Below, piece after piece: positions 1-64,000 of a stretch of DNA of 64,000 nt. Source of the stretch: Gammaproteobacteria bacterium (GTDB lineage Bacteria; Pseudomonadota; Gammaproteobacteria; CBDBNL01; JAAOII01). The stretch is taken from positions 926,552 to 990,551 of the forward strand of contig OZ244039.1 in NCBI GenBank assembly GCA_965215225.1, in the 5' to 3' direction. The notes beneath the pieces were generated by a model. It was given only the letters and a program-made list of their open reading frames with translations. It did no database searches and was not told the origin of the DNA. Positions within the stretch are counted from its first letter, which is position 1. Each line of letters opens with the position of its first letter. Both the position numbers and the translations under genes were made by a program.

Positions 1-1948
1 TAGCCTTGCTCTAGCCGGTCGCGAAAGACTAGACAATTTGATATTTGTCATTAACTGTAATCTACAAAGACTGGATGGGCCAGTGAGAGGGAATGGTAAG
101 ATTATTCAGGAATTAGAAGGGGTATTTCGTGGTGCTGGTTGGAATGTCATTAAGGTCTTATGGGGAAGAAGGTGGGACCCTTTATTAGAAAAAGATCACA
201 AAGGGCTATTGGTGAGGCGAATGGAGGAGGCGGTAGATGGGGAATATCAGAATTATAAGAACAAAGGGGGACAGTATACCCGTGAGCACTTTTTCGGTAA
301 ATATGATGAACTGCTCAAATTGGTAGAGAATATGAGCGATGAAGAGGTATATCGCCTCAATCGCGGTGGCCATGATATTCATAAGATCTATGCTGCCTAT
401 AGTAGCGCGGTTGCTCATAAGGGGCAACCCACAGTGATACTTGCCAAGAGCATAAAGGGCTATGGCACGCCGGGAGAGGCGGAGAATATTGCCCATTCTA
501 TTAAAAAACTGGATATGGAAGGCTTAATAAAATTTCGCGACAGATTTCGTATTCCAGTTCAGGACAATGAATTGGAAAAGATGCCCTATTGTCGTCCCAG
601 TGAGAATAGTCCAGAGATTAAGTATCTTAAAGAAAGGAGGGCTCAGCTAAATGGCTTTGTTCCCAGCCGCCGCACCAAGATAGAGAAGTTGAAAGTTCCT
701 TCTCTTGATATTTTTGCCTCTCAATTAGAGGGGAGCGGCAATAGAGAAGTCTCTACTACCATGGCTTTTGTCCGCATCCTAGCTTCTCTTTGCCGTGATA
801 AGTCTATTGGTGCTCGCGTGGTTCCAATAGTTCCAGACGAGGCGCGCACCTTTGGTATGGAAGGTCTCTTTCGTCAGTTGGCTATCTATTCTTCGGTCGG
901 ACAAAAATATGTGCCACAGGATGCCGACCAGGTGATGTATTATAGGGAAGATAAGAAAGGGCAGATATTACAGGAAGGCATTAATGAGGCGGGCTCTATT
1001 TCGGCATGGATAGCGGCGGCGACTTCGGCACATAACAATAATTTGACTCTAATTCCCTTTTATAGTTTTTATTCAATGTTCGGTTTTCAACGGGTTGGTG
1101 ATTTTATCTGGGCTGCTGGCGATATGCAAGCAAGAGGTTTTCTTATGGGCGCAACTTCCGGCCGCACTACCTTGGCTGGTGAGGGGCTGCAGCATTTGGA
1201 TGGGCATAGTCATGTTGCTGCTGCGACAGTTCCTAATTGTATTTCTTATGACCCAGCCTTTGCCTATGAGCTGGCAATTATCATTCATAATGGCTTGGTA
1301 AGAATGTATGAGAAGGGGGAAGGAGTCTTTTACTATCTCACCTGTATGAATGAGAACTATAGCCAACCTGCCTTATCAAATAAAGACCATAAGCGAGTTG
1401 CGGAAGGAATCTTAAAGGGACTATATAAGTTCCTCCATCTCAAAGGAGGCAAACAAAAAGTGCGGTTGCTCAGTAGCGGCAGTATTATGCAAGAGGCTAT
1501 TCTGGCCGCTAGATTACTTAACAAGGAATACAACCTAGAGGTGGAGCTATGGAGTGCACCAAGTTTCAATGAACTGGCTCGTGAGGCGCAGGAAATAACC
1601 AGATACAATCGTCTCAATCCAACTGACAAGCCAAAGAAATCCTATATTGCCCATTGTCTCAATAATGACGACAGCCCAGTTATAGCTGCCACAGACTATA
1701 TAAGACAATATACTCAACAGGTAGCTCCTTATATTAAAGCCCCCTATTATTGTTTGGGCACTGATGGTTTTGGTCGCAGCGATAGTCGCGCCAATTTGCG
1801 TGATTTCTTTGAAGTCAGCAGCGACTACATTGCCTATCATGCTTTGCTAGGGCTCTATGAACAGGGTAGGTTTCCTTTGGCTCAGCTAAAGAAGGCCATT
1901 GCCAAGCTTAATATCCAATCCAGTCGTCCCTATCCTCTTTATATTTAA
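1..1948 (+). CDS. aceE: Pyruvate dehydrogenase E1 component (5'-truncated by window edge)
   Basis: The reading frame is open from base 2 (SLALAGRERLDNLIFVINCNLQRLDGPVRGNGKIIQELE). It also carries the AceE motifs PDEARTFGMEG and GTDGFGRSD, and is followed by aceF. Confidence 0.97.
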   Translation, partial: SLALAGRERLDNLIFVINCNLQRLDGPVRGNGKIIQELEGVFRGAGWNVIKVLWGRRWDPLLEKDHKGLLVRRMEEAVDGEYQNYKNKGGQYTREHFFGKYDELLKLVENMSDEEVYRLNRGGHDIHKIYAAYSSAVAHKGQPTVILAKSIKGYGTPGEAENIAHSIKKLDMEGLIKFRDRFRIPVQDNELEKMPYCRPSENSPEIKYLKERRAQLNGFVPSRRTKIEKLKVPSLDIFASQLEGSGNREVSTTMAFVRILASLCRDKSIGARVVPIVPDEARTFGMEGLFRQLAIYSSVGQKYVPQDADQVMYYREDKKGQILQEGINEAGSISAWIAAATSAHNNNLTLIPFYSFYSMFGFQRVGDFIWAAGDMQARGFLMGATSGRTTLAGEGLQHLDGHSHVAAATVPNCISYDPAFAYELAIIIHNGLVRMYEKGEGVFYYLTCMNENYSQPALSNKDHKRVAEGILKGLYKFLHLKGGKQKVRLLSSGSIMQEAILAARLLNKEYNLEVELWSAPSFNELAREAQEITRYNRLNPTDKPKKSYIAHCLNNDDSPVIAATDYIRQYTQQVAPYIKAPYYCLGTDGFGRSDSRANLRDFFEVSSDYIAYHALLGLYEQGRFPLAQLKKAIAKLNIQSSRPYPLYI

Positions 1949-1954
1949 CCAGCT

Positions 1955-3649
1955 ATGATTCAACAGCTAGAGACGGTTCGTGTTCCCAATATAGGCACTG
2001 ATGATCAGGTTGAGGTCATTGAGATTTTGGTCGCCAAGAAGGATAGGGTAGAAAAAGGACAGTCTCTCATAGTCTTGGAAAATGATAAGGCATCAATGGA
2101 AATCCCGTCTCCTCTGGCTGGTGAAGTGGTAGATATTAAGGTGAAATCCGGTGATAAGGTTACTGAAGGAAGTGAGATTATAGCTATAGCAGTGTCTGCA
2201 ACATCTGAGGCGCAGACTGAATCACAAACAAAGAAGAACTCAGAATTGACGAAGACAAAGACAGAGACGAAGACAAGAGCACTCAAAGAACAGGAGGACA
2301 TGCAAGAGCAACAAAAGAGAGCACAAGAGAAAACACAAGAGGAAGAACAAGGGAGGCAACAGGTAGAACAAGAGAGGCAGAAGACGGAACAACAAAAGCA
2401 GATAGAAATAAGAGTTCCAAATCTTGGCGTAGATGAGGCGGTAGAGATTATTGAGGTCCATATTGAGAAAGGAAAACAAATAGAGAAAGACGATACTGTC
2501 ATAGTCCTAGAAAGCGATAAGGCATCGATGGAGATACCTGCCAGCTCAGCTGGTAAGGTGGCAGCTGTGAAAGTCCAGAAGGGAGATAAGGTTAGGAGCG
2601 GAGATCCTATTGCCCTGCTGGTCGTAGCTAGTGAAAACCTGCCAGTTGATTCTCCGCCAGCTAGCGAAAGTCTGCCGGTTGATTCTCCTCCCCCACCAGC
2701 AAAGGAGGGCGACCAACAGGCTGACAGTCAAGCTGCTCCTGTGGCTGCGCCTTCAGGTCTTTCAGGGAGCAATGGGAACTTTTATGCTGGCCCCGCCGTG
2801 CGCAAGATGGCGCGCGAATTGGGAGTGGAACTTGCAAACCTGAGTGGTTCGGGTCATAAGGGACGTATTCTCAAAGAGGATATCCAAAGCTATGTGAAGA
2901 GGCATCTCCAACAGGGAGCGGCTATGCCTGAGCCACCACAGATAGATTTTGCTGCCTATGGCAAGACAATGGAAAAGGATCTCAATAAGATTCAACGGCT
3001 CACCGCAGAGAATATGCATAGGGCTTGGATCACTGCACCTCATGTCACCCAATTTGAAGAAGTGGATATTACAGATCTTGAAAACTTTCGTAAAGGACAA
3101 AAAGCCATTGCTGAGAAAAAAGGAGTGAAGCTCACTCCCGTTCCCTTTCTTATTAAGGCACTGGCATTAGCACTCAAAGAGTTACCACAGTTTAATGTTT
3201 CAGTGGTCGGTAATCGGTTGGTGCAAAAGCTTTACTATCATATAGGCATGGCAGTAGCTACCCCTCATGGCTTGGTTGTTCCAGTGATTAGGGATGTGGA
3301 TAAGAAGTCTATTTGGGAATTGGCACAAGAGGCAAGTGAGCTGGCAGAGAAGGCTCGCCATCGCCAACTTTCAGTTGAAGCCATGCAGGGAGGCTGTATT
3401 ACCCTATCCAGCTTGGGCGCACAAGGGGGCACTCAGTTTACTCCTATCATCAATGTCCCGGAAGTAGCTATACTTGGCGTATCCAAGAGTAGCTATCAGC
3501 CAGTCTATCAAGATGGAACATTTGTTCCTCGTCTTATATTGCCCATAGCACTCTCTTATGACCATCGCGCAATCAATGGAGTAGATGGGGCAAAGTTCAC
3601 CTCTTATCTTAAACTTCTATTGAGCGATATAAGAAATCTAGCCTTATAA
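1955..3649 (+). CDS. aceF: Dihydrolipoamide acetyltransferase E2 with two lipoyl domains
   Basis: Two lipoyl domains (ENDKASMEIP, ESDKASMEIP), E3-binding domain (PAVRKMARELGV) and catalytic SYDHRAING. Confidence 0.97.
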   Translation: MIQQLETVRVPNIGTDDQVEVIEILVAKKDRVEKGQSLIVLENDKASMEIPSPLAGEVVDIKVKSGDKVTEGSEIIAIAVSATSEAQTESQTKKNSELTKTKTETKTRALKEQEDMQEQQKRAQEKTQEEEQGRQQVEQERQKTEQQKQIEIRVPNLGVDEAVEIIEVHIEKGKQIEKDDTVIVLESDKASMEIPASSAGKVAAVKVQKGDKVRSGDPIALLVVASENLPVDSPPASESLPVDSPPPPAKEGDQQADSQAAPVAAPSGLSGSNGNFYAGPAVRKMARELGVELANLSGSGHKGRILKEDIQSYVKRHLQQGAAMPEPPQIDFAAYGKTMEKDLNKIQRLTAENMHRAWITAPHVTQFEEVDITDLENFRKGQKAIAEKKGVKLTPVPFLIKALALALKELPQFNVSVVGNRLVQKLYYHIGMAVATPHGLVVPVIRDVDKKSIWELAQEASELAEKARHRQLSVEAMQGGCITLSSLGAQGGTQFTPIINVPEVAILGVSKSSYQPVYQDGTFVPRLILPIALSYDHRAINGVDGAKFTSYLKLLLSDIRNLAL

Positions 3650-3720
3650 CCCCCGTCTTTTGATCTTGTATAATATTTCCACATATAAAGAATTTGTTAA
3701 TGACTAGTTTCTCCAAATAG

Positions 3721-4971
3721 ATGCAGCAAAGGAAAAATGGCAGACATTATATAGATACGATATTTCGTATGAGTGATGATTACCTATCATCTACACTGAC
3801 AGACTTCAATTATAAAAAATTAAAAAATAGTTCCGAGAGACTCCGCAATCTATCTACCGAAGAAACAATAAGAGAATTTTCGAAACTATATAGGCATATT
3901 ATTAAGCAAGCATATCAGTCTCAATACAACAAGGCAAATACTAAACTAAATAGATCCATCCATAATAGAGACAATGATAAAGTGAAAATAATATGGGACG
4001 ATTGCTTAGAGGTTATGCAAGCTATGGATAGTGAGAGTATTCACTTAATGGTAACTTCCCCCCCTTATTACAATGCACGAGAATACTCTCAATGGGCTAA
4101 TATAGATGACTATTTAGCAGATATGAAAGCAGTTGTAAGAGAGGCTTATCGGGTATTGGATAATCATAGAGCTTTTGTGTTTAATATAGGGGACATAACG
4201 GGAAATGATAACCGTCATACTCGTTCAAGCTGGGGGGATAGACGAATACCATTAGGCGCATATTTCATAAACATATTTGAGGAAGTTGGATTTACTTTTA
4301 TAGATGATTTTATTTGGGACAAAGGAGAAGTTCAATCTCAAAGGCACAAAAATGGAGACACACCTTTCCCACTATATCAATATCCCCTTAATTGTTATGA
4401 ACACATTATGATTTTCAGAAAGCATAGGCTGGACGAAACTCGCTATCCTTGTCCTATATGTGGGTGCTTAAAAGTAAATGGTAATGCCTATTCTGGTGTC
4501 GGCATTAAATCCTGGGAATGTAAAAATATAGGGTGCTTTGAAAGGTCATTAGCAAACAGGGGGAAGAGATTCTCGCTGCGGAGTATCATCATGGATGAAT
4601 TAAAAAATAACATCATTGATGCTAATTTTATAAAGACCTGGCGAAGAGATATTATTAAGTTTGACCCAGTAATAAAGATAAACAATAAGAAGGAGAATAG
4701 GTTAGGTCATACTGCCCCATTCCCCACTAAGATACCAGAATTTGCGGTAAAGACCCTATCGGGAAGAGGAGAGGTAGTGTTTGACCCGTTTGCCGGTAGT
4801 TTTACTACCCCTATAGAAGCAGTGAGACAAGGGCGAATTGGCATAGGCGCTGAATTGAATAAAAAGAGTTTTGGTGATTCAATTCTCAATAATATACAAA
4901 GGCACGGATTAAAAAATGTAGAGATTAAATGTCCAACAACCAGGATGACAAGAGAATCATTGGCTTGTTAG
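3721..4971 (+). CDS. Site-specific DNA methyltransferase, beta class, probably N4-cytosine, with Cys-rich insert
   Basis: Catalytic TSPPY precedes the SAM-binding motif VFDPFAGS (beta order); GHTAPFP; CPICGC...WECKNIGC insert. Confidence 0.88.
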   Translation: MQQRKNGRHYIDTIFRMSDDYLSSTLTDFNYKKLKNSSERLRNLSTEETIREFSKLYRHIIKQAYQSQYNKANTKLNRSIHNRDNDKVKIIWDDCLEVMQAMDSESIHLMVTSPPYYNAREYSQWANIDDYLADMKAVVREAYRVLDNHRAFVFNIGDITGNDNRHTRSSWGDRRIPLGAYFINIFEEVGFTFIDDFIWDKGEVQSQRHKNGDTPFPLYQYPLNCYEHIMIFRKHRLDETRYPCPICGCLKVNGNAYSGVGIKSWECKNIGCFERSLANRGKRFSLRSIIMDELKNNIIDANFIKTWRRDIIKFDPVIKINNKKENRLGHTAPFPTKIPEFAVKTLSGRGEVVFDPFAGSFTTPIEAVRQGRIGIGAELNKKSFGDSILNNIQRHGLKNVEIKCPTTRMTRESLAC

Positions 4972-5549
4972 GTGAAATGCACCTAGCTATTCGATTGCAT
5001 ACAAGAGGCTGGCAGGTATATAGAGCATATATTGATGAGCAGATTGATTTTATATTAGCAAAGTACTACTGTAATAATTGTAAGGAGTTTTCAGGGTTGA
5101 AGATGAGAAAGAAGCCTGCCCCAAGCACAGGAGAGTTTCCTACGAATCTATGTAAAAAATGTGGCAAAGAAGGATTGGAGTTTATTACAAGATTCATACA
5201 GGCAAAGGCGTCTGCTGGTATAGAAATCAATTCAGCTATACGAGCCTATAGCTTTCATGCGAAATTGAGAAGCAATGTAGATGATAGGTCTTTTTATGTA
5301 TGGATGGCTTTCAGGGATATGATACTCCCCCCATTTTTCTATATCTTTTCACATAAGAGCATAAACAGATTTGATAACTTAGCATTGGATTCATATCAAA
5401 AGACGGATAATCAGAAGACCACGCTGAGAATTGATAGGGAGGGAAGGGTATTGAACGAAGGGAGGAAACATAATTATGATTGTTTTAATGATATGTTTAG
5501 AGATAACTTTGGCATATTGGATGAACTTGTAAGTGATACATTGAAATGA
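4929..5549 (+). CDS. Putative PD-(D/E)XK restriction endonuclease with CxxC...CxxC insert
   Basis: GLLGE...IDF...IQAK pattern; CNNC and CKKC; overlaps the 3' end of the methyltransferase gene. Confidence 0.6.
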   Translation: MSNNQDDKRIIGLLGEMHLAIRLHTRGWQVYRAYIDEQIDFILAKYYCNNCKEFSGLKMRKKPAPSTGEFPTNLCKKCGKEGLEFITRFIQAKASAGIEINSAIRAYSFHAKLRSNVDDRSFYVWMAFRDMILPPFFYIFSHKSINRFDNLALDSYQKTDNQKTTLRIDREGRVLNEGRKHNYDCFNDMFRDNFGILDELVSDTLK

Positions 5550-5717
5550 GAAGCTTGGAAGGCAAATGACTACCTATAAAATGCTGGTTAGCTAGGTTTC
5601 TGCTTTGGATAACTAGTCTGCCTCTGCTATATAGCCCTAAGTCCGATCAATAAATTCTCTTGTGGGGGAGGTATTGATGATACAAATTGATGCTGCAGAT
5701 TGATGTTGTATAATTCC
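5473..5717 (+). repeat. ~245 bp direct repeat, copy 1 (3' end of nuclease gene plus intergenic DNA)
   Basis: Near-identical to 8444-8687 (attatgattgttttaatgatatgtttagagataac...tgatgttgtataattcc). Confidence 0.93.
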
Positions 5718-5842
5718 ACCTCAATTATGTATTGCGAATAGGGACTTGTATATCTAAGCACACCAATCGTCCATTTCTTATTTGCCTCTATTTTTTTGTG
5801 GGCTGCTGGGAGTAGGCTTATTAGCGCATAAGAAATCCACAA

Positions 5843-6490
5843 TAGCAAAAAACTCCTCGCGAGTGATTGGACGCAAATTAGGATTAAGACTCGCAGGGTG
5901 GTCGTATTTACTCGCTGGCTTCTTTACGCGTCTAATAGTTGGCATCTCATTCATTCATCATTCATTAACTAGGCAACAAAATGAGTCCCCCAATTCCTTC
6001 GAATACCCTAACTGCTCTCAATAGAGAACACTCTTTTTATCGATTACATCTTGTTCACAAGCCATAGGATGCCTTTCCAATCAACTGCTTATGAGTCAAC
6101 CGCTTACCGATTGCTCCTTCACAAATAGCCTTAATCCTATCCATTGTATCCATCTCGTAGCTGCCTTAGCAAAAAACTCCTTGCGAGTGATTGGACGCAA
6201 ATTAAGATTAAGACTCGCAGGGCGATCGTATTTACTCGCTGGCTTCTTTACTCGTCTAATAGTTGGCATCTCATTCATTCATCATTCATTAAGTAAGCAG
6301 CAAGATGAGTATCCCAATTCCTTCGAATACCCTAACTGCTCTAAATAAAGAACAATCTTTTTATCGATTACATCTTGTTCACAAGCCATAGGATGCTTTC
6401 CCAATCAACTGCTTATAAGTCAAACGCTTCCCGATTGCTCCTTCACAAATAGCCTTAATCCTATCCATGGTATCTATCTCGCAGCTGCCT
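5843..6490 (+). repeat. Tandem duplication of 2 x 324 bp inside the IS1595 element
   Basis: 5843-6166 and 6167-6490 both begin tagcaaaaaactcct and end agctgcct, with scattered substitutions. Confidence 0.92.
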
Positions 6491-7004
6491 TGATTAAGAC
6501 GAAAGACAAACTCATCAACATAACGGTCGATGTGTTTCTTAGAGAAGTGATGGAAGGTCCCGTGATAACCACGCTTCAATAACGCCCAAACACTCTCTAT
6601 GCCGTTCGTGTGCGCCATTCCATTTATAAACTCGCCTACTGAGTGATTGACTAATAGCTTCGCCCCTCACCGGCTTGTAAAACCCCGCTTCATCCGTAGA
6701 GATAATACTGAACTACATTCTTATCTATGAACGCTTGGACTGTCTTGCTATTGAGTTTATCTACCGACCGCGCCCGCACTCGACCCCCTCTTTCACGGAT
6801 ACCTATGACCGCCTCCTTCGTCTTGGTGCTACGCCCCTGAGCTCCCTTTACCTGCTTATGCTTGTGCTTGTTGCTCTCCCGCCCGCCTATGTAGGTCTCA
6901 TCTATCTCTATTATGCCTTGGAGAAGATCAGTAGAACCCGACCGCATCGCTTCACGGATGCGATGAAACAAAAACCAAGCCGTCTTATAAGTAACCCCTA
7001 CCTC
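6379..7004 (-). pseudogene. IS1595-family (ISXO2-like) transposase pseudogene
   Basis: GVTYKTAWFLFHRIREAM, IEIDETYIGG, STDE and VNHS...HTNGIESVWALLKRG...YVDEFVFRLN are split by two frameshifts near 6660-6712; the N-terminal zinc-ribbon/HTH part is missing. Confidence 0.9.
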
Positions 7005-7028
7005 CTTAGATATACAAGTCCCTATATT

Positions 7029-7230
7029 AATGGACTCATCCGCCAGTATCTGCCGAAAGGCATATCCTTGCGAAATCTACCCAAAGAAACGATAGCAAAA
7101 ATCATCAACCGATTGAACAACCGACCACGAAAGTGCCTCGGCTTCAAAACCCCCGCCGAAGTGTTCCAACAACTTAGCGGGATAAACTATAATTTAGAAA
7201 CAAGTGTTGCATTCTAGATGGGAATTTGCC
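7029..7230 (+). mobile_element. IS30-family transposase C-terminal fragment and probable right end
   Basis: NGLIRQYLPKG...INRLNNRPRKCLGFKTPAEVF, followed by gtgttgcattctagatgggaatttgcc. Confidence 0.85.
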
Positions 7231-7309
7231 TAGTTTTCTTTAATATTGCTAATTGATAAAGTTTTCATGTGGTATAATACTTTCTTATTAAAAATAATAA
7301 ATAGCAATT

Positions 7310-8254
7310 ATGAAAAAAATAATAATCGTTACTATCCTAGCAGTTGTTAGTGTGACTTCGTTAATGGCTGCAGATCAAAAGAACATTAGACTTGGTTCAG
7401 GCAATTCCCTAGCTGCCTATCATCAGCTAGCTGATTTGATTTGCCAAGCAGTGAACCAGAAAACAGCCGAACACAGCATTAGTTGTGAGATTAATAGCAT
7501 GGCAGAGACGGCCGCTAATGTTAAAAGCCTTAAGACAGGTGAATTAGACCTAGCTCTAATTCGTTCTGACTGGCACTCTCATGCTTATGAAGGTTCTCAT
7601 CTCTTTGCTGATGATGGCGCTTTCCACGACCTAAGAACTCTTGCTTCCTTCCATCCTTATAGTTTCACGGTTTTGGCCCGTGCTGATGTGGATGTAGATA
7701 CTTTTTATGATCTAAGAGGCAAGCGGATGAATCTAGGTCCGGTAGGGTCGGAGATGCGTGCCATTATGGAGAAACTAATGATAGGTTATAGGTGGATGCC
7801 AACCTCTTTTGGCGCAGTGTCTGAACTAGAACAACAACAACAAACACAGGCACTTTGCGACAATGAAATAGATGCGGGTATCTATCTGGTTCATCATCCT
7901 GCTTCCGCGCTTAGGGCTGCGATGGATCTATGCCCGCTTAGGTTAGTGCGGATAGACGGCAATCCGGTTAGGAGATTAGTTGGTGGCAATCCAGATTACA
8001 GATGGGTTAGTATTCCAGCTGGTTCCTATAAGGGTCAAGACCATTCGGTTAGGACTTTTGGGGTTGCGGTCAAGCTGGTAGGCTCCAGTCGTCTTGCAGA
8101 GGCTACGGCCTATGCATTGACTGAAGCTATCTTCTCAGCCGAGTCTGACTTGGTTGAGTTTTTACCAGCGGCATTAACTGACATGGCAGATGAGAAATCA
8201 GCCGTTCCTTTCCACGCGGGGGCTGTTAAATATCATCAGGATATGAAGATGTAA
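7310..8254 (+). CDS. TAXI-family TRAP transporter solute-binding protein
   Basis: Signal peptide; DLRGKRMNLGPVGS, QALCDNEIDA, IPAGSY and PFHAGAVKY motifs. Confidence 0.88.
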   Translation: MKKIIIVTILAVVSVTSLMAADQKNIRLGSGNSLAAYHQLADLICQAVNQKTAEHSISCEINSMAETAANVKSLKTGELDLALIRSDWHSHAYEGSHLFADDGAFHDLRTLASFHPYSFTVLARADVDVDTFYDLRGKRMNLGPVGSEMRAIMEKLMIGYRWMPTSFGAVSELEQQQQTQALCDNEIDAGIYLVHHPASALRAAMDLCPLRLVRIDGNPVRRLVGGNPDYRWVSIPAGSYKGQDHSVRTFGVAVKLVGSSRLAEATAYALTEAIFSAESDLVEFLPAALTDMADEKSAVPFHAGAVKYHQDMKM

Positions 8255-8277
8255 GATCTTCTTATTTGATGAACCTT

Positions 8278-8316
8278 GGATACCCTGGGTCTAATAGACT
8301 CGGGGTATCCTTTTTT
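8278..8316 (+). terminator. Rho-independent terminator
   Basis: ggataccctgggtct/agactcggggtatcc stem (with G-U pairs) followed by T6, just downstream of the TAXI gene. Confidence 0.8.
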
Positions 8317-8443
8317 AAGACTCTTAGGCTCGCTTAATCTACTATAATGCTCATAGGTGCTTAGATACTCACAGAGGAGCCTTTCCTAACTTCATTTAGA
8401 TGGCGATTAGACAGGACATTCTTGCTTGGGATGGCAAATCGTT

Positions 8444-8687
8444 ATTATGATTGTTTTAATGATATGTTTAGAGATAACTTTGGCATATTGGATGAACTTG
8501 TAAGTGATACATTGAAATGAAAGGCTTGGAAGGCAAATGATTGCTTATAAAATGCTGATTAGCTAGGTTTCTGCTTTGGATAACTAGTCTGCCGCTGCTA
8601 TATAGCCCTAAGTCCGACCGATAAATTCTCTTATGGGGAGGGATTGATGATACAAATTGATGGTGCAAATTGATGTTGTATAATTCC
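8444..8687 (+). repeat. ~245 bp direct repeat, copy 2 (includes a probable serC -10 box)
   Basis: Matches 5473-5717; TATAAT at 8679-8684 upstream of serC. Confidence 0.93.
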
Positions 8688-8710
8688 CTCTCATTTATAT
8701 ATTTCTACTA

Positions 8711-9799
8711 ATGACTATGCGTAAATATAATTTTTCGGCAGGTCCAGCTGCTTTACCTGATTGGGTCCTAGAGCATATTAAGGAAGAGCTAATGGACTGG
8801 GGAGGAAGGGGGAGTTCGGTAATGGAAGTCAGTCATCGCGGCAAGGATTTTCTTGCTTTGCATAGTGAGACCCTTAGCAAGCTGCGGTCCTTACTAGGAG
8901 TGCCAGACAGCCATCAAATCCTCATTATGCCGGGCGGAGCTACCGCTCAATTTTCTGCTGTGCCTCTTAACTTGGCTTCCGAGCCACGTGCTCTTTATTT
9001 TATTAGCGGCCATTGGGCGCGCAAAGCGGCCCAGCTAGCGGGCAAGTTGATAGATGTGGAGCTGGCATATGATTGTGGTCGCCAACCGCTCCATATTCCA
9101 CCCCAAGAGGAATGGAATCTTACTGGCGATCATGCCTATTTTCACTATTGTCATAATGAGACAGTAGATGGAATTTCTTTTGCCAGGGTGCCGGACCTAA
9201 GCGAGCAGGCTATTCCAGTGGTGGCGGATATTTCTTCTTGTGTTGCTGCCCAGCCTTTAGATCTTAGTAAGATTGATCTTGCCTATGCTTGTGCTCAGAA
9301 AAATCTTGGCATAGCTGGCATTACCCTGGTGATTATTAACGAGGAACTTTTGACAAGGAGTGGAGATAGGGTTTTGCCTGTTCTCAATTACCGCCGCCAA
9401 GCTGAGGCGGGATCCTTGCTGAATACTCCAGTGACCTTTGCAATCTATGTGTGTGGGCTGGTATGTGATTGGTTAATAGCACAGGGTGGGGTAGAAGCAA
9501 TGGCAAGTATTAATCGTAGCAAAGCGCAATCTCTCTATGACTTGATAGATTCTAGCGATGGTTTCTATCAAGCCAATGCTGTGCCAGAGAATCGTTCAAT
9601 TACCAATATAGTCTTTCATCTCAAAGAAGAAGGACTCAACGATAAATTTCTTGCCGAGTCTAGTCAAGCGGGGTTGCTCTATTTGAAAGGACATAGAGCG
9701 CGTGGAGGTATGAGAGCAAGTATTTACAATGCGGTGAGTGAAGAGGCGGTTGAGTCTTTGAGAGCCTTTATGACCGACTTCGCCAACCGATATGGTTAA
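8711..9799 (+). CDS. serC: Phosphoserine aminotransferase
   Basis: YNFSAGPA, MEVSHR, AQKNLG (PLP lysine) and GHRARGGMRASIYNA. Confidence 0.97.
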   Translation: MTMRKYNFSAGPAALPDWVLEHIKEELMDWGGRGSSVMEVSHRGKDFLALHSETLSKLRSLLGVPDSHQILIMPGGATAQFSAVPLNLASEPRALYFISGHWARKAAQLAGKLIDVELAYDCGRQPLHIPPQEEWNLTGDHAYFHYCHNETVDGISFARVPDLSEQAIPVVADISSCVAAQPLDLSKIDLAYACAQKNLGIAGITLVIINEELLTRSGDRVLPVLNYRRQAEAGSLLNTPVTFAIYVCGLVCDWLIAQGGVEAMASINRSKAQSLYDLIDSSDGFYQANAVPENRSITNIVFHLKEEGLNDKFLAESSQAGLLYLKGHRARGGMRASIYNAVSEEAVESLRAFMTDFANRYG

Positions 9800-9930
9800 T
9801 TTTGGCGGCTAAATAGAATTGGTTCTAGCTGAATTTTCTACTTGATAAATTTCTATTAGAGTTTTCTAAAATCCATAATATAATAAACCCGCATGGATAG
9901 GAAGCAATTAACTTATGAGAAGCTAGTTAA

Positions 9931-10866
9931 ATGAGTAGTGCTTGGGATGGGCTACAAAATACTATTTGCATTACTCAGTTGCCTCATTATGCTATTAACA
10001 AAAGCTTACCTGAGGATAGTTTTTTTACTGATAGAGATGTAGCCAAGAGTTGTATGAGCACATTTCTTCGTGTTTGCGATAAGAACAATATAGACCTAAA
10101 AGGTTATACCTATATAGAGCCTTCGGCGGGGGAGGGTTGCTTTTACGATATAATCCCGCTGGGATATAGAAAAATAGGGTTGGACATCTTGCCAAGAAGT
10201 CCCAAGATAGAACAAGCGGATTATCTGAGATGGAGTCCAAAAATCAAGTCTAAGTATATTGTAATTGGCAATCCCCCTTTTGGAGTAAGAGGTGCTTTGG
10301 CATTAGCATTTATTAATCGTTCTTTTTTGTTTGCTGATATGGTTGCGTTCATTTTACCTATGTCTTTTTATAGTAATGGTAAGGGGAGCAATATGTCTCG
10401 TGTAAAGGGCGCATCACTTATTCATAATGAAAAGTTAAAAAGCGATGCCTTCTACTTACCAAACAACAATAAGAGAATGTCGGTTAATACTGTTTTTCAA
10501 ATATGGAGGAAGGGAAAGAATAAGCAAGTCTTTGTTAATTATGATGTGAGCGAGTATGTGGATATCTATACCTGTTGTTCCGCCCCCAATCGTTTTTGTG
10601 GCTTGGGGAGAGGTCGTGTTTATGATTGCTTTGTAGATTCTACATTTTATGGGAAGAATACAAAGATAGTTCATTCTTTTGATGAGGTAAAGTATGGGTC
10701 TGGCTATGGAATGATCATTAAGAAGGATAAGCAAAAGATATTATCCTTATTAAAGCGGGCGGATTGGGGGGACTATTCCTCAAAAGCAACCAATCATTGT
10801 AGGCATATTCGTATGCACCATATTCGTCAATACCTTGGTAATAACAAAATAGGGGCATTGAATTGA
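9931..10866 (+). CDS. Putative N6-adenine DNA methyltransferase (gamma-class motif order)
   Basis: FFT, IEPSAGEGCF (SAM-binding) followed by IGNPPFG (catalytic), then AFILP. Confidence 0.82.
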   Translation: MSSAWDGLQNTICITQLPHYAINKSLPEDSFFTDRDVAKSCMSTFLRVCDKNNIDLKGYTYIEPSAGEGCFYDIIPLGYRKIGLDILPRSPKIEQADYLRWSPKIKSKYIVIGNPPFGVRGALALAFINRSFLFADMVAFILPMSFYSNGKGSNMSRVKGASLIHNEKLKSDAFYLPNNNKRMSVNTVFQIWRKGKNKQVFVNYDVSEYVDIYTCCSAPNRFCGLGRGRVYDCFVDSTFYGKNTKIVHSFDEVKYGSGYGMIIKKDKQKILSLLKRADWGDYSSKATNHCRHIRMHHIRQYLGNNKIGALN

Positions 10867-11384
10867 TAACTGAAGAGATAGCGAAAGACTGTCTAAAAGA
10901 AAAGACAGAGGAGGCGAATTTCAGTCATTCAAAGTGGTTGGATAGTGAATTTGCTTCATTAAAATTTGCATCTTCTATAGCAAGGGGCTATATAGGAGAA
11001 AATTTTTTTGCTGGACTGTTGAAACTAATGGGATATAAGGATGTTAGGCTTGTCATGGGTTGGCGAGGGCATGATGATATAGCTATCAAATGGAAAGAGA
11101 AAGAATGTCTTATCGGAGTAAGGGTGGCAACAAAAGATGTGCATTCCAATTTTCAATTTATTGGTATAGGGCATGATACAGGGTACGCACATCTTTTCTG
11201 TTTGGGCATATCGCCCAACTCGATAGGTTATTTGATCATACCAGAGAATGAGCTAGATGATCATAGCCTTGCTTCTATAGCAAGAGGAAGTAACGATCAA
11301 TTCAAAATCACAAAGAAAGACACTCTAATGAGGTCTTTTGATTTGTTTGAAAGTGATGTAAAGGCAATGATGAATAGCCTATAG
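10863..11384 (+). CDS. PD-(D/E)XK-like restriction endonuclease homolog with a degenerate catalytic motif
   Basis: RGYIGE...DDIAIK...IGVRVAT...FQF...HLFCLG; 4-nt overlap with the methyltransferase gene. Confidence 0.5.
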   Translation: MITEEIAKDCLKEKTEEANFSHSKWLDSEFASLKFASSIARGYIGENFFAGLLKLMGYKDVRLVMGWRGHDDIAIKWKEKECLIGVRVATKDVHSNFQFIGIGHDTGYAHLFCLGISPNSIGYLIIPENELDDHSLASIARGSNDQFKITKKDTLMRSFDLFESDVKAMMNSL

Positions 11385-11397
11385 TTCTCTTATTTGC

Positions 11398-12078
11398 CTA
11401 TTTGGGCTTTGATTTTTCTATTTTTTTTCTATTAAGGTGCCCTTTGATGCCTGTTTCTTCATTCCATCCGCCCAAAAAGAGCCAAGAATTGACTATATTA
11501 CAGAAAAGGTCGGCAGTTTTTTGGGCATCATAGATGGCTGAATGAGCTTCATCGGCATTAAAACCTAATCTTGCCTTTTCACAGGCAAGAGAGAGAATGG
11601 TCTGACCATAGGCTAGGGCTGCTAGGGATACAGTATCTATAACGGAAAAGGAATGAAAGGGGTTCTTTTTTTCTAGGCCACATCTTTTGACAGCCCTATT
11701 GAGGAAAGCCAAGTCAAAGTGGGCGTTATGACCTACTAGTATGGCTCTTCTAGAGTTTTCTCTCTTCATTCGCTTTTGGACCTGATTAAAAATATAGGTT
11801 AGAACCTCCTTTTCTTCTTTGGGAAACCGCAAAGGATAGTCTGGGTCTATCTGGTTAATTTCTAAGGCTTCTTTGTCAATGACGGAACCGGCGAAGGGGA
11901 TGATGTGTTCGCATATGCTATCCTTGGCAACCAATAGACCGTTTTTTTCTAACTGAAAGAATACCACCGCTATTTCCAATAGGGGATTTTGATGCACATC
12001 CACGCCGCCTGTTTCTAAATCCACTGCAACTGGAAAGAAACCGCGAAAGCGATTGTAAAGGCTATTGGTTCTAGGCAT
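11398..12078 (-). CDS. rnt: Ribonuclease T
   Basis: RFRGFFPVAVDLETGG, LVGHNAHFD, LAYGQTIL and AHSAIYDA (DEDDh family). Confidence 0.96.
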   Translation of the reverse strand: MPRTNSLYNRFRGFFPVAVDLETGGVDVHQNPLLEIAVVFFQLEKNGLLVAKDSICEHIIPFAGSVIDKEALEINQIDPDYPLRFPKEEKEVLTYIFNQVQKRMKRENSRRAILVGHNAHFDLAFLNRAVKRCGLEKKNPFHSFSVIDTVSLAALAYGQTILSLACEKARLGFNADEAHSAIYDAQKTADLFCNIVNSWLFLGGWNEETGIKGHLNRKKIEKSKPK

Positions 12079-13117
12079 TAAGGCTCCAGTTTAACACCTC
12101 GCCTGCAGCTAAGGGAATCAATTCTATGCCGTTTTGGTTAATCTTAGCAGGAACCTGACAGGGTTCGCGCACCAGCTCAATTTCTTCGCTTGTCAGTGGG
12201 AAGTTATAAAAATTAGCTCCATTACGGGCGGCAAAATCTGCTAAGAGATGGGCTATTCCCAGTTCAGCAAAAATATCGGCATAGATTTCCAATAGGAAGG
12301 GCGCGCTAAAGACACCAGCGCAGCCATGCGCCGTTTCCTTGTCCTGGCGGGCATGAGGAGCAGAGTCGCTACCTAAGAAGACACGCTTGAAACCATTGGC
12401 CAGCAGCTCGCAAAGTGCCAAACGGTCTGGTTCTTTTTTCAGTAGTGGTTTGCAGTAAAGGTGGGGCTTTATATAGGTGGCAAGCATATGGTTGCGGTTG
12501 TATCTAAGATGTTGAGGGGTGATAGTTGCGGCAGTTTTGGTTGAGGACTCTTTTAAGTATGCCACCGCTTCCTTCGTGCTGATATGCTCCAAAGTAATTC
12601 TTAATTGAGGGAATCTAGCGCGCAGCCCAGGCAACTCATCATCAATGAATATTCGTTCGCGCGCAAAAACATCGCCGCTCATGCTTTCACCATGAACCAA
12701 GAGAGGAACATCCCACTCCTCCATAGCCTCAAGCAATTCATAGCACTTCGCTATATTTTTCACTCCCTCATCCGAGTGGGTAGTGGTGCCAGCTGGATAC
12801 CACTTTACCGCGAAGAAATCGCTGATTTCTAGTGCTAGCTTTAGTTCTTCCTTGCTGAGGTTTTCAGTTAGATAAAGAGTAAAGAGCGGTTGGAGGCTGG
12901 TATTACTAGGCAGATTTTGTTTAATGAGCCTTCCATAATCTCTTATTTGGTCTGCACTTGTGATAGGATTGATAAGGTTCGGCATGGCAACACATCTTTT
13001 GAAACAGCGAGCGGAAGCCGCCAGCGTAATCGGCAGCAAAGCACCTTCGCGCAAATGGACATGCCAATCATCTGGTTTGGGTAAGCGAATTTTTTCTATC
13101 TTTTGCATCTTTTCCAT
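12071..13117 (-). CDS. pyrC: Dihydroorotase
   Basis: PDDWHVHLR, MPNL, KWYPAGTTT, LEHIST and GSDSAPH. Confidence 0.96.
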   Translation of the reverse strand: MEKMQKIEKIRLPKPDDWHVHLREGALLPITLAASARCFKRCVAMPNLINPITSADQIRDYGRLIKQNLPSNTSLQPLFTLYLTENLSKEELKLALEISDFFAVKWYPAGTTTHSDEGVKNIAKCYELLEAMEEWDVPLLVHGESMSGDVFARERIFIDDELPGLRARFPQLRITLEHISTKEAVAYLKESSTKTAATITPQHLRYNRNHMLATYIKPHLYCKPLLKKEPDRLALCELLANGFKRVFLGSDSAPHARQDKETAHGCAGVFSAPFLLEIYADIFAELGIAHLLADFAARNGANFYNFPLTSEEIELVREPCQVPAKINQNGIELIPLAAGEVLNWSLNA

Positions 13118-13302
13118 CTTTCCCCATCAAAGAAAGCCTATAAAACGAGTCATATGGATGATTATTGGCTCTCAGATGGCTTTTAATTTTACTCAACCTA
13201 TCATAGCCTATACTCTCTGATGATGAAAAAAAATCATTAGATTGAAGCCAAGCTAACTCGCTATAATTGAAATAGAATCACCCTATCAATGATTTTATTC
13301 CT

Positions 13303-15324
13303 ATGCAAGAGCTAACCAATTTTCATCTCATTAAGCCTCTGGAGCTGGTATCAAGAGTCCAAGAGGTCATTGCCCTCAATAAGAAGACTATTGGTGAGAT
13401 GATTACTCATTATCAGGATGATTCCGTTCCGCTTGATTGGAATGGCACCATGCAGCTGCTTGATGATAGGGATGAGGCCCTATGGGAGCATCTCTTTGAT
13501 CCAGTTGCTCATCTTAAATCTGTTGTCGAGACAGATGAGATAAGGAAAGCCTATAATCAAGCGGAGCCTCTGATAACCGCCTACCAAACCGAGCTAGATC
13601 AAAACCGCCAGTTGTTTGATCTTCTGACAAGATTGCGCCATCAAGAACCGGCTCGGCTGAGCGAAGCCCAGATGCAACAGCTGGATAACTATTTGCATGA
13701 TTGTCGTTTGGCAGGGGTAGATCTGCCAGAGGGTAAAAGAAAGGAGTATAGAGAGATAGATCAGCGCCTGGCAAAATTATGCACCAAATTTAGTGAGAAC
13801 CTGTTAGACGCCACTCAGGCTTGGAGCAAATTTATAAAGGATGAAAAGGCTTTGGCTGGTGTGCCTCAGGGAGACAAGGAACAGCTATATTATCACAGCG
13901 AAGAAAAGACAGGATACATGCTAAGCTTACAACTGCCCTGCTATCTTGCCATTATTCGTTATGCGGATAGAGAGTCCTTGAGAAAGGAAATTTACACCGC
14001 CTATATCACCCGTGCTTCTGGCTTGGGTCCTCAAGCAGGGCAATATGACAATAGCGCTCTTATGGCAGAAATACTAGCTAAGCGTTATCGTCTTGCTGAG
14101 CTCTTAGGTTATAAAAATAGCGCAGCCATGTTGATGACACGCAATATGGTGCGCGACCCACTTGAGATAAAGGAATTTTTATTGGACTTGGCTGCTCGGA
14201 CTAAAACCCGAGCTCAACAAGAAGCCGAAGAATTGACCAGCTTTGTTCATAGACATAAGAAAGAATTTCATCCTTGGGACATTAATTACTATAGTGAGAA
14301 GCTAAGAAAGCAAAAGCATGATCTTTCTGCCGAAGAACTCAGAAGTTATTTTGTAGTTCAACCAGTGTTTGAAAATATGTTTCGACTTGCCGAAAAATTG
14401 TTTGGCGTTCGTTTTGTTAGGATAAGGGATTTTGACACCTGGCATGAGGATGTTCAGCTCTTTGCTATGAAGCGGGATGACAGCATATTGGGTTATCTTT
14501 ATTGTGATCTCTATGCGCGCAACCATAAGCGGGGAGGCGCCTGGATGGATGAGAACCGTCAGCGCCGCCGCCTTAGTGATGGGTCCTTACAGCTGCCGGT
14601 TGCTTATTTGGTTTGTAATTTTCGCCGCCCCCTAGATGGAGAGGCAGCCCTTTTGCTTCATGAGGAGGTTGTTACCTTGTTTCATGAATTCGGCCATTGT
14701 CTTCATCACCTACTCACTCAGGTGGAATGTCGCGGCGTTGCTGGTATTAATGGTGTGGCTCACGATATGATAGAGCTACCAAGTCAGCTGATGGAGAATT
14801 GGTGTTGGGAGGAGGATTTTTTGCTAGAGATTACCTGTCATCATAAGACCAAGAAGCCTTTGCCCAAGTCTTTGCTAAGCAATCTCTTGGCGGCGAGGAA
14901 TTTTCAAAGCGGATTGATGACTGCGCGTCAGCTAGAGTTTGCCCTTTTTGATATCCGCCTTCACAGCGAATTTGCCAAGACAAAGATAACTCCTCAATTG
15001 GTCCAGCAGACCTATGATGAGGTGAGAGGGGAGTTGAATCTCTTGCCTTCGGCAGCTTTTAATAGGTTTCCAAATGGTTTCAGTCATATTTTTGCCGGTG
15101 GATATGCAGCTGGCTATTATGCTTACAAATGGGCGGAGATAATGGCGGATGATATCTATGCTGCTTTTGTCCAACAAGGCATCTATGATAGTGAATTGGC
15201 TCAAAGAGTTAAGCGGCATATCTTTGAAAGGGGAGGGGTCGGCAAGGCAATGGCTAATTTTGTTGAGGTATTGGGAAGAGAGCCGGATATGGCCGCTTTT
15301 CTACGCCATAAAGGCTTAATATAG
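13303..15324 (+). CDS. prlC: Oligopeptidase A (M3 family)
   Basis: FHEFGHCLH zinc motif; KRGGAWMD, ELPSQLMENW and FSHIFAGGYAAGYY. Confidence 0.93.
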   Translation: MQELTNFHLIKPLELVSRVQEVIALNKKTIGEMITHYQDDSVPLDWNGTMQLLDDRDEALWEHLFDPVAHLKSVVETDEIRKAYNQAEPLITAYQTELDQNRQLFDLLTRLRHQEPARLSEAQMQQLDNYLHDCRLAGVDLPEGKRKEYREIDQRLAKLCTKFSENLLDATQAWSKFIKDEKALAGVPQGDKEQLYYHSEEKTGYMLSLQLPCYLAIIRYADRESLRKEIYTAYITRASGLGPQAGQYDNSALMAEILAKRYRLAELLGYKNSAAMLMTRNMVRDPLEIKEFLLDLAARTKTRAQQEAEELTSFVHRHKKEFHPWDINYYSEKLRKQKHDLSAEELRSYFVVQPVFENMFRLAEKLFGVRFVRIRDFDTWHEDVQLFAMKRDDSILGYLYCDLYARNHKRGGAWMDENRQRRRLSDGSLQLPVAYLVCNFRRPLDGEAALLLHEEVVTLFHEFGHCLHHLLTQVECRGVAGINGVAHDMIELPSQLMENWCWEEDFLLEITCHHKTKKPLPKSLLSNLLAARNFQSGLMTARQLEFALFDIRLHSEFAKTKITPQLVQQTYDEVRGELNLLPSAAFNRFPNGFSHIFAGGYAAGYYAYKWAEIMADDIYAAFVQQGIYDSELAQRVKRHIFERGGVGKAMANFVEVLGREPDMAAFLRHKGLI

Positions 15325-15445
15325 TGAAGCCTCTATTGGTTCTTCTATCTATCTCAGCCTGGCGATTGTTTATATATGGGCAGTGGTTCAGCAAGCAGAA
15401 CTCTGAGGTGCTAGAATAGATTCTTATTAATCAAATGGAACAGAC

Positions 15446-15880
15446 ATGAAATACTTACATACTATGATTCGGGTCACAGATTTAGACCAATCTGTTGATT
15501 TTTTCTGTAATAAGTTGGGGATGAAGGAAGTGCGCCGCCGTGAAGATGAGAGGGGCAAATTCACTTTGGTATTCTTGGTTGCTAAGGAAGATGAGGGCAA
15601 GGAAAATCCTCCTCTCATTGAATTGACCTATAACTGGGATAGTGATGAGGAATATACTGGCGGTCGCAATTTCGGTCATCTGGCTTATAGAGTTAAGAAC
15701 ATCTATGAACTATGCCAACAGCTGATGGATGAGGGCATTGTCATTAATCGACCTCCTCGCGACGGCAGGATGGCTTTTATTCGCACCCCAGACAACATAT
15801 CCATAGAGTTGTTGCAAGAAGGAGATGCTTTACTACCAGCTGAACCCTGGCAGTCCATGCCCAATAGCGGCAGCTGGTAA
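15446..15880 (+). CDS. gloA: Lactoylglutathione lyase (glyoxalase I, VOC family)
   Basis: [19 protein letters not shown] and IELLQ. Confidence 0.9.
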
Positions 15881-15888
15881 TTGCCGCG

Positions 15889-16833
15889 ATGGATGAGGTT
15901 TTAATAATTGGCTCTGGGCCAGCTGGCTATACAGCTGCCATCTATGCGCTGCGCGCTGGCTTAAAGACCTCGCTGATTGCTGGCCTCCAGCCGGGCGGCC
16001 AACTGACTGATACTACCGATGTAGATAATTGGCCAGGCCATGCAAATGGAGTGCAGGGACCCGAACTAATGGAGGCTATGAAGAAGCAGGTTGAAAACCT
16101 CGGCTGTTCAATCCATGCCGACAGGATTAAGGCAGTTGATTTGTCTCAGCCTTCTTTTGTTGCCCAAGGAGAAAGGAAGTCTTATCAGGCCCATTGCCTC
16201 ATTATTGCAAGCGGTGCTTCGCCTCGGCTGCTTGGATTAGCCAGTGAGCAAAACTATTTTGGCAAGGGAGTTAGCACCTGCGCTACCTGCGATGGTTTTT
16301 TCTATCGTAATAAGAAGGTTGCAGTCATTGGAGGAGGCAATACCGCACTTGAAGAGTCCCTATATCTAGCCAATATTGCCGCTCAGGTTATTCTGGTTCA
16401 TCGGAGAGACCAGTTGCGCGGCGACAAGATTCTCCAACAAAGGCTGTTTCAACGGGCGGATGAGGGGAAGGTTCAGTTTCATTGGAATCGGATAGTGACT
16501 GAGATCCTGGGCGAGAAGACAGGTGTTAATGGCATAAGAGTAAAGGACACCGAAAGCGACAAGGAGGAAGACCTAGCAGTAGATGGAGTCTTTATCGCCA
16601 TAGGCCATATTCCCAATAGTGATTTCCTTCCGCCTCAGCTGGCGATGGAAAATGGTTATGTGAAGCTAAAAGGTCTCTTAGGTGCAGGTTTTACTCAAAC
16701 TTCCGTGAAAGGAATATTTGCTGCTGGCGATGTGGCGGATTATCATTATCGGCAAGCGGTCACGGCAGCGGCTATGGGTTGTATGGCGGCTTTAGATGCT
16801 AAGGACTATTTGATCTCTAAGGGACTAGCCTGA
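15889..16833 (+). CDS. trxB: Thioredoxin reductase
   Basis: IIGSGPAG, CATCDG, GGGNTA and FAAGDV. Confidence 0.97.
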   Translation: MDEVLIIGSGPAGYTAAIYALRAGLKTSLIAGLQPGGQLTDTTDVDNWPGHANGVQGPELMEAMKKQVENLGCSIHADRIKAVDLSQPSFVAQGERKSYQAHCLIIASGASPRLLGLASEQNYFGKGVSTCATCDGFFYRNKKVAVIGGGNTALEESLYLANIAAQVILVHRRDQLRGDKILQQRLFQRADEGKVQFHWNRIVTEILGEKTGVNGIRVKDTESDKEEDLAVDGVFIAIGHIPNSDFLPPQLAMENGYVKLKGLLGAGFTQTSVKGIFAAGDVADYHYRQAVTAAAMGCMAALDAKDYLISKGLA

Positions 16834-17579
16834 TGACGACCATTAACCAACTGGTTAGCTATATTGATGAGCTCTTGGATACAGACTGTCAAGACTATTG
16901 TCCCAATGGCTTACAGGTAGAAGGGCAATATGAAGTGAAGCACATTGTATGTGGGGTGACTGCCAGTGAGGAATTGATAAGAGCCGCTGTCGATAAAGGA
17001 GCGGATACCCTGCTGGTTCATCATGGCTATTTCTGGCGTAATGAGGATATGAGAGTGGTTGGAATGAAGAAGAGAAGACTTCATTTGTTGTTTCAACACA
17101 AGCTGAATCTGCTGGCTTATCACCTGCCCTTGGATCTCCATCCCACCATAGGCAATAATGCCCAGATTGGTAGCAAACTGGGTGTAAAAATAGAAGGCAA
17201 TTTACCACCCCCTGCCATAGGCCAGTTTGGCACCTTGCCCTCAGCCGTATCGCCGCAAGATTTCCTTCAACAATTAGAGACAATTTTTGCTCGCCAGCCC
17301 CTCCATCTTAGTGGCGGTAATAAGAAAATTAGTAGGCTAGCCTGGTGTTCTGGCGCGGGACAGAGTTTTATTGTTCAAGCACATCAATTAGGGGTGGATG
17401 CTTATATTAGTGGAGAGGTTTCTGAACAGACCTATCACTTTGCCCGTGAAAATAGGATAGATTACTATGCTATAGGACATCACGCTAGCGAACGCTATGG
17501 AGTTCAGAAATTAGCGGAGCTCTTGGCAGCTGAGTTTGGTCTCAAGCAAGAATATGTCGAGCTGCTAAATCCAGTATGA
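16833..17579 (+). CDS. Nif3-like dinuclear metal-centre protein (YbgI family)
   Basis: DYCPNGLQVEG, LVHHG, YHLPLD and GHHASERYG. Confidence 0.93.
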   Translation: MTTINQLVSYIDELLDTDCQDYCPNGLQVEGQYEVKHIVCGVTASEELIRAAVDKGADTLLVHHGYFWRNEDMRVVGMKKRRLHLLFQHKLNLLAYHLPLDLHPTIGNNAQIGSKLGVKIEGNLPPPAIGQFGTLPSAVSPQDFLQQLETIFARQPLHLSGGNKKISRLAWCSGAGQSFIVQAHQLGVDAYISGEVSEQTYHFARENRIDYYAIGHHASERYGVQKLAELLAAEFGLKQEYVELLNPV

Positions 17580-17682
17580 TGTCAGTGTGATGCCAACATG
17601 ACGCTAATATGACACCAATATGATGAAAGACAAATCCACTATTCAAATCAATAAGCAGCATACGAATCCAGCACATGCTAGT

Positions 17683-18012
17683 ATGATGAAGGACAAACCC
17701 GCTATTCAAATAGTCATGACCTGTTGCGAAGGGAAAGACCAAGCCCAGCATATTGCGAAGTTGTTGGTAGAGGAGAAACTGGCTGCTTGTGTTAATCTGA
17801 TGCCAGTCACCAGTGTCTATAGCTGGAAGGGCAAGCTGGTGGAAGAAGGCGAACAGTTGCTATTGATAAAAACAGCCGCCTCTCTCGCCCCTAGGTTGCA
17901 ACAACGAATTAAGGAGCTGCACTCCTATGAGGTGCCAGAGATAGTCCATCTCAATGCTGCGGAAGTGGAAGAGACCTATCTTAATTGGTTGCTGGGAGAG
18001 GTTTCTATTTAA
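17683..18012 (+). CDS. cutA: Divalent-cation tolerance protein CutA
   Basis: LAACVN, SVYSWKG and HSYEVPE. The upstream in-frame ATG at 17620 lies in a duplicated copy of the start region. Confidence 0.92.
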   Translation: MMKDKPAIQIVMTCCEGKDQAQHIAKLLVEEKLAACVNLMPVTSVYSWKGKLVEEGEQLLLIKTAASLAPRLQQRIKELHSYEVPEIVHLNAAEVEETYLNWLLGEVSI

Positions 18013-18071
18013 CTTTTTTTGGACAAAAAAATATCCAGATATAATAGAAGAAGAACATAAAAAGGAGTATA

Positions 18072-21000
18072 ATGAATTGTTATATGTGTTCTTTAATTGA
18101 GCTTTTCTCTAGGCGCTTGCTTATATTAAGTGGTTTTCTATTTGCTGAGTTCTATTTTTTAACACGCCTCATGATGACCCCCTGCTTACTTTATCTGGCA
18201 AGGGGGCGTTCAGTTCTTTTCTTATTAGCAGGAATTAGCTTCTTAGTTCTTATTGCTTGTAGCGGAGGTGGGGGAGGCAGTGATTCGATGGACGGTGATC
18301 CGGGTGGCAATAGATCGATAGACGGTAGTTTAGGAGGGGGTTCTCCCAGAGCTTTTGAAGTGGATATCACTTTTGCTCCTATAAGCGGCGGTTTTCGCAT
18401 AGGTAACCAATCGGACTTTGGCGATTTCGTTTCTTTGAACATTACGGCAACCAGTGGAAACGGGTCGGTAATAGAAGAAAGAAATATCAACATAGCCGAA
18501 TTTATTGATGACAACTATGAATTTACTGGGTTGAATGATCAATTCGATTGGACTTTTGCGATTAGAGGCACTCTTCGTGATGGCAGTCAGCAAGAGGTAA
18601 TGATAGCTTTTGTTTGGGAAGAGAATGAGGAAGACCACGCAAGCGGTGGTATTCGGTCGGGAATCAATAAAGATGGAGATGGGCGAGTGGATAGTGTGGA
18701 TGAGGATGATGATGGAGATGGGCTAGATGATAGTTCAGACCAATGCCGTGTTGGTGAGACAGATTGGATGAGCAATCGTTCTACTGACCATGATGGGGAT
18801 GGTTGCCGAGATGCAAGTAGTGAGGATAATGATGATGATAATGATGAGGTAGATGATATTTCAGATGGATGTTCTCGTGGTGAGACAGATTGGATGAGCG
18901 ATCGTTCTACTGACCATGATGGGGATGGTTGCCGAGATGATGGTGAGGATACAGATGATGATAATGATGAGGTAGATGATATTTCAGATGGATGTTCTCG
19001 TGGTGAGACAGATTGGATGAGCAATCGTTCTACTGACCATGATGGGGATGGTTGCCGAGATGCAAGTAGTGAGGATACAGATGATGATAATGATGAGGTA
19101 GATGATATTTCAGATGGATGTTCTCGTGGTGAGACAGATTGGATGAGCAATCGTTCTACTGACCATGATGGGGATGGTTGCCGAGATGCAAGTAGTGAGG
19201 ATAATGATGATGATAATGATGAGGTAGATGATATTTCAGATGGATGTTCTCGTGGTGAGACAGATTGGATGAGCAATCGTTCTACTGACCGTGATGGGGA
19301 TGGTTGCCGAGATGATGGTGAGGATACAGATGATGATAATGATCTATTGCCAGATTTGATGGATACAGGCATGGTTGATGGAAGGGAGTGTCGTTTGCAT
19401 GAGGATTGTGATAATGATGAGATAGGCGATAGTCCAGACCAATGCCGTGTTGGTGAGACGGATTGGAGGAGTAATCGTTCTACTGACCATGATGGGGATG
19501 GTTGCCGAGATGATGGTGAGGATACAGATGATGATAATGATCTATTGCCAGATTTGATGGATACAGGCATGGTTGATGGAAGGGAGTGTCGTTTGCATGA
19601 GGATTGTGATAATGATGAGATAGGCGATAGTTCAGACCAATGCCGTGTTGGTGAGACGGATTGGAGGAGTAATCGTTCTACTGACCATGATGGGGATGGT
19701 TGCCGAGATGATGGTGAGGATACAGATGATGATAATGATGAGGTAGATGATATTTCAGATGGATGTTCTCGTGGTGAGACAGATTGGATGAGTAATCGTT
19801 CTACCGATCATGATGGGGATGGTTGCCGAGATGATGGTGAGGATACAGATGATGATAATGATGGGTTGGATGATGGTTTGGACCTATGTCCTACCGGTGT
19901 GACGGACTGGACGAGGAATGGTTCTAGCGATCATGATGGGGATGGTTGCCGTGATGCAGATGAGGATACAGATTGTAGCGACTCTATTGCTGGGGTTGAG
20001 TGCAGTATCGATCTTGGCGGCACTACTGATGAATTCCTTAGGGCTAGCGATAGAGACTATTTCGTTGTTGACTTAGAAGAAGCGGGGATCTTAAGCCTTT
20101 GGATACTAGGTTCTCTGAATATAGAGGTCTCTTTGCTTAATGAAGAAGAGGCTTCTCGCTTAAGGGATGAGGGGAATAGTAGTACTTCGCGTCCCTATGA
20201 TCAAAATTATGCCGGCGATCAATATTTCTATGAGCTAGCTGCCGGGAGACACTATTTGGAGATAGTCAATAAAGGTCCTCCGATATCTCTTACCTTAGTC
20301 ACCTCTTTTCAACCAGCCCTGATAGATTCTTGCGGCTCTACTCAGAACACAGCTTGTCCATTGGACAATTTGATTAATTTGGCTAGTGGGAGTATCTATT
20401 CTACCAATGGGAGCATCTATCCCATCAATGACAGTGATATGTTTAAATTTTATATTACAAGGCCTGGGCGATTAACTTTTTGGTTGGAGAGCCAATTGGA
20501 TAGTGAAGCATCTTTGCGGGATGAGGATGGAAACCGGTTAGTCTATGACGACGATGGCGGCTATGGCTATGATTTCAAAATATCACAAAATGTTCACTCT
20601 CTTGGGCGTGGGCTCTATTATCTCGATATTACCAGTGGTTTTTCCTCGTTGGACTATCCCCGCTTTGGTCCTTATGAATTGTTCGTCCAATTTATTCCGA
20701 TGGGGGAGGAGCGAAGGTGCGAATTGGCGGATACAGTGGGAGGAAGCCAGCCCAATCGAACAGCTGATCCTCTATTAGCTTATCAATGGTATCTGGATAG
20801 AATAGGGGTGAAAGAAGTTTGGGCTGAGGGCCATGAGGGGCAAGGGGTTCATATATCCGTAGTGGACAATGGTTTGGATATGATGCATGAGGATCTAATA
20901 CAGAATATTATAGCTAATGCAAGCCGCAATTATCTGGTGAAGGAAGATCATCCATCAAGACATAGCCCTTTACCAACTGATTGCTGGGAAGATGGTCATG

Positions 21001-24000
21001 GCACAGCAGTAGCTGGCATTGCAGCTGCTCGTGGCGATAATGGCTTGGGTATTAAGGGAGTGGCGCCTGAGGCAGGCATCTATATGGCAAACTATCTTCA
21101 ACAACAAAGTCTTACGTCCTTATTGGATGCTTTCAGTCGCAAAACTGATGAGACTCTTGTTTCTGTCAATAGCTGGGGGTCATTATCCTATACAAGGTTG
21201 ACTAAAAGAAACAAACTAGTATTAGAAACGATTGAAGCCCATCTCGACCACCCCCTTAATTCTAGTATTAGCTATGTATTTTCTGCTGGGAATAATCGTG
21301 GAGTGCAGATGGCAACCTATCAAGGAATGCGCAATCATCGCGGCGCTATTACGGTCTGTGCTACCAATGCGCTGGATTCCTATGCTAGTTATTCTAACCC
21401 AGGGATTAACCTTTGGGTTTGCGCTCCTTCTGGCGATGATATTTCTGCTGATGCACCGGCCGGTCTAGGAAGCCCCTTAGGAGAATGGCAGCTAGGCTTG
21501 GCTACTACAGACTTAACTGGTCGGGCTGGTTATAACCAGGGTCTTGCGCCGCCCCCGGTTGGTTCCCCTTTCGGTAACATATTAGAGTCGCATCTTGACT
21601 TTGGCGGCGATGCCTTCTATTATCGGGAAATGGATTATAGGTCGGACTATATATCCTATGATGGCAATCTGATTGCTGGGTTGCCTGGGACAGATGCCTA
21701 TACTAGATTTTTTTTTGGGACCTCGGCAGCAGCTCCGGTGGTAGGGGGAGTCATAGCCTTGATTCGTTCTGCCTATCCGGCTTTAAGTTGGCGAGATACG
21801 AAGCTAATATTAGCGGAATCAGCCGAGCAGGTGGATGCCTCTGCCGCTTCCTGGCAAATAGGTGGCACCGCCTATCATGACACTGGCTCACACTATACCC
21901 ATAGCATAGACTATGGCTTTGGATTGGTAGATGCTGCCGCAGCATTGGATTTGGCTGCGGAATGGCAGGTTTTGCCGCTGGAGCGTCGTAATGAAACTAT
22001 TGAAAAGACTACCCTTTTTGGTCCTGTCAATATTGAGGATACTATTCGTATTGGAGATATTGGTTTCGACTTTATTGAATATGTTCAGCTGGAGATAGAT
22101 AGTTCCTATGCTGATTTTGGTCATCTGGATATTGAGTTAATTTCCCCTAGGGGAATTAGGAGTCTAGTTGCTCGTCGTCATATATGCGCTCGCGGGATAA
22201 GAGAACGAGATTGCGCTGATCTTGAAGGCGGGTTTACCTTTGCCAGTGCTGCCCATTTGGGTGAGGATCCACGAGGAGACTGGACTCTAATAATCGGCGG
22301 TGCGGCCAGCCCTACCCAGTTTGATTGGCAGCTAAGGTTCTATGGTCATCAGAGAGGAGCCGGCTCAGCGCTGGATTCAGATGACGATAATGATGGGGTG
22401 AATGATTATTTTGACCGATGTCCTACTGGTACGACTGGCTGGGCAAGCAATGGTTCTATCGATCATGATGGGGATGGTTGCCGTGATGCGGATGAGGATA
22501 ATGATGACGATAATGATGGTAGAAATGATGTTTCAGACCGATGTTCTACTGGTGCGGTAGGTTGGACGAGCAATCCTTATACCGATCATGATAGGGATGG
22601 TTGCCGTGATAGAGATGAGGATGAAGATGACGATAATGATGGGGTCGATGATGATTTAGACCTATGTCGTACTGGTACGACGGGCTGGACAAGCAATCCT
22701 TCTAGCGATTATGATGGGGATGGTTGCCGTGATAGAGATGAGGATGAAGATGACGATAATGATGGGGTGGATGATGATTTGGACCTATGTCGTACTGATG
22801 TGGCGGGCTGGACAAGCAATGGTTCTAGCGATAATGATGGGGATGGTTGCCGTGATGTGGATGAGGATAGGGATGGGGGTCAGGGTACAGATGACGATAA
22901 TGATGGGGTGGATGATGATTTGGACCTATGTCGTACTGGTGTGACGGACTGGGAAAGCAATGGTTCTAGCGATTATGATGGAGATGGTTGCCGTGATGCG
23001 GATGAGGATCCAGATGACGATAATGATGAGGTGGATGATGATTTGGACCTATGTCGTACTGGTGTGACGGACTGGATGAGCAATGGTTCTAGCGATAATG
23101 ATGGGGATGGTTGCCGTGATGTGGATGAGGATAGGGATGGGGGTCAGGGTACAGATGACGATAATGATGGGGTGGATGATGATTTGGACCTATGTCGTAC
23201 TGGTGTGACGGACTGGGCAAGCAATGGTTCTAGCGATAATGATGGGGATGGTTGCCGTGATAGAGATGAGGATAATGATGACGATAATGATGGGTTGGAT
23301 GATGATTTGGACCGATGTTTTGCTGGTGTGACGGGCTGGACGAGGAATGGTTCTAGCGATCATGATGGGGATGGTTGCCGTGATGCGGATGAGGATGATG
23401 ATGATGATAATGATGGGGTGGATGATGATTTGGACCTATGTCGTACTGGTGTGACGAACTGGACGAGCAATCCTTCTAGCGATCATGATGGGGATGGTTG
23501 CCGTGATGCGGATGAGGATGATGATGATGATAATGATGGGTTGGATGATGATTTGGACCGATGTTTTGCTGGTGTGACGGATTGGATGAGGAATGGTTCT
23601 AGCGATAATGATGGGGATGGATGCCGTGATGTGGATGAGGATAGGGATGGGGGTCAGGGTACAGATGATGATAATGATGGGTTGGATGATGATTTGGACC
23701 GGTGTCCTACTGGTGCGACGGGTTGGACAAGCAATGGTTCTAGCGATTATGATGGAGATGGTTGCCGTGATATGGATGAGGATCCAGATGATGATAATGA
23801 TGGGTTGGATGATGATTTGGACCGGTGTCCTACTGGTGTGACGGACTGGACGAGGAATGGTTCTAGCGATAATGATGGGGATGGATGCCGTGATGTGGAT
23901 GAGGATAGGGATGGAGGTCAGGGTACAGATGACGATAATGATGGCCTTTCAAACGAGTTGGATCTGGATCTGGATGGGGATGGGTTAATAGAGATAGCTA

Positions 24001-25568
24001 CGGCGGCGGAATTAGATGCAGTGCGCTATTCTCTAAATGGTAATGGGCGTAGGTTATCAGAAGATGCGGTGCTCAACACCACTGGCTGTGGTGGAGCTAG
24101 AGGCGTTACTTCTTGTTTCGGTTATGAGCTGGTTGCGAATATAAGTCTTGTGGATTATAGAGATGACAAAGGCTGGCAACCATTGGGTCATGATACGGAT
24201 AGTTCTACATATGGATGTCAAGGAGCTGCTTTTAATGGGGCTTTTGATGGCAATAGTTTTAGGATTAGCAATTTAACCATTAATCGTCCGAGTGAAGATT
24301 GTGTGGGTTTGTTTAGTCATATAACCGAAGGTTCAGAGATTCGCAATCTTATTCTTAGTGCCGAGGCAGTGATAGGTAAGGATTTTGTAGGCGGTCTGAT
24401 GGGGTGGGGTAGATCGGCTTCGATTTATTCTTCATCGGTTGTGGCAGATGAGGTGAGCGGGAGTATAGAAGTAGGCGGTCTGGTGGGGGCTGGTGAATCG
24501 GTTTTGATTCATTCTTCTTCGGTTGTAGTGAATGAGGTGAAAGGGTTTTTGTCGGTAGGCGGTCTGGTGGGGTGGGGTAGATCGGCTTCGATTTATTCTT
24601 CATCGGTTGTGGCAGGTGTGGTGAACGGGAATACAGAAGTAGGCGGTCTGGTGGGGGGTGGTGGATCGGCTCGGATTGATTCTTCATCGGTTGTGGCAGG
24701 TGTGGTGAACGGGAGTATAGAAGTAGGCGGTCTGGTGGGGTGGGGTAGATCGGCTTCGATTTATTCTTCATCGGTTGTGGCAGGTGTGGTGAACGGGAAT
24801 ACAGAAGTAGGCGGTCTGGTGGGGTGGGGTAGATCGGCTTCGATTTATTCTTCATCGGTTGTGGCAGGTGTGGTGAACGGGAGTATAGAAGTAGGCGGTC
24901 TGGTGGGGAATGGTCACTCGGCTTGGATTGTTTCTTCTTCGGTTGTGGCAGGTGAGGTGAGCGGGATTGGTGATAGAAGTCGTGCTGTAGGCGGTCTGGT
25001 GGGGTGGGGTAGATCGGCTTCGATTTATTCTTCATCGGTTGTGGCAGGTGAGGTGAGCGGGATTGGTGATAGAAGTGGTGCTGTAGGCGGTCTGGTGGGA
25101 TATTTTGAGGATGGTAGGGTTGCTTATTCTTATGTAGTCTTAGACAGTGATACTGCTATGCTGGTTGGGAGGGGAGACGGGACTGGAGTTGCTTCTTATT
25201 GGGACAGTGAGACTAGTGATATCAATATTGGCAATCATGGTGAAGCTAAGACCAGCAATGATCTTCGCATGCCAACTGGCTATACAGATATTTATGCCAC
25301 TTGGAACGATGAGACAAATATATTTGGCGATGGGGAAGACGAGTCACTGGCGGTCTGGTGTGATAAGGATAATAGTAGGACCATTGAGGCGGATGAAAAA
25401 ATTGATGACAATCGCATCTGGAATTTCGGCACTTCAAGTGAGTATCCCGCCATTCGCTGTACTCCCACCACTCCTACTGAATGGCGTAGCTGGTGGTTTT
25501 TGAATGCAACTGGCAAACCCCAATTAAACCAGACCCGTTTAGACAACCTACTCCCCTCCTTAAACTAA
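18072..25568 (+). CDS. Giant lipoprotein: TSP3-like Asp-rich repeats, PPC-like domains, kexin/furin-like S8 protease with P-domain, further repeats, GLUG region
   Basis: Lipobox LIAC; about 21 DGCRD repeats; S8 triad VVDNG / HGTAVAG / GTSAAAP with oxyanion SAGN; YGFGLVDA; P-domain HLGEDPRGDWTL; VGGLVG repeats. Confidence 0.88.
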   Translation: MNCYMCSLIELFSRRLLILSGFLFAEFYFLTRLMMTPCLLYLARGRSVLFLLAGISFLVLIACSGGGGGSDSMDGDPGGNRSIDGSLGGGSPRAFEVDITFAPISGGFRIGNQSDFGDFVSLNITATSGNGSVIEERNINIAEFIDDNYEFTGLNDQFDWTFAIRGTLRDGSQQEVMIAFVWEENEEDHASGGIRSGINKDGDGRVDSVDEDDDGDGLDDSSDQCRVGETDWMSNRSTDHDGDGCRDASSEDNDDDNDEVDDISDGCSRGETDWMSDRSTDHDGDGCRDDGEDTDDDNDEVDDISDGCSRGETDWMSNRSTDHDGDGCRDASSEDTDDDNDEVDDISDGCSRGETDWMSNRSTDHDGDGCRDASSEDNDDDNDEVDDISDGCSRGETDWMSNRSTDRDGDGCRDDGEDTDDDNDLLPDLMDTGMVDGRECRLHEDCDNDEIGDSPDQCRVGETDWRSNRSTDHDGDGCRDDGEDTDDDNDLLPDLMDTGMVDGRECRLHEDCDNDEIGDSSDQCRVGETDWRSNRSTDHDGDGCRDDGEDTDDDNDEVDDISDGCSRGETDWMSNRSTDHDGDGCRDDGEDTDDDNDGLDDGLDLCPTGVTDWTRNGSSDHDGDGCRDADEDTDCSDSIAGVECSIDLGGTTDEFLRASDRDYFVVDLEEAGILSLWILGSLNIEVSLLNEEEASRLRDEGNSSTSRPYDQNYAGDQYFYELAAGRHYLEIVNKGPPISLTLVTSFQPALIDSCGSTQNTACPLDNLINLASGSIYSTNGSIYPINDSDMFKFYITRPGRLTFWLESQLDSEASLRDEDGNRLVYDDDGGYGYDFKISQNVHSLGRGLYYLDITSGFSSLDYPRFGPYELFVQFIPMGEERRCELADTVGGSQPNRTADPLLAYQWYLDRIGVKEVWAEGHEGQGVHISVVDNGLDMMHEDLIQNIIANASRNYLVKEDHPSRHSPLPTDCWEDGHGTAVAGIAAARGDNGLGIKGVAPEAGIYMANYLQQQSLTSLLDAFSRKTDETLVSVNSWGSLSYTRLTKRNKLVLETIEAHLDHPLNSSISYVFSAGNNRGVQMATYQGMRNHRGAITVCATNALDSYASYSNPGINLWVCAPSGDDISADAPAGLGSPLGEWQLGLATTDLTGRAGYNQGLAPPPVGSPFGNILESHLDFGGDAFYYREMDYRSDYISYDGNLIAGLPGTDAYTRFFFGTSAAAPVVGGVIALIRSAYPALSWRDTKLILAESAEQVDASAASWQIGGTAYHDTGSHYTHSIDYGFGLVDAAAALDLAAEWQVLPLERRNETIEKTTLFGPVNIEDTIRIGDIGFDFIEYVQLEIDSSYADFGHLDIELISPRGIRSLVARRHICARGIRERDCADLEGGFTFASAAHLGEDPRGDWTLIIGGAASPTQFDWQLRFYGHQRGAGSALDSDDDNDGVNDYFDRCPTGTTGWASNGSIDHDGDGCRDADEDNDDDNDGRNDVSDRCSTGAVGWTSNPYTDHDRDGCRDRDEDEDDDNDGVDDDLDLCRTGTTGWTSNPSSDYDGDGCRDRDEDEDDDNDGVDDDLDLCRTDVAGWTSNGSSDNDGDGCRDVDEDRDGGQGTDDDNDGVDDDLDLCRTGVTDWESNGSSDYDGDGCRDADEDPDDDNDEVDDDLDLCRTGVTDWMSNGSSDNDGDGCRDVDEDRDGGQGTDDDNDGVDDDLDLCRTGVTDWASNGSSDNDGDGCRDRDEDNDDDNDGLDDDLDRCFAGVTGWTRNGSSDHDGDGCRDADEDDDDDNDGVDDDLDLCRTGVTNWTSNPSSDHDGDGCRDADEDDDDDNDGLDDDLDRCFAGVTDWMRNGSSDNDGDGCRDVDEDRDGGQGTDDDNDGLDDDLDRCPTGATGWTSNGSSDYDGDGCRDMDEDPDDDNDGLDDDLDRCPTGVTDWTRNGSSDNDGDGCRDVDEDRDGGQGTDDDNDGLSNELDLDLDGDGLIEIATAAELDAVRYSLNGNGRRLSEDAVLNTTGCGGARGVTSCFGYELVANISLVDYRDDKGWQPLGHDTDSSTYGCQGAAFNGAFDGNSFRISNLTINRPSEDCVGLFSHITEGSEIRNLILSAEAVIGKDFVGGLMGWGRSASIYSSSVVADEVSGSIEVGGLVGAGESVLIHSSSVVVNEVKGFLSVGGLVGWGRSASIYSSSVVAGVVNGNTEVGGLVGGGGSARIDSSSVVAGVVNGSIEVGGLVGWGRSASIYSSSVVAGVVNGNTEVGGLVGWGRSASIYSSSVVAGVVNGSIEVGGLVGNGHSAWIVSSSVVAGEVSGIGDRSRAVGGLVGWGRSASIYSSSVVAGEVSGIGDRSGAVGGLVGYFEDGRVAYSYVVLDSDTAMLVGRGDGTGVASYWDSETSDINIGNHGEAKTSNDLRMPTGYTDIYATWNDETNIFGDGEDESLAVWCDKDNSRTIEADEKIDDNRIWNFGTSSEYPAIRCTPTTPTEWRSWWFLNATGKPQLNQTRLDNLLPSLN
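18670..19975 (+). repeat. Coding tandem repeat block 1 (9 DGDGCRD units, mostly 123-126 bp)
   Basis: Repeated ctgaccatgatggggatggttgccgagatg. Confidence 0.93.
22373..23990 (+). repeat. Coding tandem repeat block 2 (12 DGCRD units, 123-141 bp)
   Basis: Repeated gatggggatggttgccgtgat...gataatgatggg. Confidence 0.93.
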
Positions 25569-25629
25569 CGACTGGCTTTGACTAGTCCCCTACACCATTT
25601 CAACTAGATGACTGGTGGTCTTTGGGCGG

Positions 25630-25651
25630 GATGAGGCGCCACTGCCTCATC
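25630..25651 (+). terminator. Hairpin downstream of the giant lipoprotein gene
   Basis: gatgaggc/gcctcatc 8 bp stem; weak U tail. Confidence 0.4.
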
Positions 25652-25821
25652 TTACTGAGGCCTGGTTATTTTTCTATTAAGCATTTATTATGGATATGAA
25701 TAGAACCATAAATAGAACTATAAATAAGAGTATAATAAGCAGATGATATTCATAAGAGAGATAAGAGGGTTAAAAGAGATAAGGGAGAGTATGAATCAAG
25801 CTTCTCTAAAAGGGCTGGAAG

Positions 25822-26181
25822 ATGAATGAGAACCTATTGGCTGAGATACAGTGGAACGAGGAGGGGTTAATTCCCACTATTATTCAGTGCTACAAAACGA
25901 AGAGGGTTTTAATGCTTGCATGGATGAATGCCGAGTCGCTGAGCCTGAGTATTAAAGAAAAACGCACTGTTTTTTGGTCAAGGTCGCGCCAGAAATTGTG
26001 GTATAAAGGAGAGACCTCTGGTTCGATTCAACTGGTGAAAGACCTATTGTTGGATTGCGATGGGGATTGTTTGCTTATTAAGGTGGAGCAAAAGGGAACG
26101 GGGGCTTGTCATACCGGGAAGCCCAGTTGTTTTTTTCGTCAATATGATATTAACAAAGGGTGGATTGAATATGAGACTTGA
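25822..26181 (+). CDS. hisI: Phosphoribosyl-AMP cyclohydrolase
   Basis: [20 protein letters not shown] and ACHTG..SCF. Confidence 0.96.
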
Positions 26182-26377
26182 TGATCTCAACAGAGGCTGG
26201 ATTGAATATGGCACTTGACGATCTCAACAAACTAATCGGAAATACAATGGTAGTTTTATGGATTGAATATGAGACTTGCTGATCTTAACAGAGGCTGGAT
26301 TGGATATGGCACTTGACGATTTCAACAAACTAATCGGAAATACAATGCTAAGTTTATGGATTGAATATGAAACTTGA
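26161..26377 (+). repeat. Five copies of the hisI-end/hisE-start motif (98 bp unit twice, plus one)
   Basis: tggattg(a/g)atatg..acttg at 26161, 26198, 26259, 26296 and 26357. Confidence 0.9.
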
Positions 26378-26921
26378 AATCTTGCATCTGCTGGAAGAGA
26401 TTTTGTTGGAGCGGCGGAGGTTGCTGCCGTCTGACTCCTATTCTTCCTATCTTTTTGAATCTGGTTTGCCAAAGATACTTGACAAATTAGGGGAAGAGGT
26501 TGTGGAGTTGTTGGTGGCGAGTCGTCATCGGTCTAAACAGGAGGTGGTTAATGAAGCGGCCGATGCCATTTTTCATCTGTTGGTCTTTATGGTGTTTATG
26601 AAGATCAGACTTGATGATATGTTGCCGGATCAAGAGGGCTTTTCAGATGATCAGCTTGAGAAGGCGATGAGTCATAAGGGAAAGGGGTTCTTTTATAAGG
26701 CGGCGATGGATTCGATAACCAGCTTGATTATTTTGTCAGGCGATGATGATGGGTCTCATGAAAGATATGAGGAGATCAACAACACATGTCGCCAGCTGCT
26801 TTATTGTGTGTTGTTGTTATGCAACTCTCGTCAATTAAAGGTGCTGAGAGTATGGGAAGAGCTAAAAGATAGACTAAGAGACTCTCCTCAGAGGGACAAG
26901 AATGTGGCTGTTACTCATTGA
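26367..26921 (+). CDS. hisE: Phosphoribosyl-ATP pyrophosphatase, extended by a degenerate second HisE-like domain
   Basis: SYSSYLF..G..KILDKLGEE...EAADAIFH; conserved hisI-hisE-tatABC order. Confidence 0.88.
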   Translation: MKLEILHLLEEILLERRRLLPSDSYSSYLFESGLPKILDKLGEEVVELLVASRHRSKQEVVNEAADAIFHLLVFMVFMKIRLDDMLPDQEGFSDDQLEKAMSHKGKGFFYKAAMDSITSLIILSGDDDGSHERYEEINNTCRQLLYCVLLLCNSRQLKVLRVWEELKDRLRDSPQRDKNVAVTH

Positions 26922-26938
26922 TTTAATGGTTCAAAATA

Positions 26939-27151
26939 ATGTCTAACATCAGTATTTGGCAGATACTCATTATCCTACTTGTCATTGCCCTATTGTTTGG
27001 TATGGGTAGATTACCTCAATTAGGCAAGGACTTGGGCAAGGCTATTCGCAGCTTTCGGCGGTCTGTAGAGGGGGACGACTCATCAACGGCTGGCAAGCGG
27101 GACTCATCGACGACTGACAAACAGAAGAAATCGCCAAAGAAGCGAGACTAG
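26939..27151 (+). CDS. tatA: Twin-arginine translocase subunit TatA
   Basis: ISIWQILIIL..LLFG..RLP.LG.DLGKAIRSF. Confidence 0.93.
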   Translation: MSNISIWQILIILLVIALLFGMGRLPQLGKDLGKAIRSFRRSVEGDDSSTAGKRDSSTTDKQKKSPKKRD

Positions 27152-27152
27152 T

Positions 27153-27392
27153 ATGTGGGGAGTGGGATTTTTTGAATTAGTCCTTCTATTTGTTTTGATA
27201 TTGCTGGTCTTGGGGCCTCAAAGGATGTTGCTGCTGGCTCGTTATTGTGGGTTGTTTGTTCGCAAGGCTCGGGTAGTTTATACTCAAGTGATTGATGAAA
27301 TAGACCAGCAGCTCAGACTAGATGAGACGATCCGTTCGGCCAAAACCAAGAAAGCAAGACCAGACCAAGAAAACCAAGAGAAAACCGAATAA
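27153..27392 (+). CDS. tatB: Twin-arginine translocase subunit TatB
   Basis: GFFELVL...LVLGPQRM; lies between tatA and tatC. Confidence 0.88.
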   Translation: MWGVGFFELVLLFVLILLVLGPQRMLLLARYCGLFVRKARVVYTQVIDEIDQQLRLDETIRSAKTKKARPDQENQEKTE

Positions 27393-27393
27393 C

Positions 27394-28119
27394 TTGGCAA
27401 CCAGTCTGCCTTTAATTCGCCATCTTAGCGAACTTCGTTCTCGTTTGCTAATAGTTTTTGCCGTCTGGCTGGTGTTGTTTGTAGTCTGTGTTATCTATTC
27501 AAGACAGCTATATGGTTTAGTCGCCGAGCCACTGATTAGGTTGTTGCCGAGTGATGGCTCGTTGATAGCAATAGAAGTGGCTTCCCCAGTCCTAGTGCCA
27601 TTGAGATTGGCGGCTTTTGCTTCTTTTGTTCTTGCCCTACCTGTTGTCCTTCATCAGCTGTGGTCTTTCATCTCGCCGGGGCTCTATAGGAAGGAGAAGC
27701 TTATCGCGCTGCCATTACTTTTTTCTTCTATTTTGCTTTTTTACTTGGGGATGGCTTTTGTCTATTATCTAGTTCTTCCCTTAGCACTTCAATTTTTTCA
27801 TCGCATAACCCCTGAGGATGTGCAGCTCATGACAGATATGAGGAAGTATCTCAACTTTGTCCTTAGATTTTTGATTGTCTTTGCTGTGATATTTGAGTTG
27901 CCTATTGCTTTGTTCTTGTTTGCCCGAAGTGGTGTTATTAGTTTGGCACGGCTGAAACAGCTGCGCCGCTATGTGATAGTTGGTTGCTTTGTTATAGCCA
28001 TGTTATTGACGCCACCAGACATTTTTTCTCAGCTACTCTTAGCTGTTCCTATGATAGTGCTTTATGAGATGGGTCTGCTGTTGATATTTGTGGATCAAAA
28101 GTTTTGGCGAAGGAGATAG
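27394..28119 (+). CDS. tatC: Twin-arginine translocase subunit TatC
   Basis: HLSELRSRL, QLWSFISPGLY and LTPPD; probable TTG start at 27394. Confidence 0.95.
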   Translation: MATSLPLIRHLSELRSRLLIVFAVWLVLFVVCVIYSRQLYGLVAEPLIRLLPSDGSLIAIEVASPVLVPLRLAAFASFVLALPVVLHQLWSFISPGLYRKEKLIALPLLFSSILLFYLGMAFVYYLVLPLALQFFHRITPEDVQLMTDMRKYLNFVLRFLIVFAVIFELPIALFLFARSGVISLARLKQLRRYVIVGCFVIAMLLTPPDIFSQLLLAVPMIVLYEMGLLLIFVDQKFWRRR

Positions 28120-28124
28120 GGATA

Positions 28125-29021
28125 TTATTTGAACAGATAGATCAGCAGGGCTTTTTGGCTGTGCAAACGGTTCTCGGCTTGTTGCCACACGGCTGAGCGG
28201 GGGTCATCCAATAGTCCATCGGCTACTTCCTTGCCCTCTTGTGCTGGGAGGCAATGCATAAAGAGCACCTCGTCCTTTGCTCTATCAAGGAGCTTTTGGG
28301 TTACCTGATATGCTTTTAGAGCGCGCCTCTTCTTCACAGCATTCTTATCTCCCATCGAGACCCATACATCAGTGCATACCAGATCGGCATCCTTGATTGC
28401 TTTCTCAGGTTCTGTCTCAATTACTAGGTTTGCGCGATATAGATTCAGAAATTCTTTGGGTGGCAAATACTCAGCGGGGATAGCAAGATGAAGCTTAAAA
28501 CCATAGAGCTTGGCGGATTGGATATAGCTACGGCAGACATTATTGCCATCGCCGCACCATACAACCTTCTTGCCTTTGATACTACCGCGTAGTTCATAGA
28601 AGGTCATGATATCCGCTAATAGCTGACAGGGATGAAAATCCGATGACAGAGCATTGATGATGGGGACAGATGAATAGAAGGCGAACTCTTCGATTGTCTT
28701 ATGGTCTTTAGAGCGGATGACAATGGCTTGAACCATAGAAGAAATAACCCGGGCCGTGTCGCGAACCTGCTCGCCACGAACCAGCTGGCTGCTATCTTCG
28801 GTCATGAATATGCAGTTGCCTCCTAGCTGCCTTATGCCGGTTTCAAAGGCTAAGCGGGTGCGTGTTGATGGTTTTTGGAATAGGAGAACAAGAGTCTTTC
28901 TCTTTAAAGCCTGAGGGGAGCTGCCATTTTCGTTAAGAGATCTCTTCAGCTTTAAGGCTAAGGAGGTAAGGCGATGATGAGCAGAAAGAGGCAGGTCCTC
29001 TGTCGTCCGAAAATGCTGCAT
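28125..29021 (-). CDS. argF: Ornithine carbamoyltransferase
   Basis: STRT, HPCQ, GDGNNV, DVWVSMG and FMHCLP. Confidence 0.95.
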   Translation of the reverse strand: MQHFRTTEDLPLSAHHRLTSLALKLKRSLNENGSSPQALKRKTLVLLFQKPSTRTRLAFETGIRQLGGNCIFMTEDSSQLVRGEQVRDTARVISSMVQAIVIRSKDHKTIEEFAFYSSVPIINALSSDFHPCQLLADIMTFYELRGSIKGKKVVWCGDGNNVCRSYIQSAKLYGFKLHLAIPAEYLPPKEFLNLYRANLVIETEPEKAIKDADLVCTDVWVSMGDKNAVKKRRALKAYQVTQKLLDRAKDEVLFMHCLPAQEGKEVADGLLDDPRSAVWQQAENRLHSQKALLIYLFK

Positions 29022-29033
29022 TATGAGAAGAGG

Positions 29034-30281
29034 CTATAGTCTTATTTGAAAGAAGATGCCGATACTTTCAATGGCATTTAGAGTGCTAATATTTATATCC
29101 TCGCTACTGTCGGGGACTCTTAGAAACTCTGGGTTTGTTAATACATCGATGTTGTCGTAATCATTAAGTGTCAGACTTATAAAACGTAGGGATGCACTAA
29201 ACGCTCTATAGTTGTAGTTAAGACTTAGTATTAAGCCGGGCAGACCTGCGCCAAAACTATCAGCGCCATCACCCACTTCTAGAGTGACCTCTTCTTCAAA
29301 CATAAAGGCTTCACCGACATTGCCTTTATGTTTGTATTCCCCATTGAAATGCAAAACACCTCCTATACTGGTGCTGAAATGACTACTCAAATAGAGATTA
29401 AGCCCAAATTCTAAGGGCAGGGCGGTGTAGGATGCTGATGAGTCTGGTTCAGAGCTGCTGTAGGAAGACTCTTGATAACCAATAGTAGCAAAATAACCTA
29501 AGCCTCGTCTCCACACATTAGGGCGGTAGAATAACTCAAAACCAGTGTTAAATTCAGTGGTTTGTTCTGGCTCGATTGCTGTTTGTTCTTCTACATTGAA
29601 GAAACTGGGCGCACCATTGTATGCCCCGGCATTAAAGATGAATTTAGCTTGAAGTCCTCTCTTTTCAGCTGGCGCCTCTGCCTCAATCGAGGGGATGCTC
29701 TCAACTCTTGGTTCGGGTGTGGGCTGAGGTTCAGGTGGTGGAGGTTCAGGTTGTGGCGGTGCAGGTTGTGGAGGTGCAGGTTGGGGTGCCGGCGCGACTG
29801 GCGGCTGAACAGATTGAACCTGTATTAGGTGAACTAGTGGCCTCCCATAATAGGGCGGGTATTCTAGATAGTATAAAGGAGCCGCTGTCCGAGGTGTGAA
29901 GGCAGTTATGGGCGGGAGAGGTGAGTTATCAAGATTCCAAACGAAGGGAGGTTTTAGAATCTCATTGCCCTCTTGGTTTATGTTATGGACCGAATCAACT
30001 AGTAGATCTATGATCAACTGGCGTTGCGTGGGAATAATGAGGGCGGTGTAGCTGGCCTCTCTACCAGCTAGAGCAAGGAGTATTCCATTGGTTAAGATAT
30101 CTTCTTTTTCGAAGCCAAAAACTGGTTCAGAAAAAACAATAGAAAATCTTATGGGCGTGCTATTTAGCACAATTGGCTGACCAATTAAAGGAGTTATTTG
30201 CACTATGCGAGGCTTTGCATAGCTAAAACTAGCAACCAATAGAAAACTTGCTATGGCTATTCTAATAATGGTGGAATTCAT
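29034..30281 (-). CDS. Exported protein: Ig-like domain, Pro-rich linker, probable outer-membrane beta-barrel
   Basis: Signal peptide; FSIVFSEPVFGFEKEDI (bacterial Ig-like); (PAPPQ)n linker; alternating hydrophobic/aromatic strands in the C-terminal half. Confidence 0.6.
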   Translation of the reverse strand: MNSTIIRIAIASFLLVASFSYAKPRIVQITPLIGQPIVLNSTPIRFSIVFSEPVFGFEKEDILTNGILLALAGREASYTALIIPTQRQLIIDLLVDSVHNINQEGNEILKPPFVWNLDNSPLPPITAFTPRTAAPLYYLEYPPYYGRPLVHLIQVQSVQPPVAPAPQPAPPQPAPPQPEPPPPEPQPTPEPRVESIPSIEAEAPAEKRGLQAKFIFNAGAYNGAPSFFNVEEQTAIEPEQTTEFNTGFELFYRPNVWRRGLGYFATIGYQESSYSSSEPDSSASYTALPLEFGLNLYLSSHFSTSIGGVLHFNGEYKHKGNVGEAFMFEEEVTLEVGDGADSFGAGLPGLILSLNYNYRAFSASLRFISLTLNDYDNIDVLTNPEFLRVPDSSEDINISTLNAIESIGIFFQIRL

Positions 30282-30344
30282 AAATCTAAGTATAATATTT
30301 TGAAATAGCATTATACTTCTAAATAATCTTTTTTTAAATTTATT

Positions 30345-31148
30345 ATGTATTCACTAGCAATATGCGGGTCCAGTGGCAGAATTGGCCGTCTTTTACTTGA
30401 TTCCATACATAATTCAACGGATCTTTCTTTGTATTCGGCAATTGTAGCGGCTGATGAGGGTTTAGAGGGGAAGGATGCAAGTGAAATAATAGGCGGTGAG
30501 GCGACAGGAGTCCGATGTAGCAGCAGAGTAGCTTTCAGTCATGGCCCTTGTGATCTACTGATAGACTTTTCTCACCCAACTGCAACTCAAATGTGTTTGG
30601 CTGCCTGTTTGGCAGCTCAGGTGCCCTTAGTCATAGGGACCACTGGTCATACTGCTGAGCAGCAGGATGCCATCAAAGAGGCTGCCAATTCGCTTCCTAT
30701 CCTTCAAGCAGCCAATATGAGTTTAGGAGTTAATTTGTGTTTGAGTTTGGTCCGACAGGCGGTTGCCGCTTTGACCGATGATTATGATATTGAGATTAGT
30801 GAAGCGCATCATAAGCATAAGATTGATGCGCCCTCAGGGACTGCTCTTGCTTTGGCAGAGGTGGCAGCAGCAGCCAGGGGGAAGGCTTTGGCTGATATTG
30901 CCATCTATGATAGAACTCAAGATTCCACTGAGCGGCGGCAAGGAACTATTGGCTTTCAAGTTGTTCGCGGTGGCGATATTGTTGGGGAACATAGAGTGCA
31001 GCTTATTACCGAGGGCGAGACAGTTGAGATTTGTCATAAGGCAAGATCGCGTAGTATATTTGTCAATGGCGCCATTGAGGCCGGCCTATGGCTTATTAAG
31101 CAAGAAAGACCGGGTCTTTATGCCATGGCTGATCTATTGAAGCTGTGA
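30345..31148 (+). CDS. dapB: 4-hydroxy-tetrahydrodipicolinate reductase
   Basis: IDFS, GTTG, EAHHKHKIDAPSGTA and RGGDIVGEH. Confidence 0.96.
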   Translation: MYSLAICGSSGRIGRLLLDSIHNSTDLSLYSAIVAADEGLEGKDASEIIGGEATGVRCSSRVAFSHGPCDLLIDFSHPTATQMCLAACLAAQVPLVIGTTGHTAEQQDAIKEAANSLPILQAANMSLGVNLCLSLVRQAVAALTDDYDIEISEAHHKHKIDAPSGTALALAEVAAAARGKALADIAIYDRTQDSTERRQGTIGFQVVRGGDIVGEHRVQLITEGETVEICHKARSRSIFVNGAIEAGLWLIKQERPGLYAMADLLKL

Positions 31149-32107
31149 CCTTCCCTGCCGCGTCCTTGAAGCTGGATATCCAAGCCTTTCAAGGAAGGCT
31201 AAATCAGATATTGATTTCCTCTCAGGCTGAATCCCATCAGCTGCTAGAGTATATTTTGACCGCTCAAGGCAAGTGGATTCGTCCTTCGCTAGTTCTTTCC
31301 TTTGCGCGGTTATTCAAATCCGATGAAGAAAAGAGTTACCAATTAGCTGTAGCGGTGGAATATATTCATAGTGCTTCTTTAGTTCATGATGATATTGTTG
31401 ATGAGGCAGAGTTTCGGCGCGGGCTAAAATCAGTTCATCGGGTGTGGGATGAGAAGCGGGCGGTGTTGATAGGTGACTTCCTTTATTCACGTGCTTTTGA
31501 GCTGATAGGGAGCTTTGACATTCCAGAGCTAATACGGATTTTTGCCTCAGTAGCAAATAGACTGAGCCAAGGCGAGCTGAAGCAGCTCAAGATGAAAGGA
31601 CGTCATGGACTGACTAAGAAGGACGATTGGTGTTATGAAGTGATTAAGGAGAAGACCGCCGTCTTTTTTGGTGCTTGTTGTGAGGGAGGGGTCTTAATTA
31701 GTGGGACTGATGAAAAAAGGGCTATGGCGCGTCAATTTGGCTGTGTTCTGGGAATGATTTTTCAGATGCGCGATGACCTGTTGGATTATGGTAAGGTGCC
31801 TGATGATGGCGGCAAAGACCTGTTGCAAGATCTTTCTAAGGGTAAGGTAACCCTGCCATTGCTTTATGCTTATCAAGGGGGGACAGAAGAGGAAAGAGAA
31901 TTGATTCATCAGATTATTGAACAGCCTTCTAGTGAGGGGGTAAGTAAGATTTATAAGATAGTCAATGGATCACAAGCCTATGGACTTATAAGAAAGCGCG
32001 CTATTGACTATGCTGGTGAGGCAAGGGAGATTCTGACGGGATTACCAGCTGGGGATATTCGTGATTCTTTGTTCCATTTGGTAGATAGGATACTAGCTGA
32101 CATCTAG
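31145..32107 (+). CDS. ispB: Polyprenyl (octaprenyl) diphosphate synthase
   Basis: GKWIRP, HDDIVD..RRG, GDFL, KTA and FQMRDDLLDY. Confidence 0.88.
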   Translation: MTFPAASLKLDIQAFQGRLNQILISSQAESHQLLEYILTAQGKWIRPSLVLSFARLFKSDEEKSYQLAVAVEYIHSASLVHDDIVDEAEFRRGLKSVHRVWDEKRAVLIGDFLYSRAFELIGSFDIPELIRIFASVANRLSQGELKQLKMKGRHGLTKKDDWCYEVIKEKTAVFFGACCEGGVLISGTDEKRAMARQFGCVLGMIFQMRDDLLDYGKVPDDGGKDLLQDLSKGKVTLPLLYAYQGGTEEERELIHQIIEQPSSEGVSKIYKIVNGSQAYGLIRKRAIDYAGEAREILTGLPAGDIRDSLFHLVDRILADI

Positions 32108-33016
32108 CAGCTGGGATGCATCTTGCTTGTCTTGTTCTATTTGTTTTGCTAGAACTTCTAAGGAGCTAAATTTTTTCTCTTCCCTTATATATTCAATAAA
32201 CTGAAGTCTTAGTTCTTCGCCTAGGATATTTTGATTAAAGTTCAGTAGGTGGGTTTCTAAGACAGGCTGAGAGGAACCATTGACGGTTGGCCTCACTCCT
32301 AGATTGGTTACAGCTGGATAGGCTCTATTGTGTAAGAAGGCGCGGCATGCAAAAACTCCTCTAATACAAGGGACGAAGTTCTTAAGGTTCAGGTTAGCGG
32401 TTGGTGTTTTGAGTCTGGTTGCTCCTATACCCTGACCCTTGCTAATACGAGCATAGAGAGTATAGGGCTCGCCCAGGTAATTGGCGGCCTGATTAAGTTG
32501 GCGCTGACTGAGTAGTTGCCGAATAAGGCTGCTGCTGATTCGTTGTTTTTGGTAGGTCTGGTCTGGCATAATCTCATGGTCAAAATATCCTCTTTGTTTT
32601 GCTAGTTGGAGGTCATCAACTGTTCCCTGGCGATCACAGCCAAATTGAAAGTCTTTGCCGGTAATAAGATAGGCTGCCCTTAGCTGTTTGACGAGAAAAC
32701 CATGGATGAATTCTTTTGCCGACATGCTGCTGAAGCTATGGTGAAAGTGAATGACTATAAGTTTTTCTACCAGATGGCATGCTAGTAGCCTTATTTTGGT
32801 TCTCAGGTTAATCAGTTGGATGATTGGGCGGGCAAAGAATTGTTCGGGGAGAGGTGCAAAGGTGCAGACAATGGGTTCTAGTCCCCGTGCCGAACTTCTT
32901 TCTTTGAGTAACCTTAAGAGTGCTTGATGCCCTAGATGGACCCCATCAAACTTTCCTATGGCTACCGCGCTGGGTTGCCCTAGTTGTAATCTTGAGCTAT
33001 AGCGAATTAGTTCCAA
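32093..33016 (-). CDS. ribF: Bifunctional riboflavin kinase / FAD synthetase
   Basis: GKFDGVHLGHQ, ISSS.IR, PTANL, GVRPTV and LETHL; start approximate (TTG 33016, or ATG 33061). Confidence 0.94.
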   Translation of the reverse strand: MELIRYSSRLQLGQPSAVAIGKFDGVHLGHQALLRLLKERSSARGLEPIVCTFAPLPEQFFARPIIQLINLRTKIRLLACHLVEKLIVIHFHHSFSSMSAKEFIHGFLVKQLRAAYLITGKDFQFGCDRQGTVDDLQLAKQRGYFDHEIMPDQTYQKQRISSSLIRQLLSQRQLNQAANYLGEPYTLYARISKGQGIGATRLKTPTANLNLKNFVPCIRGVFACRAFLHNRAYPAVTNLGVRPTVNGSSQPVLETHLLNFNQNILGEELRLQFIEYIREEKKFSSLEVLAKQIEQDKQDASQLLDVS

Positions 33017-34533
33017 CGAGGGTTTATGCTGTGCCACTTTAAGCCAGTGGCAAATAGACATAGAAAATATACTAGAGCAGCTGGGATAATGGTGATGGCG
33101 AGCCAGAATACCTGATCTGTCGTTGGCATATTAGCCCAGCTGGAGGCTTCTGGCGCAATATAACTAACTAATAGCCCGAGCATTATCAAAGCAATTCCTA
33201 TCTGACCAAGGAGGCGAAAGGTCTCTTGTCTTAAGATTAATAGCTTGTTGCGATAGAGAATAAATGCTAAGAGGCCGGCATTTAATATGGCTCCTATTGA
33301 GGTAGCAAGTGCTAATCCCACATGGGCTAGAAACCAGATGAGTATCAGGCTGGCAGCAGTGCTAGTGAGAGTCGAGATGGCAGCTATTTTTAACGGTGTC
33401 TTGGCGTTTTGGCGAGCAAAGAAAGCAGAGGATAGTATCTTAATAAGAATGAATGCTGGTAATCCTAGGGCATAGGCTTGAATAGCGGCGGAGGTTTGAG
33501 TGGCGGATTCTATACTAAAGGCGCCATGCTGATATATAGTCATGGTAATTGGTTTAGCCAGCAAGATGAGTCCTAGGGCTGCTGGCAAAGAAAGTATGAG
33601 TGAGAGGTGGATTCCCCAGGAAAGAATAGATCTGTATCTATCGCTGATTTTCTTTTGATAGGAACGAGAGAGATAGGGCAATACGACTACGGTGATGGCA
33701 AGACCAAAAAGACTAACCGGCAAGTAGATGATGCGGTCGGCAAAGTAGAGCCATGAGATGCTTCCAACTACTAGGAAGGATGCAATGACCAGGTCAATTA
33801 GTATGTTGATTTGAACTACTGAACTGCTGATTATTGCCGGAAGTATGAGCCGAATGAAGCGATGGATGCTAGGGTGGATTCTTAGGCGAAATTTGGGACG
33901 GGTCAGTGAGCAGAAGGGTAGTTGCACCAAAAATTGTAGAATACCCGCTACGAGAGCTCCCCAAGCCAAAGCCATAATAGGTGGTTGGGTGTGTAGATAG
34001 AGAGCGCAGCTGATAATAACCAGATTGAGAATAACAGGGGTAAATGCAGGCACAGCGAATCTATTATGACTATGCTGTATAGCAATGTAATAAGAGGTCA
34101 AAGTAATAAAGAATAGGTAGGGGAAGGTGATTCTCAGCATAGATGCAGCTAGGGCTAATTGTTCGGTATTACGGGAGATACCGCCGGCAAACAGTAGGAC
34201 AAAAGGTGTGGGGAAGAGGATGCCTAATAGGGTAACCATACCCACCACTGAGATGAGTAGGCCAAGGACATTTGATAAGAAGACTTTAAGCTGTTGTTTG
34301 TCTTCTTTAGTTTGAAACTCTATTAGGACTGGCAGGAAGGATTGAGTAAAAGCCCCTTCAGCAAACATACGGCGAAAGAAATTGGGAATCTTGAAGGCTA
34401 TGAGAAATGCATCCATAGCACTGCTGCTACCAAATGTATAGGCAAAGATGACATCGCGCAGCATACCAAAGATACGCGATACTAGGGTTCCAAAAGAGGT
34501 AATGAAACCTGAGCTCAGAGGAGAATTTGCCAC
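33007..34533 (-). CDS. murJ: Lipid II flippase MurJ (MviN)
   Basis: SRIFGMLRD, AFKIPNFFRRMFAEGAF and LYFADR; adjacent to ribF. Confidence 0.96.
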   Translation of the reverse strand: MANSPLSSGFITSFGTLVSRIFGMLRDVIFAYTFGSSSAMDAFLIAFKIPNFFRRMFAEGAFTQSFLPVLIEFQTKEDKQQLKVFLSNVLGLLISVVGMVTLLGILFPTPFVLLFAGGISRNTEQLALAASMLRITFPYLFFITLTSYYIAIQHSHNRFAVPAFTPVILNLVIISCALYLHTQPPIMALAWGALVAGILQFLVQLPFCSLTRPKFRLRIHPSIHRFIRLILPAIISSSVVQINILIDLVIASFLVVGSISWLYFADRIIYLPVSLFGLAITVVVLPYLSRSYQKKISDRYRSILSWGIHLSLILSLPAALGLILLAKPITMTIYQHGAFSIESATQTSAAIQAYALGLPAFILIKILSSAFFARQNAKTPLKIAAISTLTSTAASLILIWFLAHVGLALATSIGAILNAGLLAFILYRNKLLILRQETFRLLGQIGIALIMLGLLVSYIAPEASSWANMPTTDQVFWLAITIIPAALVYFLCLFATGLKWHSINPRWN

Positions 34534-34534
34534 G

Positions 34535-36079
34535 CTATACTTTTTTGCGATTACGACGATAGATGATAAAGCTAAGTAGGCTCAGAATCGAGCTAAGAAG
34601 GATCATAGGGACATCGCCGCTCAGCTGATAGGGGGTAAATCCTTGGCGCGGAACTATTTGGGTGGCGAGGACTCTTCGTTGAAATTGAGGTATCCTAGCT
34701 ACTAGCTTACCATTGGGGGCAATTACCCCAGTGATGCCATTATTGGTGCTGCGAATAAGGTAAAGTTGATTTTCCAGCGCCCGCATTCTGGCCAGGTGGC
34801 TATGCTGATGAGGACCAATAGTATCACTAAACCAGCTATCATTGCTTAGAGTGACAAGAAAGTTGGCGCCGCGCGCTTGCTCTGCTATGTATTGACCCTG
34901 AGTGATCTCATAACAGATAGAAGAGGCTATCTTCCACTCACTAGTTTGAAAAGGGGCGGATTTGGTGCCGGGACTAATGGAATAGACCGAAAGATCAAGT
35001 AGGCTGAGCCATCGGCTCAAGTAAGCCTCTAGGGGTATGTATTCACCAAAGGGCACCAGAGTCCTCTTATCATAGACAGGCTGTATATTGGCTAGGCGCG
35101 CCCCTGCCATTAGAATGCTGTTATAGGTCTGCTGGTTTGAATCAATACGGAGAGAACCAATAATCAAAGTGGTGTTAGTTTGGCGGGCAAGAAAATCAAT
35201 GGGATTGTAGAAATTATCTTTGTCTTTATATACATATGGGATGGCAGCCTCAGGCCAGACAATTAGATCCTGATGGATTTGCTCTCTTGTCATTTTGTAA
35301 TAGACATCTCTGATTGCGCCTAGTTGGCTTTCATTCCATTTAAGTTCTTGAGGCGTGTTTGCTTGAATAATGGCGACATCTATGGGTTTTGCAATAGGCT
35401 GAGTCCATTCAAAGAACTGTAATCTAAAACCAATGGCCCAGGGGGCTAGGATAATGAGCAGCAGGATAAAGGCTTTGGATTGATTGCGAAAAACATAGAT
35501 GGTGGGAATTAATAGCGACAGATGAAAAAGGGAAGCCATAGTGATAAGGGCAAGGAAACCTATGAGGAATACTCCTCCTATGGGCGCCCAGTGGGATAGG
35601 GGGCTATCAACCAGCGCGTTGCCAAGTAATAACCATGGGAAACCAACATAAATATGGCTTCTAAGTAGTTCAAACAGAATCCACAATGAGGCAAAGCTGA
35701 GGATTTGCATGGTCTTTGGCACAACGAAGTTGCTGAAAATACTATGGCGGTGATAATTGAATAGGCAGTAAAACAAGCCGAAGAGGCCATAGAACAGTGC
35801 CATAGAGATGCAAAAAAGCCCTGTTATTAAGGTAGCAATTTCTGAGTCTATTCCACCATAGATATACAGGCTGTTATATATCCAACTAGCCCCGCTGCCA
35901 AACAGACCTATGCCAAACAGCCAAGATATGAAAAAACCCCGCCGATAACCCTGCTTATAAAGCAGAAGAAGTAGGGTAAAAACAGCCAAAAGAGAGAGAA
36001 ACCAGTAATTGAAAGGGGCATAGCCTAAGATATAAACGCTGCCCAGACCTAAGGCAAGGATAAGACGAAACAGCATCAT
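34535..36079 (-). CDS. lnt: Apolipoprotein N-acyltransferase
   Basis: GFPW, WPE, K..LVPFGE, ICYE and NDSWF. Confidence 0.95.
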   Translation of the reverse strand: MMLFRLILALGLGSVYILGYAPFNYWFLSLLAVFTLLLLLYKQGYRRGFFISWLFGIGLFGSGASWIYNSLYIYGGIDSEIATLITGLFCISMALFYGLFGLFYCLFNYHRHSIFSNFVVPKTMQILSFASLWILFELLRSHIYVGFPWLLLGNALVDSPLSHWAPIGGVFLIGFLALITMASLFHLSLLIPTIYVFRNQSKAFILLLIILAPWAIGFRLQFFEWTQPIAKPIDVAIIQANTPQELKWNESQLGAIRDVYYKMTREQIHQDLIVWPEAAIPYVYKDKDNFYNPIDFLARQTNTTLIIGSLRIDSNQQTYNSILMAGARLANIQPVYDKRTLVPFGEYIPLEAYLSRWLSLLDLSVYSISPGTKSAPFQTSEWKIASSICYEITQGQYIAEQARGANFLVTLSNDSWFSDTIGPHQHSHLARMRALENQLYLIRSTNNGITGVIAPNGKLVARIPQFQRRVLATQIVPRQGFTPYQLSGDVPMILLSSILSLLSFIIYRRNRKKV

Positions 36080-36912
36080 TTATTCAGGCTTACTTTGAGT
36101 TCTTGTATTCGTCTTTCATCTCTTTTGGTTATTACAAAAATCATATTTTCCAACTCGATGGTTTCTCCTTTTGCGGGTAATTTCTGCAGCTTACGGACTA
36201 GTAACCCGCTTATGGTTTCCGTCTCTTGGTGAGATAGATTTGATGAGAAGAAACTATTAAAATCGACCAAGGAGGTATCTCCTTTGACCCTATAGGTGTT
36301 TGTATTAAAAGGTATCTTAGCAATGGAAGGGTTTTTACGGACATCATGTTCGTCTTCTATTTCTCCTACTATTTCTTCAATGACATCCTCAATAGTGACC
36401 AGTCCAGCAGTTAAACCATGTTCATCAATTACTATAGCCATATGTATTCGTTTATTACGAAACTCATCCAATAGCACATTAACTCTCTTGCTTTCAGGTA
36501 TGAGAATAGCTGGGCGCTTTAATTCATCAAGGTTAATATTCTTCTTCTTTTTAATATGGGGGATCAGATCTTTGGCTAGAAGGATGCCTATGACCTTGTC
36601 TTCTTTATTGAGTATTGGGAAGCGAGAATGGGAGGATTTAATGAGTTGGGGCAAGAAGGTTGCCAAATCGTCCTCTTCTTGAACCGCGGTTATTTGGGCG
36701 CGCGGAATCATTATCTCCCTCACCTGCATAGTAGATATTTTCAAAGTTCCTTCAATAATGCCTAATTCTTTGCGTCCTATGACTCTGTTAGAGGCAAGTT
36801 GCTGAAGAAAACGAATAAGATCCTGCCTTTCTTGGAGAAGGAAGGCTAAACGATAGACTAAAGGGGTTAGAAGAGTAAGCGGATTGACAATACGCTTAAG
36901 AATCTTGATCAC
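36076..36912 (-). CDS. corC: CBS-domain Mg2+/Co2+ transport protein CorC (YbeX)
   Basis: VREIMIPR, HSRFP and GLVTIEDVIEEIVGEIEDEHD; phoH-ybeY-corC-lnt order. Confidence 0.92.
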   Translation of the reverse strand: MIKILKRIVNPLTLLTPLVYRLAFLLQERQDLIRFLQQLASNRVIGRKELGIIEGTLKISTMQVREIMIPRAQITAVQEEDDLATFLPQLIKSSHSRFPILNKEDKVIGILLAKDLIPHIKKKKNINLDELKRPAILIPESKRVNVLLDEFRNKRIHMAIVIDEHGLTAGLVTIEDVIEEIVGEIEDEHDVRKNPSIAKIPFNTNTYRVKGDTSLVDFNSFFSSNLSHQETETISGLLVRKLQKLPAKGETIELENMIFVITKRDERRIQELKVSLNK

Positions 36913-36921
36913 GGTTTTATT

Positions 36922-37398
36922 TTAATCTGGATGAAATAACGAGAAGTTGTTGCTAAGCATCATTGCGTTTTCTATTTTTTCCATTTCTTTGCCATGATTG
37001 AACCCGAGGAGATGAAGGGTCGCATGGATAAATGAAAAAGCCCAGTATTCTTTGAAATCGAGATGGTGGCTACGAGCGTCATTTAGTATGATTTCACCGC
37101 ACATTACTATATCGCCTAATAGGGGTAGTTGTAAAGGAATGCTATCATCACAAGGGAAGCTCAGCACAGTATTATTATCACTATTATGACGGAACTGGGC
37201 AGCCAGATGGAGCATTTCTTCTTTTTCTACTAAGCGAACGCAAAGTTCTAATTCAGTTCGGCCGTGTATCTTATGATTATCTAGCTTGGCTACATGGTCT
37301 ACGGTCTGGCTAAACCACCGCTTAAACTGACTCTTATGGGGGCGATGATATTTATCGGCCGCCTTGATAAGTTCCAGCTTTGTCTTAATCTTTTTCAT
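36922..37398 (-). CDS. ybeY: rRNA maturation endoribonuclease YbeY
   Basis: VLSFP, LGDI and HATLHLLGFNH. Confidence 0.9.
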   Translation of the reverse strand: MKKIKTKLELIKAADKYHRPHKSQFKRWFSQTVDHVAKLDNHKIHGRTELELCVRLVEKEEMLHLAAQFRHNSDNNTVLSFPCDDSIPLQLPLLGDIVMCGEIILNDARSHHLDFKEYWAFSFIHATLHLLGFNHGKEMEKIENAMMLSNNFSLFHPD

Positions 37399-38332
37399 AA
37401 GCCTTAATAATTTTTACTACCAGAGGATGACGGACTACATCCTCAGTAGTTAGTTTGGTTATTCCTATATCTTTGATAGACCTGAGCAAATCTATGGCAT
37501 GGATTAAGCCAGAGGAGGTGTTCAGGTCTATCTGAGTCGGGTCTCCGGTAACCACTGCTTTGGAATTAAAGCCAATACGGGTAAGGAACATCTTCATTTG
37601 TTCACGCGAAGCATTTTGACCCTCATCAAGGATAGCAAAGCAGTTGTTAAGAGTGCGACCGCGCATATAGGCGAGGGCGCTTACCTCTATGATATTCTTA
37701 GAGATTAGTTTTGTGGTCTCTTCAAAGCCTAACATGCTATTGAGAGCGTCAAAGAGAGGTTGCAAGTAGGGATTTATTTTTTCCATAAGAGTGCCTGGCA
37801 GGAATCCAAGGGTCTCACCAGCCTCTACAGCTGGGCGCACCAAACATATGTGAGACATCCTCTTTTGTTTTAGCGCTTCGATGGCGGCTGCCACAGCAAG
37901 AAAGGTCTTGCCTGTGCCAGCCGGTCCTATGACAAACTGGAGGTCATACTTTGTTAGACTATGCATATAGGCCTGTTGATTTTTGCTACGCGGCACTACT
38001 GTCATCTTGGGCGTTTGAATCGAGATCGGGTCTGATATGTTTGTCGAATTGGCGGCGCTTTCTTTCATATTGATATGAACATACTCAGGAGAAATGGTGG
38101 TATGAGACTGGGTATCGGCATAGAGTTTCTTCAACACTCTTACGCTGGCTTTCACTGCTTCAGGCTGCCCAATTAAATTGAAGAGGTGGCCGCGCTGATG
38201 AATCTTAATACCAAACCGAGTCTCAATTTGATGTAGATTTTCATTGCAATGGCCGCACAGAAGGGCAAGCCTTGTGGTATTTACCGGTTGGAGTGATAGT
38301 TTGAAAGCCTCTACTGTTTGAATCTTACTCAA
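37385..38332 (-). CDS. phoH: PhoH-family ATPase (YbeZ)
   Basis: GPAGTGKT, RPAVEAGE.LGFLPG, MRGRTL and LTRIG. Confidence 0.94.
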   Translation of the reverse strand: MSKIQTVEAFKLSLQPVNTTRLALLCGHCNENLHQIETRFGIKIHQRGHLFNLIGQPEAVKASVRVLKKLYADTQSHTTISPEYVHINMKESAANSTNISDPISIQTPKMTVVPRSKNQQAYMHSLTKYDLQFVIGPAGTGKTFLAVAAAIEALKQKRMSHICLVRPAVEAGETLGFLPGTLMEKINPYLQPLFDALNSMLGFEETTKLISKNIIEVSALAYMRGRTLNNCFAILDEGQNASREQMKMFLTRIGFNSKAVVTGDPTQIDLNTSSGLIHAIDLLRSIKDIGITKLTTEDVVRHPLVVKIIKAYEKD

Positions 38333-38423
38333 AATAGTCTTAATGGCATGAGAGCCTCATCATGTTAAGTTTGAAGGCTTCTATTGTTTGAATCTTACTC
38401 AAAATAGTCTTAATGGCATGAGA
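38298..38423 (+). repeat. Duplication of the phoH start region (56 bp, offset 70 bp)
   Basis: 38298-38353 is near-identical to 38368-38423. Confidence 0.88.
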
Positions 38424-38488
38424 ATCCTATTATACAAAGTTAAGTTTGAATAGTTATTTTCTTTGCCCATAAGCTATGAAATTTTAGT

Positions 38489-39013
38489 TTAAGAAGAGAC
38501 TCCTTTATGCTCGGCATCTTGATTAAGAAGACTGACGAGACCTCTTAGTGAATAGACAATGGCCTGTAAGCGAATGGCTTCTCTGTCGCCATTGAAATAG
38601 CAAATAGCAGTTCTATTTCCCTCCACTCCATGCCATCCAAAACAAACTGTGCCTATGGGTTTGGTGGGGCTCCCTCCTTCTGGCCCTGCTATGCCTGTGA
38701 TGGTTGAAACATAGTGATGCTTGTTGTGTCTTGTAGCTGCAGCTATTGCCATGGCCTTGGCACATTCAAGACTCACTGCCCCATGTTCTTCAATGGTAGA
38801 GGATGGCACCCCTAGACTAATCTTGTCTTCATTATGATAAGTGATATAGCCACACTGATACCATAGAGATGCACCTGGTTCAGCGGTGCAATAATAGCCG
38901 AGACCGCCACCAGTGCAGGATTCAACAGTGACAAGATAGGCATTCTTGGAACCTAGCGCTTTTGCCACCTGTCTGACTAATGGTTTAATTTGGGGTGCCA
39001 GTCTAGTCCTCAT
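38489..39013 (-). CDS. pncC: CinA-family NMN amidohydrolase
   Basis: ESCTGG, PGAS, GAVS and TGIAGPEGG..KPIGTV. Confidence 0.9.
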   Translation of the reverse strand: MRTRLAPQIKPLVRQVAKALGSKNAYLVTVESCTGGGLGYYCTAEPGASLWYQCGYITYHNEDKISLGVPSSTIEEHGAVSLECAKAMAIAAATRHNKHHYVSTITGIAGPEGGSPTKPIGTVCFGWHGVEGNRTAICYFNGDREAIRLQAIVYSLRGLVSLLNQDAEHKGVSS

Positions 39014-39200
39014 CCTCTAATATGGCGACCATGTTGAAGTCTTTTTTTGTCGCGCCGCAATCAGGGCAGACCCAACTAGCTGGGACATCTTGCCATGCAG
39101 TGCCTGGCGCTATGCCGTCTTCAGGCCATCCCTCTTCTTCGTCATAGATAAAACCACATACTAGGCATTGCCATTTGCGGAAATTTTTAATCTCATTCAT
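39003..39200 (-). CDS. Rubredoxin
   Basis: CLVCGFIYD..G.P..GIAPGT.W...P..W.CPDCG. Confidence 0.95.
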   Translation of the reverse strand: MNEIKNFRKWQCLVCGFIYDEEEGWPEDGIAPGTAWQDVPASWVCPDCGATKKDFNMVAILEDED

Positions 39201-39311
39201 ATAGGTTTTCAATTATATTTAAGAATTATATGGGTGAGATTGATTTTATTCCTAATAAAGTCTATACTAAGGGCAACTAAATAAAATGTAATTTTCGCTA
39301 AAATTTCTACT

Positions 39312-40124
39312 ATGGTAGCTATGAAAAGATTGGCTAAGACCTTTGCTAGGGTTGCTAAGGAAGATAGAGCAGCCTTAGCTTGTTTTTTAACTGGCGGTTA
39401 TCCTGACTTGGATATAGGCACTGAGCTACTCTGTGCTTTGCCGAGCTATGGAGCCGACCTGGTGGAACTGGGCATCCCTTTTAGTGATGCTTCAGCAGAT
39501 GGGGAAACTATTCGCCAGGCTAGTTATGAGTCCTTGCAAAAAGGCATCAATATGGAACAGATCCTGGCAATAGCAAGGACTTTCAGAAAAAAGAATCCTA
39601 CTACTCCCCTAGTATTAATGGGCTATTACAATCCAGTCTTCTATTATGGAACAAAAGACTTTATTGCTGAGCTAGATGCTATTGGCGTAGATGGTATTAT
39701 CTTGGTAGATTTGCCGCCAGAAGAAGAGCAAGAGGTGACCCAGCATTTGCTAGGAACAGATGTGGCTCTCATTCATCTCATAACCCCCACCACAGATCAA
39801 CAAAGGTTGAAGACCATAAGCCAATCAGCTCAAGGGTTTCTTTACTATGTTTCTATTACTGGGGTTACTGGTAGCCATTCTCCTCAGCTAGAACAGGTAA
39901 AAGGGCATCTGCAAGAGTTAGAGCCAAGCCTGCCAGTTGCCATAGGGTTTGGTATTAAAGAACCTGAACAGGCAAAGGCATTTGGTAGGCTTGCTCAAGC
40001 TGTGGTGGTAGGCTCTTCTTTAATTCAGACCATTCAAAATAGCAAAGATAGCAAAGATAAAAAGACCATCAAGTTTCAATTAAGGAAACAGGTAAATAGT
40101 TATGCTAAGGCATTAAAGAGGTGA
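39312..40124 (+). CDS. trpA: Tryptophan synthase alpha chain
   Basis: [29 protein letters not shown] and GFGI. Confidence 0.96.
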
Positions 40125-42364
40125 AAACTTCAACTAAGAGCCCTAAGCGGTTTCCCAAGGCCATTAGCCGTGATCTGAGAGCCTATGTTGAGCAAGCCTA
40201 TCTCAACTACTCTATGGCGGTGATATTAGAGAGAGCCTTGCCTCAACTGAGCGATGGATTAAAACCAGTCCAACGACGGATTATTTACGCTATGTCCGAA
40301 CTAGGTCTTGCTAGTTCGGCAAAGCCTAAGAAATCGGCGCGCACCATAGGAGATGTGCTGGGCAAGTTCCATCCTCACGGTGATATGGCATGTTATGAGG
40401 CTATGGTGCTAATGGCTCAGTCGTTTTCCACTCGTTATCCACTGATAGATGGGCAGGGCAACTGGGGCTCCATAGACGACCCTAAATCCTTTGCTGCTAT
40501 GCGTTATACCGAAGCAAGACTGACTTCTTATGCGCAATTGCTGCTTGGCGAATTGGCTCAAGCTACTACCAGCTGGCAGCCAAATTTTGATGGCACATTG
40601 GTAGAGCCAAAACTATTACCTGCTCGGGTGCCCAATCTACTTCTTAACGGCTCTACTGGTATAGCAGTGGGTATGGCAACCGACATTCCTTCTCATAATT
40701 TGGCTGAGGTGATGGATGCCTGTTGCCTATTACTTAGGTCTCCTAAGGCTGGTATTGCCGAGCTGATGAAACTGGTTCCTGGCCCAGATTTTCCGGCTGG
40801 GGGCGTGATAGTGGCGTCAGCGGATGAATTAAAGCGGATCTATGAATCTGGTCAAGGCAGTTTGAGAGTCAGGGCTTCTTATAAGATGGAGGGAAAAGAA
40901 ATCTGTATCACTTCCTTACCGCCCCAAGTATCTACCACTCGGGTTATGGAGCAGTTGCAGCAGCAACTAGACAATCGTCGGCTTCCTATGGTTGCGGATT
41001 TGCGTGACCAATCAGATCATGCTTCCCCAGTATCCTTGATTGTGGTTACTCGTAAGGGCTGTGATCGCCAGCAGCTAATGGGGCATCTTTTTGCTACTAC
41101 AGATCTAGAGAGGATGGTGAGAGTTAACTTCAATGTGATCACCATGGGAGGGAAACCCGGTCTTCAATCTTTGGCAGGTTTTTTACAGAGCTGGCTGGAA
41201 TTTCGCCGCGCCTCAGTGAAGAGGCGCCTGAAGATGGAACTAGACAAGGTGCTTTCTCGCTTGCATATTCTGCAAGGATTATTAGAAGCCTATCTCAATT
41301 TGGATGAGGTTATCAGGATTATTCGTAAGAGGGACAAGCCCAAGCCCATTCTGATGAAGAAATTCAAACTAAGCGACCGGCAAGCGGAATTTATCTTGGA
41401 TACTCGGTTACGCCATTTGGCTAGGCTTGAAGAGGAAAAGATTAAGGGTGAAGAGGAAGACCTCACCGATAGGCGTTATATGTTGGAGCAGCAGCTGGGC
41501 TCCGATAAGAAGATTACTGAGTTGCTTAAAAGAGAATTGCTTCAGATTAAGAAAGAGTTTGGCGATAAGAGAAGGACTCTTATTCAAGAGAGGGTGTTGG
41601 AGGCACAGAGTTTTCGTCCCGAACAGCTCATAAGCCGCGAGGCGGCCACTTTGGTGGTATCAAGACAAGGTTGGGTGCGCCTAGCCAAAGGACATAATAT
41701 CTTACCGAGCGAACTTTCTTATCGTAAAGAAGACTCCTATTTGTGTAGTTGGAAAGGGGATAATGATATGATTGCCCTTTTTATTGATAATCACGGTCGT
41801 TGCTATTCCTTGCCGGCACTTGAGCTACCTTCTGCTCGTGGGCTGGGCGAGCCTTTGAGTAGTAGATTAGATATGGCAGATGGCGCTTCTATTCAGGCAG
41901 GGCTATTACTCAGTCCAAATAGCAAGAAAGAATTTTTGCTTATGACGAAAGAAGGCTATGGTTTTATTGCCAGCGGGAAAAGTCTTATCACAGTCTATCG
42001 CAGGAAGGGGAAGCAGGTTGTCAGGGCAAAGGAAGGCATGGTTCAGCCAGTTGAAATAAAGCCACAAGCAGAGAAGGTGGCATTATTAACCGAGCAAAAT
42101 CGCCTATTGATATTGCCACTAAAAGATTTGCCCCATATGCAAAAAGGCAGAGGTGTCAAGCTGATAAATTCTAAAGGGAATAATTGGCTAAAACAGGCAG
42201 TGGCATTACAATCAGCTACGCTCTTATTGTTAGAGGACCAGGATGCAGACCCTCTTCCATTTGAACCCAAGGAATGGAAAAACTTTTGTGCCAGTCGTGG
42301 CAAGAAGGGCAAGCTATTAAAGAAATTCTCGTCTTCCGTTCGGCTAGCAACGAAAGAAGCTTAG
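40121..42364 (+). CDS. parC: DNA topoisomerase IV subunit A
   Basis: [36 protein letters not shown] and AAMRYTE. Confidence 0.96.
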
Positions 42365-43161
42365 CTAGGGGGTTTTAATGGGTGTTTTAATGGGTGTTTC
42401 AATGAGGGAGCAAGAACCTCGATTGATTGGGGATTGAGGCGAAACTCAAAATAATTGTTGATGGCAATCAGTTGCCCTTCCACACTAATGGTATCCAATA
42501 TATAAGGAAGGAAAGGTTCGGGCTGGGCTTCCCCTTGTGGATTTGTTGCCAGGAATATCTTACTGATACTCTGGCAGTGGGGAATAAAAAAAGGAGGAAT
42601 GCCGCTGCGGATGCAAAGAGAGGCGCATGCTTTATGGGTTATTCCATCGGCTGGGCGCATGACACCATAATGGCATTTACTATCGACAATATGGCCAACT
42701 AACCTATGCTTGCCAAAATCTCTTCGATTATCGCCCTGGATTGATATATCCCTTCTCAATGGCACAACTGAAATCGTTTCCAGTAGATAGTTGGAAGGAG
42801 AATCATGACGGGTGATGAGCTTCCCCTTGGCTTCAACATATCTCTCTTCTACCTCATCAACTAGACTCTGGGCGCCCAGCTTGCCTTCTTGCACTAGGAA
42901 GACAGTGTCATAGCCGCGCGGCGTGTAGTTGTTAGCCACTAGGATATGAGGATAGGGCTGTTTTATTAATCTGCCTCGTAGGCTGAGGTCATTTTTCCCC
43001 CATTTGGCGGCGGCTGGCTTTTGCTGAGAGAGGGCAAAAAGATTTGCAAAACCGGCTGCGCCTAAGACCAATAAAGGAACAGCAGTCAGCAGAAAGCGCT
43101 TGTCTCTGTCTGGGGTTTTACCATAACCAATGAAGAAGGAATCCTTGCTCTTTTGCTTCAT
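42361..43161 (-). CDS. Membrane-anchored hypothetical protein with DSKC..GVM and [15 protein letters not shown] motifs
   Basis: One N-terminal hydrophobic segment and a Cys/His cluster; last gene of the four-gene minus-strand cluster. Confidence 0.7.
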
Positions 43162-43210
43162 ATATAACTCCTATGACTCCTATAGCACCTATATAACACC
43201 TATATAACAC

Positions 43211-44266
43211 CTACTTAGCTTTGGCACGAATAATTGCTGGTCTAGTAGGAGTGCCTGGTGGATTAGGCTGTTGATTGATAAGTACATCTCCTTTGTTAAT
43301 CTTAACATCATAGGTAGGAATCCTCTCAGTAAAAGGAGGAGGGGACTGCCCTGAGGCAGGAAAATATTCATAACCATGCCATGGACAAACTATGCGGCCA
43401 TTAATGACCCTACCCTCACACAAAGGACCATTTTGATGGGCGCAGGCATTGGCAACCGCTGCTATTCTATTAGTATCATAGCGAAAGACCGCTATCTTGT
43501 CTCCTTGGGCCAAGGTAAAGCCGCGTCCTCTATTGTTCTCTAACTCAGTAGCCGGGCAAAGACGAACCCATTGTTCTTTGGTTTTTATTCTTCTATCAGC
43601 TCTTAGCTCTTTGAGGGCTGCTATCAGGTGGAGAAATGCGACGCCAAGACCTGCCCCAATAAGAACATAGAGGTAACTAGGGTTTTTCTCAGCTTGAACA
43701 AAACCAAAGAGCACATGAGCCATAAGAAGCCCATAGGCAATATATACACCCATATGTAGAAATTTCCAAACCGACGGGGAGAATAGCTTCAGCCAAAAAT
43801 CATGGCTGGTAAGTGCCATTACCATAATAATCAGATAAGCAATGAAGCCATAGACCTCAAAAGGGAAGCGAGCAAAATCGGTGAGATTGGGATTGCTAAT
43901 GAAGAGGGAAATCAGGGGGACAAGAATGCCATAAGAGTGATACCACAATATAGCAAAGAATACATGTAAGGTGGCTATTATGAACATAGAAACACCCAGA
44001 TGGCGACGGTTATAAAGAAGGGGCTTGAATAGAGGAGATAGTCTGGCAAGGGGACCTATTATGAGAATGAAATGCAGCAGTAAAAAGGCACAGCTGCCTA
44101 GGGCTCTTATGACAAGTATCATCGGACTAATGTCCTGTGGAGCTGGATGATTCCAAAAGCTGACCAATAAGAAGGTGCCTATATATCCTAAAACAGCAAG
44201 GATAATTATCAGATCATAATAGGACTTGAACCTATTCCATTGGATTGCTTGATAATCGGCGCTCAT
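43211..44266 (-). CDS. Ferric-reductase-like (MsrQ-like) transmembrane domain fused to a Rieske [2Fe-2S] domain
   Basis: About 6-7 TM segments with RRHLG, LH, LTS and WKFLH...H; C-terminal CAHQNGPL...CPWHG. Confidence 0.88.
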   Translation of the reverse strand: MSADYQAIQWNRFKSYYDLIIILAVLGYIGTFLLVSFWNHPAPQDISPMILVIRALGSCAFLLLHFILIIGPLARLSPLFKPLLYNRRHLGVSMFIIATLHVFFAILWYHSYGILVPLISLFISNPNLTDFARFPFEVYGFIAYLIIMVMALTSHDFWLKLFSPSVWKFLHMGVYIAYGLLMAHVLFGFVQAEKNPSYLYVLIGAGLGVAFLHLIAALKELRADRRIKTKEQWVRLCPATELENNRGRGFTLAQGDKIAVFRYDTNRIAAVANACAHQNGPLCEGRVINGRIVCPWHGYEYFPASGQSPPPFTERIPTYDVKINKGDVLINQQPNPPGTPTRPAIIRAKAK

Positions 44267-44445
44267 GGAGATTCTGGTTCAGAGTTAAGGTCTTCTTCTA
44301 GCTTCTCTAAGAGCTCTTGCTGCTGCTGGTTTGGTTGCTTCTCGCCTTGCTGGAGCAAATAGGCTGAAAGTGAGAAAGATAGAACAAGAAGAGGGGTAAT
44401 TGTTAACCACAGAATTAAATGAAGTTTCCTATGTGAGTGTTTCAT
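44263..44445 (-). CDS. Small single-TM hypothetical protein
   Basis: MKHSHRKLHLILW followed by a TM segment; ATGA overlaps with both neighbours. Confidence 0.7.
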   Translation of the reverse strand: MKHSHRKLHLILWLTITPLLVLSFSLSAYLLQQGEKQPNQQQQELLEKLEEDLNSEPESP

Positions 44446-45071
44446 TTGTCTGAGCGATTCTTTTTAGCCTGAACCTTCTTGCCGACCTTCTTTTTGGCAG
44501 CCTTAGCCGGCTCGGTCTCTTTCGTGTCAGCTGGTTTTCTCCTCACTTCTGTTGCTGATTGGTTTGCTTCCGATGCTGGTGCCTGTTCCATCCTTCCTTT
44601 TCTTGTGATACCTTTTGTTGCCGATTGGTTTGCTTCCGATGCTGGTGCCTGTTCCATCCTTCCTTTTCTTGTGATACCTTTTGTTGCCGATTGGTTTGCT
44701 TCCGATGCTGGTGTGTGTTCCATCCTTCCTTTTCTTGTGATACCTTTTGTTGCTGATTGTTTTGCTTCCAATGCTGGTGTGTGTTCCATCCTTCCTTTTC
44801 TTGTGATACCTTTTGTTGCCGATTGGTTTGCTTCCAATGCTGGCGGGGTTTTGGTTGAGATACGAGTGATGAATAGGACTAGTATCAAGGGCCAGAGGAT
44901 AATACTAGTAGGCAATATCATAAGTCTGAAACCGAGACTGCCGCCCTGGGCGTGAATGTCAATTAAATTCACCAACCAGAAAACAAAGAGAAGACCAAAG
45001 AGAATGCCGCATGCCAAATAGGCAAGATGCCAGTTGATCAGCAGGCTATCTACTTGTGCTCCTATATCCAC
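44442..45071 (-). CDS. Two-TM hypothetical protein with a 22-aa repeat tail
   Basis: YLACGILFG...ID..A.G.SLGFRL.ILP....LWP, then 4.5 copies of PA(L/S)EANQSATKGITRKGRME. Confidence 0.7.
   Translation of the reverse strand: MDIGAQVDSLLINWHLAYLACGILFGLLFVFWLVNLIDIHAQGGSLGFRLMILPTSIILWPLILVLFITRISTKTPPALEANQSATKGITRKGRMEHTPALEAKQSATKGITRKGRMEHTPASEANQSATKGITRKGRMEQAPASEANQSATKGITRKGRMEQAPASEANQSATEVRRKPADTKETEPAKAAKKKVGKKVQAKKNRSDK
44549..44843 (-). repeat. 66 bp coding tandem repeat, about 4.5 copies
   Basis: ttggtttgcttccgatgctggt recurs at 66 bp intervals (44559, 44625, 44691...). Confidence 0.92.
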
Positions 45072-45097
45072 TTCTTATACCTGTTTTTCTGTTTATG

Positions 45098-45495
45098 CTC
45101 ATCCATTTATGCTCCTATATATATGTCTCTATTCATCTCTTTATGCTTCCTATATACTTGTCTATACTCATCTCTTTATGCTTCCTATATACTTGTCTAT
45201 ATTCATCTCTTTATGCTTCCTATATATACTTGGCTATATTCATTTCTTTATGCTTCCTATATATATGTCTATATTCATCTTTTTATGCTTCCTATATATA
45301 TGTCCATATTCATTTCTTTATGCTTCCTATATATACTTGGTTATATTCATCTCTTTATGCTCCTATATATACTTGGCTATACTCATCTCTTTATGCTTCC
45401 TATATATATGTCCATATTCATTTCTTTATGCTTCTTATATATATGTCCATATTCATTTCTTTATGCTTCCTATATATACTCGTCTATATTCATCT
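45098..45495. repeat. Intergenic 35-37 bp tandem repeat, about 11 copies
   Basis: Unit tcat(c/t)tctttatgcttcctatata(ta)..(t/g)ctata with no unique spacers. Confidence 0.93.
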
Positions 45496-45545
45496 AGGTC
45501 TAATAGACTCCCCTTATTTTTTAGCCTATTATATGGCGAAATGAT

Positions 45546-46031
45546 CTAATTGGTTCCTTTTTGTAATAGACATATGGCATGGGCTGCTATGGCTTCGCCT
45601 CTTCCTACTGCATCTAGTCCTTCGCCGCGAGTTGCCTTGACATTAATGGCTTCTAGTTGCAACATACTAATTAGCTTATCAACTATGCTGGCTTTGTATT
45701 TTCCTAGCTGAGGTTCTTGAAGCAGGATAGTCGTATCCACATTGATAATTTGATAGCCACTTTTATGGATTAGATGCAGACTATGATCAATGAATAGGCT
45801 GCTGGCTTTATCCCGCCATCTTTCATCTGAATCAGGGAAGTGTTCTCCTATGTCTCCCAAGGCGGCTGCCCCAAGGAGGGCGTCGCATATTGAGTGTAGT
45901 AGAACATCCCCATCTGAATGAGCCTCAACCTTTTTATGATAGGGAATATGAACTCCCCCCAACCAAAGCCCTTCCTTAGCTGGAATCAATGGATGCATGT
46001 CATAACCATAGCCTATACGAATATTATCCAT
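45546..46031 (-). CDS. ispF: 2-C-methyl-D-erythritol 2,4-cyclodiphosphate synthase
   Basis: RIGYGYDMH, HSDGDV, DALLGAAALGDIG and NVKAT. Confidence 0.96.
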   Translation of the reverse strand: MDNIRIGYGYDMHPLIPAKEGLWLGGVHIPYHKKVEAHSDGDVLLHSICDALLGAAALGDIGEHFPDSDERWRDKASSLFIDHSLHLIHKSGYQIINVDTTILLQEPQLGKYKASIVDKLISMLQLEAINVKATRGEGLDAVGRGEAIAAHAICLLQKGTN

Positions 46032-46614
46032 CTTGTTCTTTTGTCGCTATTGTGTTTTCTATGATATATTGGGTTGCTGTCTGGAGATCTGCCAAGATAG
46101 GTACTTGCCAACCAAGCTCGCGCAGCTGTCGCTCTGTCTGTATTCCATAACCGGTTCTGACTAGGATAGTATCACATCCATAGCTTCTTCCTGCCTCTAT
46201 GTCTTTGAGTGAATCACCAATGAAGATGGTTTCGCTTGGTGGCACATTGAGCTTCTTGCCAATAGTAGCCAGCATAGTTGGTTTGGGCTTACGGCAAACG
46301 CAATCTTCCTCTGGTGCATGAGGACAGAATTCAATATGGTCAATAGAACCATTGTGTTTTGCTAGGGAAGTTGTTAGCTTCTGATGTATCTGGTATAGGT
46401 CCTCTTTAGTATAATAGCCTCTTCCTATGCCGCTTTGATTAGTTGCAATGGCAACCAGAAATCCCGCTTCCTTGAGCTGCGCAACTGCTTCTAGGCTGCC
46501 GGCTATGGGATGCCATTCAGCTGCTGATTTGACATAGGCTTGAGAGTTGATATTAATCACTCCATCTCTATCTAATATTACGAGGCGGATACTTTCACCT
46601 CGGTAGTGACTCAT
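46024..46614 (-). CDS. gmhB: D-glycero-beta-D-manno-heptose 1,7-bisphosphate phosphatase
   Basis: LDRDGVIN, TNQSGIGRG, CPH...C.CRKP and GDS..D. Confidence 0.93.
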   Translation of the reverse strand: MSHYRGESIRLVILDRDGVININSQAYVKSAAEWHPIAGSLEAVAQLKEAGFLVAIATNQSGIGRGYYTKEDLYQIHQKLTTSLAKHNGSIDHIEFCPHAPEEDCVCRKPKPTMLATIGKKLNVPPSETIFIGDSLKDIEAGRSYGCDTILVRTGYGIQTERQLRELGWQVPILADLQTATQYIIENTIATKEQDG

Positions 46615-46969
46615 AGAATTTCTTTGAAACCTTTGATTAGTTAGTTTATTCTAACTAATAAGAGCCTTTTTGAAGATTGAAATTGGATTGGTTAGGGGCT
46701 ATTGAAGGGCAAGGTGCATCTTGTCTTCCTTCCTCTTTTGTTGCCTTCTTTCCTATCTTCTAGTTGAATAGAATTTGTTTGAGTTGTTCTTCTTTATGTT
46801 CTGATAGCTATCTGGCGGATTGAGCCAAATTCTTCCACCCCCTAATGATTTCCCCTTTGATGAAATTTGATGAAAAAAGCTTATAAAAATTAATTTTTTC
46901 GGTTAAATGCAATTTTTTCTCCTATTTTTTGTATCTTTCTTTGTATAATTTGTTGATATTATTGAATAA

Positions 46970-49234
46970 ATGCTAGACATTATTATGATTAATACTTCAA
47001 TAAATGTATTTAGGCTGCTATTGGATAGCTTATTAGGCCGCTTAGGTCACCTCTTTCTTATGCCTTCCTTTGTGTCTGCTTCCCAGCTTTTGCTTAATAG
47101 GCTGGGACGGTTCCTCTTCTTCTTAGCTGCGGCTGGTTTCTTATCAGTTGTTCTTATTGCTTGTGCTGGCGGTGGAGGTTCAGGCGGCAGTTCGAGTGGT
47201 TCAGCAAACAATGGTTCGATGAATGGTGATCCGGGAGACAATGGTCCAGGAAACGGCGGTGGCGATGGTCAAGGAGTTTCTAATGTGAGTCTCACTTTTG
47301 CTCCCATCAGGGGTGGGTTTCAAATAGGCAACCAGTCGGACTTTGGTGATTTTACTTCTTTGAAGATCACGGCAACCAGTGGAGGTCAGTCTGAGGAGAG
47401 AACTATCAACATAGACGAATTTGCTGATGACAGCTATGATTTTACCGGGCTAGCTGACCTGGATTGGAAGTTTCAGATTAGCGGAATTCTTAGCGATAGC
47501 AGGGAGCAGGAGGTGGATATAGTTTTTGTTTGGCAAGAGAATCGTGATGATCATGCCGGGGACGGTATTCGCTCGGGGGTGGATACGGATGGAGATAGGC
47601 GAGCAGATAGTGTGGATGAGGATGACGATAATGATGGGGTGGGAGACGGTATTGAGGCAAGGGGATGTGCCAAACTAGAAGATTGCGATAGTGATAGTTC
47701 AGAGGATGGAATGGACATAGATGATGATGGGGATGGATTGATAGAGATAACCACAGCGGCGCATTTGGATGAAGTGAGGTATGCTCTAGATGGCAGTGGG
47801 CGTAGGTCAACGGACGGTGGGGCACTCGACTCCACTGGCTGTGGTGGTACCGGCGGCATCACTTCTTGTAATGGCTATGAGTTGGTTGCGAACATAAGTC
47901 TTGCAGCCTATGCGGATGCGAATGGCGGCAAAGGTTGGCAGCCATTGGCGCATGATATAGATAATGCTACTGATGGTTGTCAAGGGACTGCTTTTAATGG
48001 GACCTTTGATGGCAATGGTTTTAGGATTAGTGATTTAACCATTAATCGTCCGAATGAGGATTGTGTGGGTTTGTTTGGGCATACAATTGAGCATTTGTCG
48101 TTGGAGCTTTTTCGTAATCTTAGTCTTCACACTGAGACAATAGTGGGCGATGATAGGGTAGGGAGTTTGGTAGGTTACATGGTAAATGCTACGATTACTT
48201 CTTCTTCTATAAGCATTGGTAATATCAGTGGGAGATCTGATGTAGGCGGTCTGGTGGGTAATGGTCTGCGCGCTGAGATTATTTCATCTTCGGTTGAGGT
48301 GGGTAAGGTGAGCGGGACTGGTGATAATGTAGGCGGTCTGGTAGGGGATGGTACCTTGGCTCGGATTTATTTTTCTTCGGTTGAGGTGGGTAAGGTGAGC
48401 GGGACTGGTGATAATGTAGGCGGTCTGGTGGGGGATGGTGTCGAAGCTGGGATTTATTCATCTTCAGTAGTGACAGGTGAGGTGAGCGGGAGAAATGATG
48501 TAGGCGGCCTGGTGGGGGAGGGTGAAACGGTTCGGATTATTTCTTCTTCGGTTGTGGCAGCTGAGGTGAGCGGGAGTGATGATGTAGGCGGTCTGGTGGG
48601 GTATGGTGTCGAAGCTGGGATTTATTCTTCTTCGGTTGTGGCAGCCGAGGTGAACGGGAGTGATGATGTAGGTGGTCTGATGGGGAATGGTGAATTCGCT
48701 AGTATTCATTCTTCTTCGGTTGTGGTGGGTAATTTGAGTGGGAATAATAATGTAGGCGGTCTGGCGGGAGTCTTTGACAGTGGTAAGGTTGCTTATTCTT
48801 ACGTAGTTTCAGGCAGTAATACTTCTATGCTGGGAGGGCAAGGAAGCGGAAGTGGGACTGGAGTTGCTTCCTATTGGGACAGTGAGACTAGCGGCAGAGA
48901 TACTGGCAACTATGGTGAAGCCAAGGACAGCAATGAGCTTCGGATGCCGATTGACTATGGGGGGATTTATGCCGATTGGGACGAGCATATAGATATATTT
49001 GACAAGCAGGACGTGTCATTTGCTGTTTGGTGTGATGAGAATGGTAATAGGAGGATTGAAGCGGATGAAAGAAACAGTGCCAATCTCATCTGGGATTTCG
49101 GTGAGTCGGATGAATATCCCGCCATTCGCTGCACTCCGCTAAGGCCTGATGACTGGCGCAACTGGTGGTCTTTGGAGGGGACGCCTGCCAAACCTCAACT
49201 AGACCGGGCTCGTTTAGACCAACTGCTCCCTTAA
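46970..49234 (+). CDS. GLUG-repeat lipoprotein, paralog 2
   Basis: Lipobox LIAC, Gly-rich linker, shared TFAP..GGF.IGNQSDFGDF domain, DDDGDGLIEI, VGGLVG repeats and shared C-terminus. Confidence 0.85.
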   Translation: MLDIIMINTSINVFRLLLDSLLGRLGHLFLMPSFVSASQLLLNRLGRFLFFLAAAGFLSVVLIACAGGGGSGGSSSGSANNGSMNGDPGDNGPGNGGGDGQGVSNVSLTFAPIRGGFQIGNQSDFGDFTSLKITATSGGQSEERTINIDEFADDSYDFTGLADLDWKFQISGILSDSREQEVDIVFVWQENRDDHAGDGIRSGVDTDGDRRADSVDEDDDNDGVGDGIEARGCAKLEDCDSDSSEDGMDIDDDGDGLIEITTAAHLDEVRYALDGSGRRSTDGGALDSTGCGGTGGITSCNGYELVANISLAAYADANGGKGWQPLAHDIDNATDGCQGTAFNGTFDGNGFRISDLTINRPNEDCVGLFGHTIEHLSLELFRNLSLHTETIVGDDRVGSLVGYMVNATITSSSISIGNISGRSDVGGLVGNGLRAEIISSSVEVGKVSGTGDNVGGLVGDGTLARIYFSSVEVGKVSGTGDNVGGLVGDGVEAGIYSSSVVTGEVSGRNDVGGLVGEGETVRIISSSVVAAEVSGSDDVGGLVGYGVEAGIYSSSVVAAEVNGSDDVGGLMGNGEFASIHSSSVVVGNLSGNNNVGGLAGVFDSGKVAYSYVVSGSNTSMLGGQGSGSGTGVASYWDSETSGRDTGNYGEAKDSNELRMPIDYGGIYADWDEHIDIFDKQDVSFAVWCDENGNRRIEADERNSANLIWDFGESDEYPAIRCTPLRPDDWRNWWSLEGTPAKPQLDRARLDQLLP

Positions 49235-49547
49235 ACTAGCGATTTGCTTTGGCTTAGACCCTTCTTCAACCCAAACAACTAGGGCAGAAGAACTCCAACT
49301 AGACCCGTTTGGCTAGGCTATTTCCTTTCTTATTTTGATTAGCCTCTCAGGCATTCGTTCAATTTTGATCTCAGGCTTTCATTGGTTAATCAAAGGTTTC
49401 TCTTTAAGATTTAAGATATGCTAGTTTGAAATTAAAATACGTTTGTAAGCTTGTTATTCTGTCCTATTCAGCAATTCAACAAATAATAACTATAAAAACC
49501 ATTTATCTTAATGTATAAATAAAGAGGGAATAAGGAAATAAAAGGAA

Positions 49548-49669
49548 GGAAATAAGGAACAAAGGAAATAAGGAACAAAGGAAATAAGGAACAAAGGAAA
49601 TAAGGAACAAAGGAAATAAGGAACAAAGGAAATAAGGAACAAAGGAAATAAGGAACAAAGGAAATAAGG
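49548..49669 (+). repeat. 16 bp perfect tandem repeat (ggaaataaggaacaaa) x7.6 upstream of nqrA
   Basis: Seven exact copies at 49548-49659 plus a partial copy. Confidence 0.95.
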
Positions 49670-49709
49670 AAATAAAGGGACAATATAAAATTTCTACTAT
49701 TGTAGATCT

Positions 49710-51071
49710 ATGGATAAGGTAATTAAGATTAAAAGAGGGGTTGATTTGCCTATAGCTGGTAGCCCAGTTGAGACTGATGCCAAGCTGGAGGCAAAGTATA
49801 CTCATCAATGCGCGCTATTAGGTAATGACTATCATGGGCTAAGACCCGCCATCAAGGTGAAGCCAGGCGATAGGGTTCATCGAGGTAGTCCAATCCTTAT
49901 TGATAAGCAGAACCCGCTTATTCAATATACATCTCCTATTGCTGGCCAGATTGCAGCTATAGAGAGAGGCGACAGACGGGCTTTAATTGCGGTTATTATT
50001 GAAAGGGCGGACAAGCAGACACAAGCAAAATTTTCATCCTATCGTCAGGCAAGCTTAGACCAGCTCACTGAGGGGGATGTAGAGAGGCTTCTATTGGAGA
50101 CTGGTCTGTGGGTTGCATTAAGGACGCGTCCCTTTAGTAAGGCGCCTATGCCATCAACTCGGCCGATTGCTATTTTTATTAACCTTATGGATACTAATCC
50201 CCTAGCCCTGTCTCCAGCCTATGCTCTTGCTGAAGAGGATTTTGCTTTTGGGGTTCAGGTTCTGGCTAAGTTGGCGAGGCTCTTCATATGTAAGCCAGCT
50301 GATATGGATCTTTCTCACTTGAATATCAATAGCGACAATGTGGAGGTGAGATCTTTTAGTGGCAAGCACCCAGCGGGATTGAGCGGCACTCACATGCATT
50401 TTCTTTCGCCAGCCGGTAGAGGCAGAATCAACTGGACTATAGGCTATCAGGATGTTGCTGCGATTGGCAGGCTCTTTACCACTGGCGAGCTGATGACTGA
50501 GCGAGTTATATCCCTAGCTGGCTCTCAGGTAGCCAAGCCTCGTCCTATTAAGACCTCCTCAGGCGCCGACCTAATTGAGCTGACCCAAGGAGAACTCTTG
50601 GAAGGGAAAAATAGAGTTATTTCCGGCTCCGTTTTTGCTGGTCATATTGCCGCGAGCAAGCAGGCGTTTTTAGGCAGATATGATCTTCAGATTAGCGTGT
50701 TGGCTGCTGGCGACGAGAGAGAGTTTATGCACTATCTATCGCCTGGACTAAAGAAATTCTCAACCCTTAATATATATATTTCCAAGTGGTTCCCCAAACG
50801 GCTTCTTAATTTTACTACCAGCACCAATGGTAGCCCGCGGGCTATGATGCCAATAGGTAGCTATGAGGCTGTGATGCCGCTGGACATATTGCCTACCCAA
50901 CTATTGCGCTATTTGATAGTGGGGGATATAGAGATGGCGGAGGCTCTGGGCTGTTTGGAGTTAGATGAAGAGGATCTGGCTTTGTGCACTTTTGTTTGTC
51001 CAGGCAAGTATGAGTATGGCCCTATATTAAGGCACAATTTGGCTCGGATAGAAAAGGAAAACTGGGATTAG
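49710..51071 (+). CDS. nqrA: Na+-translocating NADH:quinone oxidoreductase subunit A
   Basis: [27 protein letters not shown] and [22 protein letters not shown]. Confidence 0.96.
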
Positions 51072-51090
51072 ATTAATTGGTTCTATTGAT

Positions 51091-52308
51091 ATGTTAAGAA
51101 AATGGATGGATAAGTTGTCCCCTCACTTTAATAAGGGGGGCAAATATGAAAAGTGGTACCCACTCTTTGAGGCAGTAGATACTTTCTTTTATAGCCCTGG
51201 CAAGATAACTCATCAGCCTTCTTTTGTTCGCGATGGTGTTGATATGAAGAGAATCATGATCACTGTTTGGCTGACTACTTTTCCAGCTATGTTTTGGGGG
51301 ATGTGGAATGTCGGCTATCAGGCAACCACTGCTATGGCGGATTTCAATCTGGCGGCTCCCGATGGCTGGCGTGGAGTCATCTTGGCTGCAACGACTTCCT
51401 TTAATTCAGCCAGCATTTGGGATTGTTTTATTTTTGGTCTGACCTATTATGTGCCGATCTATTTCGTCGTCTTTGTTGTGGGCGGCTTCTGGGAAGTCCT
51501 TTTTGCTATCATTCGCAAACACGAGGTGAATGAAGGTTTTTTTGTTACTTCCGTTCTCTTTTCTTTGACTGTCCCTCCCAGTCTTCCCTTATGGCAAGCA
51601 GCCTTAGGGATTACTTTTGGTGTAGTCATGGGGAAGGAAATCTTTGGCGGCACAGGTAAGAATTTTCTTAACCCTGCGTTAACTGGAAGAGCCTTCTTGT
51701 TCTTTGCTTATCCCGCTCAGATTTCGGGGGACGCGGTTTGGACTGCTGTAGATGGTTTTAGTGGCGCCACTGCTTTGGGATTGGCAGCCCAAGGAGGTAT
51801 AGATGCAGTTCTGGCCCAGAATATCACTTGGCTGGATGCCTTTCTTGGCCGTATTCAAGGTTCTATAGGAGAGGTCTCAACTCTGATGATACTGATTGCC
51901 GCTGTTGCGCTTATCTATACCCGTATCGCCTCTTGGCGTATTATGCTAGGCCTAGTCATAGGCATGATGGTTACCTCTTGGTTATTGAATCTGGTGGGCT
52001 CTTCTACTAATCCTATGTTTGCCGTTCCTTTTTATTGGCATTTGGTGTTGGGTGGTTTTGCTTTTGCCACTGTTTTTATGGCAACAGATCCGGTTTCGGC
52101 TGCTATGACCGATGTTGGTAAGTGGATATTTGGTTTTTTGATAGGTTTTATGACTATTTTAATTCGCGTGATTAATCCAGCCTATCCAGAGGGTATAATG
52201 TTGGCGATTCTATTTGTTAATTTACTTGCACCCTTAATAGACTATTTTGTGATGCAGCTAAATATTAGACGACGAAGAAGAAGACTAATGGCTTTTTCCA
52301 ATCAATAG
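51091..52308 (+). CDS. nqrB: Na+-translocating NADH:quinone oxidoreductase subunit B
   Basis: [25 protein letters not shown] (FMN site), FMATDPVS and PAYPEG. Confidence 0.96.
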
Positions 52309-52423
52309 GGTTTTAATTTGTATGTTTGTGCATATTTGAGTATATTAATGAATATATTAATTGGTGAAATTATTGAAATTGATATAAAATCACCTCGACG
52401 AATTTAAGAACATAGCCTCCGCT

Positions 52424-52467
52424 GGGAGAATCTTAGGGTCTTAGGATCCTAGGGTTCTCCCTTTTTT
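52424..52467 (+). terminator. Rho-independent terminator downstream of nqrB
   Basis: 17 bp stem gggagaatcttagggtc/gatcctagggttctccc (with G-U pairs) followed by T6. Confidence 0.82.
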
Positions 52468-52477
52468 ATGTCCTTCT

Positions 52478-52524
52478 TATATATAGGTCCTATATATAGG
52501 TCTTATATATAGGACCTATATATA
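52478..52524. repeat. 13 bp quasi-palindromic tandem repeat (tatatataggtcc)
   Basis: tatatataggtcctatatataggtcttatatataggacctatatata; the outer arms are inverted complements. Confidence 0.8.
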
Positions 52525-52582
52525 AATTGCCTTTATAGAACCACAAGGCCAGTGGAATCTGATTGAGCCCTTTCTCTTTGGT

Positions 52583-54703
52583 TTGGGGAGAGGGGGTATA
52601 ATAAAATCCTATGAAACAGCTTCTATCCTTAAGCAGTTGCCGGCTTTTCGTTCCTTTGTGGTAGGCTTCGGCTTCCTAGTCCTCATTGCTTGTAGTGGCG
52701 GGAAAGATTCTCCTAGTGCTTTTGAGGTGGAACTCACTTTTGCTCCCTTAAGCGGCGGCTTTCAAATAGGCAACCAATCGGACTTTGGCGACTTCGTTTC
52801 TTTGAAGATCACAGCAACCAGTGAGGGCAGGTCTATAGTGGAGAGAAGTATCAGCACAGCCGAATTTGTTGACGGCAGCTATGAATTTACTGGACTAGAT
52901 GATCAATCTAGTTGGACCTTTAGGATCCTAGGCACTCTTGGTGATGGCAGGCAGCAGGAGGTGGCGATAGTTTTTGTTTGGGCTGAGAATGAGGAAGACC
53001 ACAAGAGCGGCGGTATTCGGGCGGGAATCAATACAGATGGAGATGGTCGGGCGGATAGTATAGATACAGATGACGATAATGATGGCATAGATGACCTTTC
53101 AGATAAATGTCCTACTGACGAGACAGGATGGGTAAGTAACTCTTCTACTGATAGGGATGGGGATGGTTGCCGTGATGAGGATAGAGAAGAGGATAGAGAA
53201 GAGAATAGAGAAGAGGATAGAGAAGAGAATAGAGAAGAGGATAGAGAAGAGAATAGAGAAGAGGATAGAGAAGAGAATAGAGAAGAGAATAGAGAAGAGG
53301 ATAGAGAAGAGGATAGAGAAGAGAATAGAGAAGAGGATAGAGATGAGGATAAGGATGGCTATATAAATGGTGTTGATCTAGACGATGACGGCGATGGTTT
53401 GATAGAGATAGGGACGGCAGCCGAACTGGATGCAGTGAGATATGCTCTGGATGGCAGTGGGCAAAAGTTGTCAGCAGATGGGATGTTTAACTCCACTGGC
53501 TGCGATGGTGACACTACTTCTTGTGCTGGCTATGAGCTGATTGCTAATATTAGTCTTGCCTCTTATAGAGATGGCGAAGGCTGGCAACCTCTGGGGCATG
53601 ACACAGATAATTCTACAACTGGATGCCAAGGAGCTGCTTTCAATGGAACTTTTGAGGGCAATGGCTTTAGGATTAGCAATTTAATCATTAATCGTCCGAA
53701 TGAAGATTGTGTGGGTTTGTTTGGCCAAATGGCGGTAGATTCAGCAATTCGCAATCTGAATCTTCATGCTGAGACAGTAATAGGTAGGGACAGAGTGGGA
53801 GGTTTGATGGGGGCAATGGTAAATGCTACGATTACTTCTTCTTCTATAAGCATTGGTAATATCAGCGGAGAGGTTCGGGTAGGAGGTTTGGTAGGGAGTG
53901 GGGTGGGTGCTAAGATTATTTCTTCTTCGGTTGTGGCTGGTGGGGTGAGAGGGGCTGGGCAGCTAGGTGGTCTGCTAGGGCATGGTCAAAATGCTACGGT
54001 TATTTCTTCTTCGGTTGTGGCAGCTAAGGTGAGAGGCGGTGATAGTGTGGCAGCTTTGGTAGGCTGGGGTATAGGTGCTAAGATTATTTCTTCATCGGTT
54101 GTGGCGGGTGAAGTGAGTGGAGGTGGGTCTGTTGTAGGCGGTCTGGTTGGGTGGGGTAATTCGGCTCGGATTATTTCCTCTTCGGTGGTGGTAGCTGAGA
54201 TGAGCGGGTTCGATAATGTAGGTAGTCTGGCAGGGTATTTTGATGGACAGCTTGCTTATTCTTATGTAATCTCAGGTAGGACGAATGCTGATATGCTAGT
54301 GGGAGGTGGAAATGGGATTGGAGTTGCTTCTTATTGGGATAGCAATACCAGTGGCATAGCCAAGGGCAATCATGGTCATGCCAAGACAAGTGATGAACTT
54401 CGGCGACCCACTGACTATAGCGGGATCTATGCCACTTGGAACAATCACACAAATATATTTGGCGATGGGGATGAACCATTGGCTGTCTGGTGTGATGAGG
54501 ATCTTAGTGGGAGCATAGAGCCAGATGAAAGAAGCCATGGCAATCGCGTTTGGGATTTCGGTACGGATGGGGAGTATCCCGCCATTGGCTGCGGTCCTAT
54601 CTCTCCTGCCGAGTGGCGTAGCTGGTGGTTTTTGAATAGAATGACTAATAGCATCCAGCTCAATCAGACCCGTCTGAATAATCGGCTGCCCTCATTAAAC
54701 TGA
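52583..54703 (+). CDS. GLUG-repeat lipoprotein, paralog 3, with (REED/REEN)13 spacer; start uncertain
   Basis: Lipobox LIAC, shared N-terminal domain, one DGCRD unit, GLUG repeats and shared C-terminus ending LPSLN. Confidence 0.85.
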   Translation: MGRGGIIKSYETASILKQLPAFRSFVVGFGFLVLIACSGGKDSPSAFEVELTFAPLSGGFQIGNQSDFGDFVSLKITATSEGRSIVERSISTAEFVDGSYEFTGLDDQSSWTFRILGTLGDGRQQEVAIVFVWAENEEDHKSGGIRAGINTDGDGRADSIDTDDDNDGIDDLSDKCPTDETGWVSNSSTDRDGDGCRDEDREEDREENREEDREENREEDREENREEDREENREENREEDREEDREENREEDRDEDKDGYINGVDLDDDGDGLIEIGTAAELDAVRYALDGSGQKLSADGMFNSTGCDGDTTSCAGYELIANISLASYRDGEGWQPLGHDTDNSTTGCQGAAFNGTFEGNGFRISNLIINRPNEDCVGLFGQMAVDSAIRNLNLHAETVIGRDRVGGLMGAMVNATITSSSISIGNISGEVRVGGLVGSGVGAKIISSSVVAGGVRGAGQLGGLLGHGQNATVISSSVVAAKVRGGDSVAALVGWGIGAKIISSSVVAGEVSGGGSVVGGLVGWGNSARIISSSVVVAEMSGFDNVGSLAGYFDGQLAYSYVISGRTNADMLVGGGNGIGVASYWDSNTSGIAKGNHGHAKTSDELRRPTDYSGIYATWNNHTNIFGDGDEPLAVWCDEDLSGSIEPDERSHGNRVWDFGTDGEYPAIGCGPISPAEWRSWWFLNRMTNSIQLNQTRLNNRLPSLN
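53183..53338 (+). repeat. 12 bp coding tandem repeat agagaagag(g/a)at x13
   Basis: Encodes (REED/REEN)13. Confidence 0.95.
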
Positions 54704-54957
54704 GCTATTATTGAATTTTATTTAAGTTAAGCTATAATATTTTTTTTAATTTTGATAACAAAGGTATAATAAAGAACTATGAAATCGGTTTCATTGTTAA
54801 TTAGGTGTTTATGTTGTCAGCTCTTCAATAGAACTGGCGATATGATTTTTTTTGGTTTGAAAAAGAAAGCTATGAAAAAATTCTACTTTCTAAGTAAAAT
54901 AGTGCACAACTTTCTTATTACTTTTAATGGTAAATTATTAAATAACGGTAAAAAAAT

Positions 54958-57900
54958 ATGAAAAAATCATTTTTTGTTTTTAGCGCGGCTAGGTTCTGCT
55001 TTTTCGGTAGTATGCCACGCTTTTATTTGCCCTCATTCATTTCGTCTAGTTTGAGACCGGGCCTCTTTTCTCTTTTAGTTAGTCTACTAGTTCTTACTGC
55101 TTGTGCTGGCGGAGGAGGAGACACCACAGACAGTGGCGCCGGAAACGGGAACGGAAACGGGAACGGAAACGGGAACGGAAATGGCGGCGGCAGCACTAGT
55201 CTGAATTTTGATTGGAACATAAGACCCTTCGCTGACGGAATACAAATTGACTGGCATAATATAGAACGTTTCAGAAGGACAATCCGTAATGTAGAACTTT
55301 CTCGAAGGACAGTCCATTCTTTAAGATTTCAAATCATTGAATTAGGGCAGCGATTTCCCAGTTCTGAATTTAATACTGTTAGTCTTGGGAGTTTTGTTGA
55401 TGGTGCTTACAATCTAACTGGGCTGATGGAAGGCTCTCGCTATAGGATTAGGGTAAGAGAGGTGCTAGCAAATAGATCGCTTGGCGAGATTCCAAATATC
55501 AATTTATTAGGAGAAAGAGAAGAGCAGCCGGATGACGGCAGCATTATCATCACTATTGGGTCCAACTGGGATTATGACCAGCTAGCGGATAGTTTAGATC
55601 CGGATGATGATAATGATCGCATTTTGGATGTGGATGACCTCTTCTGTCCGCGGGGAGATGTGGGGTGGGACGGTACTAACCAAGCAAATGATAGAGATGG
55701 GGATGGTTGCCGCGATGCAGGTGAGGATAAAGATGACGACAATGATGGGGCATTAGACGTAAATGAAGAACCTGGTTGTCAGTTCGAGCGCGACTGTGAC
55801 GATGACGATCTGATAGATGGGGATGAAGAACCTGGTTGTGCTAGGTTACCGGATTGTGATGGTGATACTATACGAGATATAGCTGACGCCTGTCCGCGCG
55901 GGATAATGAATTTGATCAGTAATCCTTCGACAGATCTTGATGGCGATGGTTGTCTTGATGACGAGGATCCGGATATTGATGGGGATAATTTGCCGGATGA
56001 ATTAGAACCGACTGGTTGTGAGAGAAACTCTGATTGCGACAATGATACGGTTCTGGATGGAGATGAGGTTGCTACTTGTATAGAGCAAGCGGATTGTGAT
56101 AGTGATGGGTCCCGCGATGATGTAGATATAGATGATGATGGGGATGGACTAATAGAAGTGGCAGAAGCAGCAGGACTAGCCTCAATTCGCTATCAGTTGG
56201 ATGCTAGTGGAGTCAGGCGAACTGCAGATGGGGAATTAAACACCACTGGCTGTGGTGGTGCTGGCGGCATTAGATCCTGTAATGGTTACGAACTAGTGAG
56301 GGATATTGACTTGACCGCTTATATCAATACTAATTATCGAGATGAGGATAATGTTAATATAAATGAGGGTTGGCAGCCTATTGGATATGATACCAACCTG
56401 ACGAGAGAAGGCTGTCAGGGAGATGGCTTCACCGGGATTTTTGAAGGCAATGCCAAGACGATTAGTGGTTTGAGTATAGACCGCCCCCAAGAAGACTGCA
56501 TTGGCCTCTTCGGTAATGTGAGGTCGCGTGGATGGATTCGTAATCTTGTCCTAGTAACAGGTGATGTATCCGGACGTGATAGGGTCGGGGGACTGATAGG
56601 CCAGGCTTTCGGATCTTTTGTCGAATTGACTTCCATAACAGTTAGAACAGATGAGGTATCTGGTCGAGATCAGGTTGGGGGTATGATAGGCTATGCTCTC
56701 ATAGGAAGCAGGGTATTTCCAATCCCAGCGCCTCCGCCGCCACTGGTGCCAGGTGGTCCGGTAGCCGTTCCTTCAGACCGGAACAACATATTCGCCTCCC
56801 TTATAGTGGACTCTCATAGTATTAGAGGCCGAAATGATGTGGGTGGTTTAATAGGCTATGCTTTTGATTTTACTCTTGGCTCTTCTAGGGCTGGTTCTGT
56901 TTTGTTGCATGGTAATGACAATATAGGCGGGCTCGTCGGGGCAGGTCTTTATGGCGTGATTGGAGGTTCCAGTGCCAATGCTACTGTATTGAGAGGCAAT
57001 GACAATATAGGTGGCTTGTTGGGACGTGGGGAAGGCAGTGCTATTGTCTCCTCCCATGCGACTAGTCGTTCTTTGGAAGGTCACGATAGAGTAGGTGGCT
57101 TGGTGGGCAATGGTTATCGTCGGACCCGTCCTATAAGTAGAACTCCTCCTTTGTGCGAGTTCTCCATTTTTGGTATTGGTCCTATAGTAGAGGCTATATT
57201 TTGCTCCGAACATCTTACCATTCTTTATTCCTATGCAATTAGCGATTCGTTTAGGGCCAATGATAGTGTGGGTGGTTTAGTGGGGAATGGTTTTGCCAGC
57301 GAGATTACTGGTTCCTACGCGATTTTTCGTTCGTTAGAGGGAGGAATTCATGTAGGTGGGCTGATGGGAAGAGGGGTTACGGCCAAGGTGGTGTCTTCTT
57401 ATGCATTCTTTGATTCACTAAATGCTACCAGATTTCTGGGTGGCTTGGTGGGAACGGCCTTAGCTACTGATGATCCTACCGCTATTGTTGCTTCCTATGC
57501 TAGATCAAGAACCCTTGTGGGGACGGGCTTTGTGGGTGGTCTAATAGGAGCGGGTGGTAGTTTAGTGGGAGATGCTTCTACCACTATTATTTATTCTTAT
57601 GCATTATCAGGCTTTGTGGAAGGGACTGAGGGTGAAGAAGACGCTCTGATGGGATGGACTTTTTATCCTCACCGTATAACGAATTCCTATTGGGATAGTA
57701 ACACTCCAAATATAATAGCTGAGCATGGCGGCGGCAGGCAAAGGGGAAATCGGTTAATATCGCCAACTGGTTATACTGGGATTTTTGCTAATTGGAATAA
57801 TGGCTATGACCTAGATAGGGAAGCAGGTGTGGAGGAGATCACTAAATGGTGTGATACTGATGCTAGTGGCGAGGTAGATGCAAGTGAAAAAGAGGATGCG

Positions 57901-60093
57901 AATCGAATATGGGATTTTGGCACCGATACTCAGTATCCCGCCATTCGCTGCACTCCAGATAGCGTAGAAAATCAGCGTGCCTGGTGGTATGTTCAGGACA
58001 GCATAGGCCAGCTAGTGTTTAATGAGAAGCCCCTAGACAATGCTATTTCAGGGATTGTTATTGCAGCTGGACAGGATGATGATTTTGATGGCTATGTCAA
58101 TTCAGAGGATAATTGTCCCTCAGCAGTGAATGATCAAACCGATACAAATGGTGATGGTGATGGCGATGTGTGTGATGAGGATGACGATGGTGATACTATC
58201 ACAGATGCGGATGAAGCAGCCCCCCGTTGTCAGCTATTGACCGATTGTGATGGCGACGGGCATGATGATAATACGGACAACTGTCCTTTGATGGCAAATA
58301 GTGCTCAATTGGATAATGACACAGATAACCAGGGGGATCTGTGTGATAACGATGACGATGGTGATAATGTCGCGGATGTGGATGAAGCAGCCCCCCATTG
58401 CCGGTTGTTAGCAGACTGTGATGGCGACGGGCATAATGATAATATGGACAACTGTCCTTTAGTGCCAAATGATCAAGCCGATGGAGATGGTGATGGCAAA
58501 GGCGATGCCTGTGAAGATTCTGATAAGGACGGCTTAGATGACGATGATGATAATTGTCCTTTTGTGGCAAGTCAAGACCAAACGGATAGTGATTCAGATG
58601 GCCATGGGGATGTTTGTGATCTGGATGATGATGGCAATGGCTTAATAGAGATTCACAATGCTTCTCATTTGGATTGGGTGAGATATCAGCTGGATGGCAC
58701 TGGCATGAGTCTGTCGCCCGCTGGAGTAAAAGACACTACTGGTTGTGGTAGGAGTAGAAGGGACAGCTGTTCTGGCTATGAGCTGGCAGATAACATTGAC
58801 CTTACTAGCTATATTGATACCAACTATGGGGCTGCCGGTTGGCAACCCATAGGCAGTGGCAGCTTTCCACTCACCCTTTCAGCAAGCCTTGGCTGTGTCA
58901 GACCTGAAACTCTAGACAACCCCATGCCCGGAGATGCTTTCAGCGGAACCTTTGAAGGCAATGGATTTAATATTACTGGTTTATGGATTGATCGTCCCGA
59001 TCAAGACTGTATTGGTCTATTTGGCCATGTGGCCCCAGATTCGGAGATTCGCAACCTTGGCGTCTTAGCCACTGAGATAAGAGGTAATATAGGCGTGGGC
59101 GTTCTAGTGGGAGAAGGAACCGGTAGCAGGATTGTTTCCTCCTATGCAATCTCAGATGAGGTTCATGGCAACAATTATGTGGGCGGTTTGTTAGGATTGG
59201 CATATGTTCATTCTCGACACGGAGATATCAGCACTAGAATTACTTCTTCTTATGCAGTCAGTGGTTTGATAAGAGGGGATTGGGTTGTGGGCGGTTTGGT
59301 GGGAGAATATAGGAATCATGATAGTGAGAGAGTTGCAATGAAATATTCTTATGCGATTGTTGATATGATGAAAGGTACCAGGTCTGATGGAAGCGACGCT
59401 ATGGGAGGCTTGGTAGGTTTTCTAGACGACGCTACTATTATTGGTTCTTATGCAATTACGAATTTAATAGATGGGAATGGTGGTGATGAAGTAGCTGGTC
59501 TCATAGGCGAAAGTTTCGCCAGTAATAAGCTTATTTCTTCCTATTCAATTAGTGGTTCAATCAGTGGGAATGTAGAAGTAGGTGGTCTAGTAGGGTATTT
59601 TACTGGTAATCAAGCTTCTATTTCATATTCCTATGCAATCAGTGGTTCAATAAGTGGGAGGGAAACAGGTGGTTTAGGAGGGGAAATAAGGTCCACTGTA
59701 ACTGTCACTGACTCCTATTGGAATAGTGAGGCTGGCACCTTTAATAATCCCTTACCAGGCGGTGAAGCAAAGACTAATGTTGAACTGAGAGAGCCGACTG
59801 ACTATACAGGTATCTATGATAGCTGGGATGACGGCTTGGATATAGATGGAGATCGTAACGCTAGAGTTGATGATATTAGTATCTACTGTGACGAGGATAA
59901 TAGTGGGAGGATTGAAAGTGATGAAAGAAACAATGACAATCGCCTATGGGATTTTGGCACTAACAACGACTTTCCTGCCCTTCGCTGTTCCCCATTGACA
60001 CCGACTGAGCAGCGAAGCTGGTGGTCTTTGGATAGGAGTGGCGACCCCCAAATAGACCAAAACCGTTTAGACCAGCTGCTTCCTTCAAACTGA
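54958..60093 (+). CDS. GLUG-repeat lipoprotein, paralog 4: two tandem TSP3-GLUG modules
   Basis: Lipobox LTAC; (GN)n linker; DNCP...NDQ.D.DGDG.GD.C TSP3 repeats; two GLIE[VI]...GYEL...GWQP...WDFG...PA.RC modules. Confidence 0.85.
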   Translation: MKKSFFVFSAARFCFFGSMPRFYLPSFISSSLRPGLFSLLVSLLVLTACAGGGGDTTDSGAGNGNGNGNGNGNGNGGGSTSLNFDWNIRPFADGIQIDWHNIERFRRTIRNVELSRRTVHSLRFQIIELGQRFPSSEFNTVSLGSFVDGAYNLTGLMEGSRYRIRVREVLANRSLGEIPNINLLGEREEQPDDGSIIITIGSNWDYDQLADSLDPDDDNDRILDVDDLFCPRGDVGWDGTNQANDRDGDGCRDAGEDKDDDNDGALDVNEEPGCQFERDCDDDDLIDGDEEPGCARLPDCDGDTIRDIADACPRGIMNLISNPSTDLDGDGCLDDEDPDIDGDNLPDELEPTGCERNSDCDNDTVLDGDEVATCIEQADCDSDGSRDDVDIDDDGDGLIEVAEAAGLASIRYQLDASGVRRTADGELNTTGCGGAGGIRSCNGYELVRDIDLTAYINTNYRDEDNVNINEGWQPIGYDTNLTREGCQGDGFTGIFEGNAKTISGLSIDRPQEDCIGLFGNVRSRGWIRNLVLVTGDVSGRDRVGGLIGQAFGSFVELTSITVRTDEVSGRDQVGGMIGYALIGSRVFPIPAPPPPLVPGGPVAVPSDRNNIFASLIVDSHSIRGRNDVGGLIGYAFDFTLGSSRAGSVLLHGNDNIGGLVGAGLYGVIGGSSANATVLRGNDNIGGLLGRGEGSAIVSSHATSRSLEGHDRVGGLVGNGYRRTRPISRTPPLCEFSIFGIGPIVEAIFCSEHLTILYSYAISDSFRANDSVGGLVGNGFASEITGSYAIFRSLEGGIHVGGLMGRGVTAKVVSSYAFFDSLNATRFLGGLVGTALATDDPTAIVASYARSRTLVGTGFVGGLIGAGGSLVGDASTTIIYSYALSGFVEGTEGEEDALMGWTFYPHRITNSYWDSNTPNIIAEHGGGRQRGNRLISPTGYTGIFANWNNGYDLDREAGVEEITKWCDTDASGEVDASEKEDANRIWDFGTDTQYPAIRCTPDSVENQRAWWYVQDSIGQLVFNEKPLDNAISGIVIAAGQDDDFDGYVNSEDNCPSAVNDQTDTNGDGDGDVCDEDDDGDTITDADEAAPRCQLLTDCDGDGHDDNTDNCPLMANSAQLDNDTDNQGDLCDNDDDGDNVADVDEAAPHCRLLADCDGDGHNDNMDNCPLVPNDQADGDGDGKGDACEDSDKDGLDDDDDNCPFVASQDQTDSDSDGHGDVCDLDDDGNGLIEIHNASHLDWVRYQLDGTGMSLSPAGVKDTTGCGRSRRDSCSGYELADNIDLTSYIDTNYGAAGWQPIGSGSFPLTLSASLGCVRPETLDNPMPGDAFSGTFEGNGFNITGLWIDRPDQDCIGLFGHVAPDSEIRNLGVLATEIRGNIGVGVLVGEGTGSRIVSSYAISDEVHGNNYVGGLLGLAYVHSRHGDISTRITSSYAVSGLIRGDWVVGGLVGEYRNHDSERVAMKYSYAIVDMMKGTRSDGSDAMGGLVGFLDDATIIGSYAITNLIDGNGGDEVAGLIGESFASNKLISSYSISGSISGNVEVGGLVGYFTGNQASISYSYAISGSISGRETGGLGGEIRSTVTVTDSYWNSEAGTFNNPLPGGEAKTNVELREPTDYTGIYDSWDDGLDIDGDRNARVDDISIYCDEDNSGRIESDERNNDNRLWDFGTNNDFPALRCSPLTPTEQRSWWSLDRSGDPQIDQNRLDQLLPSN

Positions 60094-60135
60094 CGACTGA
60101 CTTTAATTGGTCCCTTAACTAGTCTTTTAACTAGT

Positions 60136-60385
60136 CCCTCAGCTGCTTAAACCGAAACAGCATAGAAACAGCATAAAAGCAGCATAGGTTTTTGGATGTT
60201 TTGAATGGGGTGGAATTAGCCCCTCAGCTGCTTATAAACCGAAACAGCATAGAAACAGCATAGAAACAGCATAAAAGCAGCATAGGTTTTTGGATGTTTT
60301 GAATGGGGTGGAGTTAGCCCCTCAGCTGCTTATAAACCGGAACAGCATAGAAACAGCATAGCTGTTTGGATGTTTTGGATGGGTT
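60136..60385. repeat. Nested tandem repeat: three 65-98 bp units each containing 2-4 copies of gaaacagcata
   Basis: ccctcagctgctt at 60136, 60221 and 60319. Confidence 0.9.
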
Positions 60386-60497
60386 CAATCAGATGAATGA
60401 ATGGGATCTATTTAAGAGCTGCCCTTATTATACATACCAAAGCATAAAACTTCTTCTCACATTCAGGTCAGCAGCGAAAGGGAGTTTAGCAAGAACC

Positions 60498-62960
60498 CTA
60501 GAAGAGCTCTTTGGTGGCTTCTCTCTTTTTCTGAATGCTGGTGGTGTTGAGAGAGAAGTCGAGAGAATCCCCATTCTTATCTAGTGCTGTGCTATAGGTA
60601 TAATCCACTAGAGCTGTGTTGCGACTGGCGCGAGCCAAGAAATCTTTCAGGTGTTCTTGTGGAATAAATTCACTAAACTGGTTGTCATAGTCAGTGGTTA
60701 TATTTATGGTAATTAGTTCGTCAGGCTGCCCAAAATCCACTTCGGGAACGCCTTTCAGCGCCTTGGCCATGAAAGATATCCAGATGGGTAGCGCAGCTAC
60801 GCCACCATATTCACGAGGCCCTAAGGAAGAGGGCTTGTCAAATCCTACCCAGCTGACTGCTGTGATGTATGGATTATAGCCAGCAAACCAGGCATCAGCA
60901 AATTGCTGGGTTGTGCCGGTCTTCCCTCCTAAATCCGACCGCCCGAGAGCCTTGGCGCGCACAGCCGTTCCTCTTTGGACTACATCCTTCAATATAGAAT
61001 GGACCTGATAATGAAGCGCCTCATCAAGTATGCGCGGGGGCTTCTCCTGGCTTGTTGTGGCTAGAACTTCTGCTTTATTCAGGCAACAGCTATAGTTTGC
61101 TTCAGTCAGCTGAGGCAGGCTTTGATAGATTGGATTACCATTGGCATCTAAGATTGAGTCAATATAGTAGGGCTTGATTAAGAAACCTCCATTGGCGAAA
61201 ACACTATAGGCACGCGCCATTTCAAGTGGAGATGCACTACCGCTACCAAGGGCAAGAGAGAGGTCCTTTGGAATACTGTCTTTGCGAATACCAAATTTGC
61301 TGATATAGTCGCGGGTGTCTTCTATACCTATTTGACGCAACAAGCGGACGCTGACTAGGTTGCGCGATCTATAAAGGCCAACCCGAAGAGGAATATAGCC
61401 AAGGAAGCGGTTGCCAACATTGGTCGGTCGCCAGATGAAATTACTTTGAGTTGATGTGACCAAGGGGGCGTCCTTAAGGATATCCGCCCCAGTGAGATTT
61501 TGATGAAATGCATGAGTATATATAAAAGGTTTGATGGCTGAGCCGATTTGTCTTTGTGCTTGGATGGCGCGATTGAACTTTGTCTTTTGAAAGTGATATC
61601 CTCCTACTAGCGCGAGGGTCTTGCCGCTGCGCGGGTCAAGCGCGACAAAGGCCCCCTCGGCCTTAGGCACCTGGGCTATGAGGAAGGATTTGCCATTGGG
61701 CGTGATTCTCACCATGTCGCCAACATCCGCTATTTCATTTGCGGCCCTTGGCGTCTCTCCTACTTCTTCGTCAGATATGTAAGCTGCCGCCCATTCCAAA
61801 CCTTCCCAACTGATGTTTATGTTTTCTCCCTTAGAGGTTACTACAATCATATTCTTCTCTTCTAGCTGACGGACGATAGCAGGTTCAAGAGAGCTATCAT
61901 AGCTAGATATCTTTGCTAGCTCACTCAATGCATCCTTGTAAAGAGGATTGGTTTCATCAAAGTCGGCTGCTGAGCTAAGGGAATCAAATTTTCTTTCAGC
62001 GCCTCGCCAGCCATGGCGGCGGTCATATTCGAGTAAGCCAAGACGAACCGCTTCATTGGCATATTGCTGCATATCCTTATTAATCGTAGTAAAAACCTGA
62101 TAACCTTTGGTGTAGAGTTCTTCTTTGGTGATATTGTATCTTTCTGGTTCCTCTATCAGGTTAAGACGAACCGTTTCTGCTAGATAGTTTGCTTCCACCT
62201 CAGTCCTATAGTCATAAGGGGCAGCGCTGAGTGCTTCTTTGGTAGCACTTAAGTATTGGCCGCGTGAAATATAACCTAGGTCTGTCATCCGTGCTAGTAT
62301 CCAGTTGCGTCTTTCCTTAGCCAAGTCAGGGTTAGATATGGGATTGAGCTTAGAAGGAGCCTTTGGCAAAGCAGCCAACATAGCATACTGAGCAAGGCTT
62401 AGATCTCTAAGGGGCTTGTTATAATAGGTTTCAGCGGCAGCCGCCATACCATAGGATTGAAAACCAAGAAAGATCTTGTTAACATATAGAGCCATGATCT
62501 CTTCTTTAGTTAACATCTGTTCTATCTTAAGAGCCAGTAAGATTTCGTTCATCTTCCGCAAAATTGTCCGTTCGCGGGTGAGGTAATAGTTGCGCGCAAC
62601 CTGCATGGTGATAGTGCTACCGCCGGTTTGGACATCACTACGAGTGATAAACTGTAAAGTAGCCCTTGCTAGGCCGCGGTAATCCAACCCTATGTGTTGG
62701 AAAAAGCGGGCATCCTCAGCGGATATTAAGGCATAGATTAGTGGTTGAGGAATATCTTCAAAGGCGATTGGATCTCTTTTGATACTACCAATGCGCGCAA
62801 TGAGGTTGCCCTCACTGGTCAGTATTTGTAAAGGTTGGCGATAGCTGACATCGCGTAGTTCTTCAATCTCCGGCAGCCGAACAAAGAGGACCAATGTGAA
62901 GAAGAGAATGGTCAGTCCTATCCACAGGCCCAAATAGAAAAAATAGCGAAAGATTTTCAT
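60498..62960 (-). CDS. mrcA: Penicillin-binding protein 1A
   Basis: EDARFFQH, GGSTITMQVARN, RKMNE; transpeptidase SAIK, SRN and KTGT. Confidence 0.95.
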   Translation of the reverse strand: MKIFRYFFYLGLWIGLTILFFTLVLFVRLPEIEELRDVSYRQPLQILTSEGNLIARIGSIKRDPIAFEDIPQPLIYALISAEDARFFQHIGLDYRGLARATLQFITRSDVQTGGSTITMQVARNYYLTRERTILRKMNEILLALKIEQMLTKEEIMALYVNKIFLGFQSYGMAAAAETYYNKPLRDLSLAQYAMLAALPKAPSKLNPISNPDLAKERRNWILARMTDLGYISRGQYLSATKEALSAAPYDYRTEVEANYLAETVRLNLIEEPERYNITKEELYTKGYQVFTTINKDMQQYANEAVRLGLLEYDRRHGWRGAERKFDSLSSAADFDETNPLYKDALSELAKISSYDSSLEPAIVRQLEEKNMIVVTSKGENINISWEGLEWAAAYISDEEVGETPRAANEIADVGDMVRITPNGKSFLIAQVPKAEGAFVALDPRSGKTLALVGGYHFQKTKFNRAIQAQRQIGSAIKPFIYTHAFHQNLTGADILKDAPLVTSTQSNFIWRPTNVGNRFLGYIPLRVGLYRSRNLVSVRLLRQIGIEDTRDYISKFGIRKDSIPKDLSLALGSGSASPLEMARAYSVFANGGFLIKPYYIDSILDANGNPIYQSLPQLTEANYSCCLNKAEVLATTSQEKPPRILDEALHYQVHSILKDVVQRGTAVRAKALGRSDLGGKTGTTQQFADAWFAGYNPYITAVSWVGFDKPSSLGPREYGGVAALPIWISFMAKALKGVPEVDFGQPDELITINITTDYDNQFSEFIPQEHLKDFLARASRNTALVDYTYSTALDKNGDSLDFSLNTTSIQKKREATKELF

Positions 62961-63007
62961 TCTATGATTATAGTTTAACTTATAAATGATTGTAAAAAAT
63001 TAGAGAA

Positions 63008-64000
63008 GTGTTTAGTGTAATTGCGACTTCGGGGAAGGCTCGCGCTGGAATATTGCGCTTAGCTCACGGGGATGTGGAAACACCCGTATTTATGCCTACT
63101 GCAACTAGAGGTGCATTACGTGGCGTTTTGCCACGCGATGCAAAAGAGAGTGGCACTCAGATGCTATTGGCTAATGCCTTTCATTTAATGCTAGGGCCGG
63201 GAATAGAGGAGCTTAGATATTATGGAGGAGTCCATAGTTTTATGGGCTGGCACCAACCTATTGTGACGGATTCTGGCGGCTATCAAGTATTTAGCCTAGC
63301 CAAATTAAATAAGGTTAGTCCAGCTGGTGTTGCCTTTCGCTCGCCCATAGACGGCGCTTCTGTTTTTGTCTCGCCTGAGAGCTCTATTGCCATGCAACAG
63401 GACATAGGCGCGGATATTATTATGTGCTTTGACGAATGCACTCCCTACCCAGTTTCACAACAAAAGGCATATGAGTCCATGGTCTTGTCAGTAGGATGGG
63501 CAAAAAGGTGCAAAGAGGCAAAAACCACCAATCAACTTCTTTTTGGGGTGGTTCAAGGCAGTGTTTATCCTCAACTGAGGTTACAATGCTTGAGTGAATT
63601 GGAAAAATTGTCTTTTGATGGCTATGCTTTGGGAGGATTGTCCGTAGGTGAGCCGCGCAACCAGATGTTAGAAATAGTTGAATATATGGCACCACGCCTA
63701 GCTTCTTCATCGCCCAGATATCTGATGGGAGTAGGTGCGCCGGCCGATCTAGTTGAGGCAATAGCTCGAGGGATGGACATGTTCGATTGTGTTTTACCAA
63801 CTCGCAATGGCCGTAATGGGCAGTTATTTACTCGTTTTGGCCCTATTAATATACGCAATGCTAAGTATAAGATGATAAACTTACCTCCTGATGAGAATTG
63901 TTCATGTTATTGTTGTCGTAACTTTACCCTTGGTTATCTGCACCATCTCTTCCGAATGAAAGAAATGGGAGCAGCCCAGTTGGCAAGCACGCACAATATT
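63008..64000 (+). CDS. tgt: tRNA-guanine transglycosylase (runs off the window end; absent from the ORF track)
   Basis: My translation from GTG 63008 gives ETPVFMP, TDSGGYQVFSL, GVVQGS, GGLSVGE, YLMGVG, DMFDCVLPTRNGRNG and CSCYCC...YLHHL. Confidence 0.95.
   Translation, partial: MFSVIATSGKARAGILRLAHGDVETPVFMPTATRGALRGVLPRDAKESGTQMLLANAFHLMLGPGIEELRYYGGVHSFMGWHQPIVTDSGGYQVFSLAKLNKVSPAGVAFRSPIDGASVFVSPESSIAMQQDIGADIIMCFDECTPYPVSQQKAYESMVLSVGWAKRCKEAKTTNQLLFGVVQGSVYPQLRLQCLSELEKLSFDGYALGGLSVGEPRNQMLEIVEYMAPRLASSSPRYLMGVGAPADLVEAIARGMDMFDCVLPTRNGRNGQLFTRFGPINIRNAKYKMINLPPDENCSCYCCRNFTLGYLHHLFRMKEMGAAQLASTHNI

Follow-up and report, generated by a model that had tools for sequence, protein, structure and literature searches.

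On balance, four genes in the window (the whole 64,000-nt stretch of DNA that was analysed) are best viewed as part of a lineage-specific repertoire of about 140 lipoproteins that are predicted to be phase variable, anchored in the outer membrane and adhesin-like. A sequence-only reading of the window had proposed a dispersed four-member family with a fixed chassis and a variable middle, serving as an expanding scaffold for surface display, and this interpretation is supported in part. The four ORFs all lie on the + strand and are open, and the features said to be common to them (lipobox, Gly-rich tether, Asp-rich repeats, Cys-bearing module, GLUG repeats and tail) are indeed shared. However, the count of four arose because only one window was visible; genome-wide, there are instead 152 family ORFs.

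Profile HMMs for the core module, the tail and the N-terminal domain (N-domain) were built from paralogs of the same genome. The core and tail HMMs match all four window genes (i-E 1e-38 to 9e-69), in agreement with the claim of a common Cys-bearing module and tail, and the N-domain HMM matches three of the four (i-E 4e-47 to 8e-45), again as claimed. Every gene also begins with the predicted common lipobox, in which a hydrophobic stretch leads to LIAC or LTAC and then to a Gly/Ser-rich run. The first gene, P0001 (18072..25568; 2498 aa), was delineated from its ORF, its translation, and HMM and Pfam matches, and is laid out as a lipoprotein with an S8 protease cassette flanked by two TSP3-like arrays and then a single beta-helix module. 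Because an ATGATG, followed by a short C5 run, is found at 18171, the annotated ATG (18072) probably lies upstream of the true start, which is likely to be this ATGATG. The lipobox Cys codon (LIAC, then SGG) is at 18258..18260, followed by an N-terminal FN3-like domain at 18357..18653 (N-domain HMM i-E 6e-47), whose fold is inferred from the model of P0002. The first TSP3-like Asp/Cys array (18692..19973) consists of D.DGC units arranged in repeats of 123-126 nt and of 198 nt, for which TRF gives 5.2 copies with 92% matches and 2.5 copies with 98% matches. The protease cassette that had been noted comprises a Peptidase_S8 (subtilase) domain at 20838..21833 (residues 923-1254; Pfam 110.2 bits, cut-off 21.8), with the catalytic motifs D (VVDNG), H (HGT) and S (GTSAA) visible in this order in the translation, and a proprotein-convertase P-domain (P_proprotein) at 22077..22301 (residues 1336-1410; 34.1 bits, cut-off 21). 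There follow the second TSP3-like array at 22379..23944 (TRF period 123 nt, 10 copies; period 264 nt, 5.1 copies, 88% matches) and, at 23955..25553, the beta-helix module with its core N-cap, GLUG turns and tail C-cap (core i-E 1.3e-55, tail 8.7e-69), the GLUG body of which appears in the tandem-repeat search as an 84-nt repeat present 7.9 times. The earlier estimate of about 21 repeats in this gene proved to be exact: there are 21 D.DGC units, 8 of which precede residue 620 while 12 follow residue 1430.

The other three genes show simpler or duplicated versions of this plan. P0002 (46970..49234; 754 aa), which shows the minimal architecture and was used for the structure model, has its lipobox Cys codon at 47162..47164 (LIAC, then AGG), an FN3-like N-domain at 47282..47569 (AF2 pLDDT ~80-87; structural alignment) and a beta-helix module at 47708..49228 (residues 247-753). 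P0003 (52583..54703; 706 aa, TTG start) is 62% identical to P0002 across their length. Its lipobox Cys codon is at 52691..52693 (LIAC, then SGG), its FN3-like N-domain at 52724..53017 (HMM i-E 3.8e-47), and its beta-helix module at 53369..54688 (core i-E 3.6e-55, tail i-E 9.6e-61). What had been called a charged spacer in this gene is a 12-nt unit repeated 14.6 times (53177..53351; 93% matches) and encoding an EEDREENR-type sequence. In P0004 (54958..60093; 1711 aa), the lipobox Cys codon (LTAC, then AGG; 55102..55104) is followed at the N-domain position by a divergent FN3-like relative of that domain (55180..55602), which hhalign aligns to it with a probability of 82.6% and an E value of 9.6e-6 over 42 columns; its match to Pfam fn3 is below the cut-off (E 0.013, 16.1 bits versus 25). 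A second whole module had been reported here, and two core modules and two tails are in fact found. Module 1 occupies 56119..58047 (core i-E 4e-48, tail i-E 3.9e-42) and module 2 occupies 58612..60081 (core i-E 1.2e-38, tail i-E 3.4e-51), with TSP_3 repeats between them at 58054..58581 (residues ~1033-1208; Pfam 28.2 bits, cut-off 25). The window also encodes, on the - strand at 34535..36079, apolipoprotein N-acyltransferase (Lnt; Pfam LNT_N 106.9 bits, CN_hydrolase 108 bits), the third enzyme of lipoprotein maturation.

The genome (2.318 Mb, 44.9% G+C) devotes 482,325 bp, or 20.8% of its length, to the 152 family ORFs, 142 of which are at least 400 aa and the longest 7,296 aa. Together they contain 178 core modules, 184 tails and 87 N-domains. 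Single-module ORFs account for 122 of the 152 (70 with an N-domain and 52 without), and up to seven modules occur in tandem in one ORF. Thus, the view of an expanding, modular family holds, with one to seven modules per ORF and varied extra domains. Nine ORFs contain only a tail, four of these being consecutive ORFs of 85-87 aa, and one family gene is broken in two, with the N-domain in one ORF and core plus tail in another. The typical member consists of a lipobox, a flexible Gly/Ser tether, an FN3-like spacer in about half of the cases, an Asp-rich stalk of thrombospondin-type-3-like repeats with paired cysteines, and one or more beta-helix heads. The Sec/lipobox signal is strongly conserved, mostly as FLVLTAC followed by AGGGG; an N-terminal hydrophobic signal ending in [LVI][ASTVI][GAS]C is present in all four window genes, a lipobox regular expression matches 115 of 151 family ORFs, with a few false matches by eye, and the lipobox Cys codon is TGT in 114 of 116. 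Paralogs are ~55-60% identical, and apart from the lipobox Cys, six cysteines are invariant across 25 aligned sequences. Full-length relatives are present in all four other genomes of the same GTDB family (20-59 scored matches each), and 300 further genomes from the class yielded none.

Structural comparison indicates that what had been called the chassis is a known kind of domain rather than a new scaffold. In the AF2 model of P0002 (mean pLDDT 71.8, ~90 in the helix), the core module, the GLUG repeats and the tail are modelled as a single right-handed beta-helix, capped like the solved members of its kind, with the core module as N-cap, the 28-residue GLUG turns as body and the tail as C-cap. 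The best Foldseek match is 3n6z (E 4.5e-4). By VIA-align, the helix of P0002 matches the S. pneumoniae IgA1 protease structure 6xjb (Z 25.0, 268 aa, rmsd 3.0, 21% identity) and residues 35-375 of the 3n6z chain (Z 24.7 with P0002 residues 247-753), and the family profile matches IgA1 protease by sequence as well (E 3.8e-6). The corresponding helix of IgA1 protease binds the Fab of the substrate (PMC7695701). The same fold also matches the mannuronan epimerases AlgE4 and AlgE6 (Z 20-21), an L. reuteri SRRP adhesin domain (Z 18.8), and lyases or esterases (Z 9-16, with fucoidan and alginate lyases at 15-16). Furthermore, the N-domain, which had been considered unassignable, is modelled with an FN3-type beta-sandwich fold: P0002 residues ~100-205 align with FN3 domains at VIA-align Z 8.0-9.1 (rmsd 2.0-3.6 A over 81-94 residues), a Z near 8 being only moderately specific, and Foldseek gives TM values of 0.53-0.67, normalised to the target. 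The P0002 N-domain has no match to Pfam fn3 (PF00041) even at E <= 1. Pfam likewise sees little of the repeats. The GLUG turns that had been recognised are present in the helix; however, the Pfam Glug model (PF07581) finds none in P0001, P0002 or P0003 at E <= 0.01 and scores 17.8 bits in P0004 against a cut-off of 20.5, while 6 of the 20 largest paralogs pass with 25-70 bits. Pfam TSP_3 (PF02412) has no match at E <= 0.01 in P0001, P0002 or P0003, despite the 21 D.DGC units of P0001; P0004 passes its cut-off.

When the extra domains of the 20 largest paralogs were tabulated by Pfam, S8 plus P-domain was found in 3 (besides P0001), fn3 in 10, Big_13 Ig arrays in 4 and TSP_3 arrays in 8. The variable parts do differ, as had been supposed, but the S8 domain follows the tail in three paralogs, and the middle is consequently not the only variable site. 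Although the folds are known ones, domain arrangement varies from member to member, and so do the variable parts of the paralogs; neither of the outcomes that had been named as refuting the earlier reading, a characterised family of fixed architecture or a lack of cargo diversity among paralogs, was thus observed. The domains have partly independent histories: among 70 genes, N-domain and core share their nearest paralog in only 16, N-domain and tail in 23, and core and tail in 17, and in one pair of paralogs nucleotide identity steps from ~90% to 72-82% within the core module. The 123-126 nt tandem arrays with 92-98% matches are a sign of recent length change. Hence, the earlier suggestion that recombination alters length and cargo finds support in these mosaic histories and arrays; however, slippage in poly-C/G tracts, carried by 38 paralogs, is likely to be the main source of variation, judging from sequence. 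The core and the tail have median dN/dS values of 0.43 and 0.42, respectively, in the 9 closest paralog pairs, and the family genes look functional. The GLUG body has a median of 0.90, with 3 of the 9 pairs above 1; as dS is raised in this part as well, errors in aligning the repeat registers may have pushed the ratio up. Across 483 of the 28-residue turns, eight positions with 3.2-3.9 bits of entropy are interspersed among near-invariant ones.

The case for phase variation comes from homopolymer tracts. The genome contains 55 G/C tracts of 8-38 nt, 43 of them in or at most 300 nt upstream of family ORFs; 38 of the 55 fall in family 5' zones, which account for 4.6% of the genome (binomial P ~5e-38). 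On the coding strand, 31 of these 38 read as poly-C, 30 of which are located 62-137 nt before the lipobox Cys codon. Most lie between the ATG and the signal peptide, and others within the tether or shortly ahead of the start codon. As assembled, ATG-linked poly-C tracts are in frame in 8 of 23 genes and poly-G tether tracts in 2 of 5, so that 10 of the 28 classifiable switches are in frame and 18 out of frame. This share of about one third is that expected for free-running tract lengths, although individual on/off calls are uncertain, because a single assembly supplies the lengths and errors are common in long homopolymers. Homologues in other assemblies have Pro runs of differing length between the same flanks (in one example, five Pro versus C11 and C26 tracts in the two closest genes here), and a sister-genus genome has a 25-nt poly-C tract directly after the lipobox of a family gene. 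Taken together, these findings suggest that the tracts probably switch many family genes on and off. However, tract-bearing genes are 38 of 142, and G/C runs in the whole window never exceed 7, so that none of at least 8 lies in the 5' regions of its four genes; consequently, phase variation is extended to these through family membership only.

These results have led to the following model. Lgt, LspA and Lnt would lipidate the Cys, and since residue +2 is Ala, Ser or Gly rather than Asp, the protein should be routed by the Lol pathway to the outer membrane. Such a lipobox signal points to the inner leaflet of that membrane, and surface exposure does not follow from it alone. LolA is present in the genome. 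The protein would then probably reach the cell surface, possibly by way of the type II secretion system of this genome, for which the evidence is one secretin and GspL, 6 kb apart; a search for Slam (PF04575) gave no match, and the control was likewise unmatched in every genome. By analogy with known TSP3 repeats, the stalk probably binds Ca2+ through its repeats and owes stiffness to them. The heads would bind protein or glycan ligands with the variable residues that face outward on the helix turns, and a few members would additionally bear an S8 protease that looks active from its motifs. Variation would arise in three layers: old duplication and divergence, module shuffling together with changes in tandem-repeat length, and, in 38 genes, slippage of a hypermutable poly-C or poly-G tract that toggles the gene. 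The four window genes, lacking such a tract, would be constitutive members. That the target of the family is a host is a guess.

Other explanations have been considered. A small scaffold system, in which recombination swaps interchangeable cargo (protease, spacer or extra module) displayed in mid-protein, would account for the real differences among the variable parts, for the mosaic histories and for the recent arrays. It nevertheless appears unlikely, given that 122 of 152 ORFs are plain single-module ones and few have long extra stretches beyond Asp-rich repeats, that most extra domains are of the spacer type (FN3, Ig, TSP3) rather than effectors, that S8 follows the tail in three paralogs, and that the conserved chassis itself resembles a ligand-binding type of domain. 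Somewhat less probable still is the idea that the heads are polysaccharide enzymes or binders (lyase-, epimerase- or esterase-like) in a toolkit for marine particles or glycans. The matches to AlgE4/AlgE6, lyases and the SRRP adhesin are consistent with such a role, as is a type II secretion system, a common route for secreted hydrolases; in addition, no RuBisCO was found in the genome, and the organism is thus probably a heterotroph. However, IgA1 protease and 3n6z, whose helices are non-catalytic, give clearly the best matches (Z 25), caps included; most invariant positions in the alignment are Gly, Val, Leu, Ser, Cys or aromatic, without a visible conserved cluster of acidic or basic residues in the helix body; and catabolic enzymes poorly explain ~140 diverged copies with on/off tracts.

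Two further possibilities concern function of a different kind, or none. The proteins might mediate self-recognition, cell-to-cell cohesion, or a matrix or coat, like TSP3-repeat cohesion proteins, and not be directed at host or prey. P0004 partially matches NCBIfam MtsC through its TSP3 repeats (83.2 bits, E 1.7e-23), and the organism reaches high abundance in the sequencing runs containing it, with a single-copy depth of 14-56 in three and ~200-320 in a fourth. This role is improbable, however: the match is limited to the repeats and far under the 350-bit cut-off, the anchor here is a lipobox whereas MtsC has a C-terminal MYXO-CTERM sorting signal, and 38 independent on/off switches would not be expected of coat or cohesion proteins. 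Finally, the family could be mostly decaying or selfish repeated DNA, either pseudogenes or a repeat assembly artefact, now without function. Fragments do exist (the nine tail-only ORFs and the split gene), and the assembly places 18 of 28 classifiable tract-bearing genes out of frame, but this would be very hard to reconcile with 142 long open ORFs, with the low core and tail dN/dS, with a leading-strand location for 126 of 142 family genes versus 485 of 783 other long ORFs, and with retention of the family in four of four related genomes. Moreover, conserved family stretches have ~20-100x the single-copy depth in independent sequencing runs, as expected for genuine multi-copy DNA.

The repertoire of adhesin-like lipoproteins resembles several known systems in part. 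Like the M26 IgA1 proteases (6xja/6xjb) and BACOVA_03286 (3n6z), its members have the helix fold with its caps (~268 residues, 18-21% identity), and paralogs show weak Pfam Peptidase_M26_N matches at profile positions 204-250, which cover the core module (20-32 bits versus a cut-off of 27.7, sub-threshold except for one just above). The window genes were not accepted as M26 metalloproteases, since none of the four has HExxH or a Peptidase_M26_C match. Furthermore, IgA1 protease has a Gram-positive cell-wall anchor, whereas this family is anchored by an N-terminal lipid, and its helix is fused to FN3 and TSP3 stalks and multiplied ~180 times in this one genome. Phase-variable lipoprotein families are known in Mollicutes (Vlp, Vsa, VlhA) and simple-repeat contingency genes in Neisseria, Haemophilus and Campylobacter. 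As in these, many paralogous genes, here for predicted surface proteins, have a conserved signal peptide, and hypermutable simple repeats occupy the promoter or the 5' part of the coding sequence, with about one third of the genes in frame. By contrast, the carrier here looks gammaproteobacterial from its housekeeping genes and same-class kinship labels, and the proteins are large folded beta-helix proteins rather than short repeat lipoproteins; the tracts, at up to 38 nt, are also very long, and switching is here predicted from sequence. The largest known share of a Mycoplasma genome taken by such a family is about a tenth, compared with 20.8% here. The stalks share DxDxDG-type Asp-rich units and paired Cys with TSP3 repeats and with Myxococcus MtsC (NF047638), and identity with this equivalog was rejected (P0004 83.2 bits over residues 1033-1145, P0003 15.7 bits, cut-off 350). 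P0001 and three paralogs match Peptidase_S8 (85-126 bits) and P_proprotein like kexin/subtilisin S8 plus P-domain proteases; unlike in those, the S8 domain of P0001 is embedded between TSP3-like arrays in a lipoprotein, with a GLUG beta-helix behind it. The S8 equivalogs mycosin and dentilisin PrtP (NCBIfam) were also rejected, at ~64 bits against cut-offs of 279-300. Finally, Ca. Ichthyocystis, an intracellular bacterium with a reduced genome and large private gene families, likewise has a genome on the ~2.3 Mb scale with a fifth to a third occupied by duplicated and diversified families, but it is a different organism with 35-38% G+C (44.9% here) and 26 families, mostly hypothetical proteins and predicted T3SS effectors, rather than one lipoprotein family with known folds (PMC4943182). 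An FlhB/YscU-type export gene was not found in the present genome.

The commitment of 20.8% of a small genome to one predicted surface-protein family implies strong and lasting selection on the surface. There is also an annotation gap: the core, tail and N-domain are without a Pfam match in most members, yet the module is very widespread in public data, with 9,773 protein cluster representatives matching the profile at E <= 1e-30. It may be, although this is put forward tentatively, that ~140 lipoproteins, at least 38 of them independently switched by poly-C/G tracts of 10-38 nt, give the cells a combinatorial, heritable and reversible surface. Surface repertoires switched by simple repeats are chiefly familiar from Mollicutes, spirochaetes and some pathogens of mucosal surfaces. 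If the proposal is true, a far larger repertoire in an uncultured gammaproteobacterial lineage would broaden our understanding of where and how this strategy evolves, and would represent contingency-locus surface variation on a scale and with an architecture undescribed for Proteobacteria. It would also point to intense frequency-dependent selection on this lineage, whether from host immunity, phages or grazers.

The four long plus-strand ORFs of the sequence-only reading, P0001 (18072 to 25568), P0002 (46970 to 49234), P0003 (52583 to 54703) and P0004 (54958 to 60093), are present at these coordinates, and the observation made on them is confirmed. Each translation begins with a hydrophobic N-terminus that leads to LIAC or LTAC and continues through a Gly/Ser-rich run and Asp-rich repeats to a block that starts with DGDGLIE and contains four conserved Cys; this is followed by VGGLVG-type repeats and by a conserved C-terminal part carrying two more Cys. 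The identity between P0002 and P0003 is 62%, and in A2, an alignment of 25 sequences that includes homologues, the lipobox Cys, at which the proteins would be lipidated, and six further Cys are invariant. The differences reported among the genes are also present: P0001 has 21 D.DGC units (about 21 had been counted), which flank a Peptidase_S8 plus P-domain cassette; the charged spacer of P0003 carries a 12-nt unit repeated 14.6 times; and the second whole module of P0004 corresponds to two core modules and two tails. As had been stated, the family HMM finds the N-terminal domain (N-domain) in three of the four genes, and P0004 has a divergent relative at this position (hhalign probability 82.6%, E 9.6e-6; Pfam fn3 E 0.013). 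Pfam recognizes the S8 and P-domains in P0001, with a borderline match to PPC (pre-peptidase C-terminal; 25.6 bits, cut-off 25.9) between the first repeat array and the S8 domain (19749-20861), and TSP_3 (28.2 bits) plus a sub-threshold Glug in P0004; such TSP3-like repeats would bind Ca2+. The Pfam scan gave no match for P0002 and a chance-level match only for P0003.

The family had been described as having four members, but an HMM census of the genome (a single contig of 2,317,988 bp, 44.9% G+C, estimated to be 93.9% complete) reveals 152 ORFs with at least one family domain. In this census, HMMs of the N-domain, core and tail, built from the genome's own paralogs, were run over all stop-to-stop ORFs of at least 80 aa. 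The 152 ORFs, of which 142 are at least 400 aa long and 141 have both core and tail, sum to 482,325 bp, or 20.8% of the genome, and the genome as a whole contains 178 core modules, 184 tails and 87 N-domains. The architecture N-domain, core and tail is found in 70 ORFs and core plus tail in 52; seven ORFs have four modules, and the longest (7,296 aa) combines seven modules with six N-domains. Fragments are few (nine tail-only ORFs and one split gene). Odd copies are located at 296087-296761, 404994-407622 and 553880-559462 of the genome; they include four overlapping tail-only ORFs of 85-87 aa, one gene whose N-domain and whose core plus tail are on separate ORFs, and one member with Tyr in place of the lipobox Cys, and these copies are probably frameshifted, decaying or altered.

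From the median pairwise identities among paralogs (N-domain 60%, core 62%, tail 53%), the family copies are old. The genes favor the leading strand, where 126 of 142 lie, versus 485 of 783 other ORFs of at least 300 aa. In four public sequencing runs, the depth of conserved family stretches is roughly 20-100 times that of the neighboring nqr genes, which fits real multi-copy DNA. Mapping of runs over 46000-60500 yielded short contigs only, piled across paralogs, and joints at 85% likeness are cross-paralog mappings. None of the eight listed runs (five studies) with the organism is recorded as RNA.

An AlphaFold2 model of P0002, built from A2, has a mean pLDDT of 71.8; local values are ~80-87 over residues 104-186 and rise to ~90 in the helix. 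Three disulfides are predicted in P0002, with the putative pairs C291-C300, C337-C365 and C688-C721. The top PDB match found by Foldseek (E 4.5e-4) is 3n6z, which is named a 'putative IgA1 protease' and comes from Bacteroides ovatus, after which the matches include dozens of FN3 domains. When VIA-align scores were computed on targets from Foldseek's list, the highest was that of the Streptococcus pneumoniae IgA1 protease (6xjb, chain 773-1619; Z 25.0 with model residues 247-740, 268 aa, rmsd 3.0, 21% identity), followed by 3n6z (Z 24.7, residues 247-753) and 6xja (chain 773-1084; Z 24.6, residues 248-724). Lower scores were obtained for AlgE mannuronan epimerases (Z 20-21), the L. reuteri SRRP adhesin domain (Z 18.8), lyases (Z 15-16) and pectin methylesterases (Z 11-12), and FN3 domains align with residues ~100-205 at Z 8.0-9.1. 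By sequence, the A2 profile matches IgA1 protease (E 3.8e-6), and weak Peptidase_M26_N matches in paralogs coincide with the core module. A search of the ESM Atlas, to be taken as a lead only, gave a top score of 0.86, to GLUG or hypothetical clusters.

Given the structure and profile matches, the module, GLUG repeats and tail, which had been listed as separate parts of a surface scaffold, form one beta-helix domain of a known type, in whose predicted fold they are the N-cap, body and C-cap, respectively. Similarly, the structure matches make the N-domain, which had been called unassignable, an FN3-like sandwich in the model, though it has no sequence-level Pfam match. The helix of IgA1 protease, residues 781-1070, is described as binding the substrate Fab and gating the active site (PMC7695701). 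The helix is common to IgA1 protease and the window proteins, whereas the M26 catalytic domain, like the HExxH motif, is missing from all four of the latter. The helix of the family proteins may be a ligand-binding one.

The variable parts were sampled by a Pfam scan of 20 of the 152 ORFs, chosen for the longest stretches outside the family domains (of two of these, the first 3,400 and 1,696 residues were used). The domains found were fn3 in 10 of the 20, TSP_3 in eight, Glug in six, Big_13 and related Ig arrays in four, and Peptidase_S8 plus P_proprotein in three; two had no Pfam family. The extra material in these paralogs consists for the most part of spacer-type domains. The protease had been read as a middle insert; however, in all three S8-bearing paralogs it sits C-terminal of the tail, and it is present in just four genes of the genome, P0001 among them. 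For the 70 genes that have a single N-domain, core and tail, the nearest paralogs of the individual domains were compared. N-domain and core agree on the same paralog in 16 genes, N-domain and tail in 23, and core and tail in 17; with domains this short, the test is noisy. The DNA identity between P0002 and a paralog at a distance of 640 kb is about 90% from 200 nt upstream as far as ~47800 and drops to 72-82% beyond that point. The repeat arrays of P0001 have units of 123-126 nt with 92-98% matches, which shows recent expansion. For the nine closest pairs (at least 75% identity over at least 450 aa) out of 105 single-module genes, the median dN/dS is 0.43 in the core and 0.42 in the tail; it is 0.90 in the GLUG body and exceeds 1 there in three of the nine pairs, values that are possibly inflated by misaligned repeat registers. 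The consensus of 483 in-register turns, VGGLVGxGxxAxIxSSSVVxxEVxGxxx, is 28 residues long and has eight high-entropy positions. Taken together, these results bear signs of recombination and of selection and uphold the sequence-only reading of the family as modular, expanding and mosaic, but that reading missed its scale, took known folds as new and gave too much weight to 'cargo'.

Genome-wide, the reading frames of family genes extend, in the median, 66 codons further 5' than the lipobox Cys, and frame-0 stop codons are depleted back to about -150 nt from it. In many members, the protein seems to be extended N-terminally of the signal peptide, and the poly-C tracts sit in this extension. In the window, a long open N-terminal reach is seen, for example, at 46970-47100 (P0002) and 18072-18170 (P0001). 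A conserved promoter common to all paralogs was also considered and was rejected, because ungapped conservation extends no further than ~60 nt 5' of the Cys codon.

Beyond what the sequence-only reading had noted, the genome has 55 G/C homopolymer tracts of at least 8 nt, 42 of which are at least 14 nt; the longest is 38 nt. Family ORFs, or the 300 nt upstream of them, contain 43 of the 55, and 38 family genes each have one tract in their 5' zone, these zones amounting to 4.6% of the genome (binomial P ~5e-38). A group of the 38 loci is clustered at 408172-435641 of the genome. In 31 of these 38, the tract is poly-C on the coding strand, and in 30 of the 31 the lipobox Cys codon is 62-137 nt 3' of it; a frequent layout is an ATG followed directly by C(16-31) and then ACTTATCTAGTT. 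Five 5' tracts are poly-G and fall within the Gly tether; of these, four come directly after the lipobox. The remaining two sit just 5' of the start of giant genes. Judged from sequence, this is the anatomy of slipped-strand contingency loci, and the family genes concerned would be subject to switching. As assembled, 8 of 23 ATG-linked poly-C tracts and 2 of 5 tether poly-G tracts are in frame, a combined 10 of 28 that is near the one third expected for free-running lengths, tract lengths from a single assembly being unreliable. Other public assemblies contain homologues with 72-83% identity to the best-matching ORF of this genome; in these, Pro runs differ in length and their flanks are conserved, and one has five Pro at the site where the two closest genes here have C11 and C26.

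The four window genes are without such a tract: no G/C run in the entire window exceeds 7 nt, and the run of that length lies outside their 5' regions; P0001 retains only a C5 run, after ATGATG at 18171. Elsewhere in the genome, another ten G/C tracts, 16-32 nt long, are not associated with the family; they are located at 110040, 547289, 666436, 725341, 803607, 1180422, 1864238, 2171283, 2269024 and 2283986. Other long ORFs (1135-1609 aa) have several of these at their ends, and the tracts may mark further phase-variable genes.

In other genomes of the same GTDB family, C or G tracts of at least 14 nt occur at nine places in G001, which belongs to a different genus and, at the one locus examined there, has C25 directly after the lipobox of a family gene, and at one place in G002; none is found in G003 or G004. 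The sister-family genome G005 also has one, at a locus (2198312-2201325 of its contig C1) where ATG, five codons and C25 precede the lipobox signal peptide of an unrelated lipoprotein. Since G005 is without the GLUG family, this type of switch may predate the family's expansion.

With P0002 as query, all four other genomes of the GTDB family gave matches (20-59 scored matches each), the one sister-family genome gave none, and 25 other genomes of the class gave one weak match (4.2e-5). The A2 profile matches 25 of 300 other class genomes at E <= 1e-5, almost exclusively at profile positions 310-610, the helix body, and in this sample no full-length match was found outside the window's own genome. 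Among 1.84 billion cluster representatives, the profile matches 61,832 at a threshold of E <= 0.001; at E <= 1e-30 the number is 9,773. Many are giant multi-module proteins matched at positions ~250-630; consequently, the helix module is common in nature. The lipobox-FN3-TSP3-helix-tail architecture and its massive expansion are, among the genomes sampled, particular to this lineage. Two unrelated genomes of the class sample, G075 and G227, both of 2.3 Mb, have 102 and 170 first-look candidates, three of which were scored in each, and GLUG or TSP3 proteins may have expanded independently in them. No description of this family was found among the papers listed by searches on GLUG-motif proteins and on poly-C-tract lipoproteins.

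The neighbors of the four genes are housekeeping genes of gammaproteobacterial type (PDH, Lnt, MurJ, ParC, TatC, NqrAB, PBP1a, Tgt). Identity of the organism as Ca. Ichthyocystis was rejected, as G+C content and gene families differ. Neither the RuBisCO large subunit nor FlhB/YscU was found in the genome (93.9% complete), and an Rfam scan of the window found nothing. Several other features were seen in the window. In the stretch 49710-52461, the nqrA and nqrB genes are followed by a strong terminator-like hairpin with a 17-bp stem (52424-52461) and then by two family genes. Other Rnf-Nqr (Pfam) subunits, Nqr and Rnf not being told apart, are encoded at 1451137-1452392, 594455-595431 and 2134490-2135044 of the genome, and thus the nqr operon may be split. 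Just 5' of nqrA is an intergenic, perfect 16-nt tandem repeat (49546-49671; 7.9 copies, 100% matches). Within 44442-45549, a minus-strand ORF (44442-45071) has a 66-nt repeat (4.5 copies, 96% matches) encoding a repeated Lys/Arg-rich peptide; the adjoining array of 11 copies of a 35-nt repeat (45099-45495) can be read through in several frames and probably does not code for protein. The region 3721-4971, which may be a restriction-modification or mobile remnant, contains a gene for an N6/N4 DNA methylase (Pfam N6_N4_Mtase, E 4e-30) and, after it, ORFs that match no Pfam family.

The residue at +2 from the lipobox Cys is Ala, Ser or Gly. In E. coli, such residues predict sorting to the outer membrane, and by this rule the family proteins are predicted to be sorted there; LolA is present in the genome. 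One secretin and a GspL, 6 kb apart, suggest a cluster for type II secretion (T2SS), near 846-853 kb of the genome. In Klebsiella, pullulanase, a lipoprotein, reaches the surface through such a system, and surface exposure of the family proteins could likewise occur through the T2SS. A search for Slam (PF04575) gave no match in the genome, and its control likewise matched no genome.

The analysis establishes the size of the family, the conservation of its lipobox and the position and enrichment of the tracts, along with the folds predicted for the domains; lipidation, display on the surface, binding of Ca2+ and of ligands, and switching as such are inferred. The interpretation toward which we lean, with moderate confidence, is that these lipoproteins form an adhesin-like repertoire, anchored in the outer membrane and probably exposed on the surface, in which roughly one member in four has a simple-repeat on/off switch. 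The beta-helix and FN3-like folds in these proteins are of known types.
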